NCBI GenBank assembly: GCA_963730605.1
Contig: CAVSSM010000001.1
Location: 673,987 to 737,986 of the forward strand
Length of the DNA stretch: 64,000 nucleotides
Direction of reading: 5' to 3'
Origin: an uncultured Chlamydiae bacterium
GTDB lineage: Bacteria > Chlamydiota > Chlamydiia > Chlamydiales > SM23-39
A program made the position numbers and the translations under genes. Under the pieces are notes generated by a model. It had not been told where the DNA came from, ran no database searches, and was given only the letters and a program-made list of their open reading frames with translations. Of the stretch, positions 1 through 64,000 are shown one piece after another (positions within the stretch are counted from its first letter, which is position 1; each line of letters starts with the position of its first letter).

Positions 1-587
1 GCACAGTCCTTTAAAAAATCCCATAGGTTGATTTTCACCTTGAGCAGCAAACGGTATACCGGCTGCAATGGCAGCCCCATGATGTTGTAATAGCACCCCT
101 CGATTCTTTTGACAATCAAGCTGCCCCCTTTTTGGATCGCATAAGACCCGGCTTTATCCAAAGGGCCGAAGTGGCGGTGGTAGGTATGGATTTGATCCTG
201 AGTCAGTTCATGAAATTCAACAACCGTTACCGCCCCATCGGTAAAGAGCTCCTTATTTTTCATGACGCAGATGCCGGTGTGGACCTCATGAACTTTGCCG
301 GAGAGCTCTGAGAGCATGGCGCTCGCCTCTTCCATCGTCTCAGGCTTGAGAAAAAGACGCCCCCCTTGGAATACGACCGTATCGGCTGTCAATATCGTCT
401 GGTTGGGATGCCGCTCGGCAAGGCTCATCGCCTTCCGTTTTGCGACCTCTTGGCCATACGCCGCGGGATCACCCTTGAAGAGGACTTGCGACTCATCGAA
501 ATCGGGAGAGACTTGGGCGAAGGGAAGCGAAAAATAGGAGAGGATTTCGCGGCGCCTGGGGGATGTGGAGCCTAAGATCAGTTCCAT
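1..587 (-). CDS. maf: Maf-family nucleoside triphosphate pyrophosphatase (3' end cut by window edge)
   Basis: Manual translation: MELILGSTSPRRREIL...ILTADTVV...DKAGSYAIQ...YNIMGLPL, all Maf motifs; not in ORF track. Confidence 0.9.
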   Translation of the reverse strand, partial: MELILGSTSPRRREILSYFSLPFAQVSPDFDESQVLFKGDPAAYGQEVAKRKAMSLAERHPNQTILTADTVVFQGGRLFLKPETMEEASAMLSELSGKVHEVHTGICVMKNKELFTDGAVTVVEFHELTQDQIHTYHRHFGPLDKAGSYAIQKGGSLIVKRIEGCYYNIMGLPLQPVYRLLLKVKINLWDFLKDC

Positions 588-688
588 TTTCCACTAGAAT
601 GCCAGATCCCGGCCGCCACGTCAAAATATGTCTTTCCGAGAAATAAAGGCTAGAGTGTGGTAGAATAGGAGGGAACAAAGGGGTATTT

Positions 689-1204
689 ATGACCGTTTCT
701 CAGGTAAAAAGCCGCCCGAATCCACCCTCCTCCCTAGGTGCCTTGGCAAAGCCAAAACCTCATCAGGGACCTCAGGGACTTGCTCAAATGCCAGACCGCC
801 TGGAGCCACGACAAACGGGGCCTCAAGAGCCTCCCAGTTTTTTCAAGGAATTCCTTTTCAAACCGCTTTTCCGAGTGATTAAATTCCTGATCCGGGGCAT
901 TTTTACTTTCATCGATTTTCTTCGGAACGTCTCTTTCGAAGAAACCCCGGAACCAGCCATCAATCGGGAGGGGTTCCTTGACCGTCTTTCCCGCGCGCCT
1001 ACTCCTGAGATGATCTTCCACCAATTCGAAGAGATCTATACTACGGCAGAGCAAACCTTAGTCTATCACGCCATAGGCGAAGCTCACCCCTCCAAAACCT
1101 CTTGGAAAGAGGCGTTCTGGAACCGGTCGCCTCAAGAGAATATCGCCCTCGGCCGCCACCTCATCCGGCAAAACCCCTTTCTCTTACGGGACTATTTGAC
1201 CTGA
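689..1204 (+). CDS. hypothetical protein
   Basis: 171 aa ORF with purine-rich RBS-like sequence upstream; no recognised motif. Confidence 0.6.
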   Translation: MTVSQVKSRPNPPSSLGALAKPKPHQGPQGLAQMPDRLEPRQTGPQEPPSFFKEFLFKPLFRVIKFLIRGIFTFIDFLRNVSFEETPEPAINREGFLDRLSRAPTPEMIFHQFEEIYTTAEQTLVYHAIGEAHPSKTSWKEAFWNRSPQENIALGRHLIRQNPFLLRDYLT

Positions 1205-1210
1205 CAAAAA

Positions 1211-1301
1211 GGTCTATCCCAAATATTGAATCGTTCCAACTCCTAAGAGGGTGTTAACAGTCTCTAAGCTTTTCATCCCATTAAAGTGTTTGGGATAGTC
1301 C
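1211..1301. mobile_element. MITE-like remnant with 15-bp terminal inverted repeats
   Basis: ggtctatcccaaata vs revcomp of tgtttgggatagtcc (13/15); internal imperfect palindrome taagaggggtgttaacagtctcta. Confidence 0.4.
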
Positions 1302-1427
1302 GTTCTATTTGGTTATCAGTGATATATGACTATTTTTCGATTTTTAAACAAAAAAAATAAAGTATAAATAAATTACTTAATTATTGTAAAATAATAGCAT
1401 GATACAGTAAATATAATTGATGATTTT

Positions 1428-1922
1428 ATGTCTATTATTCATATAAACACCACATCATCTCCAGCCACGGGCTGGAAGACATCAGCACTCTTTCAAGAGG
1501 CCCGCTGGAGAGAAGTAGCCAAAAAAATAGGATGCTTTGCTCTTACAACGCTTGTTGTTGTAGGGACATTAGCGTGTCTTGTATTTATCCCAGGAGCTCC
1601 TTTATACGCCCTAGCAGGAACTGCTATTCTTTTAGGATTGACTGGGTCGCTGACCGGGACTGCGGCTGTTGTTGCAGCGGTAGGCATGTCTCTGGGTACG
1701 TACACTTTTTGGAACGGGGCGTTTGCTTTGGGTGCTATTTTAGGCGAAAGGACAAGGCATGACGCAGATGAGGCTATTCAGGAGCAAGAACCCCCTGCTG
1801 TTCAGGAGCAAAAACCCCCTGCTGTTCAGGAGCAAGAACACCCTTGGAAGGGGTATTCGAAAGGAGCGCGTTATTCGGACGGAATGACGTACATGATGCC
1901 CTCGCTACCTCAAGAAAAATGA
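1428..1922 (+). CDS. Inc-like membrane protein (long bilobed hydrophobic segment)
   Basis: ~60 aa hydrophobic stretch after S/T-rich N-terminus; AT-rich upstream region. Confidence 0.6.
   Translation: MSIIHINTTSSPATGWKTSALFQEARWREVAKKIGCFALTTLVVVGTLACLVFIPGAPLYALAGTAILLGLTGSLTGTAAVVAAVGMSLGTYTFWNGAFALGAILGERTRHDADEAIQEQEPPAVQEQKPPAVQEQEHPWKGYSKGARYSDGMTYMMPSLPQEK
1777..1844 (+). repeat. 24-bp coding tandem repeat x~3 (QEQEPPAV)
   Basis: ttcaggagcaagaaccccctgctg / ttcaggagcaaaaaccccctgctg / ttcaggagcaagaacaccc. Confidence 0.9.
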
Positions 1923-1967
1923 GATCAACCAACACGGTGATTTTTAGCGGATCCACGCAGAAAGTTT

Positions 1968-3887
1968 TTACTCTTCTCCCGACTTCTTCTTGTTTTTCTT
2001 TGGGAGGAGAGGCGCGGTCCTCGCGGTGAGATCGACCCAGATGGGAGAGCTCCATGCGATATGGCCATCTTTCTGTATGGCGCGAAGATAATAATAAACA
2101 AACGGCGGCCTGCCAGGCGGCCCGTCAAGCGCGATTTGACCAAGAAGTTCGGTGTCGTCGATTTCGAATTCACATTTTTCTTCTATGAGCGGCAGATTGC
2201 GGAAAATTTTTCCATTGCGGATCAGCGCCACCTCGGTAAGGGGCTGGGTACCGATGCAGTAGCCGGTGATGTGGCGGTTGAATTCGAGGCCTGGGCGGAC
2301 TTTCGTGTCGGTTTCCACTCCCATGGAAAATCCTGCCAGATTGAGGCCGAGGATGATCCTTTCCCCCGTTGTCGCAAAGCAGGATCTGGCGGAAAGCGCT
2401 TCGATGAGAGAGGCGCGGCTATGCTCTTTGGCCAAGATCGCTGTGAGTCCTGGGGAATATTGCGTTTGGTCAGTCTCAAATAAGTGGCTGTAGCAGCCTC
2501 GGTCGTCGTAGCCGCCCGCGACGAATCCAAAACGGCATCCTTTATTTAATGCTTTGACGAGCGATCCTTCTGCAGATTCGGCAATACCCCCTTTGCCGCT
2601 GTTGATCGGCCGGAAGTTTCCTTCTTTGGCAGCGCATTCAGAGGACCCCCAAGCATTATACATCTCGGCGACTCTTTCAAATTCAGGATTGAAATCGGTG
2701 AAATTACAGAGGGTCGTCTTGCCCATTGAAAAACTGGGGATCGCGATCATCTCTTTCGGATTGTTGGTCTTGTAGATTTTTTTGAGGGAATTGTTCTTCG
2801 TGTCTTTTTTTCTCAAGATATGTTTCATGTCTTTCGAGTAGATGAAATGGCGGAGCCCCTCTTCGCCCGGATCTCCCATCCATTGGAATCCTAACATCGC
2901 GACGAAGCGGTCGTCTTCGTTGAACTCGGCGATCTGCTGGCTCATCATCTTCCACTGATCATTGGGCGTCTCTTCTTCGCTGTCGAAAGAAGAAATCGCG
3001 TAGAACTGCAGCGCTTTGTCATCGCGGACATGCCTGAGGAACGCTTCGATGTTCTCAGAAGAATCGACGCGGTCCGATTCTCCATGCAAAAGACCCCAGT
3101 AAAGGTTGGTCGCCCCTTCGGGCAAGCATTTGATGGGGGCTGAAAAGAAGGTGCTGTTCGATTTGAGGTTGCGCAGTTGAATCTTATAGATGCCCGGTTC
3201 GTTGAAGTAGAGGTTGGGAAGGGCGATAAATCCGGTCTCAGGAACAAAGAGCTTCCAATTGAGGTTTTCCCGAAGATGCTGATACGACAGGTCGATCAGC
3301 GTCCCTTCCGGGGCATTCGACGTCAAATTCCCATAAACGTCTTCGAAACGGACGATGACGTCGAAGCGCTTATTGCGAGTTACGATCGAAGGAGCGATGA
3401 TCCGCAAGGTCTGTAATTGATTGCCTCTTACGTCGAGATAGAACGTCTCGGGCTCTTTGTAATCCCCTTTCCCTTTCGGATCGATGTACAGAAGAAACGG
3501 CCGCTTTCTTTGGACCAGTTTTTGGCAAAGGCTTCCTCTTTTAGGATCCCTTTCCGGATTGCCCATGTGGATTGAAAAATTGTCTCCCGGTTTCAGTTCT
3601 GTCGGCAGGATGAATTCGAAAGAGGAGGTCAGGGTTTGAGGATGCTGCACCTCGACTCCGCTAACAGGAGCCTTGCTTCCAGAGATTTCCACCCAAATGA
3701 GATTGGCTTTTTCCTTCAGGTTCGTCTTCGGGATCATCCAATCGATCGGGCGGCCTTTGCTGCCCAAGTCGAACCGGATTTTCGTCCCCTTGGGGAGGTG
3801 GTTCGCGGTCGTATAGATAAACTTCCAGTTGGAAGTTTCCCCGGCGAAAGCGGCTGGGGGTTCGCAATAGCAAATCGAACGGCGCAT
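1968..3887 (-). CDS. DUF3604 domain protein (CT425-like, PHP-like fold)
   Basis: Start MRRSICYCEP; YWGLLHGES and AWSSPIWV motifs of the chlamydial family. Confidence 0.8.
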   Translation of the reverse strand: MRRSICYCEPPAAFAGETSNWKFIYTTANHLPKGTKIRFDLGSKGRPIDWMIPKTNLKEKANLIWVEISGSKAPVSGVEVQHPQTLTSSFEFILPTELKPGDNFSIHMGNPERDPKRGSLCQKLVQRKRPFLLYIDPKGKGDYKEPETFYLDVRGNQLQTLRIIAPSIVTRNKRFDVIVRFEDVYGNLTSNAPEGTLIDLSYQHLRENLNWKLFVPETGFIALPNLYFNEPGIYKIQLRNLKSNSTFFSAPIKCLPEGATNLYWGLLHGESDRVDSSENIEAFLRHVRDDKALQFYAISSFDSEEETPNDQWKMMSQQIAEFNEDDRFVAMLGFQWMGDPGEEGLRHFIYSKDMKHILRKKDTKNNSLKKIYKTNNPKEMIAIPSFSMGKTTLCNFTDFNPEFERVAEMYNAWGSSECAAKEGNFRPINSGKGGIAESAEGSLVKALNKGCRFGFVAGGYDDRGCYSHLFETDQTQYSPGLTAILAKEHSRASLIEALSARSCFATTGERIILGLNLAGFSMGVETDTKVRPGLEFNRHITGYCIGTQPLTEVALIRNGKIFRNLPLIEEKCEFEIDDTELLGQIALDGPPGRPPFVYYYLRAIQKDGHIAWSSPIWVDLTARTAPLLPKKNKKKSGEE

Positions 3888-4117
3888 TCCAAAACTCCTT
3901 ATCTGTATTATTGTGCCGCAAAAAGACCTTTGACGCAAGAACCTAAGGCGGCGTCTCGTTATTCTTAACAATGAACAGGACGAAAACCGGTATACTCAAA
4001 GAATATGAAGAATCGGGAATATGGCAAGGCTGCGGACACTTGAAAAAGCTCGGGGGTTCGAGCTTTTTCTAAGAAAGCAGCCCAGAATTTGAGCCAGGCT
4101 TTGCCGGCGCCGGGTCC

Positions 4118-4148
4118 GGGGTCCCCAAAAAACGCATCGTTTTTGGGG
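4118..4148. repeat. short REP-like hairpin copy
   Basis: ggggtccccaaaaaacgcatcgtttttgggg. Confidence 0.8.
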
Positions 4149-4185
4149 TGGGCCGTTGCAGCTCAACTTGAATAAGTTGAGCGCC

Positions 4186-4215
4186 GGGGTCCCCGAAGAC
4201 GCAACGTCTTTGGGG
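4186..4215. repeat. short REP-like hairpin copy
   Basis: ggggtccccgaagacgcaacgtctttgggg. Confidence 0.8.
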
Positions 4216-4264
4216 TGGGGTGCAGGAGGGCTCAAAGGCTGTGGCTGCCCGACGCCGCCAGAAA

Positions 4265-4474
4265 ATGACCGCGACTGACTTTGGAAAAGTTTTTGGAGTC
4301 ACGCATAGCGCTGTTTTAAGATGGGAGAACGAAGAGAGAAAGATCAGTCCTACCACAGAGTTTTACATTCTGTTATATGTACTCAATTGTTTACATGCAA
4401 AAGCAAAAGAGTTCCAAATTCTATATCACAAGGTGAAAATTGAGACTTTATCCAAAAAAATGATTCTGAGTTAA
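4265..4474 (+). pseudogene. XRE-type HTH protein, probably an N-terminally truncated antitoxin/regulator
   Basis: MTATDFGKVFGVTHSAVLRWEN HTH pattern; upstream sequence is a repeat mosaic. Confidence 0.55.
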
Positions 4475-4711
4475 TTGAAATTGATGCTTCGAAAGGCCTT
4501 CGGCTGGCTGATTAAACCGCACGCTTGATGCCCTTCCAGGAAAATCAATCGGATGAGGGCAGTTTTGCCCCACAACCGATTTTCGTGTCTCAGGCTACCA
4601 AAACTCTACGTCTTGGCATACGATCATCGGTTCTTGGGCAGTTTCTGAAAGCCGCAAGGCGCTCTGTCAGTAATTCTGCGCTCCATATCCAGTGTAGAGT
4701 GGGTGGATGCG

Positions 4712-6265
4712 CTAGAGCAAATAATTATTGGCTAATGCCCTGAATTCTTGGATCTGGGTGGTTTCCCAAGAGGGGGGACGGCCAAGCTCTTTGGCTAAAA
4801 GATGGGCTGCGGCGGGGGCGATTTCAAGTGCGGCTCTGGCGTCGAGGAAGAGGGAGCGAGTGCGGCGCGCGAGGACGTCTTCCAGGGTCCGCGCCATCTC
4901 GAAGCGGGCCGCCCAGACGATCTCTGCTGGGGTGTAGGGGAGGCGGGGATGGAGGGGCTGGCTCATAGAGGGATTTTGAGCAGCCAGGTCTTTGAGAAGA
5001 TGCCGGTCTGAGCCGTAGGAGAGCCAGGCGTCGACGGGGTGAGCGCCTTCTTCATAGCCGTGGAGATGTAAATCGTGCGTGCGGCAGGGGATGTCGGGGA
5101 GATTGCCGATGGGAATGGCCTTGTCGATGGTATCCTGGGCCATTTTTCGGTAGGTCGTCCATTTGCCGCCGGTGATGGTGACGAGGCCGGAAGGGGATAC
5201 GAAAAGGGTGTGACCGCGGGAGAGGGCGGCCGTATTTTCATTATCGGCGGCTTTTACAAGAGGCCTTAGCCCCGCAAATGCGCTTAAGACATTTTCTCTT
5301 TGCAGCGGTTTTGTCAAATAGCGCGCCGTCGTTTTGAGCAAGAAGGAGATCTCCTCTTCGAGCGGCTTTGGCTCCATTTGAATCTCGGGGACGGGCGTAT
5401 CGGTCGTGCCGATGAGCACGTGCTTATGCCAGGGGACGAAAAAGAGGACGCGGTTGTCGTCGGTGTGGGGGATGATGATCGCGGTATCTGCCGGTAAATA
5501 GGAGCGGTCTACGACCAGATGGACCCCTTGGCTTGGCGCTATGAGCGGAAGGCTTTTCGGATCGTCGAGGCGCCGGACGCCGTCGCTGAACACCCCGCCC
5601 GCATTGATGACGGCTTTGGCGCGAAGGCGAAAGGATTCCCCCGTCTCAAGATCGCGCGCGGCGACCCCTGCTGCCGCCCCATTAACTTTCAGCAATTCTA
5701 TGACCGGAAAATAGTTGAGCAAGACGGCTCCATGGGTTGCCGCAGTTTGAGCGAGGCAGCAGGCGAGCCGGGCGTCGTCGAACTGACCGTCGTAATAGAT
5801 CTTGCCTCCGCGAAGGTCTTGGGGTTCGAGAGTCGGAAAGCGGGAGAGCGTTTCTTCTTTGGAGAGATGGATCGATTGTTCGAGTCCCAGTTTTCCGGCA
5901 AGGAGATCGTAGATTTTTACGCCGATGCCGTAAAAAGGGACTTCCCACCAATGGTAGTTTGGGATCAGAAACCCAAGGTGGCTGACGATGTGGGGCGCGT
6001 TTTGGCAAAGGAGGCCTCTTTCATGGAGGGCTTCAATCACGAGCGTCACGTTGCCTTGCTTCAAATACCGCAAACCCCCATGGATGAGCTTGGTGCTGCG
6101 GCTCGATGTCCCTTTGGCAAAATCGGATTGCTCTAGAAGAAGCGTTTTAAACCCTCGCGAAGCGGAGTCGACGGCGCATCCAAGGCCGGTTGCTCCGCCT
6201 CCGATGATGATCAGATCCCAGCTCTTCTCTTTGCGGATCTCTTCGAGAAACGCTTCCCGCCTCAA
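4712..6265 (-). CDS. glpD: FAD-dependent glycerol-3-phosphate dehydrogenase
   Basis: [35 protein letters not shown]; probable TTG start overlapping glpK stop. Confidence 0.95.
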
Positions 6266-7749
6266 CTTTCCCAACCTTTTGCGCATCGGATGGCGCGGTC
6301 CCATTTTTTTAAGAGCTTGCGCCGCACCGCGTCGTCCATCTGAGGGCGGAATTCCTTCTCAAGCCGCCAAGTGGCGGCGATCTCTTGCGGGCTTTTCCAA
6401 ATCTTCACTGCTAGGCCGGCGAGAAATGCTGAACCAAGAGCCGTGAGCTCTTGATTTTTCGGCCGCAAAACGGGGATCCCCATCAGGTTGGACTGGAATT
6501 GCATCGCCAAATCGCTGGCCACGATCCCCCCGTCGACACGCAGTTCCGTTAAATCCATCCCCGCGTCATTTTCCATCGCGCGCAGAACGTCGGCCGCTTG
6601 ATAGGCGATGCTCTCCAAAATCGCTCGAGCGATGTGGGCGCCTGTCGTTCCTCTCGAGATGCCCAATATCGTCCCGCGCGCGTAAGGATCCCAATGCGGG
6701 GCGCCGAGGCCGGTGAAAGCCGGCACGAAGAAAACGCCTCCGGTGTCGCGCACGCTGCCGGCCAAGGCGTCGATGTCGGAGCTTTTCTTAATGAGTCCGA
6801 GATTGTCGCGAAACCACTGGATTGCCGTCCCTGCGTTGAATACGCTCCCTTCCAGGGCATAGTGTGTAACGCCGTCCATCTGCAAAGCGATCGTCGTGAG
6901 CAATTTGTTCTTTGAAATGACGGCTTTCTTGCCTGTATTCATCAAGATGAAACATCCTGTCCCATAGGTTCCTTTGGCCGTTCCTGGGTTGAAACAAGCC
7001 TGCCCGAAGAGGGCCGCCTGCTGGTCTCCGGCGATCCCGGCGATGGGGATCGCGGAAGAAAAAAGATGATTTCCCGTTTGCCCATAAATTTCGCTGCAAG
7101 AGCGCACTTCGGGCAAAATCGATTTCGGGATGTCGAGGATTTTTAAGAGCTCGTCATCCCACTCTCCGGTATGGATATTGAAAAGGAGAGTGCGGCTCGC
7201 ATTCGTCGCATCGGTCGCATGCAGCTGCCCGTTCGTCAATTTCCAGATAAGCCAAGAATCGACCGTCCCAAATGCAAGGCGGCCCTCTTTTGCCAGTTTG
7301 CGGGCGCCTTGCACATGCTCTAAGAGCCAACTGATTTTCGTTCCTGAAAAATAAGGGTCGAGGAGGAGCCCTGTTTTCTCAATGAAAAGGGGTTCCATCC
7401 CTTGCTTTTTCAATTGCTCGCAAATGTCGGTCGTCCGCCTGTCTTGCCAAACGATGGCCATGGCGATGGGCTTCGAGGTGTTCTTATCCCACAAGATCGT
7501 CGTTTCCCGTTGATTCGTGATGCCGATCGCAGCGATGTCTTTTGGGGAGAGCGAGGCTTTGGCCATCGCCTCATTCGCGACGGAAAATTGAGAAGACCAG
7601 ATTTCCTCAGGGTCGTGCTCGACCCATCCTGACGATGGGAAATGCTGTTGGAATTCCTTCTGAGCGATCGAGACTACGCTTCCTTGTTCATCGATGATCA
7701 ATGAACGGGAAGAGGTAGTCCCTTGGTCTAGGGCAAGGATATAGCGCAT
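6262..7749 (-). CDS. glpK: glycerol kinase
   Basis: [34 protein letters not shown]. Confidence 0.97.
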
Positions 7750-7815
7750 AGATTGGCTCTTTATTTTGTTTTATACCATTGACATGAAAAGTCAAATTGA
7801 AATAACAAGATCGTT

Positions 7816-8532
7816 ATGGAGATCTTTATCAGTGAATTCGTCGGGACGTGCATTTTGATGCTCCTTGGCAACGGAGTCGTCGCGAACGTCCTTCTCAAAC
7901 AGACGAAGGGAAATAGCAGCGGGTGGATCGTGATTTCGGCGGGATGGGGCTTTGCCGTTGGCATCGCTGTCTATTGCGGATGGATGAGCGGCGCCCATTT
8001 CAACCCCGCCGTGACATTCGGCTTCGCGGTGATCGGGAAAACCCCATGGAGTCTCGTTCCGCTCTACTGGATCTCGCAACTTCTCGGCGCGATCGCGGGG
8101 CAGTTTTTAGTCTGGTGCAGTTATCTCTCCCATTGGTCCCAAACAAAGGACCCTACTTTGAAACTCCTTTGCTTTTCCACGAAGCCGGCCATTCGGCATA
8201 ATGGCCTCAATTTCTTGACCGAGACGATCGCGACCGCGGTCTTGCTTCTCGGTATTCTCGTGATCTTCGACCCACACAACGCCATGACGGCCTCGCTCGG
8301 GCCGTATCTCATCGGCATTTTGATCTTCAGCATCGGCCTTTCGCTTGGCGGGCCGACTGGGTTTGCCATCAACCCGGCCCGCGACCTCGGCCCCCGCATC
8401 CTCCACTGTTTTCTCCCGATCGGGAACCGGGGATCAACGGAGTGGGATTATGCCTGGATCCCCATCTTAGCGCCGCTTGTCGGCGGAACGCTTGGCGCAC
8501 TTGTTTATCGCGCTTTCCTTGCTGGATTCTGA
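7816..8532 (+). CDS. glpF: glycerol uptake facilitator (aquaglyceroporin)
   Basis: SGAHFNPAVT and AINPARDLGPR NPA boxes; divergent from glpK. Confidence 0.95.
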   Translation: MEIFISEFVGTCILMLLGNGVVANVLLKQTKGNSSGWIVISAGWGFAVGIAVYCGWMSGAHFNPAVTFGFAVIGKTPWSLVPLYWISQLLGAIAGQFLVWCSYLSHWSQTKDPTLKLLCFSTKPAIRHNGLNFLTETIATAVLLLGILVIFDPHNAMTASLGPYLIGILIFSIGLSLGGPTGFAINPARDLGPRILHCFLPIGNRGSTEWDYAWIPILAPLVGGTLGALVYRAFLAGF

Positions 8533-8572
8533 AAATCATGGTCCATGATTTAATGTAGGGACTAATCGGCTA

Positions 8573-8845
8573 TTAAAGCTCGCAGCGCTGTCCTTTAGCG
8601 ACTAATTTTTGGCGAAGATCGGCCGCTTTCTCGCGGATCAAACTCTCTGCACTTTTGGAGCCCTCTGTTGCAGCGTTGAGGGCAACTTCATATCCTTGAT
8701 CTCGATCAACTAATTTCCCAAAGAGATCGATCCCCTGACTATGGCGGATCTCGTCAGTGCTTTTGCAAGCCTCGGTTGCAGAGCTGATGGCGGCTTCATA
8801 ACCTTGGCCTTGATCGACCAATTTTCCGAGGAGGTCGGATCGCAT
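8573..8845 (-). pseudogene. fragment of helical (HEAT-like) repeat protein
   Basis: ~35-aa repeats DLLGKLVDQGQGYEAA / DLFGKLVDRDQGYEVA / DLRQKLVAKGQ; appears 5'-truncated. Confidence 0.5.
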
Positions 8846-9036
8846 GGGTCTTAAGATCCACGCTTTTGAAAGCCGTCGAAAAGCGGCCAAAATAATCCAA
8901 AAACTCGGGCGTTCCCTCACTTTGTAGACACCCTCTCAATCTGTATGGAAAAATTTTTATTCGGGAATTTGTTGACTTAAAATTTAATTATGTAGATGCT
9001 TGGTTTTTTGCCAATTAATTTTTATTATGAGGTTTT

Positions 9037-9798
9037 ATGTGTTCTCTCATTGCGAGCGCAACAAATCCTAATCTTGGGGCACTATCTTTAGCTAATGAAC
9101 ATTTGAATCGGGTCGTAGAAAAAATGGGCGCTTTAGGGCAATTTTCAGTGACTGAGTATGATCCGAATCCCATAAACATGCACAACAAAGGGATAAAAAA
9201 CCAGATGAGAATCGGTGAGAAAATGGCTGATGTTCTAAATGGAGGCAATACCGAATTTACTGTTCAATCAGCGCTTGGACTTATGGCCCATGAAGTTGCT
9301 CATAGAATATTAAAACACAATGAACAAACCATTGCATTTTTGCTTGAATCGCAAGGTATTCCTGTCAAATCGTTAGATGACCTGGTAGAAGTTTTATCAG
9401 GAACTCCTGAGACACAGTCAGCAAAACGTCTTTTCATAGATTACCACAATTGGGCATCAGGAGAGACTCCAGAAAGTGTAGAGAAGCTTATAAACTCAGT
9501 GAATCAAAAAATATCAGAATTTTATCGGAATCAAGAAAAGGAAGCGGATCTTCTTACAATGAGAGACTCCTATCTTGCACGAGGACTCAGAGACTATTTT
9601 GTAAGAATCATCGAAAATTGCGAAAAAAATCCTGAATTTCACTGCTCTGTCTCCTATGTGGATGATGAAAAACATCCATCGACAGTTAGCCGCATTCACT
9701 ATATGACTCGTGCGCTTTGTCAAGAGTATCCAGAAGAAAATAGTGATATTTGCCCCGATACAGACTCGCGATATGGAAGCTATACTGCGACCGCTTAG
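9037..9798 (+). CDS. M48-family zinc metalloprotease-like protein
   Basis: AHEVAH, QEKEAD and HPSTVSRI motifs. Confidence 0.75.
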   Translation: MCSLIASATNPNLGALSLANEHLNRVVEKMGALGQFSVTEYDPNPINMHNKGIKNQMRIGEKMADVLNGGNTEFTVQSALGLMAHEVAHRILKHNEQTIAFLLESQGIPVKSLDDLVEVLSGTPETQSAKRLFIDYHNWASGETPESVEKLINSVNQKISEFYRNQEKEADLLTMRDSYLARGLRDYFVRIIENCEKNPEFHCSVSYVDDEKHPSTVSRIHYMTRALCQEYPEENSDICPDTDSRYGSYTATA

Positions 9799-9944
9799 GT
9801 TGTGTGAATTTTGACAGCGGATTTTGCGTTCCAGTAGCATTGCGGAGATCGCCGCAAACTTCAGTATGTTAGCAAGATCGAGCAATGCGCTGGGGCGCAA
9901 AAGGCGCTCAACAAAATTCACTCAAACTGAGTGGGCGCGGTATA
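9781..9944. mobile_element. ~164-bp TA-flanked palindromic element (subfamily A)
   Basis: Ends tatactgcg...cgcggtata; arms gtgaattttg / caaaattcac; similar to revcomp of 19012-19176. Confidence 0.85.
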
Positions 9945-10088
9945 TTCAACTTGCCCAGTATTGGACTTATCCTACCGCTGATAAGCCAAGGTGGGCGGCT
10001 AAATTTTTAAACTAGACATAAATTTCGAGAGCTGATATAATAATGAATTAAAATAATATTATTTAACTTTATTATTATAGGATTTTCT

Positions 10089-10886
10089 ATGATGTCATCG
10101 ACGCCTGTTTCTGGTATGTTTTCTCAAGTCCAAGATACGCTACAATTCTATTGTAGCACCTCGATTGTTCAATCGTTTCTCAATTCGGATCAAAATAAAA
10201 AAATGAGAGAATTATGGGATAGTTTTGCTAGCAAACATAGCCAAATAAATGGCGGCGGGCCGTCTTTAGGCGGAAGCAATGCTCCTGATAGTTGCTCGAT
10301 GCATTTTGATTATCTTGCAATCTACAAAGATGTCTTTTTTTCGGCAGATGGCGTGAGCTGTGAAGGCGATTATTATGAGAAACTCCGATGCGAGTTAGTG
10401 GAAAAAAAGTCTTGGGGCAGTCACAACATATTGTCTACTTGCGACTGGGAAGCCGAGATTTGTTATAGTGAAAAACCAAAAGATAATCTGATATGCGTGA
10501 AGAATACGGTTAAATTCGATCTAGATGACTCTAAAACGCAAGGGATTCCCCAAGAAGCTCCAGAGGTAATAGCTAAAGAACTTGTACAAGATCCGAGAAG
10601 CGCTCTCTCTTCTCAAGCAACGTCGAACAAGATACCAAATACCCCTCCCTCCTCACCAACTACAACAACACCAGTAAGGACTCTAGCAGTAGGCGCTGGC
10701 GCTGCAAGCACGGCCTATTTTGCTTATAAAGCCTATAAAGAAATTCGCAGCATTTATGAAGGAAAAGAGCAGGCAAAGGAAACGCCAAACAAATCCAAGG
10801 AAAAAGCTTCCGGTTGGCGAGCTGTAGGGTATGCCGCGGCGGCGATTGGCTCGGGCGCATTTACCGTCTACGCAATCAAAATTTGA
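10089..10886 (+). CDS. hypothetical protein, Cys-rich with C-terminal hydrophobic segments (effector-like)
   Basis: 265 aa lower-GC ORF with RBS-like agga. Confidence 0.65.
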   Translation: MMSSTPVSGMFSQVQDTLQFYCSTSIVQSFLNSDQNKKMRELWDSFASKHSQINGGGPSLGGSNAPDSCSMHFDYLAIYKDVFFSADGVSCEGDYYEKLRCELVEKKSWGSHNILSTCDWEAEICYSEKPKDNLICVKNTVKFDLDDSKTQGIPQEAPEVIAKELVQDPRSALSSQATSNKIPNTPPSSPTTTTPVRTLAVGAGAASTAYFAYKAYKEIRSIYEGKEQAKETPNKSKEKASGWRAVGYAAAAIGSGAFTVYAIKI

Positions 10887-10895
10887 GAGGCCTAA

Positions 10896-11165
10896 TTATC
10901 GCCGTTTCGTTTTTTTTCCAGCGGCAATTTTGCTCATGTGCTTCATCACTCTTCTTTTGCCGCTGTGAACAAGCCTTTTCACGCCCGATTTCTTTTTGTG
11001 AAAGGCCCTTTTTACATTGTTTTCGAACTCATTCAATGTGTTCATCGCATTTTTTTTGATCGTATTTCCTTTTTTGGTCGTGAACAGCATCGCTGATACG
11101 GCCCCGATCGTGCTGCCGAGCATCGCGCCCAGCATAAAATTTCTTCCCGGATGTTTCTTTTTCAT
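10896..11165 (-). CDS. YtxH-like small basic protein
   Basis: FMLGAMLGSTIGAVSAMLFTTKKG pattern followed by basic helix. Confidence 0.65.
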   Translation of the reverse strand: MKKKHPGRNFMLGAMLGSTIGAVSAMLFTTKKGNTIKKNAMNTLNEFENNVKRAFHKKKSGVKRLVHSGKRRVMKHMSKIAAGKKTKRR

Positions 11166-11169
11166 ATTC

Positions 11170-11454
11170 TTATCTCCATTGTTTCCATAAGGTAACTCCC
11201 AGTGCCGCAAGCATCATGAGGTCGGCTAAATGGCCCTTTTTGGGGATGCCCTTCATGAGTTCCTCAAAAGCGGCGTTTTTTTCTCTTAAGTCGCTCTTTT
11301 TGAGAAACTCTCCCACTTTGGCCACGATTTTCCCGATCCTTTTGAAAAAGAGCTTCTTTTGCTTATGCGTTGCCCGCAAGAGATACAAAGCGCTGCCGCT
11401 AAGAAGGCCCCCAATCACGAAACCGAGAATAAGCTTGTCTAAATCATTTCCCAC
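11170..11454 (-). CDS. small membrane-anchored hypothetical protein
   Basis: N-terminal LILGFVIGGLL TM; GTG start, coupled to neighbours. Confidence 0.55.
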   Translation of the reverse strand: MGNDLDKLILGFVIGGLLSGSALYLLRATHKQKKLFFKRIGKIVAKVGEFLKKSDLREKNAAFEELMKGIPKKGHLADLMMLAALGVTLWKQWR

Positions 11455-11794
11455 GGCGCTTCACCGCATATTTAATTTTGTTGAAAAGGTCCAAGCTCGT
11501 GCCCACCCACTCTACGATTTCCGATACTGTCCCCGAAGAATCTCTTTGCCGTTTTCCTTTTGCAAGCGCTTTTAAAGGGTTGAATACAAGGTCTAAAGAG
11601 TCCGCTTTGGATTTGATGTCGGTGACGAGCGCATCGAGCTTTTTCATCAGCTCGACCGCTTCCATAGAGACCTTGTGGAAATCCTCTTTGGCTTTTTCGA
11701 GGGTCTTTTGGGTTCTCAATAGGAGGATGACCGAACAGGTCATGCCGGCAAGAAGGGCGAAGGCGATTAAAGCGACTGATATTTCGATAGTCAT
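11444..11794 (-). CDS. DUF948/YoxC-like membrane-anchored coiled-coil protein
   Basis: N-terminal TM followed by coiled coil; upstream of YtxH-like gene. Confidence 0.6.
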   Translation of the reverse strand: MTIEISVALIAFALLAGMTCSVILLLRTQKTLEKAKEDFHKVSMEAVELMKKLDALVTDIKSKADSLDLVFNPLKALAKGKRQRDSSGTVSEIVEWVGTSLDLFNKIKYAVKRRGK

Positions 11795-11896
11795 TTTTTA
11801 TTCACTTAATTTCTAACTTTATTATTATATAAATGACTTAATTTGTAAATTTTGTTAATCAAGTAGCTTGTTATAAATAACATCGTTTGGAAGATT

Positions 11897-13219
11897 TTAA
11901 GAGCTTAACTCTGTTTTTTGACGAGGCTGGATCTTGATTTTCTTGATCGACCGCTCGTTCGAGGAGAGGACTTCGAGGTCGAACTCGTCATGGGAGAGGC
12001 GCCAGCCTTTGGAGGGAATCGTCCCAGCGCAGTGGTAGACGTAGCCCCCGATCGTCTCATATTCGGGATTGGGAGGGATCTTGAGGCCGAGGCGCTCCTC
12101 GATGTCGTGGATCGTCATCTTGGCGTCGACGATCCAGCCGCCGCCCGGCACTTCCCAAAATTCGTGTTCTTCTCCGACATCGTACTCGTCTTCGATCTCT
12201 CCGACAAGCTCTTCCAAAATGTCTTCGATCGTCACGATCCCTTCCGTCCCGCCGTATTCATCGACGATGATCGCCATGTGGATCTGCTTATTGCGGAACT
12301 CCTGGAGGAGCTGGGTGATCTTCTTATTTTCGGGGGCGTACAAGACAGGTTTGGCGATGGTCTGGAGCGGTTCTTTGAGATCCTGGTTGGGGTTGACGTA
12401 GCATTTAAGCAGGTCTTTATAGAGAACGACGCCCAAGATCTGATCGAGAGACTCGCGGTAGATGGGGATGCGGCTATACCCTTCCGCCGCAAAGAGCGGG
12501 GCCGCTTCCTGGATCGTCGTATCGGCCGCGAGGGCATAGACATCGACGCGGGGGACCATGATCTCTTTCCCTACCCTTTCTTTGAAATTGATGAAGGAAG
12601 CGATCAGCCTTTGGTCAGTCGGGGCCAGGTGTTGTTGGAGATCCGATTCACTGATCATTTCGCGCAATTTCGCTTTGTCGGTGAGAAGGTCTTCTCCCTC
12701 AAGAGGGGCTTTCTTGAAGAGCGTCTGGTGTAATTGCAAAAGGAGCCCGACCAAAGGAAAAAGGAGTGTGAGGTAGATCGAGGCGAAGGGAGCTGCGAAT
12801 TTCAACATGGGACGGATCCAAGCATTGGCCATCGTCCGGGCCAAGAAGTCCGCAAGTAGCGACACGGCGATGATGATTGCTCCGATCGCGAGCAGTGGGA
12901 CCCAATCTCTTAAGCCAGAGATTTGGGAGATCATCGCCTTAAAATAGGAAATGCGTTCCACCAGAAAGAAAAAGGCGCACGTTGCATAAGCCAGTTGGAA
13001 GATGTGATTGGTCAATGATATCGCAAAATAGAGATTCTCCCATTCGTTTTTTGGGAAAATCGATTTGAGGATCGAGCGGAAAAAGAAAAAGGGACGGCGC
13101 GGGGCGCGGAAGATTTCCTTGGCCTTGAACTTGCCAAGGCGAATCAACGCAGAGGTGCAAATCGTCAAACATACAGTTCCAAACAAAAAAAACAGGGCAA
13201 GAATGAGGAGTTCGCTCAT
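11897..13219 (-). CDS. hemolysin/CorC-family CBS-domain membrane protein
   Basis: EIMVPRVD, YSRIPIY, IVDEYGGTEGIVTIEDILEELVGEIEDEYD. Confidence 0.93.
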   Translation of the reverse strand: MSELLILALFFLFGTVCLTICTSALIRLGKFKAKEIFRAPRRPFFFFRSILKSIFPKNEWENLYFAISLTNHIFQLAYATCAFFFLVERISYFKAMISQISGLRDWVPLLAIGAIIIAVSLLADFLARTMANAWIRPMLKFAAPFASIYLTLLFPLVGLLLQLHQTLFKKAPLEGEDLLTDKAKLREMISESDLQQHLAPTDQRLIASFINFKERVGKEIMVPRVDVYALAADTTIQEAAPLFAAEGYSRIPIYRESLDQILGVVLYKDLLKCYVNPNQDLKEPLQTIAKPVLYAPENKKITQLLQEFRNKQIHMAIIVDEYGGTEGIVTIEDILEELVGEIEDEYDVGEEHEFWEVPGGGWIVDAKMTIHDIEERLGLKIPPNPEYETIGGYVYHCAGTIPSKGWRLSHDEFDLEVLSSNERSIKKIKIQPRQKTELSS

Positions 13220-13800
13220 GGAGTGATTTTTAATTTAAGCTGTTTGAGATGATCCATACACTTTTTCTCCATTTTGCGCATCGATCGTTTCGCATTGGGC
13301 TCAATATCATCGTAGCCAATCAGGTGGAGGATGCCATGGATGAGATAGAGAAGAGTCTCTTCATAGGGGCGGGCGGGATCGAAGCGTTGCGCCGCAAGAG
13401 GGCAGATAAAAATATCCCCCAAATATACCGCGCGCGTCCAGTCTTGACAGGTTCTGACCGGCTGCGACTTTGCAGAATCGATCCTCGTCGTCGCCCTTCC
13501 CAATTCGGGAATGGTGCTCCTCCTGCGAATCAATTCTGCTTTGTCTCGCGCGGTCATAACATGCCAATCCTGACCGCGCGCAGTATGTACCGCGTCGACT
13601 GGAAAGGAGATGCAATCGGTCAGGCTTGGGTCGTTAAAGAATTCAACATGTAGCTGGCAGATTTTTTTCTCAGAGACAAAATAAACAGAGATTTCTTCGC
13701 ACTGAATGCGAAGAAATGAACACAACCCCCCTAATACTCTTCGAACGGAGCTTTTAGAAATGGGGAGAGCCTTTTGTCGATTGTATATATTGAAGTTCAC
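13216..13800 (-). CDS. ybeY: rRNA maturation endoribonuclease YbeY carrying a 54-aa element-derived insertion
   Basis: TDCISFP ... LGDIFIC ... HGILHLIGYDD motifs. Confidence 0.92.
   Translation of the reverse strand: MNFNIYNRQKALPISKSSVRRVLGGLCSFLRIQCEEISVYFVSEKKICQLHVEFFNDPSLTDCISFPVDAVHTARGQDWHVMTARDKAELIRRRSTIPELGRATTRIDSAKSQPVRTCQDWTRAVYLGDIFICPLAAQRFDPARPYEETLLYLIHGILHLIGYDDIEPNAKRSMRKMEKKCMDHLKQLKLKITP
13424..13587. mobile_element. ~164-bp palindromic element inserted in-frame in ybeY (subfamily B)
   Basis: ~60-bp imperfect terminal inverted arms; core similar to the kdsB copy. Confidence 0.88.
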
Positions 13801-13955
13801 GCTACAGGGGTTTTAGGCAGCCCGGTCACTTTTGTATTTTGACCGTCAACCCATCTTCCGAGTTTGCGAAGCATGTCGACCCTCTCGAAGCGCTTGAGAA
13901 CGTTCCGCTTTTTTCCGCCTTTATTGGTTTTGCCGTAGCTCGTGTGTCTGCTCAT
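13797..13955 (-). CDS. PVC-superphylum small basic signature protein (CT421.2-like)
   Basis: Manual translation MSRHTSYGKTNKGGKKRNVLKRFERVDMLRKLGRWVDGQNTKVTGLPKTPVA; stop overlaps ybeY GTG. Confidence 0.9.
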   Translation of the reverse strand: MSRHTSYGKTNKGGKKRNVLKRFERVDMLRKLGRWVDGQNTKVTGLPKTPVA

Positions 13956-13961
13956 AGTTTT

Positions 13962-14135
13962 TTATCCAATTTTTGGGATGAAACGGTTAGGGGTGGAGGC
14001 GCCATTCACGGCGTTTTCATGGGGTTTATAGCCCAATTCCAGCGCATCTCTCTTCGACCCGGTCTTTGGGGAAGGGGGACGAGGCCGGCGAGGCGAAACA
14101 TGTCTGTCTTTGCCTTGTTTGCTCATTCGTGTCAT
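13962..14135 (-). CDS. small basic chlamydial protein (CT421.1-like)
   Basis: Manual translation MTRMSKQ...FIPKIG (57 aa) with GGAG RBS; termini match my recollection of the chlamydial family; syntenic position. Confidence 0.75.
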   Translation of the reverse strand: MTRMSKQGKDRHVSPRRPRPPSPKTGSKRDALELGYKPHENAVNGASTPNRFIPKIG

Positions 14136-14218
14136 AGGAATCTCCAGTACAGGGCATTATTATGGACAATTTGGCAAATCCTTGCCAGTAACTTCCTAAG
14201 ATCCTGGATACAAGTATC

Positions 14219-14653
14219 TTAAGATCTTGATTCGAGAGACATCTTGGCTTGTTTATAGGCGTTGAAGCGTAAACCGGAAAGACTTTTTTTATTCGGCGCA
14301 GTGAGGTCTTCGAACTCATAGATGATTTTAAATCCGGAAAGAAGAAGCGGGGTGGGGCAGAGGTTAAAGGCGAAGTGGGCCTGGTTGACGTTTGATTTGG
14401 TCTGAGTAATGGCAATCCGCTCCTGGGTCGGATCAGAGCCGGCGCTGTGGGGCAAAAAGCTCGTTTCGGGGAATTTCCAAAGAAGCTCGTCTACAAAATG
14501 CAAGGCTTTATCATCGTCGACAAAGAATAGGATGGACTCTTTTTTGCCAAAGTGGGCGCGCGCGGTTTCGGCGATCCTTTTGAATTTAGCGGCAATCTCC
14601 GCGACCTGGAAAAAGACGACGCGGGTTAGGGATAAATCTTCATGAAAGGTCAT
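14219..14653 (-). CDS. holC: DNA polymerase III chi subunit
   Basis: VDELLWKFPETSFLPH motif. Confidence 0.8.
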   Translation of the reverse strand: MTFHEDLSLTRVVFFQVAEIAAKFKRIAETARAHFGKKESILFFVDDDKALHFVDELLWKFPETSFLPHSAGSDPTQERIAITQTKSNVNQAHFAFNLCPTPLLLSGFKIIYEFEDLTAPNKKSLSGLRFNAYKQAKMSLESRS

Positions 14654-15284
14654 CTTTGCCCTCCGAAGGGGTCTTTAGCGAATGGATGAGGCCGCAGGAG
14701 ACGAGGTATTTTACGGCCTCCTCATTGGTCATGTCGATCTTATACACGTCTTCTTCGGGAAGAAGGAAAAGAAAACCGGTGATCGGATGGGGGGCCGTTG
14801 GAGCGAACACCGAGACAAGGGGCGCTTTCACTGTATTCTTGATCTCTTCGGCCACTTCGCCGGCTTGGAAGCCGATGGAATAGGTCGGCCGATGGGGGAA
14901 TGGGAACATCACAGGTTGTTTGAAGGCTTTTTTCCCATCCAAGGAAAAGAGGGCGGCGATCACATCGCGGCTTATTTTATAAACGGTCTTGATCAAAGGG
15001 ATCCGCGATAAAATGGTACTGGTTCCAGAAATGATGTTTTTGATGATGAACCACCTGGCGACGACTCCCAGAAGAAAAATGAAAATCACAAGAAGGATGA
15101 GAGCCAGGATGCGGGAAATGAAAACGATCAACCCCTGGGGAAGATGGACCTTTGCCAAGATATGCGCTTCGATGAGATTCACGAAGGGAGAAGTAAAAAG
15201 CTCGACAAGGAAGAAGATCACCATGATCGTAAGAACAAGAGGGAGCAGGAGAGCAAGACCCGTAATGAGGTATTTTTTGATCAT
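14640..15284 (-). CDS. DUF502 membrane protein
   Basis: KKYLITGL..LLPL, RIPLIKTVY, PTAPHPITGFL. Confidence 0.85.
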   Translation of the reverse strand: MIKKYLITGLALLLPLVLTIMVIFFLVELFTSPFVNLIEAHILAKVHLPQGLIVFISRILALILLVIFIFLLGVVARWFIIKNIISGTSTILSRIPLIKTVYKISRDVIAALFSLDGKKAFKQPVMFPFPHRPTYSIGFQAGEVAEEIKNTVKAPLVSVFAPTAPHPITGFLFLLPEEDVYKIDMTNEEAVKYLVSCGLIHSLKTPSEGKDDLS

Positions 15285-15901
15285 GAGTTACCCCCTTCTG
15301 TTTCAGGTTGGATCACAGCGCAGGAGACGACGTATTTGATCGCGTCCTCCGTTTTCATCTTGAGGTAAATCAGGTCCGATTTGCTGCACATGACGAGATA
15401 CCCTGTCGTTGGATTGGGAGTCGTGGGGAGAAAGACCGAGACCATCTCGGTGTCGATGGAGTGGGAGCAGGTTCCGGGAGCATCGCTTGCAATCAGGCCG
15501 ATGCAATAGGCGCCCGTATAAGGGAAATGAAGCAGAACCACTTGCTTGAAGGATTGTTTTTGGGGGTTGAATAACGCCAAGACAATATCTTTGGAGGTTC
15601 TATAGACTTTGTTCACAAGGGGGATCTTATACAAAATCTGATCGCCGAACTCGATCAGCCGGTTGAAAAAATAACGTCTAGCGACGAATCCGAGAAACAA
15701 AGTAAAGAGGAATAAGACGATCAGGATGCAGATCTCGCTGATCACATGGGCTGGCCCCGGGGGCACGTGCAAGGAACTGAAGAAAGAGACGGCGACCCCT
15801 GCGAAGGGCTTTGTTAAAAATTTGACGACTGCGGCAATGACCCAAAATGTTACGGCCAGCGGCAGCAGTGTAACGAGCCCCGCAAAGAAATACTTCTTCA
15901 T
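15281..15901 (-). CDS. DUF502 membrane protein (tandem paralogue)
   Basis: KKYFFAGLVTLLPL, PTTPNPTTGYL. Confidence 0.88.
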   Translation of the reverse strand: MKKYFFAGLVTLLPLAVTFWVIAAVVKFLTKPFAGVAVSFFSSLHVPPGPAHVISEICILIVLFLFTLFLGFVARRYFFNRLIEFGDQILYKIPLVNKVYRTSKDIVLALFNPQKQSFKQVVLLHFPYTGAYCIGLIASDAPGTCSHSIDTEMVSVFLPTTPNPTTGYLVMCSKSDLIYLKMKTEDAIKYVVSCAVIQPETEGGNS

Positions 15902-15925
15902 CTCTTCATGATGGCGGCAGGGTTG

Positions 15926-16675
15926 TTATTTGGCAACCTTCGCGACGAACCGATAGGGAAGATCCACGCATTCTTCCGCGTAATCGATCCCGATGCGTGG
16001 AGTGGTTTGGAACTCTTTGATCTTGATTCCAGGCGCGATCCAAACCGCTTCCGATTCCGAATCGAGCGGGATCCCTGTGAGCCGAACGGTAATGCCGAGG
16101 GCAGCCGTCAAGGCTCCAGGGCCGCCTGTAAGCGTTGGGTCAAGCCGGGTTTTCTTTCGCCTTTGCATCATGATCTCGATGCCGTGGGTCGGCTGTATCG
16201 TCCGGACGAGGATCCCATGAGGGACGCCGGCATCTCCGGTGACGACGTTGAAAAGGGCGTGGATTCCATAGCAAAGATAGACGTAGGCGACGCCGCCTTG
16301 CCGGTACAGCACTTCCGTTCTAGGCGTCCTCCGCCCTCCATAGGCATGGCTCGCTTTGTCTTCCACTCCTGCGTAGCTTTCGGTCTCGGTGATGATCCCG
16401 CCGGTCAGATGTCCGTCGATGCGGGTAAAGAGACTGCAGCCAAGCAGGTTCTTCGCCGCTTCAACGACATCGGGATTCCGAAAGACAAGACGCTCTAACC
16501 CCGCCCTCCAAATAGATGACAAATGGCTTGCTGCGGCTTTGTCATATCGATCCTCTTCGCTCGCCTTGGCTTTAAGCAATGGCCTTCGCTCATACGGAAC
16601 GCTTCGCTTCGATCTGACTTTCACACCCCTTCCGACGATGCGTCGGTGGGGACCCCGTGCGCCTTGCTGAGCCAT
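15926..16675 (-). CDS. mpg: DNA-3-methyladenine glycosylase (MPG/AAG family); first ~59 codons lie in a palindromic element
   Basis: ITETESY, DKASHA, YVYLCYGIH, GPG, PRIGI; true start uncertain. Confidence 0.88.
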   Translation of the reverse strand: MAQQGARGPHRRIVGRGVKVRSKRSVPYERRPLLKAKASEEDRYDKAAASHLSSIWRAGLERLVFRNPDVVEAAKNLLGCSLFTRIDGHLTGGIITETESYAGVEDKASHAYGGRRTPRTEVLYRQGGVAYVYLCYGIHALFNVVTGDAGVPHGILVRTIQPTHGIEIMMQRRKKTRLDPTLTGGPGALTAALGITVRLTGIPLDSESEAVWIAPGIKIKEFQTTPRIGIDYAEECVDLPYRFVAKVAK

Positions 16676-16705
16676 TTGTTGCCACCTCTTTGAATGCCGG
16701 GGTTA
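16496..16705. mobile_element. ~210-bp TA-flanked palindromic element between rnr and mpg, with nested short hairpin at 16626-16656
   Basis: taaccccgccctccaaatagatgacaaatggct vs revcomp of right end taaccccggcattcaaagaggtggcaacaaatggct. Confidence 0.75.
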
Positions 16706-18847
16706 GTAACCGCGATCTTTCTTTTGGGCTGGGCGGGTGGGGGGAGGGGGGATAATGGACCATTCTGTTTGTTGGAGGGTATAGTCGATGCGATCCAAAC
16801 GGACGAATATGGTTTGGCCGACCGCGTAGCTTCTTCCGGACCTCGAGCCGCGGAGCGTCATCGCTTGAGGATTGAATTCGAAATAGTCGTTGCCGATTTG
16901 AGAGATGTGCAAGGAGGCTTCGAGATCGAAAAAGGAAACTTCGAAAAAGAGGGCAAACGGTTTGATGCGGGTGACTGTTGCCTGATAGGGGCGCGTCAAG
17001 TCTTCGGCGAAATAAGTTCCGGCAAGCCGGAGTTTTTTCAAAAGCTTGACCGAGCTTTCGGCCCTAAAGGAGACTCTCTCCTTTTCTGAGCATTTTAAGG
17101 CGATGGCGTCCAAATCGGCATCGTCTGGCAGTTCATCGCAAAGAAGCCGCTGGATGATCAGGTCGGTGTAGCGCCGGATGGGGCTCGTGAAATGGCAGTA
17201 ATGCTCGAGCGCCAAACCGTAATGGCCGATATTTTCTGGCGAATAGGCGGCAAGCCTCATGCTCCGGATGAAGCTGATCGAGAGTTGGGAGAGCAGGGGT
17301 GAGTCCTTCGCATCTTGGAAGAGTTTTTGGATGTCGCGGTGAGTGGGATCGGCAGGAAGCTTAAACCCTAGAGTTCTCGCAAATGCGTAAAAGTCTTTAA
17401 ACGATTCGGCAGACGGCTCTTCATGGACCCGGTAGATAAGAGTTTTGCCTTGGCGCTGGAGATGGGATGCCGCAATCTCATTGGCCTTGAGCATGAACTC
17501 TTCAATCATCTGATGGGTGATATCGTATTCGATCCTCTCGATCCGAAGAGGGATGCCATCTTTGTCGACAATTAGGACGTTATCAGGCATGGAAAAATCG
17601 ATGCTGCCGCGCTCGAACCTTTTCCGCTTCAAAATATGGCAGAGCTCCACCATCAGCTCCAGCAGGCTGGAATGGGGCGATTTTTCCTTTTTCTCGAGGA
17701 CGGCCATGGCTTCTTTGTAAGTGAAACGCTTGCGGCTTTTGATCACGGTGCGTCGGATCTCATAGCGGATCATATTGCCGTCCCCATCGAACTCGGCGAG
17801 AACCGATTGGGCGAGCCTCTTCACATTGGCTTTCAGGCTGCAGAGCTCGTTGGAGAGCTCTTCGGGCAGCATCGGGACGCACTGACCGGGAAAATAGGTC
17901 GAATTGCATCTCTCAAAGCTTTCCGTATCGAGGTGGCTTCCCGGAAGAACGTAGTGGGCGACATCGGCGATATGGACGCCGAGATGATAATGTCCCTCGC
18001 TATCTCGGGTAAGCGATATGGCGTCGTCGTAATCGCGGGCTGTATCGGGATCGATCGTAACGCATTCGAATCCGGTCAGATCGAGCCGGTTTTTACACTC
18101 TTTGACCGAAACCTTGGCCCCGTAGGCTCTTGCCTCCTCGATCGCTTCCACGGAAAAGCCGTCCGGCAGATCGAACTCGGCAATGGCCGCTTCGGTGTCG
18201 ATCGAAGGATCGGAGATGTTGCCGATCATGCGGGTCAGCGTTGCCTCCACAAGGTCCGATTCACCGCCCCAAGAAACGATCTTACAAATGACCCGGTCTC
18301 CCTCTTCCAACGTTATCCCTTTGCTGGCCTTAAGCAAAATAAGTTTATCTGATCCCAATAAAGGAGAAAACGCCTTGTAGCCCCGCCCCGATTTGCCTAC
18401 GACCGTTCCCGCCAAAGAGGTGCGGCTCCTTTTCAAGATGGCGATGACGGTCCCTTCGGGCCCTTTTACGGTGACAATGGGTTCGATTTCGATTTCGACC
18501 TCGTCCCCGTCGACCGCATCGTTCAACCTCTGTTTCGGGATAAAGACATCGGGACCCGCGGCGTTCTTGACGAAGCCGAACCCTTTCGGATGGACGCTGA
18601 TCGTCCCGGTCACCAAGGCCGCTCCGTTCGGCGCCGTATATTTATTGTTTTGGAGCACGAGGGCTTTGTCCTCGATCAATTGTCCCAAAACGACCTTCAA
18701 TCGGTCTCGATGGATGGGAGCGACTGCAAGCTGTTCGACGAGTTCTTCGTAAGTGGCCGGTTTGTAGCGTCTTCCTTGGATGAACTGGAGGATGGTCTTT
18801 GCGAGGTTTTGGGAGAGCTTCTCCCCCTTCTTTCTTCTGGATTTCAT
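16703..18847 (-). CDS. rnr: ribonuclease R
   Basis: HPKGFGFV CSD, TIDPDTARDYDDAIS, HFTSPIRRYTDL, C-terminal S1. Confidence 0.96.
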   Translation of the reverse strand: MKSRRKKGEKLSQNLAKTILQFIQGRRYKPATYEELVEQLAVAPIHRDRLKVVLGQLIEDKALVLQNNKYTAPNGAALVTGTISVHPKGFGFVKNAAGPDVFIPKQRLNDAVDGDEVEIEIEPIVTVKGPEGTVIAILKRSRTSLAGTVVGKSGRGYKAFSPLLGSDKLILLKASKGITLEEGDRVICKIVSWGGESDLVEATLTRMIGNISDPSIDTEAAIAEFDLPDGFSVEAIEEARAYGAKVSVKECKNRLDLTGFECVTIDPDTARDYDDAISLTRDSEGHYHLGVHIADVAHYVLPGSHLDTESFERCNSTYFPGQCVPMLPEELSNELCSLKANVKRLAQSVLAEFDGDGNMIRYEIRRTVIKSRKRFTYKEAMAVLEKKEKSPHSSLLELMVELCHILKRKRFERGSIDFSMPDNVLIVDKDGIPLRIERIEYDITHQMIEEFMLKANEIAASHLQRQGKTLIYRVHEEPSAESFKDFYAFARTLGFKLPADPTHRDIQKLFQDAKDSPLLSQLSISFIRSMRLAAYSPENIGHYGLALEHYCHFTSPIRRYTDLIIQRLLCDELPDDADLDAIALKCSEKERVSFRAESSVKLLKKLRLAGTYFAEDLTRPYQATVTRIKPFALFFEVSFFDLEASLHISQIGNDYFEFNPQAMTLRGSRSGRSYAVGQTIFVRLDRIDYTLQQTEWSIIPPPPTRPAQKKDRGY

Positions 18848-18850
18848 TAT

Positions 18851-19013
18851 TAACCCGCTGTGCAAATATGAGACATTTCTTCAGGACGTAGATTGTCCAT
18901 CTCTGCGTTGCCCTGCTTCGACAACCCACTTCGGGGTTGCCTGCATCGGGCGCCTTGATCTGAACAATCTCCGTTTACCTGCATAAATTGTCTCCTATTT
19001 GCGTAGCGGGTTA
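18851..19013. mobile_element. 163-bp TA-flanked palindromic element (subfamily C)
   Basis: taacccgctgtgcaaatatgagacattt vs revcomp of end taacccgctacgcaaataggagacaattt. Confidence 0.85.
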
Positions 19014-19176
19014 TACGGCACCCGGTCAGCTTTGGTGAATTTTGGTGAGCATCTTTTGCGCCCCAGCGCATTGCTCGCACTCGCAAACTTTTTAAGTTTC
19101 CTTCGTGTCTCCGCAACGCTACTGGGACTCAAAATCTGCTGCCAAAATTCACCAAATCTAAATCGCGCACCGTATA
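19012..19176. mobile_element. 165-bp TA-flanked palindromic element (subfamily A)
   Basis: tatacgg...ccgtata ends; shares 25 identical bp (cgagcaatgcgctggggcgcaaaag) with 9781-9944 in opposite orientation. Confidence 0.85.
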
Positions 19177-19293
19177 GTAGCATCGATCATAGGGAAAGGA
19201 GGGAATCTGAGCAAGGGAAGAAATTCCACGACAAATTCCCTGAGTCTCATGAGTAATTGAAATTTAAATTATGCCACTTTGTTGGCAAACACA

Positions 19294-20148
19294 TCACAAT
19301 TCCCCATGTCTTTTTTTTTCTATGTATACAGACGACTCATCTTTCAGTCGATTGACAGCATCTTGCGCAACCTCGTTGGCAGGATCTCTGCTGAGCACAA
19401 ATTCATAGTCGGCTAAAGCTTCTGTTTCTTGTCCTAGAGACACTAGAATTTTGGCTCTTTCTAACCTGTACGGAATGGATTCCTCAATTGCTTTGGTGAT
19501 CTCCTCGATATCGAAAAACTTCTGGGGGGTTCGCACCTTTTGATATTCCTCAATTATCACATTCTTTCGAATTGATTTCAGTCGATTGACAGCATCTTGC
19601 GCAACCTCGTTGGCAGGATGTCTGCTGAGCACAAATTCATAGTCGGCTAAAGCTTCTGTTTCTTTTCCTCGAGCCAACAGAATTTTGGCTCTGTCTAACC
19701 TGTAGTGAATGGCCTCTGGAAATTCCTCAAGTGCTTTGTTGAGCTTCTTGATATCGTTGAGCTTCTGGGGGACGGTGGTCCTTGTGATAATTCTTGTGTC
19801 TCTTTTGCGTAGATCTATTTTGCTGAGCCCCTCGATATCATCGTGGAATGGCGGGGGACATGCACGAAGAGCGTTAACTTCTTGATTATCAGGAGAGTTT
19901 AAGTTTTCTTCGGTTTCCACAAGTGATTGAGCTTGAATGGCGGATTCATTTTCATGCAATTTCCCTGGAGTTGGAGGAGGTCTGAGTCCCCGCAGACAGC
20001 TGCTCACGAAACCGGGCATCCACGCGAGCGCTTGGCCCATTACAGTAAGCCCTATAATAGATATGGGATCGGAGACTCTAAAATATTTAGTAGCCAGTCC
20101 TGTGATCCCTATTCCGACTCCAATTTTTGCTGCTGTATTAAAGGTCAT
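19294..20148 (-). CDS. membrane-anchored TPR-repeat protein
   Basis: Two copies of YRL.RAKIL...G.ETEALADYEFVLSR.PANEVAQDAVNRLK. Confidence 0.75.
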   Translation of the reverse strand: MTFNTAAKIGVGIGITGLATKYFRVSDPISIIGLTVMGQALAWMPGFVSSCLRGLRPPPTPGKLHENESAIQAQSLVETEENLNSPDNQEVNALRACPPPFHDDIEGLSKIDLRKRDTRIITRTTVPQKLNDIKKLNKALEEFPEAIHYRLDRAKILLARGKETEALADYEFVLSRHPANEVAQDAVNRLKSIRKNVIIEEYQKVRTPQKFFDIEEITKAIEESIPYRLERAKILVSLGQETEALADYEFVLSRDPANEVAQDAVNRLKDESSVYIEKKRHGEL

Positions 20149-21295
20149 AACATCCTAATCCTGTTTGCGTGAATTGATTTCAGTCGCTTGACAGCATCTT
20201 GCGCAACCTGGTTGGCAGGATAGCTGCTGAGCACAAATTCATAGTCGGCTAAAGCTTCTGTTTCTTTTTTTTGAGACAACAGAATTTCGGCTCTTTCTAA
20301 CCTGTAGTGAGTGGCCCCTGGAAATTTCTCAAGTGCTTTGTTAAGCTTCTCGATATCGTAAAGCTTCGGGGGTGGAGGTGGAAGCTTCAGTATCTCGATA
20401 TCATAAAACTTCGGCGGTGAAGGTCTGAGGGAGGCAGTACCTGCATCAAGACGGGTAAGACTGCCAGATGTAAAATATTTAGAAAAATCATGATTAACTC
20501 CGTAGATGAAAACTACTGTTCGTCCCTTGTTTTCTGGTTTGTCCATAAACGCTTGAATCTCATGCATCAAAGCAATCTCTCGGCGATCAATTATTAGAGG
20601 CGATAGAATAGAGCTGTGAGGGTCTATGTTGCCTTTTGCAAATTCTTCCATTACCCGAATGTGAATTTCATGGTTAGTTTCTGGATCGATCGACCGGTGT
20701 AATGATTTGATTTTTCCAAGAAAATGTAGTGTCTGAGCGGCGCCAAACTCAGTAAGAAATTCTTTTTGATCTTGATCCCAAGATCCCTCTTTTTCGGAAT
20801 TCCCAAAGGGAAGAATATTTTAGCGATCTCTGCAAAAGGCCCATTGTAATCTTCGCTATTTTCTGTCAAAGATTCTGCAAAAATCGCGGCATCAGGATAC
20901 AGCATGAGTTGCTCTGCGATGCGGGCTTGTGAATTCCAGTGTCTTTCAAAGGTAATTGGATCGTTTTTTAAAGGATGTCGATGGAATTGAGGAATATGTA
21001 TGAAATTACCTTCAATAAGTTTGTGGTTGTTAATATATGCAGAAAAACATTCGCTCATTGAATTCGCGATGTTTGTTAGATCTTGAAAATGCAGTGGGTT
21101 TCCAGGATCGACAGAAATTGGATGCACTTTCTGATTAAGACTCTCAGTCGGGACAGAAACAACAGGTGTCCAGATTTTTTCGGAGAGAGAAGATGGAATA
21201 TTCGAAGACAGTGGATTGGAAAACTGAAGGTAATCGGGTAATGGACAAACATGGATATTTGGAAAATCTGCTTTTAAACAAGCGGTACCGCTCAT
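20145..21295 (-). pseudogene. hypothetical protein with C-terminal TPR module, split by a 1-nt frameshift near 20790
   Basis: Adding one A to the A5 run after GIPK joins the two ORFs: KEGSWDQDQKEFLTEFGAAQTLHFLGK...RVMEEF; real or sequencing error. Confidence 0.65.
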
Positions 21296-21537
21296 AAAAA
21301 CCTCATTTTTGATTCATATATCTTACATCATTTTATTTATTTTTTCAATTATTAAAATATATACACAGCAATTCCCGCTGATTCTCCTATGGAGACCCCC
21401 GAAAAGTTTACGAAAAAACCGCCCATTTTCCATAGAGGAGAGGGAATTGCTGAAAATATATACATGCAGTACAATTAAATTTTTTATTTTATATCTATGT
21501 GTGGTGTGGCGAAGAGCAGAAATTTCAAGTTTGCGTA

Positions 21538-22140
21538 TTACACCCCTCGGGCAGCGAGAGAGGCTTTTAGGCCGGCAACGCCGGTGAAGATTTCGCTGTC
21601 TAGGCCGATTTTTCGGGCCCCCTCGACGAACTCTGGTATGTCATCGGTATAGAAACATTCGGTGGGATCGCACCCGGCTTTCGATAAGGCGTGGAGGAAG
21701 ATCTGCGGGGAGGGTTTCAGGGCGCCGACTTTATAGGAGAGGACGAAGTCATCGAAAAGGCTGAGCACAGGGTAATCGGCATGGACGCGGTTGTAGTGGC
21801 ACTCGGAGGTGTTGGAAAGAAGGATAAGCCGCAATTTTTGGTTTTTTAAGTGCTCGACGAGCGGGAAAAGGGTCGTGTTCGGGGTGAAAATATCGGATAA
21901 AGCGTCCAAAAGGGCGCGCGAAGCAAAGAGCTTTGGCGAGCGGCTTTTAAAAATATGGATAAGGTGGGCGGTATCGATCTCCCCCATTTCATAAAAATCC
22001 TGGATCTTCTCATCGATGAGGATTTTCTGGATCGCATCGGGAGAGAGGCCTGTACATTCGGCCACTTGGGCGTACATCTTGGGACGGCTGAAAAAGACAA
22101 GGACGTTTCCCAAGTCGAAAAAGATCGTTTTCAGCATCAC
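21538..22140 (-). CDS. HAD-family phosphatase (YihX-like)
   Basis: FFDLGNVLV, LLSNT, KPSPQIF, YTDD. Confidence 0.88.
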   Translation of the reverse strand: MMLKTIFFDLGNVLVFFSRPKMYAQVAECTGLSPDAIQKILIDEKIQDFYEMGEIDTAHLIHIFKSRSPKLFASRALLDALSDIFTPNTTLFPLVEHLKNQKLRLILLSNTSECHYNRVHADYPVLSLFDDFVLSYKVGALKPSPQIFLHALSKAGCDPTECFYTDDIPEFVEGARKIGLDSEIFTGVAGLKASLAARGV

Positions 22141-22147
22141 GCTTTCC

Positions 22148-22996
22148 TCATGTTTTTCGAGTATAGCTAAGAAGAGTATTTTGGAGGAGCATGGCGATAG
22201 TCATCGGGCCGACGCCGCCGGGAACGGGAGTGATGTGGGATGCGACACTGGATACTTCAGCGAAATCGACGTCGCCCGCGAGCTTGCCGTTTTCTAGCCG
22301 GTTGATCCCTACGTCGATGACGGTTGCTCCCGGACGGACCATGTCTTTTGTGACAAAGCGAGGCTTTCCGATGGCGGCCACAAGAATGTCGGCGGTCCTC
22401 GCAATGTCAACGAGATGTTCCGACTGGCTGTGCGCAATCGTTACGGTGGCATTGCAATGGGGCTTTTTTTGCACCAAGATGGCGGCTAAGGGCTTGCCGA
22501 CAATATTGCTGCGGCCGATGATGACCACCCGTTTCCCAACGACCGGAATCCGGCTGGATTCGAGAAGGACTTTGATCCCGTGGGGCGTGCAGGGGAGAAA
22601 CCCACTGTCATCTCCGAGGAGCATTTTGCCAACGTTGAGCGGATGGAAGCCGTCGACGTCTTTTTCGGGATCGATTGCGAGCATGACGGCTTTTTCGTCG
22701 ATTTGCTGAGGCAAAGGAAGCTGGACGAGAATGCCGTCGACTCCAGGATCGGAATTGAGCGAGTGGATATGGGCAAGGAGAACTTCTTGGGATACCAAGG
22801 CAGGCAGCTCGAGCAAGGAAGAGTCGATCCCGGTCGAGCCGCAGGCTTTTTTCTTTGAGGCGACATAGACTTTAGAAGCGGGGTTTTTTCCCACTAGGAT
22901 GAATGCGAGGCGAGGTTTTCGCCCTTTCATGCCAGACACTTTCTTTTCCATCTCAAGATAAAGAGAGTGGGCAAGGGCTTTTCCGTCGACGATCAT
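22148..22996 (-). CDS. folD: bifunctional methylene-THF dehydrogenase/cyclohydrolase
   Basis: DGILVQLPLP, KDVDGFHP, PCTP, GRSNIVGKP, TPVPGGVGPMT. Confidence 0.97.
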   Translation of the reverse strand: MIVDGKALAHSLYLEMEKKVSGMKGRKPRLAFILVGKNPASKVYVASKKKACGSTGIDSSLLELPALVSQEVLLAHIHSLNSDPGVDGILVQLPLPQQIDEKAVMLAIDPEKDVDGFHPLNVGKMLLGDDSGFLPCTPHGIKVLLESSRIPVVGKRVVIIGRSNIVGKPLAAILVQKKPHCNATVTIAHSQSEHLVDIARTADILVAAIGKPRFVTKDMVRPGATVIDVGINRLENGKLAGDVDFAEVSSVASHITPVPGGVGPMTIAMLLQNTLLSYTRKT

Positions 22997-22999
22997 TTG

Positions 23000-23938
23000 T
23001 TATCCGAAACTCGCATTATTGAGAATTTTGAGTAAGGGGTCGTGGATATGGCCGTTTGTAGCGAGGATCGGATTTTTTCCATGAGCTAAAAAGGGGGTTT
23101 TGTCCCAATGGGTGACCCTTCCTCCCGCCTCGGCAACGAGAAGCTGTCCTGCGGCACAGTCCCAAGGACTCAAGCTCACTTCGAAAAAACCTTCGAAATG
23201 GCCAGCCGCCGTATAGGCGAGATCCAGGGCCGCCGAGCCGAGCCGGCGAATCGGGACGCCGAGCTTGAGGACGTCGATGAAATGATCGATGCAATGGAAA
23301 GGGTTGTCAGCAAGATTATAGGGGAATCCTGTCGCTAATATCGATTCTTCGAGCCTTAAAACAGGCGAGACGCGGATGGGCTCGCCGTTCAAAAAGGCAC
23401 CGTTGCCCAATTCTGCGACAAAAAGCTCATGATGGAGAGGCTGATAGACGACCCCGGTTTGGATCTGCCCGTTTTTCTCAAGCGCGATGCTGACTGAGAA
23501 GATGGGGATGCCGTGGGCGAAATTGACCGTGCCGTCTAGGGGATCGATGATCCAGAGGAGGTCATCTTCTCCCCAAAGACGATGCGTCTTTGGGGGCCCC
23601 TCCTCTTTTTCCTCTTCTTCTCCCCAAAGACGATGCGTCTTTGGGGGCCCCTCCTCTTTTTCCTCTTCTTCTCCCCAAAGACCATGCGTCTTTGGGGGCC
23701 CCGGTCCCGTAGCGCCGCTCTCTTCGGCAAGAAAGCGGGAGCCGGGGTCTATTTGCTTGAGCGCGCCGATGATGCTTTTTTCGGCTTTGATGTCATAGTC
23801 GGTGACGAGATTGTGCCTCCCTTCTTTCGAAGAGATGGTAAAACTCGTCCTGAACCCTTTGCGGAGAATAACGCCTGCCTCCAAAGCGGCGTCGATCGCT
23901 GCAAGTGTCAGGCGCGAGAATGTTTCTTTTTTAACCAA
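23000..23938 (-). CDS. suhB: inositol monophosphatase family protein with repeat insertion
   Basis: LAEESG, WIIDPLDGTVNF, GSAALDL, PWDCAAG; probable TTG start. Confidence 0.9.
   Translation of the reverse strand: MVKKETFSRLTLAAIDAALEAGVILRKGFRTSFTISSKEGRHNLVTDYDIKAEKSIIGALKQIDPGSRFLAEESGATGPGPPKTHGLWGEEEEKEEGPPKTHRLWGEEEEKEEGPPKTHRLWGEDDLLWIIDPLDGTVNFAHGIPIFSVSIALEKNGQIQTGVVYQPLHHELFVAELGNGAFLNGEPIRVSPVLRLEESILATGFPYNLADNPFHCIDHFIDVLKLGVPIRRLGSAALDLAYTAAGHFEGFFEVSLSPWDCAAGQLLVAEAGGRVTHWDKTPFLAHGKNPILATNGHIHDPLLKILNNASFG
23569..23702. repeat. 51-bp tandem repeat x3 built from the REP-like hairpin
   Basis: ccccaaagacgatgcgtctttgggggcccc at 23571, 23622 and 23673 (third copy with one mismatch). 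Confidence 0.95.
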
Positions 23939-24432
23939 AATAACACCCAATAACGGCGAGCTTTGCCCCAAAGATAGAGGAATCCCGAAAAGCAAATCCA
24001 AGCGTAGATCGCGTCGATCAGGGACGTTGCCAGCCAGTCGATGACGACCCATTGTCCGGAAATAGAGACTCTTCTGTCAAAGAGAAAAAGGAAAAAGATC
24101 TGGAGAATGGAAACAAGGAGAGAGGCAAATGAGGCAAATACCGTCAGATGAAGGGGGCGGTCGTAGAGAAAACGGTTCCGGAAACGAAATAAAACGGCTG
24201 CGGCCAAGGTATAAGAGATCGGATAGAGGCCGAAAGGAAAATCGGATAGAAGATCGACAAGGACTCCAGCCGCCGCTGCTCCTAGTAGAGGTTTGAAGAG
24301 GTCTTTTTGGGAAGGCGAGAGCAAGACAGCGAGAGCGATCCAAGGAACAAAGGCGTTTAGAGGAACGCCTGGCACGTCCACCCCTTGTAGGAACAAGACG
24401 GCCGTAGAGAGGGCAAAAGAGAAAATCAGCAT
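23908..24432 (-). CDS. MreD-like integral membrane protein
   Basis: Hydrophobic 174 aa; GVLVDLLS..PFGLY pattern. Confidence 0.6.
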   Translation of the reverse strand: MLIFSFALSTAVLFLQGVDVPGVPLNAFVPWIALAVLLSPSQKDLFKPLLGAAAAGVLVDLLSDFPFGLYPISYTLAAAVLFRFRNRFLYDRPLHLTVFASFASLLVSILQIFFLFLFDRRVSISGQWVVIDWLATSLIDAIYAWICFSGFLYLWGKARRYWVLFWLKKKHSRA

Positions 24433-25448
24433 GTTGTACGATTCTTAATACAGCTCTTCACGAGCGAGGCGTTTTCAGCGAGGAGCTGGTGCCATTTCCA
24501 AGCCGACTCGATGAGGATGGGAAGCTCTGAGAGTTTTGGAGTCCATCCGAGGAGCTCTTTGGCTCTCGTATTGTCCGCAGTCAAGTTCGAGGGCTCGCCC
24601 GCGCGGGACCGCTCCAATCGGACAGGGAGCGTCTTGCCGCAGAACTTTTGCACTGCGTCGATGATCTCCAGGACGGAATGACCGGTGCCGGTGCCGAGAT
24701 TGATTTGGGCGCTTGTATTTTTCTCCATTAACAGTCTCAGCGCGCTGACGTGGGCGTCGGCAATGTCTTGGATATGGATGTAATCGCGCACAGCGCTGCC
24801 GTCCTCGGAGGGAAAATCGGTGCCGTAGACGACGATCTCTTTCTTGACGCCTAAGGCCGCTTGGATGACCGAAGGGATCAGGTGCGTTTCCGGATCATGG
24901 TTTTCCCCGATCTCCGTTTGAAGGTCAGCTCCGGCGATATTGAAATACCTCAAGGCGATCGACCGGATTCCAAAAGCGGTTTCGAAATCGGAGATCATTT
25001 GCTCGACCATCCACTTCGATCTTCCGTAAGGGTTGATCGGCCCGATCGGATGCGCTTCGGTCATGGGGACTTGTTTGGGCTGGCCATAGACGGCGCATGT
25101 GCTGGAGAAGACGAGATAAGGAATTTTGCACTCTTGCATCGCTTCCAGAAGGCAAAGCGAGCCGGTTAAATTATTTCTATAATACTTGCCGGGGTCGGCC
25201 ATCGATTCGATAACGAGGGCCGATGCGGCAAAGTGGAGGACCGCTTTTGGACTAAATTTTTTGAAGGTCTCAATCAGTTTTTCCTTTTCGGAGAGGTCGG
25301 CCTGGACGAAAGGGCCCCACTTTACGGCATAGGCATGCCCTGTAGAGAGGTTGTCATAAGCGACTGGGAGAAATCCTGCAAGAGCGAGAGTCTTGCAAAC
25401 TTGGGAACCGATGTACCCGGCCCCGCCCGTGACGATGATGGCATCCAT
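24426..25448 (-). CDS. galE: UDP-glucose 4-epimerase
   Basis: VTGGAGYIGS, YGRSK, LRYFN, RDYIHI. Confidence 0.95.
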   Translation of the reverse strand: MDAIIVTGGAGYIGSQVCKTLALAGFLPVAYDNLSTGHAYAVKWGPFVQADLSEKEKLIETFKKFSPKAVLHFAASALVIESMADPGKYYRNNLTGSLCLLEAMQECKIPYLVFSSTCAVYGQPKQVPMTEAHPIGPINPYGRSKWMVEQMISDFETAFGIRSIALRYFNIAGADLQTEIGENHDPETHLIPSVIQAALGVKKEIVVYGTDFPSEDGSAVRDYIHIQDIADAHVSALRLLMEKNTSAQINLGTGTGHSVLEIIDAVQKFCGKTLPVRLERSRAGEPSNLTADNTRAKELLGWTPKLSELPILIESAWKWHQLLAENASLVKSCIKNRTTC

Positions 25449-25561
25449 ACGATCCCATTATACGCATCGAAGAATTATTTAATAATCCAGAGATCATCGA
25501 GGCTTCGAGCGATCCCAGAAACCCATGCCCGCCTGGGGCGGGCTGGAGATTTTCCCTACGC

Positions 25562-25942
25562 TTACTCTTTCAGTGCGAGGCTTGTGGCACCGCCGAGGGC
25601 AGAGAGTCCCAAAGCAGTACAAGCGGCATAGGTAGTGATTGGGGCGACAGTAGTCGCCAAATGCCAGAGAGCCACCATAGCTGCTTTGCCGGCGACCGGA
25701 GCTAATAATGCTCCTATCCCATGTGTCGCTAAAATAGTAAAAATAAAAGCGGTGAGCGCAAGTAAAACACCTAGGGAACCAAATGCGGCAAAAGCGACGC
25801 TTGCGACTTTTCGGGCGATTCTCGCGGCATTCGATGTTTGCGGCTGAATCTGCAACTCGTTCTGGCGAACAGCCTGTTGGTAGGTAACCGCTTGCGAGGA
25901 GTCACCTGAGGAAACTGTAGAATTAAGGTTTTTAAGGCTCAT
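25562..25942 (-). CDS. Inc-like membrane protein
   Basis: S/T-rich N-terminus plus long Ala-rich hydrophobic lobes. Confidence 0.6.
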   Translation of the reverse strand: MSLKNLNSTVSSGDSSQAVTYQQAVRQNELQIQPQTSNAARIARKVASVAFAAFGSLGVLLALTAFIFTILATHGIGALLAPVAGKAAMVALWHLATTVAPITTYAACTALGLSALGGATSLALKE

Positions 25943-26132
25943 AATATTATCCTTTTTATTATAATAGTTTTCAATAACGCAATAATATTAATATATCCGT
26001 ACATTTATTTCAACTTAATAAATTCATATCCATTGTTTTTCCAATGTGTTATAAAAATTTTCCTTTTTGTAAAAATTGGTAAATTATTTATTTAATAAAT
26101 AAATAAGCTTAAGCTATGCTACAATAATAATC

Positions 26133-27050
26133 ATGATATCAATCAATTGTATATATAATTATTTTTTCCAACTTCCTAACCAAACGACGGCGGAAGAAAA
26201 TAAAAAAGATTTTATTACGGAAAACTGCCGTGCTTGCCGCGAAATCAGAGACTCCTTCCATACCCATGACCCTGGAGAGCCGCCGCAGTGCCCAACCGGC
26301 ATCTTTGACGTTTTGCGCGGCTTCCCATGGAGCTGTCTTGGGCCTCGCAAGGTAGTCCAAGGGAAAATCGACGAGATCCAACAACAATCGGCAGCCAAAG
26401 CGAAAAAAGCCCTGATCATTGAGGCCAATGGCGGATGGACCGATTTTCCGCTCCTTAGCGATATCCCAAAAATACGCTGCCTAGCCCAAACCCATTCTAT
26501 CGAGTATTATCCCATATCGAGTCAGGAAGACTTTTTCCGCATGTTGAAAAAGTTGCCAAAGGAGCGGCTCTACGATTGCCTCTGGATTCGAGGCCATGGG
26601 AACCAGACCGGCGTTTTTTTGGGCAAGCTCCATTTTATGCAGCATATGAACCGCTACAAGACCCTCCATTTTCCCTATCACATCCAAATCCTTGCTGAAA
26701 AAATCCGGAAAGGGGGCAAAGTGATTTTTGAAAGCTGCAATGTAGGAAGCGGCAAGATGAATTGCGCGAAATCCTTTTCAAGACTATGCCCCGACACTAC
26801 GGTCTATGCATCTAAAACCTTGCATCACGCGATTTGGGGATTGACGATGCGCAGCAACGGAATCCCCCATTTCAAGAGCCCCTTCGGTTTCACTTCGACG
26901 CGGATCTATCAGAGGGGACGCAAGATCGTCTCCTCGCCCATAAATTTTGATGGAGCAAACCGGCAATCAGAGGGGCCCCTCCCGGAAGCTCAAGCAGACG
27001 CTCGTGGAAAGAGTCCTCGAACTGCCCCAACTTCTCTTCCACCCCTTTGA
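26133..27050 (+). CDS. hypothetical protein with caspase/clan-CD-like His-Cys motifs
   Basis: WIRGHG and IFESCNVG motifs; 3' end overlaps ispA convergently. Confidence 0.6.
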   Translation: MISINCIYNYFFQLPNQTTAEENKKDFITENCRACREIRDSFHTHDPGEPPQCPTGIFDVLRGFPWSCLGPRKVVQGKIDEIQQQSAAKAKKALIIEANGGWTDFPLLSDIPKIRCLAQTHSIEYYPISSQEDFFRMLKKLPKERLYDCLWIRGHGNQTGVFLGKLHFMQHMNRYKTLHFPYHIQILAEKIRKGGKVIFESCNVGSGKMNCAKSFSRLCPDTTVYASKTLHHAIWGLTMRSNGIPHFKSPFGFTSTRIYQRGRKIVSSPINFDGANRQSEGPLPEAQADARGKSPRTAPTSLPPL

Positions 27051-27786
27051 TTCCATACAATGCCACGGCCGTTGGCTTTTGAAGCGCTGCGTCTCGTTGA
27101 CTATTTTTCCCCAAAACCTCTTTGCTTGCTGTGGCGTCTAAAAGGTCGTCGAGAAATTGGAAAGCGAGCCCGATTTCGAATCCAAGGCTGGTGATAAGAG
27201 GGAAGACCGTTTCAGGCGCCTCCGCAGCCACAGCCCCGAATTGCAGGCTCGCGGCGAGGAGAGCTCCCGTTTTGCCGCGGTGCATCTCCAAAAGGGCCGC
27301 TTCCTCGATTTGCCTTCCTGCCGAGCTGATATCGGCTGCCTGCCCTCCGAGCATCCCTTTGGATCCTGCGGCGAAGGCGAGGATTTGACTCAAGCGGAGC
27401 CTTTGTTCGGAGGTGAGTTTTGGGGCGCTGCCGATCACTTCGAACGAGTAAGTCAAGAGATAATCTCCCGCAAGAAGGGCGATCCCTTCCGGAAAAACCT
27501 TGTGGAGAGTCGGCCTGCCGCGGCGCAAATCGTCGTCGTCCATGCAGGGCAGGTCGTCATGAATGAGGGAATAGGCATGAACCATTTCGATCGCACAGGC
27601 TGGATCGAGGGCTTTTTCCAGGTCGCCGCCGAAAGTCGCCGCCGTTGCGAGGACAAGAGCGGGCCGCAGCCTTTTTCCTTGCGAGAGCAGAGAATATCTG
27701 GCGGCAGCATAGAGGGCAATGGAAGAATCGGGGATCAGTCCATCGAGGCGTTGATTCACCCGCTGGATGAGAGTTTCAGAGAGCAT
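26890..27786 (-). CDS. ispA: polyprenyl (farnesyl/geranylgeranyl) diphosphate synthase
   Basis: GKRLRP, YSLIHDDLPCMDDDDLRRG, FQFLDDLLD. Confidence 0.92.
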   Translation of the reverse strand: MLSETLIQRVNQRLDGLIPDSSIALYAAARYSLLSQGKRLRPALVLATAATFGGDLEKALDPACAIEMVHAYSLIHDDLPCMDDDDLRRGRPTLHKVFPEGIALLAGDYLLTYSFEVIGSAPKLTSEQRLRLSQILAFAAGSKGMLGGQAADISSAGRQIEEAALLEMHRGKTGALLAASLQFGAVAAEAPETVFPLITSLGFEIGLAFQFLDDLLDATASKEVLGKNSQRDAALQKPTAVALYGIKGVEEKLGQFEDSFHERLLELPGGAPLIAGLLHQNLWARRRSCVPSDRSASK

Positions 27787-29128
27787 GGATCTGATCCGGA
27801 GCTCCGATGGAGATGTAATCGAAGCCAAACTTTTTCATCTCTTCGGGCCTGTATTGATTGCGCCCATCGAAAAGAGCAAGTCCCTTCATGGCTTTTACGA
27901 CCGCGGAAAAATCTACAAGGCGGAACTGCTTCCATTCCGTGATCAAGGCAATGGCATGGGTCCCTGCCGCGGCATCGGATTCGCTCTTGCACCATACGAT
28001 CTCAGGATGCTCGCCGAGGATTTTTTTCGCATTATCCATTGCGACCGGATCGAAGAGGCGGACATGGGCGCCCTGCTTTAAAAGAAGGTCTATCACGGTC
28101 AAAGACGGCGCTTCACGCATATCGTCCGTATCGGGTTTGAAAGAAAGCCCCCAGATTGCAATCGTTTTGCCGGACAGGCCCCCCCGAAGAGAAAAATAGC
28201 CGGCCATTTGCTTAGGAAGAAGCTTCTTTTGACGTTCGTTGACTAAGTCAGCCGCCTGTAGAAGCATCGACTCGGCGCCAGCCGACTTCGCGATCGCCAT
28301 AAGGGCGCGGATATCTTTAGGGAAACAGGAGCCGCCGTAGCCAACCCCAGGATAGAGAAAATTGGGCCCGATCCGGGGATCGGTTCCTATACCGATGCGC
28401 ACTTCATTGACATTGGCGCCAACTTTTTTGCAAATGTCGGCCATCTCATTCATGAATGAGATCCGAGTGGCCAGCATCGCATTTGCGGCGTATTTGGTCA
28501 TTTCCGCCGAGCGGATATCCATCAGGATCATCCGGTCTGCCTCGCCCTCTTGAAAAAATGGGGCGTAGATCTCTTTCATGATCCTCTCGGGCTCAAGCGC
28601 ATCTCTCCCGATCACGACACGGTCGGGGGCCAAACAATCTTGGATGGCGGCGCCTTCTTTGAGGAATTCCGGATTTGATACGACATCGAAGGCAGCGTCC
28701 GAATTTTTCCTTTGCAACACCTCCCTGACCAAGGCTAACACGCGATCGGCAGTGCCAACGGGAACGGTCGATTTATTCACGAGCACAGTGTAGCCGGTCA
28801 AATGCTCTGCGATTTGACGAGCCGCATCTTCCAGGTAGGAAATATTGCATGAGCCATCCTCATTCGATGGGGTAGGAACAGCGATGAAGCAGGCAGATGC
28901 GGAGGGTACCGCGGACCGATAATCGGAGGTAAATTTCAATCGTCCCAGCCGCACATTTCTTTTCACGATCTCCTCCAACCCAGGCTCATAGATGGGAAGT
29001 TGGCCGCGGAGGAGCTTTTCGATTTTTTCCCGATCGATATCGAGACAATGTACAGAGTGGCCTTTGTCAGCAAAGCAGGCTCCAGTAACGAGTCCCACGT
29101 AACCGGTCCCTATCATCACGATTTCCAT
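27776..29128 (-). CDS. ugd: UDP-glucose 6-dehydrogenase
   Basis: GTGYVG, SNPEFLKEG, GYGGSCFPKD, GLSFKPDTDD. Confidence 0.96.
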   Translation of the reverse strand: MEIVMIGTGYVGLVTGACFADKGHSVHCLDIDREKIEKLLRGQLPIYEPGLEEIVKRNVRLGRLKFTSDYRSAVPSASACFIAVPTPSNEDGSCNISYLEDAARQIAEHLTGYTVLVNKSTVPVGTADRVLALVREVLQRKNSDAAFDVVSNPEFLKEGAAIQDCLAPDRVVIGRDALEPERIMKEIYAPFFQEGEADRMILMDIRSAEMTKYAANAMLATRISFMNEMADICKKVGANVNEVRIGIGTDPRIGPNFLYPGVGYGGSCFPKDIRALMAIAKSAGAESMLLQAADLVNERQKKLLPKQMAGYFSLRGGLSGKTIAIWGLSFKPDTDDMREAPSLTVIDLLLKQGAHVRLFDPVAMDNAKKILGEHPEIVWCKSESDAAAGTHAIALITEWKQFRLVDFSAVVKAMKGLALFDGRNQYRPEEMKKFGFDYISIGAPDQIHAL

Positions 29129-29140
29129 CTAAACTCCATG

Positions 29141-29746
29141 TTAATAAGCCCCTTTCGGGAAAATCATTCGGATCGCTGTTTGCAAGATCACACGGATATC
29201 GAGCCAAAAGGATCTGTGGTCGACATAAAATTCTTCGAGTTGAATGCGCTCATTCAACGTGAAGCAGTTTCTCCCTTTGACGATCCAGAGGCTGGTCAGT
29301 CCAGGCCGGACCGAGAGGATTTTCGGGGCTTTTTCTTTCAGATAGTGGACGACCTCGTCCCGCGTCAAGGGGCGGGGGCCGACAAGACTCATGTCTCCAA
29401 GAAGGACGTTGATGAATTGGGGAAGCTCGTCGAGCGAGGTCTTGCGCAGCCATTTTCCGACCGATGTAATGCGGGGGTCTGCCTTTAACTTGTAGTAGGT
29501 TTTCCATTCCTGCATGAGGATGGGGTTGCTGGCAAGGAGGGTCTGTAATTTCAGGTCGGCGTCGGAGTGCATCGTTCTGAATTTCAGGCAACCGAACGGC
29601 TTTCCATCTTTGCCGACGCGCGAGTGGGCGTAGAAAATGGGGCCGGGGGATGAGAGCTTCACCGCAGCGGCGCATACGAGAAAGAAGGGAGCGGCTAAAA
29701 CCAGTATGGCGAGACTGAATAGTACATCAAAAAAGCGTTTAACCAT
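29141..29746 (-). CDS. bacterial sugar transferase (polyprenyl-phosphate glycosyltransferase)
   Basis: KRFFD, KFRTM, DPRIT, LDELPQ, GDMSLVGPRP. Confidence 0.92.
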   Translation of the reverse strand: MVKRFFDVLFSLAILVLAAPFFLVCAAAVKLSSPGPIFYAHSRVGKDGKPFGCLKFRTMHSDADLKLQTLLASNPILMQEWKTYYKLKADPRITSVGKWLRKTSLDELPQFINVLLGDMSLVGPRPLTRDEVVHYLKEKAPKILSVRPGLTSLWIVKGRNCFTLNERIQLEEFYVDHRSFWLDIRVILQTAIRMIFPKGAY

Positions 29747-29814
29747 AAGGGATCGAAGGTATCTCAAAAAAGAAATTTCCGCAACGGGGCTATTCCTTTT
29801 AGTGAGAGGCCAAC

Positions 29815-29931
29815 ATGCACCACAGAGACACGGAGAAAGAAGAGGCAGCACAGAGAGAAAAAATTTGCTTTTTTGCGAGGGCAAAAAAGCAGTTGCATCC
29901 TCTGTGCTACCTCTCTCCCTTTGTGGTGCAT
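29815..29931. repeat. nested long-hairpin intergenic element
   Basis: atgcaccacag/ctttgtggtgcat, gaggcagcacagag/ctctgtgctacctc, gcttttttgc/gcaaaaaagc; mirrored near 63235-63349. Confidence 0.7.
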
Positions 29932-29957
29932 TTGTGTGTCTATGGTTTATTTTTTTC

Positions 29958-30611
29958 CTATCCGCAGATGAGCTTGCCGGAGGCGAGGTGGTAGGTTTTG
30001 CTGCAGCAGCGAGCGAGGCGGGCGTCGTGGGTGGCAAGGATGAGGCTTTTCTTCCTCTCTCGTACCACCGAAAGAAGCAGGTCGCCGACGGCCATTGCGT
30101 TCGCGGCGTCGAGATTGCCGGACGGCTCATCGGCAAGGATCAAGCTCGGGCCGTTGCAAAGGGCCCGGGCGATCGCCACGCGCTGCCGCTCTCCGCCAGA
30201 GAGGAGTTTGACCGGAAAATCGGCCCGATGAGTCAGCCCGACAGTATCGAGAAGATCAAGCCCCTCTTTTCGAGAAACGGGGCGGCGAAGAATTTTCGCA
30301 GGCATGAGTACGTTTTCGAGGGCGGTGAATCCCTCGAGCAAATTGAACGATTGGAAGACAAACCCGATCGAGCGCCTCCGCACCGATGCGGCATTGGAGC
30401 TAACGCAAAGAACCCCTTCGATTTCGAGAGTGCCGCTGTCGGCCTCTTCCAGGGTTCCGAGAATGTGGAGAAGAGTGGTTTTTCCCTCTCCCGACCTGCC
30501 GCAGATGGCGATTGACTCTCCTTGGATGAGAGAGAGAGAAATATCCGAAAGAACCTCGACGGTTTCAGGAGAACGGTACGCTTTGTTCAACCGTTTGGCG
30601 ACGAGGATCAT
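29958..30611 (-). CDS. lolD: lipoprotein-releasing ABC transporter ATPase
   Basis: [34 protein letters not shown]; downstream of lolC/E. Confidence 0.85.
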
Positions 30612-32119
30612 TCAGACCTCAAGGTGGAAGAGGGACGGATCCAGCTTGCTTTCAGGGCGGGAATGAGGCCGGCGGCAAGCGAAAGAAGAGGAGTTGCAAT
30701 CAGAACGAAGACAAACGCCTCTGGCTCAAGTTGGTTTGGAAGGGATTGTCCAAAGAAAGCGGGATTGAACGCCGAACGGCCTTGCAAATTGCTGAGAAAA
30801 GCGACGAGATGATCGAGGTGATGGAGAGTGAAGATGGCCGCGAGGCTCCCAAAAAGGCACCCAAGGGCGCCCATGACGACTCCACAGATGGCGAAGATGC
30901 TCGCGATGCTCCCGAACGATGCGCCCATCGAGAGGAGAATCGCGATCTCTTTTTTCTTGTCGTTGACGAGGAGAACAAGAAGCGAAATGATATTCGAGCA
31001 TGCGACAACCAGGATGATCGAGGCGATCAAAAGAAGGAGCGTCCGGTCGCTTTGGAATTGGGCGATGAGATCCTTCGCAAACTCAAAATTCTCATAGGTA
31101 GAGACATCCCAATAGGAACTGATGCCCGCCAAGGAAAACCGGTCTCTAATCAGGGAGGCCATCTCAGGGGCTTTTTTTAGGTCGCTCACCCAAACGAAGA
31201 TGCCGTTTGTCGGGGTACCGTCAGGAGAGATCGTTTGGTTTGCGGCTGCAATCGAGCGTGTAATCACGCTGCTGACAAGAACGCATTTGTTTCCGATCGC
31301 AAGGATGCCTGGATCGTAAAACCCAGCGACGACGACCCTGATGCGCTGTTCTTGATAGGAAGCGGCCGTTGGGGCGGAGAAGCTGAGAGTCCCCCGGTCG
31401 CCTGCAATCACCCCGTTTTCTTTATAGCTTTTCGGAAGATAGACGGGAAAATCTTGGGTCTGCTCCTGGGTCTGTCCTGGGGTCTGTCCTGGGGGCCCCC
31501 AAAGCTGCATCGACTTTGGGGATAATTCGATCGGCGGATCCATGATAAGAGAAGATAAGTTGGGATTTTTTTCTGGTATCGAAAGAAGATAGGTCATTTG
31601 GGAAAGAGACGAGCCGTTGGAAATGCCGATACGGAGGAGCCCCCCGCTCATCTCGTAATCTTGGAAGGCAAGGACTGGAATAGTCTCTTGCAGGCGAGTC
31701 AGTTCCCGGTAAGCGGCTTTTACTGGGTCGCGGAGGGTGCCGTCCGAGGAACGGTCCGGACGGGCCCAATAGGGCGGAGGCTCGAGGTCGGTCTCTTCGG
31801 CATAGGGATCGGAAGTTGCGGCTTCGTTTTTCTCTCCGATGGTTTTCAGGGAATAATTCGAGGCGGCCGAAAGGCTATCGATTTGGTAATAATAAGAATT
31901 ATAATAAGCGGGCGTTGGAGTGATGCGGATCGGGGCATGGAGAGAGGTGAGCTTCTGCAGCCAATTTTTTTCCATTCCGCTTGTCACGGAAAGGAACACC
32001 AAGACAAGCCAAATCACAAGCGAGATGACAAGCACGGAAAGAAGGGAGATCAAAGCTGTCGAGAGCGCCTTTCTTTGAGGTATGAGATACTTGAGCGCAA
32101 GCTGCAGTTCGAACAGCAA
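30608..32119 (-). CDS. LolC/E-type ABC transporter permease (FtsX domain)
   Basis: N-terminal TM; C-terminal VNDKKKEIAILLSMGA FtsX pattern. Confidence 0.85.
   Translation of the reverse strand: MLFELQLALKYLIPQRKALSTALISLLSVLVISLVIWLVLVFLSVTSGMEKNWLQKLTSLHAPIRITPTPAYYNSYYYQIDSLSAASNYSLKTIGEKNEAATSDPYAEETDLEPPPYWARPDRSSDGTLRDPVKAAYRELTRLQETIPVLAFQDYEMSGGLLRIGISNGSSLSQMTYLLSIPEKNPNLSSLIMDPPIELSPKSMQLWGPPGQTPGQTQEQTQDFPVYLPKSYKENGVIAGDRGTLSFSAPTAASYQEQRIRVVVAGFYDPGILAIGNKCVLVSSVITRSIAAANQTISPDGTPTNGIFVWVSDLKKAPEMASLIRDRFSLAGISSYWDVSTYENFEFAKDLIAQFQSDRTLLLLIASIILVVACSNIISLLVLLVNDKKKEIAILLSMGASFGSIASIFAICGVVMGALGCLFGSLAAIFTLHHLDHLVAFLSNLQGRSAFNPAFFGQSLPNQLEPEAFVFVLIATPLLSLAAGLIPALKASWIRPSSTLRSE
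31453..31522. repeat. REP-like hairpin plus ~12-bp tandem repeats within lolC/E
   Basis: gggggcccccaaagctgcatcgactttgggga next to repeated ggtctgtcctgg-like units; encodes SPKSMQLWGPPGQTPGQTQEQTQ. Confidence 0.75.
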
Positions 32120-32125
32120 TGGAAC

Positions 32126-32287
32126 CTATTTTGCTTCCTTGAAAACAACGTGCTTGCGCAGGATCGGATCGTATTTCTTCAATTCAATCCGCTCCGTGGT
32201 ATTCCGCTTATTTTTTCTTGTCCAGTAGCATGCCGTGGACTCGCTGCTCTTCATCCGGATATTTTCTCGTGCGCCTTTTTTTGCCAT
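32126..32287 (-). CDS. rpmG: 50S ribosomal protein L33
   Basis: Manual translation [18 protein letters not shown]...[29 protein letters not shown]. Confidence 0.95.
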
Positions 32288-32334
32288 ATGAAATCCTCAT
32301 TATCAAGGCCTTATTCTACAGAAAAAGGACGATT

Positions 32335-33336
32335 TCACGCAATTGAGATTCGGGCCATGACATTCAGATCTAAAGGATCGCCCGCCGGGTTTTGAAGAAA
32401 TTTATGGAATCCGAGTCCCGCGATCATCGCGGCGTTATCGAGGCAAAGGTTTTGGGCAGGGAAGAAAACCGAGAGGCCGCTGAATCTTTCAACAAAGAGG
32501 GCTCGGAGGCGGCGGTTATTAGAGACGCCTCCTCCGAGGTAGATCGCGCGGCAAGGGAACTCTGAGATCGCCAAAGCCGCTTTGGAGACGACGTCTAAAA
32601 ACGCGGTTTCTTGGAAGGACGCCGCCACATCGGCTTTTTCTTTTTCATCTACAACTCGGTCCTTTATGGCGTAATAGACGCTTGTTTTCAGCCCGCTGAA
32701 GGAAAAATCGAGAGGATTTTTCTTGACCCGCCCCGCTTTAAAGGGGAACCGTCCGGAAGTGCCGCTGCAAGCCATTTTTTCGATCCCAGGGCCTCCTGGA
32801 TAGGGAAGTCCGAGAAGAGTTGCCACCTTGTCGAAGGCTTCGCCGATGGCGTCATCGACCGTAGTTCCCAATAATTCATATCGGCCGACATCTAAAATTT
32901 TCACTAGGAAGGTATGACCGCCAGAAAGTACGATCCCCAGCGCCGGAAAAAGGAGCGGCTCGGGCGCTCCCATCATGGCCCCATAAAGGTGGGCTTCCAC
33001 ATGGTTGACCCCGATGAGAGGCTTATTCCAGGCTAAAGAAAGGCCTTTAGCGGCCTGCATGCCGATGAGCAGCGCTCCGATGAGCCCAGGGCCTTTGGCC
33101 ACTGCAATAAGGTCAATAAAACTTTTGTGGGAGGGTACGAGGGGAAGGATCGCTTCCTCGATGACAGGGATCACGGCATCGATGTGCCTGCGGCAGGCAA
33201 GCTCAGGGAAGACTCCTCCGTATTTTTCGTGGATGTCGGCAGAAGAGGCGATCACATTAGAAAGGATCTCCCGCCCATCTCGGACAAGCGAGGCTGCCGT
33301 CTCATCGCACGTGGTTTCGATACCTAAAACAATCAT
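32335..33336 (-). CDS. tsaD: tRNA t6A threonylcarbamoyltransferase
   Basis: LGIETTCDET, NHVEAH, SGGHT, FSFSGLKT, DNAAMIA. Confidence 0.96.
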   Translation of the reverse strand: MIVLGIETTCDETAASLVRDGREILSNVIASSADIHEKYGGVFPELACRRHIDAVIPVIEEAILPLVPSHKSFIDLIAVAKGPGLIGALLIGMQAAKGLSLAWNKPLIGVNHVEAHLYGAMMGAPEPLLFPALGIVLSGGHTFLVKILDVGRYELLGTTVDDAIGEAFDKVATLLGLPYPGGPGIEKMACSGTSGRFPFKAGRVKKNPLDFSFSGLKTSVYYAIKDRVVDEKEKADVAASFQETAFLDVVSKAALAISEFPCRAIYLGGGVSNNRRLRALFVERFSGLSVFFPAQNLCLDNAAMIAGLGFHKFLQNPAGDPLDLNVMARISIA

Positions 33337-33356
33337 GGAAAAACTCCAGTATAAAG

Positions 33357-33384
33357 AAAAAGGCTCCCAAAGGGGAGCCTTTTT
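33357..33384. terminator. intrinsic terminator (bidirectional shape)
   Basis: aaaaaggctccc-aaag-gggagccttttt downstream of 33411-34013. Confidence 0.8.
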
Positions 33385-33410
33385 GACACATTCCATTTCT
33401 TGGGATGGAA

Positions 33411-34013
33411 TTATGGGCAGTACTTTCCGAATGTCACCGTGCAGACTCCACTTTTCGCTCCGGATGCGACACCGGATGCGACATAGGAAGCTCCATTCGA
33501 AATGCTGGTAGGGATGCCGCAGACGAAATTATCAATGGCTCCTGTGAAGCTATTTTGCGTCGCGCTAAAGTACTGAGCGCCGCGAGAAAGAGTAGCCACT
33601 GCTACGAAAGCCGCTACGACAGCAAGACCTGCTTTACCTGCATTCTGCCAGTTTCTATTTGAGCCTACGACAACCGGCTCAGAGATGGTCTCGTCATTCA
33701 TTTGATTCGATTCAGCGATGTCGACCGTTACGGTGTCTTGTTGGATCTCGATGTCGTCTTCGATCGTAATCGTGTTCGCTGGTTTCCCAAACAAGAGGCT
33801 ATGAATCTTGTTCAGCGGCCAGAGAGTAGCGTTGACAATGGCTTTCGCAAGATTTACGAAGACCGCGATTGCTGCATTCACAGTTCTTGAAATGATATTG
33901 CCGCCAGATGGGTTTGTCACTTGGTTCCAGTGGGTTTCAAAACCAAATCTGGGTCTTACAGTCTGGGTCGCATTGTAAGCGACTTGATGCGAAGTGGAAG
34001 TTAATTGTTCCAT
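33411..34013 (-). CDS. hypothetical membrane protein (effector-like)
   Basis: 200 aa, AAGGTG RBS, own terminator, one TM. Confidence 0.65.
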   Translation of the reverse strand: MEQLTSTSHQVAYNATQTVRPRFGFETHWNQVTNPSGGNIISRTVNAAIAVFVNLAKAIVNATLWPLNKIHSLLFGKPANTITIEDDIEIQQDTVTVDIAESNQMNDETISEPVVVGSNRNWQNAGKAGLAVVAAFVAVATLSRGAQYFSATQNSFTGAIDNFVCGIPTSISNGASYVASGVASGAKSGVCTVTFGKYCP

Positions 34014-34223
34014 AATTTTTTCACCTTTTTTTTTGGAAGTTAATTCTTTCTATTCCGGCTTCTATTTTACGCTGAAGGCGGAATAACTGTAAATAGTAAA
34101 AATGACTTTAAGGAATAGTTAATCCTTCCTAAATTTAAACGGTTGTGGATTATGCTCTGACGGCGATATATTCGTCCAGAAAAAATTTATTCCTATGAGC
34201 CAGATGTATATCGAAACAAATTT

Positions 34224-34976
34224 TCAAGGCGATTGTGATATTTTTAGTTGACTCGCGGCGGCGCTGTCTAAAATCCAGAGCGCTTTGTGGTCGGGGGTGC
34301 CGACGCGGCTTGCGGGGTAGGGAGAAACGATCGGGGCGTTGAGTGCGATTTGGACGATGGGAGCTTTGGACGCGCCGAGTGCGTAGATGACGCTTTGCCT
34401 GCTTTCATTGATGCAGGGGAATGTCAAGGTCATCCGCCAATTCTTTTTTTCAGGAACGGATTGGGCGGCGACAAGCCGGTCTTCTATGGTAAGAGCGGGA
34501 GATTGGGGGAATAGCGATGCGGTGTGGCCATCAACGCCTACGCCCAGCATGACAAGGTCAAAAAGGGTTTTGCCGAGGATGCGCCGGATTTTGTCCTCAT
34601 AATCTTTTGCGTTGGCCTCGGGGTTCCCTTCGGTTTGCATCCGGAAGATCCGGTCTGGCGGAATCGGCAGGGATTTCAGGCCGCTTTCCATGGCCATATG
34701 ATAGTTGCTATCGGGATGGTCTGGAGGGACGCCCCGTTCGTCGCTCCAGAAAAGAAGTACTTTGTCCCACTCGAGTTTTTCACTGGAGAGTATCTTGTAG
34801 ATCGCCTTAGGAGTAGCTCCTCCCGAGAGAGCGACGGCGAAATGTCCCCGTTGCTGGATGGAGCGTTTGGCCGAATGGATCCAATGTTCGGCGGCGAAGC
34901 GGATCGTCTCCTCATTCGTGCCTGGCACTAAAACTAAACGGCGGTCGTCCCACGATTCGATGGATTGCGTCAGCAT
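34224..34976 (-). CDS. pgl: 6-phosphogluconolactonase
   Basis: ALSGGATP, FWSDER, LGVGVDGHTASLFP. Confidence 0.93.
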   Translation of the reverse strand: MLTQSIESWDDRRLVLVPGTNEETIRFAAEHWIHSAKRSIQQRGHFAVALSGGATPKAIYKILSSEKLEWDKVLLFWSDERGVPPDHPDSNYHMAMESGLKSLPIPPDRIFRMQTEGNPEANAKDYEDKIRRILGKTLFDLVMLGVGVDGHTASLFPQSPALTIEDRLVAAQSVPEKKNWRMTLTFPCINESRQSVIYALGASKAPIVQIALNAPIVSPYPASRVGTPDHKALWILDSAAASQLKISQSP

Positions 34977-36048
34977 AGTCGGTCTTGGTCCAGAATTCTT
35001 AATTCTTTGAGCATCTCCAGATAATGCGCGCTCGTCCCTTTGGTGCAGATTTCTTTAACAAGAGATTGGCCGGTCGCCGTCTGCCCGAGCACGAACCGGT
35101 AGGGAAGATCGCACTGTTCCTCCGAAGAAAATTGAATTTTAGCGTAGTGGTATGCCTCTTTAATCCGTCCGGCTTCGAAAACATGCCCATCGTAGGTGTG
35201 GATTGCGATGGAGATCACGGTTCCCGAACCTAATTTTTCCCAGTTTTCAGATTGGATGCGCGCATCAACGACGTAAAACTGGAAGTGGAGAGAGGGAGAA
35301 GCTTTTTCGAATTTCCATCCGAGGCGCGAAGACGCCCAGGCAAGAATATACATCGCTTGGATCTTGAGATGGCAGAAAAATTCGCTTTTGCGACTGTTGT
35401 ATACGATTTTTAAAAGAGAGATCTGCTTGAGGAGCCCTTGCCTTTGCCCGGTGTCGAAGCTAGAGGCGATGAGGTCGCGCCATCCTTGCGTGCGGGCCCA
35501 ATTCAGGTCGGCGATCTCGATTCCAGTTTTTTGATGCAGGTCCAGCAGAGTTTTTGCGAAAGCAAGGAGGCTGTCTGCCGATTCGGAGTCAAAGATGATA
35601 CGGGTGGCGAGATGGGAAAGAGATGTGAAGAGGGGATTTGAGATGCTTGGGTCTTCGGCCCAAAGCAGGTAATTGGGCAGATCGGGAAGCAGATGAGGCA
35701 AGATCACTGAGGGAACTTCTCTAAATCAAAGCCAGCGACTCCAATATCGATCTGGTCGCAAGCGATCGATGCGTCTTGTGCGGAGGGGGAAAGGACAGAG
35801 ATGGCGGTCTTCAGATAAGGCTTGGGAGAATCGGGATCATGGGAGATAAAGAGGGTGCGACAGGGGAATTTTTCAACGACTTTTTGTACGATGTTCCTAA
35901 AATAATCGGTGCGAGAGGAGAGCTTGGTGAAGACGATGAGATTGAAAAGCGATGCCCGGGTCGTTTTCTTTTCTTTTGCAAGGGTTTCCCAAATGCGGAT
36001 GAGCTCAGGTTCGATGTTGGAAGGATCGACAATTTGCTGAATCGTCAT
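34970..36048 (-). pseudogene. opcA: OpcA G6PD effector, frameshifted mirror copy
   Basis: Mirror of 57121-58200 with 1-nt deletion near 35718. Confidence 0.8.
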
Positions 36049-36077
36049 TTTTTAGAGGGTGTTATAAAATTCATTTC

Positions 36078-37587
36078 TTAAGGCATTCTCCACGCACGGC
36101 CGTCCTAGCGATCATCTCATCGGCGGCCTTCGGCCCCCAGCTTCCCGAGTCGTAATTGGGAAAACCCTTTGGGGAATGGGCTGCCCAATATTTAAGGATC
36201 GGGGTGAAAATTTTCCAGGACTGTTCCACTTCATCTGCGCGGGCAAAGAGGGTGCTATCGCCCGCGATGCAGTCCCAGATGAGCCGCTCGTAGGCTTCGG
36301 GAGCGCTTTGCCGAAGTAGGAGCCGTAGCGGAAATCCATCTTGACGGGCTGGATGGGGCTGCTGGGCCCGGAACTTTGCAATTGATCTTCATCGAGATCC
36401 CTTCGTCGGGCTGGATCCGGATCGCAAGGACATTTTGCTCATTTCTTTCCCCTGTTGAAAAAGAACTCCAGGGGCGTCTTTGAAGACGATCGCGATTTCA
36501 GTGGCCCGTTTGGGCAGCCGTTTTCCCGCCCCGAGATAGAACGGGACTCCGGCCCAGCGCCAATTGTCGATGAAGAAGCGGCAGGCGACATAGGTTTCTA
36601 TATTTGAAGTTGGGGAGACATCTTTTTCTTCTCTGTAAGCCGACGGCGTCTTTGCCATTGATAAACCCTTTGCCATATTGCCCGCGGACGATCTCGTTCA
36701 AAATCCTTATTGTTCAAAGGGCGGATCGATTGTAGCACTTTGACTTTTTCATCGCGGATCGCTCCGGCGCTTAAAGATACAGGCGGCTCCATGGCGACAA
36801 GGGAGAGAAGCTGCATCATATGGTTTTGCACGATGTCGCGGCAAAGCCCCTCTTCTTCAAAGAAGTGGCCTCGTGTCCCGATGCCGATATCTTCAGCCAC
36901 AGTGATCTGGACATGGTCGACATGCTGATAATTCCAAAGCGATTCGAAAATCGAGTTGCAAACCGGAAAACAAGGAGGTTTTGGACCGTTTCTTTGCCAA
37001 GGTAGTGATCGATCCGGTAGATTTGCGACTCATCGAGATGTTTGGAGATCTCCGTTTGGAGAGCCGCTGCCGATTCGCGTCGCGCCCAAAAGGTTTTTCG
37101 ATGATGACGCGGGACCATTTATCCTTAGTTGTGTGGAGTCGTAGAAAGGCCGAATTTATGGAGTTTTTCGATGATGCAGGAAAGAATTTAGGCTGGACGG
37201 AGAGGTAAAAAACGCGGTTTCCTCGAGTCGCGTAGCTTCCGTCGAGATTGTCTAAAACTTGGCCAGCGACTCGTAGCCCGTCGTCGTCGAATTCGGAGCG
37301 TGGTAGAAAATTTGCTCTTGAAAATTCTTCCAAAAAGGTTCGTCGATCGGTTTTACTCGGGAAAAAGTAGAAATGTCATCTTTGAGCTCGTTCCGGAATT
37401 CCTGTGGTCTTTCTTCTCCTTGCAAATCCAACGAGGGCAAAATTGGGTGGGAGCTGCCCTTCCCGCCCTAAGTTATAGAGGGCGGGGGCGAGACCCGCCC
37501 CGTGAGTCGCCCGTCGCCCCGAAAATCACGACGACGCATGGATCGATCACGGGCGCTGCGGCCCGGTTCCTCAAGAATCGATGTCAT
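36078..37587 (-). pseudogene. zwf: glucose-6-phosphate dehydrogenase, multiply frameshifted divergent mirror copy
   Basis: RIDHYLGKE and QNHMMQLL fragments in different frames. Confidence 0.8.
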
Positions 37588-37603
37588 ATTGCAATCTGTA
37601 ACG

Positions 37604-38012
37604 CTAAAATTGGTTTTTATCAAGATAGCTTTGTAAAAGGAGCGCGCCGCGGCCATGTCGATCTGTCTGCTCTTTCTTTTCGATTCATTGAAACTTCCCT
37701 CAAACCTTGTCTGCGATCTTGCTTGAAAGCCTCTCGTCGCTTAGCTCTGACGGGCATCCCATCGCCTTTTCCAGTGCTTCGGCAAACGCTTCGACTTCTT
37801 CTGCCATATCTCCTTTCTTTCCGCTCATCAAAAGGGAAGTCCGACAGATTCTTTTCGATCTCTTTCTTTTTTTGAGCAGCGCGCTACCGTATTCGCTACC
37901 CTTTTTTTCCTCCCTTGACCGTTGCGAAGGGAAGGGCCATTTTTTTCCGGTCATCCGAAATCGCGATTCCGATCCGCTTCAGCCCAAAATCGATCGCGGC
38001 GATCCGCGGCAT
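37604..38012 (-). pseudogene. ruvX: RuvX/YqgF, frameshifted divergent mirror copy
   Basis: IAAIDFGLKRIGIAISD fragment. Confidence 0.75.
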
Positions 38013-39620
38013 CAGAGCCCTTTGCTTTCTTTCAGCACGAGCACGGCTCGGATAAATCTCGGAAAAGAGGATGGGGATCAGAGGCTTCTCGATTTGAACT
38101 CGGGGTGGAATTGGACGCCGAGCATCCAGGGGTGGCCTTCGATTTCGGAGATTTCGCAAAGGGATTCCTTTTCCAGATTTCCTGAAAAGACCATCCCTTT
38201 TGCTTCGAATCGGCTTTTGTAGTGGTTATTAAACTCATAGCGGTGGCGATGCCGTTCGGAGATGCTTTTTCCGTAGGCTTTAAAGGCGAATGTGTCTTTG
38301 ACGATCTCGCAAGGGTAGGCTCCGAGGCGCATCGTTCCGCCCTTATCTCGATCTTTTTCTGCTCGGTTAGCATCGAGATGACAGGGTCGGGGTATTCGGA
38401 TCCACCTCTGTCGAGTGGGCGTCTTCTAGGCCGAGGACATTGCGGGCAAATTCGACGATCATCACCTGCATCCCGAGGCAAAGGCCAAGTAGGGGATCTC
38501 TTTTCTCGCTGCAGTAGCGGGCGGTCAAAACTTTCCCTTCCCAACCCCGTTCGCCAAACCCTCCGGGAACCAGATATCCATCGCAGCCTCCGATCGCCTT
38601 TTCGACTGATCCATTCTCTACGATCCGATCCGATTCGAAGCGGCGGATCTCGATGCCCACTCCAGCCGCGATCGCCCCATGGTGAAGCGCTTCAAAGACC
38701 GACTTGTAGGCGTCTTGGTGATCCATGTATTTGCCGACGACGCCGATGACAATTTTGCCCTTCGGATGGAGGACGGGTGCACGATCTTTTCCCATCGGGA
38801 CAGATCCGATTTGCCGCCGTCGAGATCGAGCATCTTGCAAATCTTCGCATCGAGCCCTTGTCTGTGGAGTCGAGCGGCACCTCTAGATGGTGCTGGCAAC
38901 ATCTTTTTCGTCGATCACGGCATCCTTGGGGACGTTGCAAAAAAGGGAGATTTTCTCTTTGATCTCATCCGAGAGCTTTTCTTCGCAGCGGCATAAGATG
39001 ATGTCGGGCATGATCCCGATCTCGCGCAAATCCTGCACCGAGTGCTGGGTCGGCTTCGTCTTCACCTCGCCTGCCGCTTTGAGGTAGGGGACATAGGTCA
39101 GGTGGATGTTGATGCAGTCCTTCGGCCGCTCGTAGCGAAATTGGCGGATCGCTTCGAGGAAGGGGAGCGATTCGATGTCTCCACAGTGCCGCCGATCTCG
39201 ACGATCACGACATCGATCTTCTTTTCTTGCTTTGCGCAAGCAAGATCCGCACTTGATTTCGTCCGTGACATGAGGGACAACCTGAACGGTTTTGCCGAGA
39301 TAATCGCCCTTCCGTTCCCGCTTGATGACCGTTTCGTAAATTTGGCCGAGGTCGCGTTTGAGGCTTCGAGAGAGGGGAGTCTGGGTAAAGCGGTAATAGT
39401 GGCCGAGGTCGAGATCGGTCTCAGCTCCGTCGTCGGTCACATAGACCTCTCCATGCTGGAAGGGGTTCATCGTCCCCGGATCGACGTTGAGATAGGGATC
39501 GAGTTTGAGCATCGCGATTTTTAGCCCGCGGCATTCCAGCAAATGGCCGATCGATGCCGCGTCAGCCCTTTTCCAGGGAGGAGACGACGCCGCCGGTTAC
39601 GAAAATGTATTTTGTTTGAA
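38012..39620 (-). pseudogene. pyrG: CTP synthase, frameshifted divergent mirror copy
   Basis: [25 protein letters not shown] fragments. Confidence 0.8.
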
Positions 39621-39621
39621 T

Positions 39622-40495
39622 CTACCTGCGCTCCGTCAGGTTTTGTGAATTTTGGCTGGCTACGCCTTTGAGGAACCGATCTTTCTCGTCAGCCTTCCCT
39701 ATTCGGGAATGGTCTTCCTCATTGGGATCAATTTTGCTTTGGCTCGCAGAGCCAAAATTCACAAAACCTTCCTGCACACGGTTCAAGTATTCTTCAAGTT
39801 TTACGAGGGCGGGGGGTGTGTCGACACTGGGCGCTTTTATCGGCCAAGGAGACTTTGATCCGAGAGTTCCCAATTCAATCCAAAGGGTCCGAGTGTTCGT
39901 TTTCTGGAGGTCGGTCGTTTTCAAGGAGGGGAGATGCTCCAAAAAAGCCCTGCGGTAGCAATAAATGCCATATGGGCAAAGGCAAAGAGAGGGCGTTTAG
40001 AGAAATGGCAGGGAATGGGCGCGCGGCTGAAGTAGAGGGCGTAGCCATTGACGTCAAAAACGCATCAACGACATCAGGAGAGAGGAAATCCTCCCTGTTC
40101 CGTATCGGGGGGCGGCGGTCGCTAGACTTGCGTCTTTGGAGGAGCGGAGATCCCCGGCGATCTTTACGATCGTCTCAGGCTTCGTGCAGGGGTGATCTCC
40201 TTGGAGGACCATGACATAGGAGGCCTTCTGGAGTACAGCATGGCGGCTCAAGGCCTCAATGACCCTCGCGGTTCCGTCGCGGGGGGCCGTCGAGGTCCAG
40301 CACCTCCCCGCCTATTTGCCTTACATGCTCCGCAATCCTTTCGCATCAGTGGCGACGTAGAGGCTGCTTAAGGATGGACAACGGCTGGCGCATTCAAACG
40401 TTCTCTGGAGAACCGTCTTTCCTTGGGCTTTTGCAGTAGTTTCCCGGGAAAACGGGAGCTGTTGATCGGGCTGGGATGACGCAGGCAAGTGACAT
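39622..40495 (-). pseudogene. kdsB: KdsB, frameshifted mirror copy (element copy at ~39621-39785)
   Basis: Mirror of 52615-53502 with many indels. Confidence 0.75.
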
Positions 40496-40611
40496 ACTGG
40501 CGGTCTACACAAACAATGTTTGTATCATACGCCCCATTGCTTTATCGGGCAACAGCCCAGGCCTTGGCTTTTTGCTTGCGGGCAATCTTGCGGGCATGGA
40601 AAATCGAGCGC

Positions 40612-42185
40612 ATGGAACTGAGCTTGCTCCAAAAGAAACGACTCTCTTACAAGCCCATCACGCCTGAGATCCTTCAGAATTTGAACGAGGTTGTTTTAAA
40701 GAGAATCGAAAGATGGCAAAAAGGGGGATGAGGCGCTCCGAAATCTCTTCCCAAAAACGTTCGACGCCTATCCCTTCGTTTTGGAAAAAGGCATAAGGGT
40801 AAGGCGGCCTCTTAAAATCGGCGCACTTTTTTCCAGGGGACAAGCCCCTGGAGGCCATAACGTCCTTGCAGGCTTATTTCATGGAATCAAAGAGATCGAT
40901 CCGCTCTCGCAACTCTTCGGTTTTTTGAATGGGCCCGCGGGGGTTGTGGGCAACCTGAAGCGTGACATCGGAGAAAAAGAGATCGCCGCCTTCATGAATC
41001 TGGGCGGTTTCGATCTTATCGGAACGGGACTGGCTAAAATCGAGACGGGGGAGCAGCTCGCAGCAGCATTGAGTTCCGTCAAGAAAATCGATTTGGATGG
41101 GCTGGTCATTATCGGCGGCGACGATTCGAATACGAACGCGGCCCTGCTCGCGGAATATTTCATGCAAAAGGGGTGCAAGACCCGGGTGATCGGGGTGCCG
41201 AAAACGATCGACGGGGATTTGAGAAGCAAAGACATCGAAATCCCATTCGGGTTCGATTCGGCGTGCAAAACTTATTCCGAGCTCATTGGCAACATCGCGA
41301 AAGACGCCCTCTCGGGCAAAAAATACTACCACTTCATCAAATTGATGGGCAGGTCGGCCTCTCACATCACATTAGAGTGCGCAATATCCACCCATCCCAA
41401 TCTCGCGCTCGTCGGAGAGGAGAGGAAAGGGCTTGGCGCAATCGTTTTGGAAATCGCTGATCTGATTTGCAAAAGGTATCAAAGCGGGCAAAGAATATGG
41501 CGTCATCCTGATCCCCGAAGGGCTGATCGAGTTCATCCCGGAGATGCAGTCCTTGATTGCGTCATTGAACTGAGGCGTCGGAAACAACTCGCAGGAGCTT
41601 CTAGGGAGTGCGGAAAAAGCAATCTTTGAAGCCTTGGATGAAATAATCCATGAAACAGCTACTCTTTGACCGCGACTCCCACGGCAATGTCCAGCTCTCG
41701 CAAATCGATACTCAGATTATCCTTATAGCGCTTGTGAAAAAAGAGCTGAAAGGGGCGGTCGAAATACAAAGGAAAATTCGCAGCCCAGGAGCACTTTTTC
41801 GGATACGAAGGCAGGTCTTCTCTTTCCAACGAATTTCGATGCGAATTATTGTACTTGCTTAGGCCGTCTCTCGGCTCTCGCGGTGCGAGATGGGATAACC
41901 GGTAGCATTTGCGGGGTCCAACATCTGAAATAGCATCCCATGCACTGGAAGCTGAAAATGGTTCTGATCGTCCGCCTGATGCACATGGAAAGGAGATTGG
42001 GCAAAGAAAAGCCGGTGATTCAAAAAACGGTCGTCGATCTCAAAGGCTCTCCTTTTTTGACGTTCGCAGCCGCAAGGAAAAAGTGGGAGATCCAAGACGA
42101 CTACCGCTATCCCGGCCCCATTCAGTTTTTTGGAGAATCTGAGATCACCGACGCCCCGCCCATCACGCTCTCCTTAGGACCCTGA
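40612..42185 (+). pseudogene. pfp: PPi-dependent phosphofructokinase, frameshifted mirror copy
   Basis: Mirror of 50930-52498. Confidence 0.8.
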
Positions 42186-43572
42186 TGCACCAGGTCGATC
42201 TTTTTCCAGGCTCCATTTTTGAACCTTGCCAGATAGACCAAGAAAAGAAGGGTCGCATAGGCCACTTTCAACCCCCAAGCGTATTCTACGGGGAGAGCGT
42301 TTTTCACTACGATGAAGTAAACCGGGATGAGAAGAAAGATCCACACTGAAAACGATCCGAAGAAAAAGGAGAAAGAGAGTATCGCCCGCGGCGGTCAAAA
42401 GGCCGCTCAAAAGCCAACGGAGTCCATCGAAAAAGATATAGAGGAAAGCAAGGGTCATGCAAACCTTCAACGAATGAACTAAGGCAGGATCGACCTCCGA
42501 TGTGATCCTTCCCGCTTCTATTTCAGCGAAAAACAAAAAATCCTGCGGTATCGACCGGATCGAAAACGAGGAAGGCCGATGTCGCGAGAAAAAATAAAAG
42601 GAGGAGGATCAATCCTGATTTTAGAACGTTATTTACGAGCTCATGCCGTCTCGAGCCGATGAAATTCCCGGCGATTGCAGCCGCGCCTCTAGAGAGCCCG
42701 TCAAAGAAAAAAGAAAGTAAGATGGCAAAGCTTTGGCAGATGCTCGAAATAGTAATATGTTTATCGCTCAAATAGGTCATGAGCCCATAGAAAACAGCCC
42801 ATCCGATCACTTCGAGCGTGCAAAAGAGCCCCTGAGGCACGCCCACTCTTAAGCACTTGGCCATCTCTTGGCCATTGAAGCGCCAGTTCCAGGTCCCAAA
42901 AGATTCCCGGTTCTCTTTTCGTAAGAATAGATAGAGGAGGACAGCCGACTCCAGAAGATACCCGCAGCAGGTGGCGATCGCGGCACCCTTGATTCCCATT
43001 TCCGGCACCCATCCTTCGATGCCGAAGATGAGAACCCAGTCCAGCAAAATATTGATTCCGTTGGCAATCACGGCAAGCCAAATCATCACTTTTGTTTTTC
43101 CCCGGCCGATGAAGAATCCGGCAAATGCGGTCACCAAGGCATAGCCCGGCGCGAAGAGCATGAGATATCGAAAATAGACAATTTCCATCTCTGCATTTGG
43201 ATTTCCATTGAAAAAAATAGGAACGCCCCAGATCGCTAAAGGAATAAAGATGAGAAGGGAAAAACCAGAAAACCAGATCATTTGCCAGACAGTGGTCCCG
43301 ATCCGCTTGAAAAGTTTTGCTCCATTATATTGGGCGACAAACACTTCCGACATCGCAGTGATCATCCCGATCCCGGAAATAAACGCCCAAGCGAGAGTCC
43401 CCGCGTTCACGGACGCGTTCAAGGCTTCAATCGAATAATGAGCCAGAAAGATCCTGTCCGTGAAGATCATGAAAAGCATCGCGAGGGTGGAGATCATCAA
43501 AGGAGATGAAATCGCCCATAGTTCACGGATGCTTCCTTCAGGGTAGCGGGTCATGCTGGCAAGCGTAGACAT
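42122..43572 (-). pseudogene. MATE transporter, frameshifted mirror copy
   Basis: Mirror of 49545-50993 with homopolymer indels. Confidence 0.8.
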
Positions 43573-43860
43573 GAAATACTCAAATAGTTGATTGCGCCGT
43601 GCGCGACTTTTCGAGCGGCCTAGCCACTTGAAAAAATAACATACAGTCAAAAAACTATTTGGCTTCTTAACCAAGAAATAGTGAGAACTGTATATCGATC
43701 GACGATCTTATCATAACCGTGTTTTGTCTGGTAGACGATCAACTGTTAAAGACCACTAGGCCCTCAGATAGTGAGGTTATCACCTAAAATGTTGTGTGAT
43801 AGGGAGTCTATTGGCATAACCCTTTGTCTTTGAATAACAAAGATATTGAACAAAGAGGAG

Positions 43861-43889
43861 TTGAAAATTTATGATTCTTCTGTTACAAT
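43861..43889 (+). promoter_or_regulatory. sigma66/sigma70-type promoter
   Basis: TTGAAA-17 bp-TACAAT upstream of AGGAG RBS and GTG at 43923. Confidence 0.55.
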
Positions 43890-43922
43890 GCCTCCATCTT
43901 AGGAATTGTAACAGGAGTAAGC

Positions 43923-44690
43923 GTGGCAAGCATAACGTCAGCTAAAAATTACGATAATCGATTTCAGTCCTCTGTCCATAGGAATACGAGAATTACCCAC
44001 CCAGGACAAAAGCGGTCTCTAGAAGACGAGCAAAATTCGAAGAGTTTGAGCAGTAGAGTCAACGCTCTTTCTACAAAGATACCATCGCCCTCACGAATGC
44101 CTACGTCCTCATCAACTTCATCGCCAACGCCGTCCCTAATTCCATCTCCCTTGCATAAGGTTGACGGGGAATTGATAGGTAGTGCGACACCTCCAATCCC
44201 GCCGTCTATATCACCGATAGCTCCAACACCCGCTTCAACGCCGGAGAAGACCAAGCCTTCCCCAACTCCGGTTGAGCCAGCAAAAGAAAATGTCATGGCT
44301 AGGCTTCGAGAATGCCTGGCTCTGGCTGCGCTCAAAGAATCCCAGAATCCATTACAAGCCTGCAAGGCTCTGTTTCAAGAAAGTGAGAGTACGTTTCAAA
44401 CACTCGAGGCTGCTGTCCAAGAATGCCAGGCTATCTCACAAAACTGGAAGGCTCTGTTTCAAAAAAGTCAGAGTATGTTTCAAACACTCAAGGTTGCTGT
44501 CGCTGCTGTCCAAAAATGCGAGGCTACCTCACAAAACTGGAAGGCTCTGTTTGAAAAACTCGAAGCTGCTGTCCAAGAACGCGAGGCTAGCCTTGAAAAG
44601 GCCTCTACTGTGGTAATTTTAACGGTGGTAGCTGGTTTTCTTCTTATAGGCCTAGTTACCACCCTCCCATATGTGCACAGCATGCGTTGA
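43923..44690 (+). CDS. Pro/Ser-rich coiled-coil protein with C-terminal TM (tail-anchored effector-like)
   Basis: Repeats of QNWKALFQKS..FQTL.AAVQ.C.A.S; C-terminal hydrophobic helix. Confidence 0.65.
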   Translation: MASITSAKNYDNRFQSSVHRNTRITHPGQKRSLEDEQNSKSLSSRVNALSTKIPSPSRMPTSSSTSSPTPSLIPSPLHKVDGELIGSATPPIPPSISPIAPTPASTPEKTKPSPTPVEPAKENVMARLRECLALAALKESQNPLQACKALFQESESTFQTLEAAVQECQAISQNWKALFQKSQSMFQTLKVAVAAVQKCEATSQNWKALFEKLEAAVQEREASLEKASTVVILTVVAGFLLIGLVTTLPYVHSMR

Positions 44691-45005
44691 CGTTTCATCT
44701 CCATTTGCCACTGTGCTTGTCAAAGCTACAGGCGCCCATTCCCATCTAGTGGGTAAGGGATTGGCGCAATCTAATTCCTTACCGATGACCAGTAGATGAG
44801 TAGTAGGCAGTGGCATTGTCTCCCCGTCCCTCCGGGAAAAAACCATCGGCGGCTAGCTGCTCCCACTCTAACAAACCTGCGAGACCTGCTGTTTTCAAGC
44901 AAGGCTTGCAGTAACTTGTCCAATATTTTCAAAAGCAAACGATTCAATCTAAATTTATTGCATCAAATGCTTGTCGATAAAAGAAAAGTCTTTATTTTGC
45001 GGACT

Positions 45006-45946
45006 ATGGGCCACCGTTATTCTAACCCCCACCGCCATGCTCCGCGCCGCAGTCTTTGGGATCTTTTTCTCTGGAAGACGGGGAGATATGACGGTCCAGC
45101 GCCCCGGCTTTCTCCTGCCGCGGACTTCACGTATCCGGGCTTGCCTTCCCAGTTCGAGAGGCAATTGCCGGCTGCTCTCTGGATCGGCCACTCGACTTTT
45201 CTCATTGAGTTGGAAGGGCTTTCCATACTCACCGATCCCGTTTGGGACACTTATTGCTCTCCGATCCTGTTTAAAACCTTCAAGGCGGCACGATCCGCCG
45301 ATTTCCCTTTCCTATCTTCCCCACATCGATTGCGTGCTCATCAGCTCACAACCACTACGATCATCTCGACGGCAAAACCGTCCGGCCCCTAAATTCCTTC
45401 GATCCAGAAATTCGATGGATCGTACCGCTTGGCCTTTCCCGTTGGTTTCTCTCTCGAGGCATTCGGAGGGTCGATGAGATCGATTGGTGGAAATCCTCGA
45501 GAGTAGGGCCAGCGACGATCACCGCCGTGCCAGCGCAGCATTGTTCAGGCCGCTCCCTCTTTGACCAGAACCGGACGTTTTGGAACGGATATGTTTTCGA
45601 GATGAAAGAAAAACGGTTCTATTTTAGCGGCGACACTGGTTATAACCATTACGATTTCAAACGGATCGGCGAAAGGTGGCCCCACATGGACTTGGGGTTG
45701 ATCCCGATCGGCACCTATGTTCCGCAAAAATTCATGCAGCCGGTCCATTGCAGCCCCATGGAAGCGGTAGAAATCCACATGGACGTGAAATCCCGTTTCA
45801 GCTTGGGGATGCATTGGAAAACGTTTCGCCTCTCCGATGAGCCGATGGACCGCCCTCCCTATGATTTATACCTTGCGATGAGCGCAAAAAAACTCTCCTA
45901 TGATACATTTCTGCCCATCGATCCGGGCGTGTATGTCAATTGGTGA
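45006..45946 (+). pseudogene. MBL-fold hydrolase, frameshifted mirror copy
   Basis: Mirror of 47171-48112. Confidence 0.75.
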
Positions 45947-46557
45947 ATTGATCAAGATCAAAAAGGCGAACTTTCGATTCCAGAGAGAAACGGTCCGCCT
46001 TTATTACCGGAAGAGCTGGCGCTTTGCCCTCTCCGATTTGGCCCTTGGATCTTGCGACCCTCTTTTTCAACCCCTACCGAATCTGCCGAAAAAAGGGACC
46101 ACCTACGGAGAGACCCCTCCCTCCTCCTTGCATCGGATCGCCTCATTCTGCTCGCTCTCCTCCAATGACAGCTATCTCGAGCTCGGATCAGGTAGGGGAA
46201 AAGGGTGTATTTGGATCTCTCAATTTGTCGGGTGCCGCGCCATCGGCGTTGAGAAAGTTCCCCTGTTTTTTCATCTTTCTCGAGGAACCTCGGCCCTTTT
46301 TGGTTTTAAGCGTGTCACATTCATTAAAGCCGATATGGCGGAGGCCGATTTTTCAGGGGCGAGCTGCGTCTACCTTTACAGCACTTGCATGGGCGAAGAG
46401 GAGCTCTCCCGCCTTACTCAAAAAATGGCGGGCTTGCCCCAAGGTGCAAAAGTCGTTTCTGTCAGCGCCCCAATGCCCGAAACGCCCCACCTTGCCCTCC
46501 GAGGGTCGTTCCCCCTTTCTTTTCCTAGGGGAGAGGCGGAAGAGTATCCTAAATGTG
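45933..46557 (+). pseudogene. class I SAM-dependent methyltransferase cut at the palindrome centre
   Basis: ELGSGRG motif I, VYLYSTC; indels; reads into the fold point. Confidence 0.7.
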
Positions 46558-47184
46558 CACATGCAAGATACCCTTCCGCCTCTCCCCAAGGAAAAGAAAG
46601 GAGGGAACGACCCTCGGAGGGCAAGGTGGGGCGTTTCGGGCATTGGGGCGCTGACAGAAACGACTTTTGCACCTTGGGGCAAGCCCGCCATTTTTTGAGT
46701 AAGGCGGGAGAGCTCCTCTTCGCCCATGCAAGTGCTGTAAAGGTAGACGCAGCTCGCCCCTGAAAAATCGGCCTCCGCCATATCGGCTTTAATGAATGTG
46801 ACACGCTTAAAACCAAAAAGGGCCGAGGTTCCTCGAGAAAGATGTAAAAACAGGGGAACTTTCTCAACGCCGATGGCGCGGCACCCGACAAATTGAGAGA
46901 TCCTAACAGACCCTTTTCCCCTACCTGATCCGAGCTCGAGATAGCTGTCATTGGAGGAGAGCGAGCAGAATGAGGCGATCCGATGCAAGGAGGAGGGAGG
47001 GGTCTCTCCGTAGGTGGTCCCTTTTTTTTCGGCAGATTCGGTAGGGGTTGAAAAAGAGGGTCGCAAATCCAAGGGCCAAATCGGAGAGGGCAAAGCGCCA
47101 GCTCTTCCGGGTAATAAAGGCGGACCGTTTCTCTCGGAATCCAAAGTTCGCCTTTTTGATCTTGATCAATTCACCAATTGACAT
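46558..47184 (-). pseudogene. class I SAM-dependent methyltransferase, mirror copy cut at the centre
   Basis: ELGSGRG motif; indels. Confidence 0.7.
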
Positions 47185-48112
47185 ACACGCCCGGATCGAT
47201 GGGCAGAAATGTATCATAGGAGAGTTTTTTTGTGCTCATCGCAAGGTATAAATCATAGGGAGGGCGGTCCATCGGCTCATCGGAGAGGCGAAACGTTTTC
47301 CAATGCATCCCCAAGCTGAAACGGGATTTCACGTCCATGTGGATTTCTACCGCTTCCATGGGGCTGCAATGGACCGGCTGCATGAATTTTTGCGGAACAT
47401 AGGTGCCGATCGGGATCAACCCCAAGTCCATGTGGGGCCACCTTTCGCCGATCCGTTTGAAATCGTAATGGTTATAACCAGTGTCGCCGCTAAAATAGAA
47501 CCGTTTTTCTTTCATCTCGAAAACATATCCGTTCCAAAACGTCCGGTTCTGGTCAAAGAGGGAGCGGCCTGAACAATGCTGCGCTGGCACGGCGGTGATC
47601 GTCGCTGGCCCTACTCTCGAGGATTTCCACCAATCGATCTCATCGACCCTCCGAATGCCTCGAGAGAGAAACCAACGGGAAAGGCCAAGCGGTACGATCC
47701 ATCGAATTTCTGGATGGAAGGAATTTAGGTGCAGGACGGTTTTGCCGTCGAGATGATCGTAGTGGTTGTGGCTGATGAGCACGCAATCGATGTGGGGAAG
47801 ATCGGAAAGGGAAATCGGCGGATCGTGCCGCCTTTTGAAGGTTTTAAACGGGATCGGAGAGCAATAAGTGTCCCAAACGGGATCGGTGAGTATGGAAAGC
47901 CCTTCCAACTCAATGAGAAAAGTCGAGTGGCCGATCCAGAGAGCAGCCGGCAATTGCCTCTCGAACTGGGAAGGCAAGCCCGGATACGTGAAGTCCGCGG
48001 CAGGAGAAAGCCGGGGCACTGGATCGTCATATCTCCCCGTCTTCCAGAGAAAAAGATCCCAAAGACTGCGGCGCGGAGCATGGCGGTGGGGGTTAGAATA
48101 ACGGTGGCCCAT
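47171..48112 (-). CDS. MBL-fold metallo-hydrolase (RomA/NAPE-PLD-like)
   Basis: WIGHST, ISHNHYDHLD, PAQHCSGR, GDTGY, GMHW. Confidence 0.88.
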   Translation of the reverse strand: MGHRYSNPHRHAPRRSLWDLFLWKTGRYDDPVPRLSPAADFTYPGLPSQFERQLPAALWIGHSTFLIELEGLSILTDPVWDTYCSPIPFKTFKRRHDPPISLSDLPHIDCVLISHNHYDHLDGKTVLHLNSFHPEIRWIVPLGLSRWFLSRGIRRVDEIDWWKSSRVGPATITAVPAQHCSGRSLFDQNRTFWNGYVFEMKEKRFYFSGDTGYNHYDFKRIGERWPHMDLGLIPIGTYVPQKFMQPVHCSPMEAVEIHMDVKSRFSLGMHWKTFRLSDEPMDRPPYDLYLAMSTKKLSYDTFLPIDPGVYVNW

Positions 48113-48327
48113 AGTCCGCAAAATAAAGACTTTTCTTTTATCGACAAGCATTTGATGCAATAAATTTAGATTGAATCGTTTGCTTTTGAAAATATTGGAC
48201 AAGTTACTGCAAGCCTTGCTTGAAAACAGCAGGTCTCGCAGGTTTGTTAGAGTGGGAGCAGCTAGCCGCCGATGGTTTTTTCCCGGAGGGACGGGAGGCG
48301 GTACACTCCCTACTACTCATCTACTGG

Positions 48328-48369
48328 TAGTGGGTAAGGGATTGGATTCCGCCAATCCCTTACCCACTA
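48328..48369. other. perfect 18-bp-stem hairpin downstream of the coiled-coil gene
   Basis: tagtgggtaagggattgg-attccg-ccaatcccttacccacta; garbled in the left arm (~44748-44790). Confidence 0.6.
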
Positions 48370-48425
48370 GATGGGAATGGGCGCCTGTAGCTTTGACAAG
48401 CACAGTGGCAAATGGAGATGAAACG

Positions 48426-49194
48426 TCAACGCATGCTGTGCACATATGGGAGGGTGGTAACTAGGCCTATAAGAAGAAAACCAGCTACCACCGTTAAAAT
48501 TACCACAGTAGAGGCCTTTTCAAGGCTAGCCTCGCGTTCTTGGACAGCAGCTTCGAGTTTTTCAAACAGAGCCTTCCAGTTTTGTGAGATAGCCTCGCAT
48601 TTTTGGACAGCAGCGACAGCAACCTTGAGTGTTTGAAACATACTCTGACTTTTTTGAAACAGAGCCTTCCAGTTTTGTGAGATAGCCTGGCATTCTTGGA
48701 CAGCAGCCTCGAGTGTTTGAAACGTACTCTCACTTTCTTGAAACAGAGCCTTGCAGGCTTGTAATGGATTCTGGGATTCTTTGAGCGCAGCCAGAGCCAG
48801 GCATTCTCGAAGCCTAGCCATGACATTTTCTTTTGCTGGCTCAACCGGAGTTGGGGAAGGCTTGGTCTTCTCCGGCGTTGAAGCGGGTGTTGGAGCTATC
48901 GGTGATATAGACGGCGGGATTGGAGGTGTCGCACTACCTATCAATTCCCCGTCAACCTTATGCAAGGGAGATGGAATTAGGGACGGCGTTGGCGATGAAG
49001 TTGATGAGGACGTAGGCATTCGTGAGGGCGATGGTATCTTTGTAGAAAGAGCGTTGACTCTACTGCTCAAACTCTTCGAATTTTGCTCGTCTTCTAGAGA
49101 TCCGCTTTTGTCCTGGGTGGTTAATTCTCGTATTCCTATGGACAGAGGACTGAAATCGATTATCGTAATTTTTAGCTGACGTTATGCTTGCCAC
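48426..49194 (-). pseudogene. mirror copy of 43923-44690 with a frameshift near 49100-49125
   Basis: 769 nt vs 768 nt in the left arm. Confidence 0.65.
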
Positions 49195-49544
49195 GCTTAC
49201 TCCTGTTACAATTCCTAAGATGGAGGCATTGTAACAGAAGAATCATAAATTTTCAACTCCTCTTTGTTCAATATCTTTGTTATTCAAAGACAAAGGGTTA
49301 TGCCAATAGACTCCCTATCACACAACATTTTAGGTGATAACCTCACTATCTGAGGGCCTAGTGGTCTTTAACAGTTGATCGTCTACCAGACAAAACACGG
49401 TTATGATAAGATCGTCGATCGATATACAGTTCTCACTATTTCTTGGTTAAGAAGCCAAATAGTTTTTTGACTGTATGTTATTTTTTCAAGTGGCTAGGCC
49501 GCTCGAAAAGTCGCGCACGGCGCAATCAACTATTTGAGTATTTC

Positions 49545-50993
49545 ATGTCTACGCTTGCCAGCATGACCCGCTACCCTGAAGGAAGCATCCGTGAACTATG
49601 GGCGATTTCATCTCCTTTGATGATCTCCACCCTCGCGATGCTTTTCATGATCTTCACGGACAGGATCTTTCTGGCTCATTATTCGATTGAAGCCTTGAAC
49701 GCGTCCGTGAACGCGGGGACTCTCGCTTGGGCGTTTATTTCCGGGATCGGGATGATCACTGCGATGTCGGAAGTGTTTGTCGCCCAATATAATGGAGCAA
49801 AACTTTTCAAGCGGATCGGGACCACTGTCTGGCAAATGATCTGGTTTTCTGGTTTTTCCCTTCTCATCTTTATTCCTTTAGCGATCTGGGGCGTTCCTAT
49901 TTTTTTCAATGGAAATCCAAATGCAGAGATGGAAATTGTCTATTTTCGATATCTCATGCTCTTCGCGCCGGGCTATGCCTTGGTGACCGCATTTGCCGGA
50001 TTCTTCATCGGCCGGGGAAAAACAAAAGTGATGATTTGGCTTGCCGTGATTGCCAACGGAATCAATATTTTGCTGGACTGGGTTCTCATCTTCGGCATCG
50101 AAGGATGGGTGCCGGAAATGGGAATAAAGGGTGCCGCGATCGCCACCTGCTGCGGGTATCTTCTGGAGTCGGCTGTCCTCCTCTATCTATTCTTACGAAA
50201 AGAGAACCGGGAATCTTTCGGGACCTGGAACTGGCGCTTCAATGGCCAAGAGATGGCCAAGTGCTTAAGAGTGGGCGTGCCTCAGGGGCTCTTTTGCACG
50301 CTCGAAGTGATCGGATGGGCTGTTTTCTATGGGCTCATGACCTATTTGAGCGATAAACATATTACTATTTCGAGCATCTGCCAAAGCTTTGCCATCTTAC
50401 TTTCTTTTTTCTTTGACGGGCTCTCTAGAGGCGCGGCTGCAATCGCCGGGAATTTCATCGGCTCGAGACGGCATGAGCTCGTAAATAACGTTCTAAAATC
50501 AGGATTGATCCTCCTCCTTTTCTTTCTTCTCGCGACATCGGCCTTCCTCGTTTTCGATCCGGTCGATACCGCAGGATTTTTGTTTTTCGCTGAAATAGAA
50601 GCGGGAAGGATCACATCGGAGGTCGATCCTGCCTTAGTTCATTCGTTGAAGGTTTGCATGACCCTTGCTTTCCTCTATATCTTTTTCGATGGACTCCGTT
50701 GGCTTTTGAGCGGCCTTTTGACCGCCGCGGGCGATACTCTCTTTCTCCTTTTCTTCGGATCGTTTTCAGTGTGGATCTTTCTTCTCATCCCGGTTTACTT
50801 CATCGTAGTGAAAAACGCTCTCCCCGTAGAATACGCTTGGGGGTTGAAAGTGGCCTATGCGACCCTTCTTTTCTTGGTCTATCTGGCAAGGTTCAAAAAT
50901 GGAGCCTGGAAAAAGATCGACCTGGTGCATCAGGGTCCTAAGGAGAGCGTGATGGGCGGGGCGTCGGTGATCTCAGATTCTCCAAAAAACTGA
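49545..50993 (+). CDS. MATE-family efflux transporter
   Basis: Multi-TM pattern, NILLDWVLIFG..PEMGIKGAAIAT. Confidence 0.9.
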   Translation: MSTLASMTRYPEGSIRELWAISSPLMISTLAMLFMIFTDRIFLAHYSIEALNASVNAGTLAWAFISGIGMITAMSEVFVAQYNGAKLFKRIGTTVWQMIWFSGFSLLIFIPLAIWGVPIFFNGNPNAEMEIVYFRYLMLFAPGYALVTAFAGFFIGRGKTKVMIWLAVIANGINILLDWVLIFGIEGWVPEMGIKGAAIATCCGYLLESAVLLYLFLRKENRESFGTWNWRFNGQEMAKCLRVGVPQGLFCTLEVIGWAVFYGLMTYLSDKHITISSICQSFAILLSFFFDGLSRGAAAIAGNFIGSRRHELVNNVLKSGLILLLFFLLATSAFLVFDPVDTAGFLFFAEIEAGRITSEVDPALVHSLKVCMTLAFLYIFFDGLRWLLSGLLTAAGDTLFLLFFGSFSVWIFLLIPVYFIVVKNALPVEYAWGLKVAYATLLFLVYLARFKNGAWKKIDLVHQGPKESVMGGASVISDSPKN

Positions 50994-52498
50994 ATGGGGC
51001 CGGGATAGCGGTAGTCGTCTTGGATCTCCCACTTTTTCCTTGCGGCTGCGAACGTCAAAAAAGGAGAGCCTTTGAGATCGACGACCGTTTTTTGAATCAC
51101 CGGCTTTTCTTTGCCCAATCTCCTTTCCATGTGCATCAGGCGGACGATCGGAACCATTTTCAGCTTCCAGTGCATGGGATGCTCTTTCAGATGTTGGACC
51201 CCGCAAATGCTACCGGTTATCCCATCTCGCACCGCGAGAGCCGAGAGACGGCCTAAGCAAGTACAATAATTCGCATCGAAATTCGTTGGAAAACAGGACC
51301 TGCCTTCGTATCCGAAAAAGTGCTCCTGGGCTGCGAATTTTCCTTTGTATTTCGACCGCCCTTTCAGCTCTTTTTTCACAAGCGCTATAAGGATGATCTG
51401 AGTATCGATTTGCGAGAGCTGGACATTGCCGTGGGGGTCGCGGTCAAGGAGTAGCTGTTTTTGGATTCTTTCATCCAAGGCTTCAAAGATTGCTTTTTCC
51501 GCACTCCCTAGAAGCTCCTGCGAGTTGTTTCCGACGCCTCGGTTCAATGACGCAATCAAGGACTGCATCTCCGGGATGAACTCGATCAGCCCTTCGGGGA
51601 TCAGGATGACGCCATATTCTTTGCCCGCTTCGTACCTTTTGCAAATCAGATCGGCGATTTCCAAAACGATTGCGCCAAGCCCTTTCCTCTCCTCTCCGAC
51701 GAGCGCGAGATTGGGATGGGTGGATATTGCGCACTCTAATGTGATGTGAGAGGCCGACCTGCCCATCAATTTGATGAAGTGGTAGTATTTTTTGCCCGAG
51801 AGGGCGTCTTTCGCGATGTTGCCAATGAGCTCGGAATAAGTTTTGCACGCCGAATCGAACCCGAATGGGATTTCGATGTCTTTGCTTCTCAAATCCCCGT
51901 CGATCGTTTTCGGCACCCCGATCACCCGGGTCTTGCACCCCTTTTGCATGAAATATTCCGCGAGCAGGGCCGCGTTCGTATTCGAATCGTCGCCGCCGAT
52001 AATGACCAGCCCATCCAAATCGATTTTCTTGACGGAACTCAATGCTGCTGCGAGCTGCTCCCCCGTCTCGATTTTCGCCCGTCCCGTTCCGATAAGATCG
52101 AAACCGCCCAGATTCATGAAGGCGGCGATCTCTTTTTCTCCGATGTCACGCTTCAGGTTGCCCACAACCCCCGCGGGCCCATTCAAAAAACCGAAGAGTT
52201 GCGAGAGCGGATCGATCTCTTTGATTCCATGAAATAAGCCTGCAAGGACGTTATGGCCTCCAGGGGCTTGTCCCCCGGAAAAAAGTGCGCCGATTTTAAG
52301 AGGCCGCCTTGCCCCCATGCCTTTTTCCAAAACGAAGGGATAGGCGTCGAACGTTTTTGGGAAGAGATTTCGGAGCGCCTCATCCCCCTTTTTGCCATCT
52401 TTCGATTCTCTTAAAACAACCTCGTTCAAATTCTGAAGGATCTCAGGCGTGATGGGCTTGTAAGAGAGTCGTTTCTTTTGGAGCAAGCTCAGTTCCAT
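50930..52498 (-). CDS. pfp: diphosphate--fructose-6-phosphate 1-phosphotransferase
   Basis: SGGQAPGGHN, GGDDSNT, PKTIDGD, MGRSASH. Confidence 0.93.
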   Translation of the reverse strand: MELSLLQKKRLSYKPITPEILQNLNEVVLRESKDGKKGDEALRNLFPKTFDAYPFVLEKGMGARRPLKIGALFSGGQAPGGHNVLAGLFHGIKEIDPLSQLFGFLNGPAGVVGNLKRDIGEKEIAAFMNLGGFDLIGTGRAKIETGEQLAAALSSVKKIDLDGLVIIGGDDSNTNAALLAEYFMQKGCKTRVIGVPKTIDGDLRSKDIEIPFGFDSACKTYSELIGNIAKDALSGKKYYHFIKLMGRSASHITLECAISTHPNLALVGEERKGLGAIVLEIADLICKRYEAGKEYGVILIPEGLIEFIPEMQSLIASLNRGVGNNSQELLGSAEKAIFEALDERIQKQLLLDRDPHGNVQLSQIDTQIILIALVKKELKGRSKYKGKFAAQEHFFGYEGRSCFPTNFDANYCTCLGRLSALAVRDGITGSICGVQHLKEHPMHWKLKMVPIVRLMHMERRLGKEKPVIQKTVVDLKGSPFLTFAAARKKWEIQDDYRYPGPIQFFGESEITDAPPITLSLGP

Positions 52499-52614
52499 GC
52501 GCTCGATTTTCCATGCCCGCAAGATTGCCCGCAAGCAAAAAGCCAAGGCCTGGGCTGTTGCCCGATAAAGCAATGGGGCGTATGATACAAACATTGTTTG
52601 TGTAGACCGCCAGT

Positions 52615-53502
52615 ATGTCACTTGCCTGCGTCATCCCAGCCCGATACAACAGCTCCCGTTTTCCCGGGAAACTGCTTGCAAAAGCCCAAGGAAAGACGGT
52701 TCTCCAGAGAACGTTTGAATGCGCCAGCCGTTGTCCATCCTTAAGCAGCCTCTACGTCGCCACTGATGACGAAAGGATTGCGGAGCATGTGAGGCAAATA
52801 GGCGGGGAGGTACTATGGACCTCGACGGCCCCCCGCGACGGAACCGCGAGGGTCATTGAGGCCTTGAGCCGCCATGCTGTACTCCAGAAGGCCTCCTATG
52901 TCATGGTCCTCCAAGGAGATCACCCCTGCACGAAGCCTGAGACGATCGTAAAGATCGCCGAGGATCTCCGCTCCTCCAAAGACGCAAGTCTAGCGACCGC
53001 CGCCGCCCCGATACGGAACAGGGAGGATTTCCTCTCTCCTGATGTCGTTAAGTGCGTTTTTGACGTCAATGGCTACGCCCTCTATTTCAGCCGCGCGCCC
53101 ATTCCCTGCCATTTCTCTAAACGCCCTCTCTTTGCCTTTGCCCATATCGGCATTTATTGCTACCGCAGGGCTTTTTTGGAGCGTCTGGCCTCCTTGAAAA
53201 CGACCGACCTTCAGGAAAACGAAGATTTGGAACAGCTCAAGGTGCTTGAATTGGGATACCGGATCAAAGTCTCCTTGGCCGATGAAAAAACGCCCAGTGT
53301 CGACACACCGTCTGACCTCGTAAAACTTGAAGAATACTTGAACCGTGTGCAGGAAGGTTTTGTGAATTTTGGCTCTGCGAGCCAAAGCAAAATTGATCCG
53401 AATGAGGAAGACCATTCCCGAATAGGGAAGGCTGACGAGGAGGGTCGATTTTGCAAAGGCGTAGCCAGCCAAAATTCACAAAACCTGACGGAGCGCGGTT
53501 GA
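52615..53502 (+). CDS. kdsB: CMP-Kdo synthetase with element-derived 53-aa C-terminal tail
   Basis: IPARYNSSRFPGK, ALYFSRAPIP, EDLEQLKVLE, SVDTPSDL. Confidence 0.93.
   Translation: MSLACVIPARYNSSRFPGKLLAKAQGKTVLQRTFECASRCPSLSSLYVATDDERIAEHVRQIGGEVLWTSTAPRDGTARVIEALSRHAVLQKASYVMVLQGDHPCTKPETIVKIAEDLRSSKDASLATAAAPIRNREDFLSPDVVKCVFDVNGYALYFSRAPIPCHFSKRPLFAFAHIGIYCYRRAFLERLASLKTTDLQENEDLEQLKVLELGYRIKVSLADEKTPSVDTPSDLVKLEEYLNRVQEGFVNFGSASQSKIDPNEEDHSRIGKADEEGRFCKGVASQNSQNLTERG
53339..53502. mobile_element. ~164-bp palindromic element at the kdsB/pyrG junction
   Basis: aaccgtgtgcaggaaggttttgtgaattttggct vs revcomp of end aaccgcgctccgtcaggttttgtgaattttggct. Confidence 0.88.
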
Positions 53503-55124
53503 TGCAAACAAAATACATTTTCGTAACCGGCGGCGTCGTCTCATCCTTGGGAAAAGGACTCACCGCCGCATCGATCGGCCATTTGCTGGAATGCCGCGGG
53601 CTAAAGATCGCAATGCTTAAGCTCGATCCCTACCTGAACGTCGACCCCGGGACAATGAACCCCTTCCAGCACGGAGAAGTGTACGTGACCGACGACGGGG
53701 CTGAGACAGACCTAGACCTTGGCCACTATTACCGTTATACGCAGAGTCCCCTCTCCAAAGCATCGAACGCCACTTCAGGCCAAATTTACGAAAGGGTCAT
53801 CAAACGGGAACGCAAGGGAGATTATCTCGGCAAAACCGTTCAAGTGGTCCCTCATGTCACGGATGAAATCAAACTCCGGATTTTAGGGTGCGCAAATCAG
53901 GAGCCGAATATTCAAGTCGTGATCGTAGAGATCGGCGGCACTGTAGGAGACATCGAATCGCTCCCCTTTCTCGAAGCGATCCGCCAATTCCGCTATGAAC
54001 GGCCAAAGGACTGCATCAACATCCACTTGACCTATGTCCCCTACCTCAAAGCGGCAGGCGAGGTGAAGACGAAGCCGACCCAGCACTCGGTCCAGGATTT
54101 GCGCGAGATCGGCATCGTGCCCGACATCATCTTATGCAGGTGCGAACAAAAGCTCTCGGATGAAATCAAAGCGAAAATTTCCCTCTTTTGCAACGTCCCC
54201 CAGGATGCCGTGATCGACGAAAAAGACGTTGCGAGCAGCATCTATGAAGTGCCGGTAGAACTCCACAGACAAGGCCTGGACGCGATGATTTGCAAGACCC
54301 TCAAACTCGACGGCGGCAAATCGGACCTGTCCCGCTGGGAAAAAATGCTTCATGTCGTCCTCAATCCTAAGGACAAAATTGTCATTGGCGTCGTGGGTAA
54401 ATACATGGATCACCAGGATGCGTACAAGTCGGTCTTCGAATCGCTTCAACACGGGGCGATTTCGGCCAAAGTGGGCATTGAGATCCGACGCTTCGAATCA
54501 GACCGGATCCAAGAGAACGGTTCGGTGGAAAAGGCGATTGCCGGCTGCGACGGATATCTGGTCCCCGGAGGGTTCGGCGAGCGGGGATGGGAAGGGAAGG
54601 TTCAGACCGCCCGTTATTGCAGGATAAAAGAGATCCCCTACTTAGGTCTTTGCCTAGGGATGCAAGTGATGATCGTAGAATTCGCCCGCAATGTCCTTGG
54701 CCTTGAGGGGGCCAATTCCACGGAGGTGGATCCGAATACCCCTGAGCCTGTGATTTCCATGCTCTCCGAACAGAAAAAGATCGAGATCAAGGGCGGCACG
54801 ATGCGGATTGGGGCCTACCCTTGCGAGATCGTCAAAGACACTCTCGCCTATAAAGCTTACGGAAAAGGGCTGATCTCCGAACGGCACCGGCACAGGTATG
54901 AATTCAATAACCAGTACAAAAGCCGATTCGAGGCAAAAGGGATGATTTTTTCAGGAAATCTGGAAAAGGAATCCCTTTGCGAAATCTCGGAAATCAAAGG
55001 CCACCCTTGGATGCTCGGCGTTCAATTCCATCCCGAGTTCAAATCAAGGCCTCTCGATCCCCATCCTCTTTTTCGAGATTTCATCCAAGCCGTGATCGTG
55101 ATGAAAGAAAGTAAAGGTCTCTGA
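53502..55124 (+). CDS. pyrG: CTP synthase
   Basis: [32 protein letters not shown]. Confidence 0.97.
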   Translation: MQTKYIFVTGGVVSSLGKGLTAASIGHLLECRGLKIAMLKLDPYLNVDPGTMNPFQHGEVYVTDDGAETDLDLGHYYRYTQSPLSKASNATSGQIYERVIKRERKGDYLGKTVQVVPHVTDEIKLRILGCANQEPNIQVVIVEIGGTVGDIESLPFLEAIRQFRYERPKDCINIHLTYVPYLKAAGEVKTKPTQHSVQDLREIGIVPDIILCRCEQKLSDEIKAKISLFCNVPQDAVIDEKDVASSIYEVPVELHRQGLDAMICKTLKLDGGKSDLSRWEKMLHVVLNPKDKIVIGVVGKYMDHQDAYKSVFESLQHGAISAKVGIEIRRFESDRIQENGSVEKAIAGCDGYLVPGGFGERGWEGKVQTARYCRIKEIPYLGLCLGMQVMIVEFARNVLGLEGANSTEVDPNTPEPVISMLSEQKKIEIKGGTMRIGAYPCEIVKDTLAYKAYGKGLISERHRHRYEFNNQYKSRFEAKGMIFSGNLEKESLCEISEIKGHPWMLGVQFHPEFKSRPLDPHPLFRDFIQAVIVMKESKGL

Positions 55125-55540
55125 TGCCGCGGATCGCAGCGATCGATTTTGGGTTAAAACGAATTGGAATCGCGATTTCCGATGACCGGAAAAAAGTGGC
55201 CCTTCCCTTGGCAACGGTCGAGGGGGGAAAGAAAGGGGTCGCGAATACCGTAGCGGCGCTGCTTCAAAAAAAGAAAGAGATCGAAAAGATTCTCGTCGGG
55301 CTTCCACTTCTCATGAGCGGAAAAAAAGGCGATATGGCCAAAGAGGTCGAAGCGTTTGCCAAAGCCCTTGAAGAGGCGATCGCGATCCCCGTCGAACTTT
55401 GCGACGAGAGGCTGTCGAGCAAGATGGCCGATCAAGGGATGAGGGAACTTTCAATGAATCGAAAGGAAAGGGCAGAGCGGGTCGACATGGCCGCGGCAGC
55501 GCTCCTTTTGCAATGCTATCTTGATAAAAACCAATGTTAG
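55124..55540 (+). CDS. ruvX: pre-16S rRNA nuclease / resolvase-like RuvX
   Basis: AIDFGLKRIGIAISD, VGLPL, DERLSS, VDMAAA. Confidence 0.92.
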   Translation: MPRIAAIDFGLKRIGIAISDDRKKVALPLATVEGGKKGVANTVAALLQKKKEIEKILVGLPLLMSGKKGDMAKEVEAFAKALEEAIAIPVELCDERLSSKMADQGMRELSMNRKERAERVDMAAAALLLQCYLDKNQC

Positions 55541-55558
55541 CGGTTACAGATTGTCAAT

Positions 55559-57091
55559 ATGACATCCATTCTTGAAGAACCGGGCCGCAGCGCCCGTTCG
55601 ATCGATCCATGCATCCTTGTTATTTTCGGGGCGACGGGCGACCTCACTGGGCGCCGTCTCGCCCCTGCGCTTTATAACTTAGGGCGGGAAGGGCAGCTCC
55701 CAGCGAATTTTGCCCTCGTTGGATTTGCAAGGAGAACAAAGACCCATCAGGAATTCCAGAGTGAGCTGAAAGATGCCGTTTCTTCTTTTTCCCGAGTAAA
55801 ACCCATCGACGAGGGTTGTTGGAGGAATTTTCAGGAGCAAATTTTTTACCATGCTTCCGAATTTGACGACGATCGGGGCTACGAATCGCTGGCCAAGTTT
55901 TTAGACAATCTCGACGGAAGGTACGCGACTCGAGGAAACCGCGTTTTCTACCTTTCCGTCCAGCCTAAGTTCTTTCCTGTCATCATCGAAAAACTCCATA
56001 AATTCGGCCTTGTCTACGACGTCCACACAACTAAGGATAAATGGTCCCGCGTCATCATCGAAAAGCCTTTTGGGCGCGACAGCGAATCGGCAGCGGCTCT
56101 CCAGACGGAGATCTCCAAACATCTCGATGAGTCGCAAATTTACAGGATCGATCATTACCTTGGAAAAGAAACGGTCCAAAACCTCCTTGTTTTCCGGTTT
56201 GCTAATTCGATTTTTGAATCGCTTTGGAATTACCGGCATGTCGACCATGTCCAAATCACTGTGGCTGAAGATATCGGCATAGGGACTCGAGGCCACTTCT
56301 TTGAAGAAGAGGGGCTTTGCCGCGACGTCGTGCAAAACCATATGATGCAGCTTCTATCTCTTGTCGCCATGGAGCCGCCTGTATCTTTAAGCGCTGGAGC
56401 GATCCGCGATGAGAAGGTCAAAGCGCTCCAATCGATCCGCCCTTTGAACGATAAGGATTTTGAACGCCAGATCATCCGCGGGCAATATGGCAAAGGGTTT
56501 ATCAATGGCAAAGACGCCGTCGCTTACAGAGAGGAACAAGATGTCTCCCCAATTTCAAATATCGAAACCTATGTCGCCTGCCGTTTCTTCATCGACAATT
56601 GGCGGTGGGCCGGAGTCCCTTTCTATTTACGGGGAGGAAAAAGGCTGCCCAAGCGGGTCACTGAAATCGCGATCGTCTTCAAAGACGCCCCTGGAGTTCT
56701 TTTTCAACAGGGGGGGAAACGAAATGAGCAAAATGTCCTTGCGATCCGGATCCAGCCTGACGAAGGGATCTCAATGAAGGTCAATTGCAAAGTCCCTGGG
56801 CCCAGCAGCCCTATACAACCCGTCAAGATGGATTTCCGCTACGGATCCTACTTCGGCAAAAGCGCTCCCGAGGCTTACGAGCGGCTCATCTGGGACTGCA
56901 TCACCGGCGACAGCACCCTCTTTGCCCGCGCAGACGAAGTGGAACAGTCCTGGAAAATTTTCACCCCGATCCTTAAATATTGGACAGCCCATTCCCCAAA
57001 GGGTTTTCCTAATTACGACTCGGGAAGCTGGGGGCCGAAGGCCGCTGATGCGATGATCGCTCAGGACGGCCGTGCGTGGAGAATGCCTTAA
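55559..57091 (+). CDS. zwf: glucose-6-phosphate 1-dehydrogenase
   Basis: [31 protein letters not shown]. Confidence 0.97.
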   Translation: MTSILEEPGRSARSIDPCILVIFGATGDLTGRRLAPALYNLGREGQLPANFALVGFARRTKTHQEFQSELKDAVSSFSRVKPIDEGCWRNFQEQIFYHASEFDDDRGYESLAKFLDNLDGRYATRGNRVFYLSVQPKFFPVIIEKLHKFGLVYDVHTTKDKWSRVIIEKPFGRDSESAAALQTEISKHLDESQIYRIDHYLGKETVQNLLVFRFANSIFESLWNYRHVDHVQITVAEDIGIGTRGHFFEEEGLCRDVVQNHMMQLLSLVAMEPPVSLSAGAIRDEKVKALQSIRPLNDKDFERQIIRGQYGKGFINGKDAVAYREEQDVSPISNIETYVACRFFIDNWRWAGVPFYLRGGKRLPKRVTEIAIVFKDAPGVLFQQGGKRNEQNVLAIRIQPDEGISMKVNCKVPGPSSPIQPVKMDFRYGSYFGKSAPEAYERLIWDCITGDSTLFARADEVEQSWKIFTPILKYWTAHSPKGFPNYDSGSWGPKAADAMIAQDGRAWRMP

Positions 57092-57120
57092 GAAATGAAT
57101 TTTATAACACCCTCTAAAAA

Positions 57121-58200
57121 ATGACGATTCAGCAAATAGTCGATCCTTCCAACATCGAACCTGAGCTCATCCGCATTTGGGAAACCCTTGCAAAAGAAAA
57201 GAAAACGACCCGGGCATCGCTTTTCAACCTCATCGTCTTCACCAAGCTCTCCTCTCGCACCGATTATTTCAGGAACATCGTACAAAAAGTCGTTGAAAAA
57301 TTCCCCTGTCGTACCCTCTTTATCTCCCATGATCCCGATTCTCCCAAGCCTTATCTGAAGACCGCCATCTCTGTCCTTTCCCCCTCCGCACAAGACGCAT
57401 CGATCGCTTGCGACCAGATCGATATTGGAGTCGCTGGCTTTGATTTAGAGAAAGTTCCCTCAGTGATCTTGCCTCATCTGCTTCCCGATCTGCCCAATTA
57501 CCTGCTTTGGGCCGAAGACCCAAGCATCTCAAATCCCCTCTTCACATCTCTTTCCCATCTCGCCACCCGTATCATCTTTGACTCCGAATCGGCAGACAGC
57601 CTCCTTGCTTTCGCAAAAACTCTGCTGGACCTGCATCAAAAAACTGGAATCGAGATCGCCGACCTGAATTGGGCCCGCACGCAAGGATGGCGCGACCTCA
57701 TCGCCTCTAGCTTCGACACCGGGCAAAGGCAAGGGCTCCTCAAGCAGATCTCTCTTTTAAAAATCGTATACAACAGTCGCAAAAGCGAATTTTTCTGTCA
57801 TCTCAAGATCCAAGCGATGTACATTCTTGCCTGGGCGTCTTCGCGCCTCGGATGGAAATTCGAAAAAGCTTCTCCCTCTCTCCACTTCCAGTTTTACGTC
57901 GTTGATGCGCGCATCCAATCTGAAAACTGGGAAAAATTAGGTTCGGGAACCGTGATCTCCATCGCAATCCACACCTCCGATGGGCATGTTTTCGAAGCCG
58001 GACGGATTAAAGAGGCATACCACTACGCCAAAATTCAATTTTCTTCGGAGGAGCAGTGCGATCTTCCCTACCGGTTCGTGCTCGGGCAGACGGCGACCGG
58101 CCAATCTCTTGTTAAAGAAATCTGCACCAAAGGGACGAGCGCGCATTATCTGGAGATGCTCAAAGAATTAAGAATTCTGGACCAAGACCGACTATGCTGA
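57121..58200 (+). CDS. opcA: G6PD assembly/effector protein OpcA
   Basis: Between zwf and pgl; LLPDLP..LLW, DLNWART..WR motifs. Confidence 0.85.
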   Translation: MTIQQIVDPSNIEPELIRIWETLAKEKKTTRASLFNLIVFTKLSSRTDYFRNIVQKVVEKFPCRTLFISHDPDSPKPYLKTAISVLSPSAQDASIACDQIDIGVAGFDLEKVPSVILPHLLPDLPNYLLWAEDPSISNPLFTSLSHLATRIIFDSESADSLLAFAKTLLDLHQKTGIEIADLNWARTQGWRDLIASSFDTGQRQGLLKQISLLKIVYNSRKSEFFCHLKIQAMYILAWASSRLGWKFEKASPSLHFQFYVVDARIQSENWEKLGSGTVISIAIHTSDGHVFEAGRIKEAYHYAKIQFSSEEQCDLPYRFVLGQTATGQSLVKEICTKGTSAHYLEMLKELRILDQDRLC

Positions 58201-58946
58201 CGCAATCCATCGAATCGTGGGACGACCGCCGTTTAGTTTTAGTGCCAGGCACGAATGAGGAGACGATCCGCTTCGCCGCCGAACATTGGATCCATTCGGC
58301 CAAACGCTCCATCCAGCAACGGGGACATTTCGCCGTCGCTCTCTCGGGAGGAGCTACTCCTAAGGCGATCTACAAGATACTCTCCAGTGAAAAACTCGAG
58401 TGGGACAAAGTACTTCTTTTCTGGAGCGACGAACGGGGCGTCCCTCCAGACCATCCCGATAGCAACTATCATATGGCCATGGAAAGCGGCCTGAAATCCC
58501 TGCCGATTCCGCCAGACCGGATCTTCCGGATGCAAACCGAAGGGAACCCCGAGGCCAACGCAAAAGATTATGAGGACAAAATCCGGCGCATCCTCGGCAA
58601 AACCCTTTTTGACCTTGTCATGCTGGGCGTAGGCGTTGATGGCCACACCGCATCGCTATTCCCCCAATCTCCCGCTCTTACCATAGAAGACCGGCTTGTC
58701 GCCGCCCAATCCGTTCCTGAAAAAAAGAATTGGCGGATGACCTTGACATTCCCCTGCATCAATGAAAGCAGGCAAAGCGTCATCTACGCACTCGGCGCGT
58801 CCAAAGCTCCCATCGTCCAAATCGCACTCAACGCCCCGATCGTTTCTCCCTACCCCGCAAGCCGCGTCGGCACCCCCGACCACAAAGCGCTCTGGATTTT
58901 AGACAGCGCCGCCGCGAGTCAACTAAAAATATCACAATCGCCTTGA
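58194..58946 (+). CDS. pgl: 6-phosphogluconolactonase (mirror copy)
   Basis: Same protein as 34224-34976. Confidence 0.93.
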   Translation: MLTQSIESWDDRRLVLVPGTNEETIRFAAEHWIHSAKRSIQQRGHFAVALSGGATPKAIYKILSSEKLEWDKVLLFWSDERGVPPDHPDSNYHMAMESGLKSLPIPPDRIFRMQTEGNPEANAKDYEDKIRRILGKTLFDLVMLGVGVDGHTASLFPQSPALTIEDRLVAAQSVPEKKNWRMTLTFPCINESRQSVIYALGASKAPIVQIALNAPIVSPYPASRVGTPDHKALWILDSAAASQLKISQSP

Positions 58947-59156
58947 AAATTTGTTTCGATATACATCTGGCTCATAGGAATAAATTTTTTCTGGACGAAT
59001 ATATCGCCGTCAGAGCATAATCCACAACCGTTTAAATTTAGGAAGGATTAACTATTCCTTAAAGTCATTTTTACTATTTACAGTTATTCCGCCTTCAGCG
59101 TAAAATAGAAGCCGGAATAGAAAGAATTAACTTCCAAAAAAAAAGGTGAAAAAATT

Positions 59157-59759
59157 ATGGAACAATTAACTTCCACTTCGCATCAAGTCGCTTACAATGC
59201 GACCCAGACTGTAAGACCCAGATTTGGTTTTGAAACCCACTGGAACCAAGTGACAAACCCATCTGGCGGCAATATCATTTCAAGAACTGTGAATGCAGCA
59301 ATCGCGGTCTTCGTAAATCTTGCGAAAGCCATTGTCAACGCTACTCTCTGGCCGCTGAACAAGATTCATAGCCTCTTGTTTGGGAAACCAGCGAACACGA
59401 TTACGATCGAAGACGACATCGAGATCCAACAAGACACCGTAACGGTCGACATCGCTGAATCGAATCAAATGAATGACGAGACCATCTCTGAGCCGGTTGT
59501 CGTAGGCTCAAATAGAAACTGGCAGAATGCAGGTAAAGCAGGTCTTGCTGTCGTAGCGGCTTTCGTAGCAGTGGCTACTCTTTCTCGCGGCGCTCAGTAC
59601 TTTAGCGCGACGCAAAATAGCTTCACAGGAGCCATTGATAATTTCGTCTGCGGCATCCCTACCAGCATTTCGAATGGAGCTTCCTATGTCGCATCCGGTG
59701 TCGCATCCGGAGCGAAAAGTGGAGTCTGCACGGTGACATTCGGAAAGTACTGCCCATAA
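59157..59759 (+). CDS. hypothetical membrane protein (mirror copy)
   Basis: Same protein as 33411-34013. Confidence 0.65.
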   Translation: MEQLTSTSHQVAYNATQTVRPRFGFETHWNQVTNPSGGNIISRTVNAAIAVFVNLAKAIVNATLWPLNKIHSLLFGKPANTITIEDDIEIQQDTVTVDIAESNQMNDETISEPVVVGSNRNWQNAGKAGLAVVAAFVAVATLSRGAQYFSATQNSFTGAIDNFVCGIPTSISNGASYVASGVASGAKSGVCTVTFGKYCP

Positions 59760-59785
59760 TTCCATCCCAAGAAATGGAATGTGTC

Positions 59786-59813
59786 AAAAAGGCTCCCCTT
59801 TGGGAGCCTTTTT
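59786..59813. terminator. intrinsic terminator (mirror copy)
   Basis: aaaaaggctccc-cttt-gggagccttttt. Confidence 0.8.
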
Positions 59814-59833
59814 CTTTATACTGGAGTTTTTCC

Positions 59834-60835
59834 ATGATTGTTTTAGGTATCGAAACCACGTGCGATGAGACGGCAGCCTCGCTTGTCCGAGATGGGCGGG
59901 AGATCCTTTCTAATGTGATCGCCTCTTCTGCCGACATCCACGAAAAATACGGAGGAGTCTTCCCTGAGCTTGCCTGCCGCAGGCACATCGATGCCGTGAT
60001 CCCTGTCATCGAGGAAGCGATCCTTCCCCTCGTACCCTCCCACAAAAGTTTTATTGACCTTATTGCAGTGGCCAAAGGCCCTGGGCTCATCGGAGCGCTG
60101 CTCATCGGCATGCAGGCCGCTAAAGGCCTTTCTTTAGCCTGGAATAAGCCTCTCATCGGGGTCAACCATGTGGAAGCCCACCTTTATGGGGCCATGATGG
60201 GAGCGCCCGAGCCGCTCCTTTTTCCGGCGCTGGGGATCGTACTTTCTGGCGGTCATACCTTCCTAGTGAAAATTTTAGATGTCGGCCGATATGAATTATT
60301 GGGAACTACGGTCGATGACGCCATCGGCGAAGCCTTCGACAAGGTGGCAACTCTTCTCGGACTTCCCTATCCAGGAGGCCCTGGGATCGAAAAAATGGCT
60401 TGCAGCGGCACTTCCGGACGGTTCCCCTTTAAAGCGGGGCGGGTCAAGAAAAATCCTCTCGATTTTTCCTTCAGCGGGCTGAAAACAAGCGTCTATTACG
60501 CCATAAAGGACCGAGTTGTAGATGAAAAAGAAAAAGCCGATGTGGCGGCGTCCTTCCAAGAAACCGCGTTTTTAGACGTCGTCTCCAAAGCGGCTTTGGC
60601 GATCTCAGAGTTCCCTTGCCGCGCGATCTACCTCGGAGGAGGCGTCTCTAATAACCGCCGCCTCCGAGCCCTCTTTGTTGAAAGATTCAGCGGCCTCTCG
60701 GTTTTCTTCCCTGCCCAAAACCTTTGCCTCGATAACGCCGCGATGATCGCGGGACTCGGATTCCATAAATTTCTTCAAAACCCGGCGGGCGATCCTTTAG
60801 ATCTGAATGTCATGGCCCGAATCTCAATTGCGTGA
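59834..60835 (+). CDS. tsaD: tRNA t6A threonylcarbamoyltransferase (mirror copy)
   Basis: Same protein as left-arm copy. Confidence 0.96.
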   Translation: MIVLGIETTCDETAASLVRDGREILSNVIASSADIHEKYGGVFPELACRRHIDAVIPVIEEAILPLVPSHKSFIDLIAVAKGPGLIGALLIGMQAAKGLSLAWNKPLIGVNHVEAHLYGAMMGAPEPLLFPALGIVLSGGHTFLVKILDVGRYELLGTTVDDAIGEAFDKVATLLGLPYPGGPGIEKMACSGTSGRFPFKAGRVKKNPLDFSFSGLKTSVYYAIKDRVVDEKEKADVAASFQETAFLDVVSKAALAISEFPCRAIYLGGGVSNNRRLRALFVERFSGLSVFFPAQNLCLDNAAMIAGLGFHKFLQNPAGDPLDLNVMARISIA

Positions 60836-60882
60836 AATCGTCCTTTTTCTGTAGAATAAGGCCTTGATAATGAGGATTTCAT

Positions 60883-61044
60883 ATGGCAAAAAAAGGCGCA
60901 CGAGAAAATATCCGGATGAAGAGCAGCGAGTCCACGGCATGCTACTGGACAAGAAAAAATAAGCGGAATACCACGGAGCGGATTGAATTGAAGAAATACG
61001 ATCCGATCCTGCGCAAGCACGTTGTTTTCAAGGAAGCAAAATAG
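60883..61044 (+). CDS. rpmG: 50S ribosomal protein L33 (mirror copy)
   Basis: 53 aa L33 sequence, GAGG RBS. Confidence 0.95.
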
Positions 61045-61050
61045 GTTCCA

Positions 61051-62562
61051 TTGCTGTTCGAACTGCAGCTTGCGCTCAAGTATCTCATACCTCAAAGAAA
61101 GGCGCTCTCGACAGCTTTGATCTCCCTTCTTTCCGTGCTTGTCATCTCGCTTGTGATTTGGCTTGTCTTGGTGTTCCTTTCCGTGACAAGCGGAATGGAA
61201 AAAAATTGGCTGCAGAAGCTCACCTCTCTCCATGCCCCGATCCGCATCACTCCAACGCCCGCTTATTATAATTCTTATTATTACCAAATCGATAGCCTTT
61301 CGGCCGCCTCGAATTATTCCCTGAAAACCATCGGAGAGAAAAACGAAGCCGCAACTTCCGATCCCTATGCCGAAGAGACCGACCTCGAGCCTCCGCCCTA
61401 TTGGGCCCGTCCGGACCGTTCCTCGGACGGCACCCTCCGCGACCCAGTAAAAGCCGCTTACCGGGAACTGACTCGCCTGCAAGAGACTATTCCAGTCCTT
61501 GCCTTCCAAGATTACGAGATGAGCGGGGGGCTCCTCCGTATCGGCATTTCCAACGGCTCGTCTCTTTCCCAAATGACCTATCTTCTTTCGATACCAGAAA
61601 AAAATCCCAACTTATCTTCTCTTATCATGGATCCGCCGATCGAATTATCCCCAAAGTCGATGCAGCTTTGGGGGCCCCCAGGACAGACCCCAGGACAGAC
61701 CCAGGAGCAGACCCAAGATTTTCCCGTCTATCTTCCGAAAAGCTATAAAGAAAACGGGGTGATTGCAGGCGACCGGGGGACTCTCAGCTTCTCCGCCCCA
61801 ACGGCCGCTTCCTATCAAGAACAGCGCATCAGGGTCGTCGTCGCTGGGTTTTACGATCCAGGCATCCTTGCGATCGGAAACAAATGCGTTCTTGTCAGCA
61901 GCGTGATTACACGCTCGATTGCAGCCGCAAACCAAACGATCTCTCCTGACGGTACCCCGACAAACGGCATCTTCGTTTGGGTGAGCGACCTAAAAAAAGC
62001 CCCTGAGATGGCCTCCCTGATTAGAGACCGGTTTTCCTTGGCGGGCATCAGTTCCTATTGGGATGTCTCTACCTATGAGAATTTTGAGTTTGCGAAGGAT
62101 CTCATCGCCCAATTCCAAAGCGACCGGACGCTCCTTCTTTTGATCGCCTCGATCATCCTGGTTGTCGCATGCTCGAATATCATTTCGCTTCTTGTTCTCC
62201 TCGTCAACGACAAGAAAAAAGAGATCGCGATTCTCCTCTCGATGGGCGCATCGTTCGGGAGCATCGCGAGCATCTTCGCCATCTGTGGAGTCGTCATGGG
62301 CGCCCTTGGGTGCCTTTTTGGGAGCCTCGCGGCCATCTTCACTCTCCATCACCTCGATCATCTCGTCGCTTTTCTCAGCAATTTGCAAGGCCGTTCGGCG
62401 TTCAATCCCGCTTTCTTTGGACAATCCCTTCCAAACCAACTTGAGCCAGAGGCGTTTGTCTTCGTTCTGATTGCAACTCCTCTTCTTTCGCTTGCCGCCG
62501 GCCTCATTCCCGCCCTGAAAGCAAGCTGGATCCGTCCCTCTTCCACCTTGAGGTCTGAATGA
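61051..62562 (+). CDS. LolC/E-type permease (mirror copy)
   Basis: Same protein as 30608-32119. Confidence 0.85.
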   Translation: MLFELQLALKYLIPQRKALSTALISLLSVLVISLVIWLVLVFLSVTSGMEKNWLQKLTSLHAPIRITPTPAYYNSYYYQIDSLSAASNYSLKTIGEKNEAATSDPYAEETDLEPPPYWARPDRSSDGTLRDPVKAAYRELTRLQETIPVLAFQDYEMSGGLLRIGISNGSSLSQMTYLLSIPEKNPNLSSLIMDPPIELSPKSMQLWGPPGQTPGQTQEQTQDFPVYLPKSYKENGVIAGDRGTLSFSAPTAASYQEQRIRVVVAGFYDPGILAIGNKCVLVSSVITRSIAAANQTISPDGTPTNGIFVWVSDLKKAPEMASLIRDRFSLAGISSYWDVSTYENFEFAKDLIAQFQSDRTLLLLIASIILVVACSNIISLLVLLVNDKKKEIAILLSMGASFGSIASIFAICGVVMGALGCLFGSLAAIFTLHHLDHLVAFLSNLQGRSAFNPAFFGQSLPNQLEPEAFVFVLIATPLLSLAAGLIPALKASWIRPSSTLRSE

Positions 62563-63208
62563 TCCTCGTCGCCAAACGGTTGAACAAAGCGTACCGTTCT
62601 CCTGAAACCGTCGAGGTTCTTTCGGATATTTCTCTCTCTCATCCAAGGAGAGTCAATCGCCATCTGCGGCAGGTCGGGAGAGGGAAAAACCACTCTTCTC
62701 CACATTCTCGGAACCCTGGAAGAGGCCGACAGCGGCACTCTCGAAATCGAAGGGGTTCTTTGCGTTAGCTCCAATGCCGCATCGGTGCGGAGGCGCTCGA
62801 TCGGGTTGTCTTCCAATCGTTCAATTTGCTCGAGGGATTCACCGCCCTCGAAAACGTACTCATGCCTGCGAAAATTCTTCGCCGCCCCGTTTCTCGAAAA
62901 GAGGGGCTTGATCTTCTCGATACTGTCGGGCTGACTCATCGGGCCGATTTTCCGGTCAAACTCCTCTCTGGCGGAGAGCGGCAGCGCGTGGCGATCGCCC
63001 GGGCCCTTTGCAACGGCCCGAGCTTGATCCTTGCCGATGAGCCGTCCGGCAATCTCGACGCCGCGAACGCAATGGCCGTCGGCGACCTGCTTCTTTCGGT
63101 GGTACAGAGAGGAAGAAAAGCCTCATCCTTGCCACCCACGATGCCCGCCTCGCTCGCTGCTGCAGCAAAACCTACCACCTCGCCTCCGGCAAGCTCATCT
63201 GCGGATAG
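62559..63208 (+). pseudogene. lolD: LolD, frameshifted mirror copy
   Basis: Indels near 62635, 62805 and 63105 relative to the left copy. Confidence 0.75.
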
Positions 63209-63417
63209 GAAAAAAATAAACCATAGACACACAAATGCACCACAAGGGAGAGAGGTAGCACAGAGGATGAACTGCTTTTTTGCCCTCGCAAAAAAGCAAA
63301 TTTTTTCCTCTGTGCTGCCTCTTCTTTCTCCGTGTCTCTGTGGTGCATGTTGGCCTCTCACTAAAAGGAATAGCCCCGTTGCGGAAATTTCTTTTTTGAT
63401 ATACCTTCGATCCCTTA

Positions 63418-64000
63418 TGGTTAAACGCTTTTTTGATGTACTATTCAGTCTCGCCATACTGGTTTTAGCCGCTCCCTTCTTTCTCGTATGCGCCGCTGCG
63501 GTGAAGCTCTCATCCCCCGGCCCCATTTTCTACGCCCACTCGCGCGTCGGCAAAGATGGAAAGCCGTTCGGGTCGCCTGAAATTCAGAACGATGCACTCC
63601 GACGCCGACCTGAAATTACAGACCCTCCTTGCCAGCAACCCCATCCTCATGCAGGAATGGAAAACCTACTACAAGTTAAAGGCAGACCCCCGCATTACAT
63701 CGGTCGGAAAATGGCTGCGCAAGACCTCGCTCGACGAGGCTCCCCAAATCATCAACGTCCTTCTTGGAGACATGAGCTTCTGTCGGCCCCCGCCCCTTGA
63801 CGCGGGACGAGGTCGTCCACTATCTGAAAGAAAAAGCCCCGAAAATCCTCTCGGTCCGGCCTGGACTGACCAGCCTCTGGATCGTCAAAGGGAGAAAACT
63901 GCTTCACGTTGAATGAGCGCATTCAACTCGAAGAATTTTATGTCGACCACAGATCCTTTTGGCTCGATATCCGTGTGATCTTGCAAACAGCGATCCGAAT
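63418..64000 (+). pseudogene. sugar transferase, frameshifted mirror copy, cut by window edge
   Basis: MVKRFFD start; indels near 63570, 63780 and 63895. Confidence 0.75.

Follow-up and report, generated by a model that had tools for sequence, protein, structure and literature searches.

Short hairpin elements in a Chlamydiales genome: probable non-autonomous MITEs with IS630-type ends, some residing in frame in housekeeping genes

The window analysed here, 64,000 nucleotides from an uncultured Chlamydiae bacterium, contains palindromic elements that overlap housekeeping genes, and the question arises what these elements are, how they came to lie there and whether extending proteins is their role. 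Judging from the DNA sequence, the six copies first recognized are best read as non-autonomous MITEs with IS630-type ends and a hairpin core that is not IS-derived, likely pasted into TA in trans by IS630 transposases, the in-frame ones likely being survivors of selection (probability roughly 0.85). The six loci of the original prediction have the coordinates, lengths, terminal arms and TA-like flanks that it gave them, except that the TAACCC-type copies reach outward by one more base and do not include the TA. The prediction took them for one mobile family; the repeats are real, but clustering divides them into several subfamilies. It also counted four harmless coding overlaps: the ybeY element is indeed internal, the only one of the six, while kdsB has a replaced C-terminus and mpg an overlap at its 5' end; the copy at 9781..9944 contributes the final codons and the stop of ORF 9037-9798. 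The further copies that it predicted were found, namely a seventh copy and more loci in the window (Table 1) and a genome-wide swarm. None of the three outcomes that were to count against the prediction came about within the scope covered: further copies exist, relatives have empty sites, and Rfam and Pfam gave no matching family.

Table 1. Elements and host genes in the window.
Feature	Position	Strand	Remarks
Composite TATAC-type cluster, swarm locus, intergenic	3990..4264	.	absent from the original list
Swarm locus, GAGGGTG-type-end cluster, intergenic	8589..8946	.	further locus of the genome-wide swarm
TATAC-ended MITE, 9781 family	9781..9944	.	164 bp including both TAs; 28-bp ends as in G023/G007 IS630
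ybeY, 194 aa	13216..13800	-	TIGR00043 and PF02130
TATAC-ended MITE in ybeY, in frame, +54 codons, shared core	13424..13587	-	G003 comparison
3-methyladenine glycosylase gene (mpg)	15926..16675	-	TIGR00567 over residues 67-245
CTAACCC-ended element, shared core and short extra hairpin module	16495..16706	.	overlaps rnr stop and mpg 5' end
TTAACCC-ended element upstream of rnr	18850..19177	.	19012 element nested in right end
TATAC-ended MITE akin to 9781 family	19012..19176	.	inserted at TA of neighbour's end
Three tandem short hairpin modules in inositol-monophosphatase-family gene	23563..23702	.	in frame, +44 codons
Mirror of kdsB copy, noisy fold-back arm	39622..39785	-	at about 39622-39785 within 35-kb fold-back
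kdsB, 295 aa	52615..53502	+	homology stops near residue 245
Decayed TATAC-type MITE, kdsB-pyrG overlap	53339..53502	+	G003 empty there

The genome of origin (G000) holds 371 related loci, 98 of which are full TATAC-ended elements; eleven loci that were longer than 700 bp or lay in a fold-back arm had been removed from 382. Grouping was by sequence clusters instead of fixed end motifs, and 34 loci fall outside the clusters. The elements have a basal length of 160-175 bp with arms of about 28 bp, and recent copies are 95-100% identical: the copy at 9781..9944 recurs with identical sequence at C1:491471 and at 99% identity at other sites, and six more copies of the 18851 element are 97-99% identical to it. 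Ends like those of IS982, IS5 and IS1634 occur in other subfamilies. Three copies folded as RNA gave z values of -10.3 to -10.6, equalled by none of 200 shuffles, and DNA folds of representatives from 21 clusters gave -5.7 to -13.2. A de novo arm scan of 300 kb returned 84 loci in the real versus 21 in shuffled sequence, too much noise for use on its own, and the scan was confined to repeat loci. The elements have no transposase coding capacity, and the two insert peptides examined belong to no Pfam family. Rfam at the gathering threshold gave no match anywhere in the window, and neither did the plasmid collection (three queries) nor the phage collection (one query).

At its end the contig folds back on itself, at window 46.5 kb, over 35 kb and with indels, a pattern also seen on other contigs. 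This inverted duplication probably arose in assembly, and the mirrored kdsB copy within it should probably not be counted as independent. One might suspect from this that the elements themselves are fold-back products of a noisy long-read genome. We find this scarcely credible, however, as copies are present at unrelated sites on many contigs and in other genomes, and short-read contigs span the junctions, one ybeY junction included, without differences, even if these runs may share their source with the window. No joint skipping a whole element turned up in four DNA runs, whose low and patchy cover gives this little weight; of 8 runs listed, none was of RNA.

Empty orthologous sites, which a mobile element should leave in relatives, were found in the congeneric genome G003. 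In a comparison covering 1.13 of about 1.7 Mb, the element is missing at 82 of 115 comparable loci; by type, the site is empty at 28 of 34 loci with TATAC-type elements and at 9 of 10 of type II. Upstream of rnr, where the 18851 element carries 19012-19176 nested in its right end, the site is 330 bp shorter in G003. The claimed TA duplication is visible as well: among 33 tightly bounded sites the gap is exactly 2 nt at 20, and 13 of those 20 read TA. For the TAACCC-type copies (16496, 18851), TA is found at four of five two-base sites. The other 13 tight sites have no clean 2-bp gap, and seven of the 20 two-base gaps differ from TA, which is expected in part at a dS of about 0.33. Duplication length follows the ends: IS630 ends go with TA, IS982-type ends with 5 bp and IS5-like ends with 2 bp. 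The type-II set includes some IS982-type elements that duplicate 5 bp, and its totals were kept out of the frame test described below.

The ends point to candidate transposases. Those of the 9781 family match 28 and 32 nt at both ends of a 1175-bp IS630 in genome G023, and G007 carries a similar IS630; both encode an HTH plus DDE_3 and both have split frames, likely a programmed frameshift. The end matches are 28/32 nt with L165 and L155, and 21 nt with the IS630 of G000. The latter, intact with 352 aa and present in 14 copies, has ends common to sister subfamilies, and an F5-type element is identical to its left end over 21/21 nt. An IS with the exact 9781-family ends was not found in G000, which is 83% complete. 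The window indeed lacks a transposase, as originally noted, but the genome holds 29 DDE_3 matches. An 18-nt match links the IS982-type ends to an IS982 element. Among 16 IS compared, none was a partner for the TAACCC-type ends of 16496 and 18851, the best scores being at null level. ISAzo13 gave no match in five genomes with GGG-ended elements, where the control was likewise silent, and no IS lay around GGG-type ends in the 13 loci inspected. We considered whether these are MITEs of the deletion-derivative kind and rejected it: in 18 long repeats tested, only the ends of the elements were matched, and the interior is not derived from a parent IS.

Inverted repeats, many copies, a target duplication and empty sites bear out the non-autonomous, MITE-like status; the assignment to the IS630 type is made because the 9781-family ends match IS630, the IS630 of G000 shares the ends of sister subfamilies, and TA is duplicated. 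In the mechanism that we propose, for which we infer the acting transposase, the protein function and the route of core exchange, IS630 transposases would cut the elements out and paste them into TA dinucleotides in trans, selection would purge disruptive insertions while in-frame copies persist, and cores would acquire other ends when the genome's numerous hairpins recombine or capture one another's sequence during gap repair. It could be argued instead that these are palindromes of the Rickettsia kind, propagated by RNA templating or recombination with no DDE transposase involved, and that their IS-like ends are incidental. Nested 48-, 75- and short hairpin modules do come and go without clear duplication, and some end types have no partner found; at the site of 16495..16706, the sister copy in G003 contains two 75-nt modules and lacks the short one. 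But end sequence and duplication length covary and match resident IS families, and spread without a DDE enzyme seems very improbable to us.

It is useful to compare these MITEs with known systems. REP/REPIN sequences are 20-40-bp tagged palindromes tied to the RAYT tyrosine transposase; the full elements here are far longer and duplicate their target. As far as the available parts of the sources go, one of the closest parallels is RUP of Streptococcus pneumoniae with IS630-Spn1, which has TA termini and IS630-like ends and for which mobilisation in trans was inferred (PMC2229807). The chlamydial elements are likewise short and non-coding, with the same features; however, RUP is 107 bp long and closed in all six frames (PMC2229807), whereas here we see about 165 bp, many subfamilies, some open frames in genes, and cores shared with other-ended elements. 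Rickettsia palindromic elements (RPEs) are 100-170-bp whole-length hairpins that fall into several families and in some cases lie in frame within housekeeping genes (PMC2229807, PMC10969869, PMC3733652), and the 2007 review, in the part available, lists their duplication as unknown, calls their TA ends variable and mentions no transposase (PMC2229807). The chlamydial elements resemble them as stable whole-length hairpins of several families that lie in frame in conserved genes of an intracellular host; they differ in the Chlamydiales host and in their visible duplication and IS partners. Sequence homology was gauged at the protein level, through Pfam, where two insert peptides matched no family, and through NCBIfam, which gave no repeat match in YbeY or KdsB. 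MITECca01 of Cardinium is an IS982-derived swarm beside its parental IS (PMC9769881), again in a host-restricted bacterium, and one chlamydial subfamily also has IS982 ends; but it has one parent IS and a deletion series, with in-frame residence not reported in the part available (PMC9769881), whereas here there are at least four IS families and cores foreign to IS. ERIC/IRU and Correia/NEMIS are TA-flanked hairpin MITEs with reported in-frame fusions, Correia occurring with or without an internal segment, yet each has one end type, and the accessible text describes no core across transposase families (PMC2229807). We found no account of MITEs or palindromic repeats of Chlamydiota in the literature, MITE reviews and the genome paper on Rhabdochlamydia included; a description may exist in ISfinder, in subscription journals or in supplements. 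With an RPE-like element whose empty sites and duplication are defined, and for which there are candidate transposases, the route from transposition to protein insert becomes testable in E. coli.

The copies had also been described as mosaic, and this can be confirmed: one core profile matches the kdsB, ybeY and mpg copies, and the kdsB arms resemble 9781/19012. The core, about 105 bp and not from an IS, occurs under unrelated ends in five chlamydial families (42 of 400 genomes). Between TATAC- and GGG-ended elements it is 73% identical, the arms 31%, and two G000 clusters with different ends have about 100 nt in common at roughly 90%. Pairs within the core are 95% intact over 28 elements, with 20 of 31 pairs changed on both sides; 0 of 500 shuffles did as well, and slid controls were only 19-43% paired. 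On the core tree the end type changes 3-4 times, and never only once among 200 bootstraps. We speculate, tentatively, that these MITEs consist of two separately evolving parts, IS ends (from IS630, IS982, IS5-like and other families) that set transposase and target, and a small set of structured cores, compensatorily conserved across the order, that hop between ends. If true, cores would outlive any single transposase, carry a function of their own and, with their open frame, be a recurring source of 54-residue inserts; a core shared by unrelated ends bears on an origin of MITEs other than as IS deletion products. One may go further and suppose that selection acts on the core itself, as a structured RNA or a single-stranded DNA that has a task of its own, be it in mobility, in the processing of host RNA or in termination, and that this core recruits available IS ends; this would add to the MITE mechanism, not replace it. 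The intact and two-sidedly changed pairs, the spread over families and the changes of end type all favour it. However, the elements were gathered by similarity to the core, which inflates conservation, the structure comes from the same alignment, hairpin self-conversion can change both sides of a pair in the absence of selection, there are several cores unrelated to one another and Rfam has no match, so that we hold this for possible but doubtful.

RPE-type inserts are a textbook case of selfish DNA adding protein sequence, and remodelling of proteins had been proposed as the role of the elements here. This is not upheld, as they are depleted from coding DNA: 72 of the 98 TATAC-ended elements and 286 of the 371 loci are intergenic, yet 69% of TA sites are coding (genes come from a hexamer caller, so disrupted genes may score as intergenic). 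RPE-like residence in frame in housekeeping genes, on the other hand, was correctly foreseen. Since a TATAC-type element adds 162 bp, a length divisible by three, those subfamilies in which one frame is free of stops can persist in loops or gene ends: 8 of 39 read-through-capable TATAC-ended elements are internal to genes versus 0 of 59 incapable ones. The 9781 family mostly lacks such a frame and would hence stay between genes; its internal copies number 0 of 20, those of the ybeY-core group 4 of 6. Part of the 47 'internal' loci are protein repeats rather than elements, and that total was kept out of the frame test. Of 21 loci that fall inside called G003 genes, 11 lack an open frame in G000, and 8 of those 11 are within 20 codons of a gene end. 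In-frame hosts relative to G003 include ybeY, an E1 dehydrogenase and a sulfatase; dN/dS of the host genes, which spans both lineages plus the time before insertion, is 0.07-0.27 (genome median 0.146, 753 pairs).

A targeting system that places elements in frame to remodel proteins would explain why all six TATAC-ended ybeY-core elements touch genes, and why ybeY was hit in G002, at the same TA by a different palindrome, and in G017 at another site. The strong coding depletion, the lack of any visible target preference beyond TA, the different frames used by subfamilies and the variable length of the ybeY loop make it highly improbable; in-frame residence is likely a survival filter. The sole ybeY match in G000 is the gene in Table 1, and in G003, whose YbeY has 140 aa, a Tyr codon provides the TA at the element site. 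The predicted structure has 136 residues at pLDDT >=90, with the insert at low confidence between two strands, which suggests that the 54 additional residues lie in a loop whose length varies among relatives anyway. Against G003, dN and dS are 0.065 and 0.467 for ybeY, and 0.039 and 0.356 for kdsB. The kdsB element swaps the KdsB tail for 53 residues, its last bases forming a stop that overlaps the pyrG start; in G003 kdsB overlaps pyrG at the empty site, and the insert frame is also open in the mirror arm. The start codon of mpg appears to lie inside the element, as none is present in the stretch that separates the element from the conserved portion of the gene. We infer that the longer proteins are probably made and working. 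The inserts would account for odd extensions in chlamydial gene annotations, and the insert peptide is found in 11 database proteins.

All six palindromic stretches of the original prediction are found as described in the window, and they fold far more strongly than shuffled sequences. The names carried by YbeY homologues place the host in Chlamydiales. An all-against-all comparison of G000, the genome that holds the window, joined 370 repeat loci in one linked set, accompanied by small related sets; 403 loci were examined and arms were detectable in 242 elements, forming 47 clusters. Of 382 loci, 11 that were long or mirrored were set aside, and a purpose-made gene caller placed the other 371 as 286 intergenic, 47 internal (some of which are protein repeats), 23 at 3' ends and 15 at 5' ends of genes. 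Full TATAC-ended elements, the finding's own kind, number 98, and nested modules of 48-51, 74-75 or ~46 nt are common inside elements. Further copies were also found in other genomes. The 9781 copy was matched in 9 of 41 genomes searched. For the kdsB copy, 42 of 400 genomes gave matches when two candidates were scored in each, and these genomes span five families of the order.

Coordinates of the palindromic copies and of other features
Feature	Sequence	Position	Remark
Palindromic copy	window	9781-9944	
Palindromic copy	window	13424-13587	ybeY
Palindromic copy	window	16496-16705	mpg
Palindromic copy	window	18851-19013	
Palindromic copy	window	19012-19176	
Palindromic copy	window	53339-53502	kdsB
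Palindromic copy	window	39622-39785	left out of count
Inverted duplication	window	~29165-64000	centre ~46558
kdsB-pyrG arm	window	52.6-55.1 kb	intact frames
Alike stretches	window	19294-20651	three, ~200 nt each, spanning two unnamed ORFs
Short hairpin module	window	23563-23702, 4119-4219	alone and in tandem
Nested hairpin module	G000, contig C1	495635-495708	
Tandem units, ~85-90 bp	G000, contig C2	272982-273252	beside tRNA-like sequence
Gene with in-frame element	locus L251	141-2732	

The G000 assembly (2.22 Mb, 12 contigs, completeness 83%) calls for some care. The contig's final 34.9 kb are a single inverted duplication of 96.9% identity with many indels, in which genes are doubled and the arm mirroring kdsB-pyrG is frameshifted. 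This 35-kb structure is probably a fold-back artefact, i.e. a long-read chimera, and one copy was therefore not counted; comparable fold-backs occur on contigs C5, C8 and C10. The IS load of G000 is heavy, with three IS630 types, IS982 and elements resembling members of IS3, ISAs1, IS1634, ISAzo13 and IS5; a three-copy repeat at the start of contig C4 is presumably reverse-transcriptase-like. C10 and C11 carry big Gly/Thr/Asn-rich repeat arrays of 2-3 kb, adhesin-like by look. The ORFs spanned by the three alike stretches of the window had no match in an NCBIfam search.

Empty orthologous sites, a further expectation, are present in the congeneric genome G003. Over the 1.13 Mb compared, with flanks ~89% identical, collinear flanks were available for 115 of the 403 loci, and 82 of these 115 sites were empty. 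TA-type elements were missing at 28 of 34 type-I (TATAC-type) and 9 of 10 type-II sites; in the reverse comparison, 10 of 14 comparable G003 loci were empty in G000. Exactly two bases occupied the site in G003 at 20 of 33 tightly bounded sites, TA in 13 of those 20, in agreement with the proposed TA duplication, and other subfamilies have duplications of 5, 4, 3 or 2 bp (judged by eye).

Candidate transposases with matching ends were found as well. The 9781 family matches the two ends of an IS630 of 1175 bp in genome G023, over 28 and 32 nt, and also a comparable element of G007. G000 has 29 DDE_3 matches, 14 of which are one 352-aa IS630 with TATAC ends, its left end being matched by a sister subfamily at 21 of 21 nt. 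The largest 5-bp-duplicating cluster has 18 terminal bases in common with an IS982-family element of G000, GAGCC-type clusters match a five-copy, presumably IS5-like element at 15-16 of 18 terminal bases (null 11-14), and two clusters resemble, more weakly than for the other partners, one element that we assume to be IS1634-like. No partner for the ends of the 16496 and 18851 copies was found among the elements compared. The elements are real, mobile MITEs of the IS630 type, and this part of the original prediction stands; a minority are in-frame inserts that would remodel proteins.

The proposed mechanism matches the one known for RUP and IS630-Spn1, and the predicted effect on proteins matches that of Rickettsia RPEs (for both: PMC2229807, PMC10969869, PMC3184786, PMC3733652, PMC9769881, PMC9997750, PMC9723776). 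The elements are not RPEs, as the host differs and, as far as tested, the sequence too. No description of such elements in Chlamydiota was found in the literature, ISfinder and supplements being outside the search.

What is new relative to known systems is that the cores are independent of end type. Copies of the kdsB/ybeY/mpg core are flanked by TATAC, CTAACCC or GGG-type ends. Between 21 TATAC- and 6 GGG-ended elements, arm identity is 31% and core identity 73%, against 75% within TATAC-ended elements, so that cores are equally alike between types; core conservation is inflated, because elements were gathered by core similarity. Core base pairs show strong covariation. The core tree requires 3-4 end-type changes, although it is weakly resolved and 23-28 of 500 shuffles were equally low. 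In G000, two clusters that differ in both ends and duplications have ~100 nt in common at roughly 90%, and the IS bodies tested did not match element interiors. Scanning metagenomes with the core pattern gave 18 loci, most of them TATAC-ended and none demonstrably from outside chlamydiae. Hairpin modules of 74-75 and 48-51 nt are nested in cores on C1 and at ~69 loci, entering with no evident duplication; in one case the net gain is 72 bp and the gene stays in frame.

As for residence in genes, TATAC-ended elements capable of read-through are internal in 8 of 39 cases and incapable ones in 0 of 59; 69% of TA sites are coding. The pattern is that of elements landing at TA sites at random, with selection acting afterwards. 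At loci within called G003 genes the frame is open across the element in G000 for 10 of 21, and every net length of these ten is divisible by three. Elements or modules lie in frame in genes for E1 dehydrogenase, E2 acyltransferase, RecD2, UppP, DnaX, sulfatase, NAD kinase, inositol monophosphatase and glycogen phosphorylase. The dN/dS of host genes is ordinary, an estimate that includes the time before insertion. The short hairpin module of the window lies in frame in the inositol monophosphatase gene, with similar cases in NAD kinase and S9 peptidase.

The element lengthens ybeY by 54 codons and sits at the TA within a Tyr codon, the G003 site being empty, and an AlphaFold model keeps the YbeY fold, with the insert mostly at pLDDT <50. 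The element in kdsB landed in its overlap with pyrG, where it would provide a new tail of 53 residues whose stop overlaps the pyrG start. The mpg start codon appears to lie inside the element. The ybeY genes of G002 (locus L005) and G017 (L017) carry inserts independent of that in G000: in G002 a different palindrome adds 49 aa at the TA used in G000, and in G017 one adds about 108 aa at another site. The L251 gene, presumably a secretion-system secretin, has an in-frame element close to its N-terminus, and the remainder is 94% identical to G003. GGG-ended elements with the kdsB/ybeY/mpg core also lie within long ORFs of G177, a genome of another family (loci L290, L296 and L304).

Follow-up and report, generated by a model that had tools for sequence, protein, structure and literature searches.

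A palindromic MITE lies in frame within the ybeY gene of an uncultured chlamydial bacterium

The ybeY locus and its insert

The window (the whole 64,000-nt stretch of DNA analyzed here) comes from a chlamydial host, as indicated by Chlam_OMP and TLC matches, and carries on its minus strand an open reading frame whose product is YbeY (UPF0054). This assignment follows both from the family profiles (PF02130, E 5.5e-23; TIGR00043, above cut-off) and from the predicted fold, whose best matches were the YbeY structures 1oz9, 7y7o, and 1xm5. The gene starts with GTG and ends with TGA, the former overlapping the stop codon of the upstream gene and the latter the ATG of the next gene. A scan for promoters and terminators gave signal only at shuffle level. 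The features of the locus are listed below.

11897..13219, minus strand: CNNM/CBS/CorC gene, downstream; its start overlaps the ybeY stop
13216..13800, minus strand: ybeY (PF02130, TIGR00043), 194 aa with the insert, 140 aa without
13306..13338, minus strand: metal-site motif HGILHLIGYDD, with H155, H159, and D165 replacing the third His
13424..13587, minus strand: palindromic MITE of 164 bp, counting both dinucleotides of the target duplication; net 162 nt = 54 codons
13424..13425, minus strand: 3' copy of the duplicated TA, positions 1 and 2 of the original Tyr codon (YLGDI)
13424..13484, minus strand: 3' arm of the imperfect inverted repeat
13438..13440, minus strand: insert codon 50, TGG (Trp); a stop (TGA/TAA) in 15/18 other aligned copies
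13527..13587, minus strand: 5' arm of the imperfect inverted repeat; 17 of its first 19 nt agree with an IS630-type right end
13564..13566, minus strand: insert codon 8, TGG (Trp); TGA in 6/7 of the closest covering copies, TGG in 1
13586..13587, minus strand: 5' copy of the duplicated TA, here CA, turning the original Tyr codon into His
13797..13955, minus strand: small basic protein gene (TIGR04137), upstream; its stop overlaps the ybeY start

The initial annotation described an in-frame insertion of 54 codons in ybeY, and this holds: the peptide HTARGQDW...QDWTRAV, basic with a net charge of +5, occupies ybeY codons 72-125 (13587-13426, net 162 nt) between ISFPVDAV and YLGDIFICP. That a canonical YbeY remains once these 162 nt are removed is corroborated by two relatives with an empty site. 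The same-genus orthologue G003 (383/435 nt identical) reads PVDASYLGDI, and in contig X7, from another study (13 differences in 238 nt), 13425 directly adjoins 13588, with exactly 162 nt missing; the latter shows the exact empty allele of a relative in DNA. The proposed placement in a variable loop, to be checked by alignment with orthologues, also agrees with the data, as this loop is short in relatives (6 to 17 residues). Of 116 parsed homologues, 106 have 6 residues between TDCISF and LGDI, 8 have 7-16, and the remaining two have 60 and 61, as counted among 120 listed of 244 matches, with 4 unparsed sequences that are also short by eye.

A repeat copy misjoined into ybeY could produce such a picture in a repeat-rich genome, and the whole element is spanned by no single public contig. 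However, contigs without a mismatch cross each junction (X2, 13460-13733, at the 5' side; X4, 13323-13506, at the 3' side) and overlap within the element at 13460-13506, although the underlying runs may be the source samples of the assembly and hence not independent of it. The ybeY copy is moreover unique in the assembly and carries private changes. An assembly artefact is thus exceedingly improbable.

The description of the insert as a DNA palindrome with arms of ~60 bp requires some qualification. The hairpin is real: positions 13424-13587 fold end to end as one long hairpin of -92.7 kcal/mol (z = -10.3), and none of 200 shuffles was as good. The arms are ~61 nt long and imperfect, with 43/61 positions identical in an ungapped comparison and 48 of the first 61 nt paired if G-U is allowed. 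Because of these imperfections, an ungapped inverted-repeat search did not detect the ybeY palindrome.

A family of TA-targeting palindromic elements

The cause of the insertion, which the initial annotation left unnamed, is a TA-targeting MITE from a multi-copy family. Searches with nhmmer recovered 22 matches to the ybeY element in its own genome at E<=0.1, compared with 1 at E=10 in the reversed genome, and matches were found in 28 of 103 family genomes, among them G092, with full-length copies of 83-85% identity, and G007, with a copy of 89%. The sister copies are flanked by TA, beginning with TATAC and ending with GTATA, and the element therefore measures 164 bp with the duplicated TA. 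The first base of the 5' TA is T in 9/9 close sister copies covering the position, and comparison with these copies indicates that the dinucleotide has decayed to CA in ybeY. The insertion target is the TA of the Tyr codon in YLGDI, within the β3-β4 loop. A longer target duplication, the 7-nt direct repeat CGCGGTA found at both junctions, was considered and rejected, as the sister copies share only TA.

Judged from sequence features, the insert is a palindromic, non-autonomous MITE that sits in frame where a TA has been duplicated. Its size falls in the range of ~100-400 bp and it has no transposase of its own; it has terminal inverted repeats, a stable stem-loop, a TA duplication with a corresponding empty site, dispersed copies, and ends common to an IS630 element. 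The genome as a whole contains 265 palindromes of 100-450 bp, which belong to dozens of families and amount to 53.8 kb, or 2.4% of the assembly. TA is present at both ends in 78 of 106 TATAC-type elements, and the flanks of these 106 elements contain no strong target motif beyond TA.

A candidate IS630-type transposase

The genome contains 29 IS630-type (PF13358) matches, among which IS630-A is represented by 14 equal-scoring copies; all 13 examined are TA-flanked and begin with TATACC (TATACCGCTCGTGA). A composite MITE family matches the end TATACCGCTCGTGA, of which the genome has 32 occurrences. IS630-A matches this different family much better than it matches the ybeY-element family, with which only the first 8 nt (TATACCGC) are common, and the local IS630-A was set aside as a weak candidate for the specific partner of the ybeY element. 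Genomes G063 and G104 each contain the 3' part of a DDE_3 transposase with a lone right end behind it; this right end and the 5' end of the ybeY element agree at 17/19 positions. Both transposase copies are partial. A transposase with a matching end was not found in the assembly of the host itself (best 33% identity; assembly 83% complete).

By analogy with known systems, an IS630-type transposase likely mobilized the ybeY element in trans and would have placed it at the TA of the ybeY Tyr codon. The reasoning is of the same kind as that applied to RUP of Streptococcus pneumoniae, a TA-targeting MITE whose terminal repeat matches IS630-Spn1 and whose mobilization in trans was deduced from this match (excerpts of PMC2229807). 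The ybeY element is likewise a TA-targeting MITE with an IS630-matching terminal repeat.

Probable translation of the insert

All 16 other full-length copies of the family have 1-5 stops in the frame used in ybeY, in which the TA takes codon positions 1 and 2, whereas the ybeY copy is open in it; this comparison leaves out partial rows and one row with wrong boundaries, and it is biased in that the ybeY copy was found because it is open. The next frame is open in 12 of the 16 full-length copies and is used by three other in-gene copies (YRAQEGFVN-type). Only 4 changes are private to the ybeY copy, and the TGG at codon 50 is among them. A changed genetic code, with TGA read as Trp, was also considered and rejected: 449/984 long ORFs terminate with TGA, and no tRNA-Trp other than tRNA-Trp(CCA) was detected.

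Removal from the RNA would make an open frame unnecessary, and the open frame thus favors translation; as far as the sequence comparison can indicate, the insert is likely translated and not removed. The two Trp codons at stop positions of sister copies would then have been selected because the insert is translated, either in the donor or soon after insertion. In an alternative course, the element would have landed with its UGA stops, reducing ybeY to a read-through level, and TGA-to-TGG changes would have rescued the gene in place, in which case a mobile element has been caught turning into protein sequence.

Removal from the mRNA, or bypass on it, has been weighed against translation. In such a scheme the hairpin would join its ends and a normal 140-aa YbeY would be made, and the hairpin is indeed very stable and closes end to end; a typical donor copy is also closed in this frame, such that early rescue may have been needed. 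Under this scheme neither stops nor frame would make a difference, yet the frame is open here and closed in 16/16 sisters, and none of the 3 large inserts seen in ybeY across the 94 matched genomes shifts the frame or contains a stop. Furthermore, none of 20 tested frame-breaking placements elsewhere in the genome has one Pfam family on both sides, Rfam yielded no intron or ribozyme match at E<=1 (one chance-level match lies outside the element), and the insert in Rickettsia gmk is translated (excerpts of PMC2229807). Production of YbeY by removal or bypass is accordingly rated as highly unlikely.

Predicted structure and function

An AlphaFold2 model based on a 29-row alignment gave a core with pLDDT of ~90-98 and an insert at 41-60 located between strands β3 and β4; 27 of the 29 rows lack the insert, so the confident core is partly built in. 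The comparison of models with and without the insert suggested in the initial annotation was informative on one side, the core being predicted as normal with the insert; the control lacking it (the G003 protein as a single sequence) reached a pLDDT of 50 and was discarded as uninformative. The β3-β4 loop of Staphylococcus aureus YbeY is disordered, according to excerpts of PMC9895993. The model suggests that the insert likely forms a disordered loop of 54 residues on a YbeY whose predicted fold is normal, and that the enzyme with the insert probably still works; YbeY would then keep most of its function. The earlier view of a tolerated loop insertion is supported by the variability of the loop, by the normal predicted core around a low-confidence insert, and by the dN/dS of 0.14 versus G003 in the flanks of the insert. 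This value indicates purifying selection on the flanks, though it partly reflects the time before the insertion.

The metal-binding region downstream had been called intact, which is true of two histidines and not of the third. YbeY proteins carry the metal motif H3XH5XH (excerpts of PMC4047096); here 2/3 His are kept and the third position is Asp (D165). Since Asp is common to 29/29 aligned chlamydial YbeY sequences, with or without an insert, the alignment identifies it as a lineage trait independent of the insert, and the metal site of chlamydial YbeY may be altered across the lineage. In addition, the helix-2 Arg of S. aureus YbeY is seemingly absent in chlamydial YbeY, which by eye has FFxDP there.

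The insertion could instead have crippled YbeY, leaving a weak, decaying allele that is tolerated by drift in an intracellular bacterium laden with mobile elements. YbeY is not essential in Escherichia coli (excerpts of PMC4047096), the basic insert is large relative to its 140-aa host, and in a survey with one query ybeY was matched in 94 of 103 family genomes, leaving 9 without a match, including 4 of 63 high-quality ones, in some of which the gene has possibly been truly lost. Decay is difficult to reconcile with a frame that is open where sister copies carry stops, with the low flank dN/dS (the earlier history it includes notwithstanding), with the finding of no second ybeY in this assembly, and with the absence of internal stops from all full-length ybeY matches in the survey of the 103 genomes. 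A crippled allele is therefore considered improbable. The reading in which an in-frame MITE, likely placed in trans by an IS630-type transposase, is likely translated as a disordered loop on a YbeY of normal predicted fold is held with considerable confidence.

Repeated insertion into ybeY

Large in-frame ybeY inserts occur in 3 of the 94 matched family genomes (the present genome, G002, and G017), and all are stop-free. In G002, a different palindrome of 167 bp (55 codons) occupies the same Tyr TA; its family has 80 matches in G002 (both strands counted) and none in the present genome, and its insert frame is open in 14 of 17 full-length copies. The G003 protein, with its empty site, is 88% identical to the YbeY described here, versus 62% for G002, and because the far closer G003 is empty, sequence comparison indicates that the two insertions are independent. 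In G017, an element of 308 bp (102 codons) lies in the next variable loop of the protein. A further contig (X5), 96% like the window, departs from it at the ybeY site into TATACCGAAAT, the end motif of other MITE families; although only 11 nt of the departure are visible, a third event at the same TA is probable. Eight metagenome and three genome loci examined for further alleles contained no ybeY match broken by a large insert. In the YbeY of G026, from another family, the loop that follows AIRY is longer by ~17 residues; it is in this loop that G017 has its insert.

The G003 ybeY gene holds 21 TA sites, and the repeated occupation of one of them could be explained by survival: survivors are limited to inserts of 3n length without stops in tolerant loops, and a survivor bias toward one tolerant loop is sufficient to account for recurrence at one TA. 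It is a tentative possibility, and one that we would not favor, that the Tyr-codon TA is a true recurrent landing site for at least three unrelated families and that the present element landed with UGA stops and was rescued in place. If true, recurrent landing at this TA would amount to a naturally replicated experiment on how loops evolve de novo.

That different elements have repeatedly occupied one TA might also suggest domestication, with the insert providing a new YbeY function (an RNA- or partner-binding loop) or control of the mRNA by the hairpin, and a helix is weakly predicted within the Arg-rich peptide (residues 84-95). Against this stand the different families of the two sequenced inserts at the site (the G002 element being unmatched in the present genome), the empty site in close relatives, and the peptide itself, which has no Pfam match and no conserved homologue among 120 listed of 244 matches. 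There is little reason to expect a domesticated function, which is judged very improbable, and a tolerated, translated loop is preferred.

Other insertions in genes

Coding DNA holds ~79% of the TA sites in the genome (rough gene model), while only ~13 of ~265 elements lie in open frames of genes, namely ybeY plus 12 more; these in-frame counts are approximate, as one coding classifier took the wrong ybeY strand and a later one left ybeY below threshold. Empty orthologous sites were found besides ybeY for an E1 dehydrogenase (162 nt, an insert of the same family as the ybeY element), BacA (237 nt), an E2 acyltransferase (204 nt), and RecD2. In-frame palindromes are thus present in unrelated conserved genes, as in the Rickettsia palindromic elements (RPEs) discussed below. 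Among 22 elements flagged as frame-breaking, 20 were tested: 10 lie between two different Pfam families and 10 have a family on one side only. Strong purging that spares in-frame insertions would be expected to give such a distribution. Most in-gene insertions would have been purged, the survivors being those of 3n length, without stops, and in tolerant loops.

The composite MITE family, which resembles IS630-A at the left end of the latter, was seen in open frames of five genes, encoding RecD2, a sulfatase, a secretin, an ATP/ADP translocase-like protein, and an unknown ORF. The copies are located at C7:30663-30979, C9:103305-103570, C9:107225-107493, C4:3245-3570, and C11:81443-81663, and are always read as an IPGVIEKTGIG-type peptide; in the secretin and translocase-like genes the copy lies close to the N-terminus and may precede the true start.

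Relationship to known palindromic elements

RPEs were reportedly described by Ogata et al. in 2000 and 2002. RPE-1 to RPE-10 of Rickettsia are palindromic repeats fused in frame in conserved genes, and the gmk product with its RPE insert is translated and active (excerpts of PMC10969869, PMC2229807, PMC3733652). The elements described here resemble RPEs in that both are ~150-bp palindromic repeats of several families in an obligate intracellular bacterium, located between genes or in frame within them, with a long stem-loop and, for some RPEs in the excerpted descriptions, TA ends. They differ in occurring in another phylum, the Chlamydiota, in number (about 265 versus 44 reported in R. conorii in the excerpted text), in in-frame share (about 13 of 265 versus nearly half for RPEs, as given in review excerpts), and in displaying an exact TA duplication together with IS630 ends that match. 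One conserved peptide per family would be expected of RPE-like palindromes; three other in-gene copies of the ybeY family use one frame and the ybeY copy another, and the frame of the ybeY insert is not the one naturally open in the family. By analogy, the ybeY element appears to work like RPEs; it is likened to them by description and, its host being chlamydial, not filed as an RPE proper.

RUP is intergenic and has stops in six frames, as far as its excerpted description indicates, unlike the ybeY-family elements, which have open frames and occur inside genes. ERIC/IRU (RU-1) and Correia elements are TA-flanked MITEs with long hairpins (excerpts of PMC2229807, PMC3184786), and ERIC open frames, like the present ones, fuse to genes according to the same excerpts; these elements, compared by description, occupy other hosts, and the ybeY family is G+C-rich and about 164 bp long. 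Titles and abstract openings, outside subscription journals and supplements, yielded no paper describing chlamydial MITEs or palindromic repeats, and 'Chlamyd' is absent from the main text of a MITE survey preprint, whose supplements may list such elements.

The principle of protein-coding palindromes is already known from Rickettsia, and the gain is moderate. The present case extends it to environmental Chlamydiota and supplies pieces that reviews call uncertain for RPEs, namely an exact empty site, a TA duplication, and matching IS630 ends; the added value lies in the exact empty allele, the matching IS630 end, the reuse of one TA, and the reopened frame. With independent loops of 54, 55, and 102 residues and empty alleles in close relatives, the YbeY allele set offers a compact test of the tolerance of a conserved RNase for foreign sequence and of stop-containing DNA becoming coding.

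Additional palindromic sequences

Further palindromic elements were observed in the window at 9781-9944, 18851-19013, 39638-39769, and 53341-53500, the last two being relatives of the ybeY element. Many elements in the genome lie on stop or start codons between co-directional genes (20 operon junctions; also window 16478-16727), and some of these lengthen the upstream protein by 53-55 codons before its stop. An in-frame copy of the ybeY family at C1:495566-495801 is common to this genome and the orthologous site of G003; it has gained a nested 72-bp insert, absent from the G003 copy, and is still in frame. Near-perfect, very long inverted repeats are present at window 46089-47027 (C1:720075-721013) and at C10:9233-10947, with arms of 425 and 610 bp.
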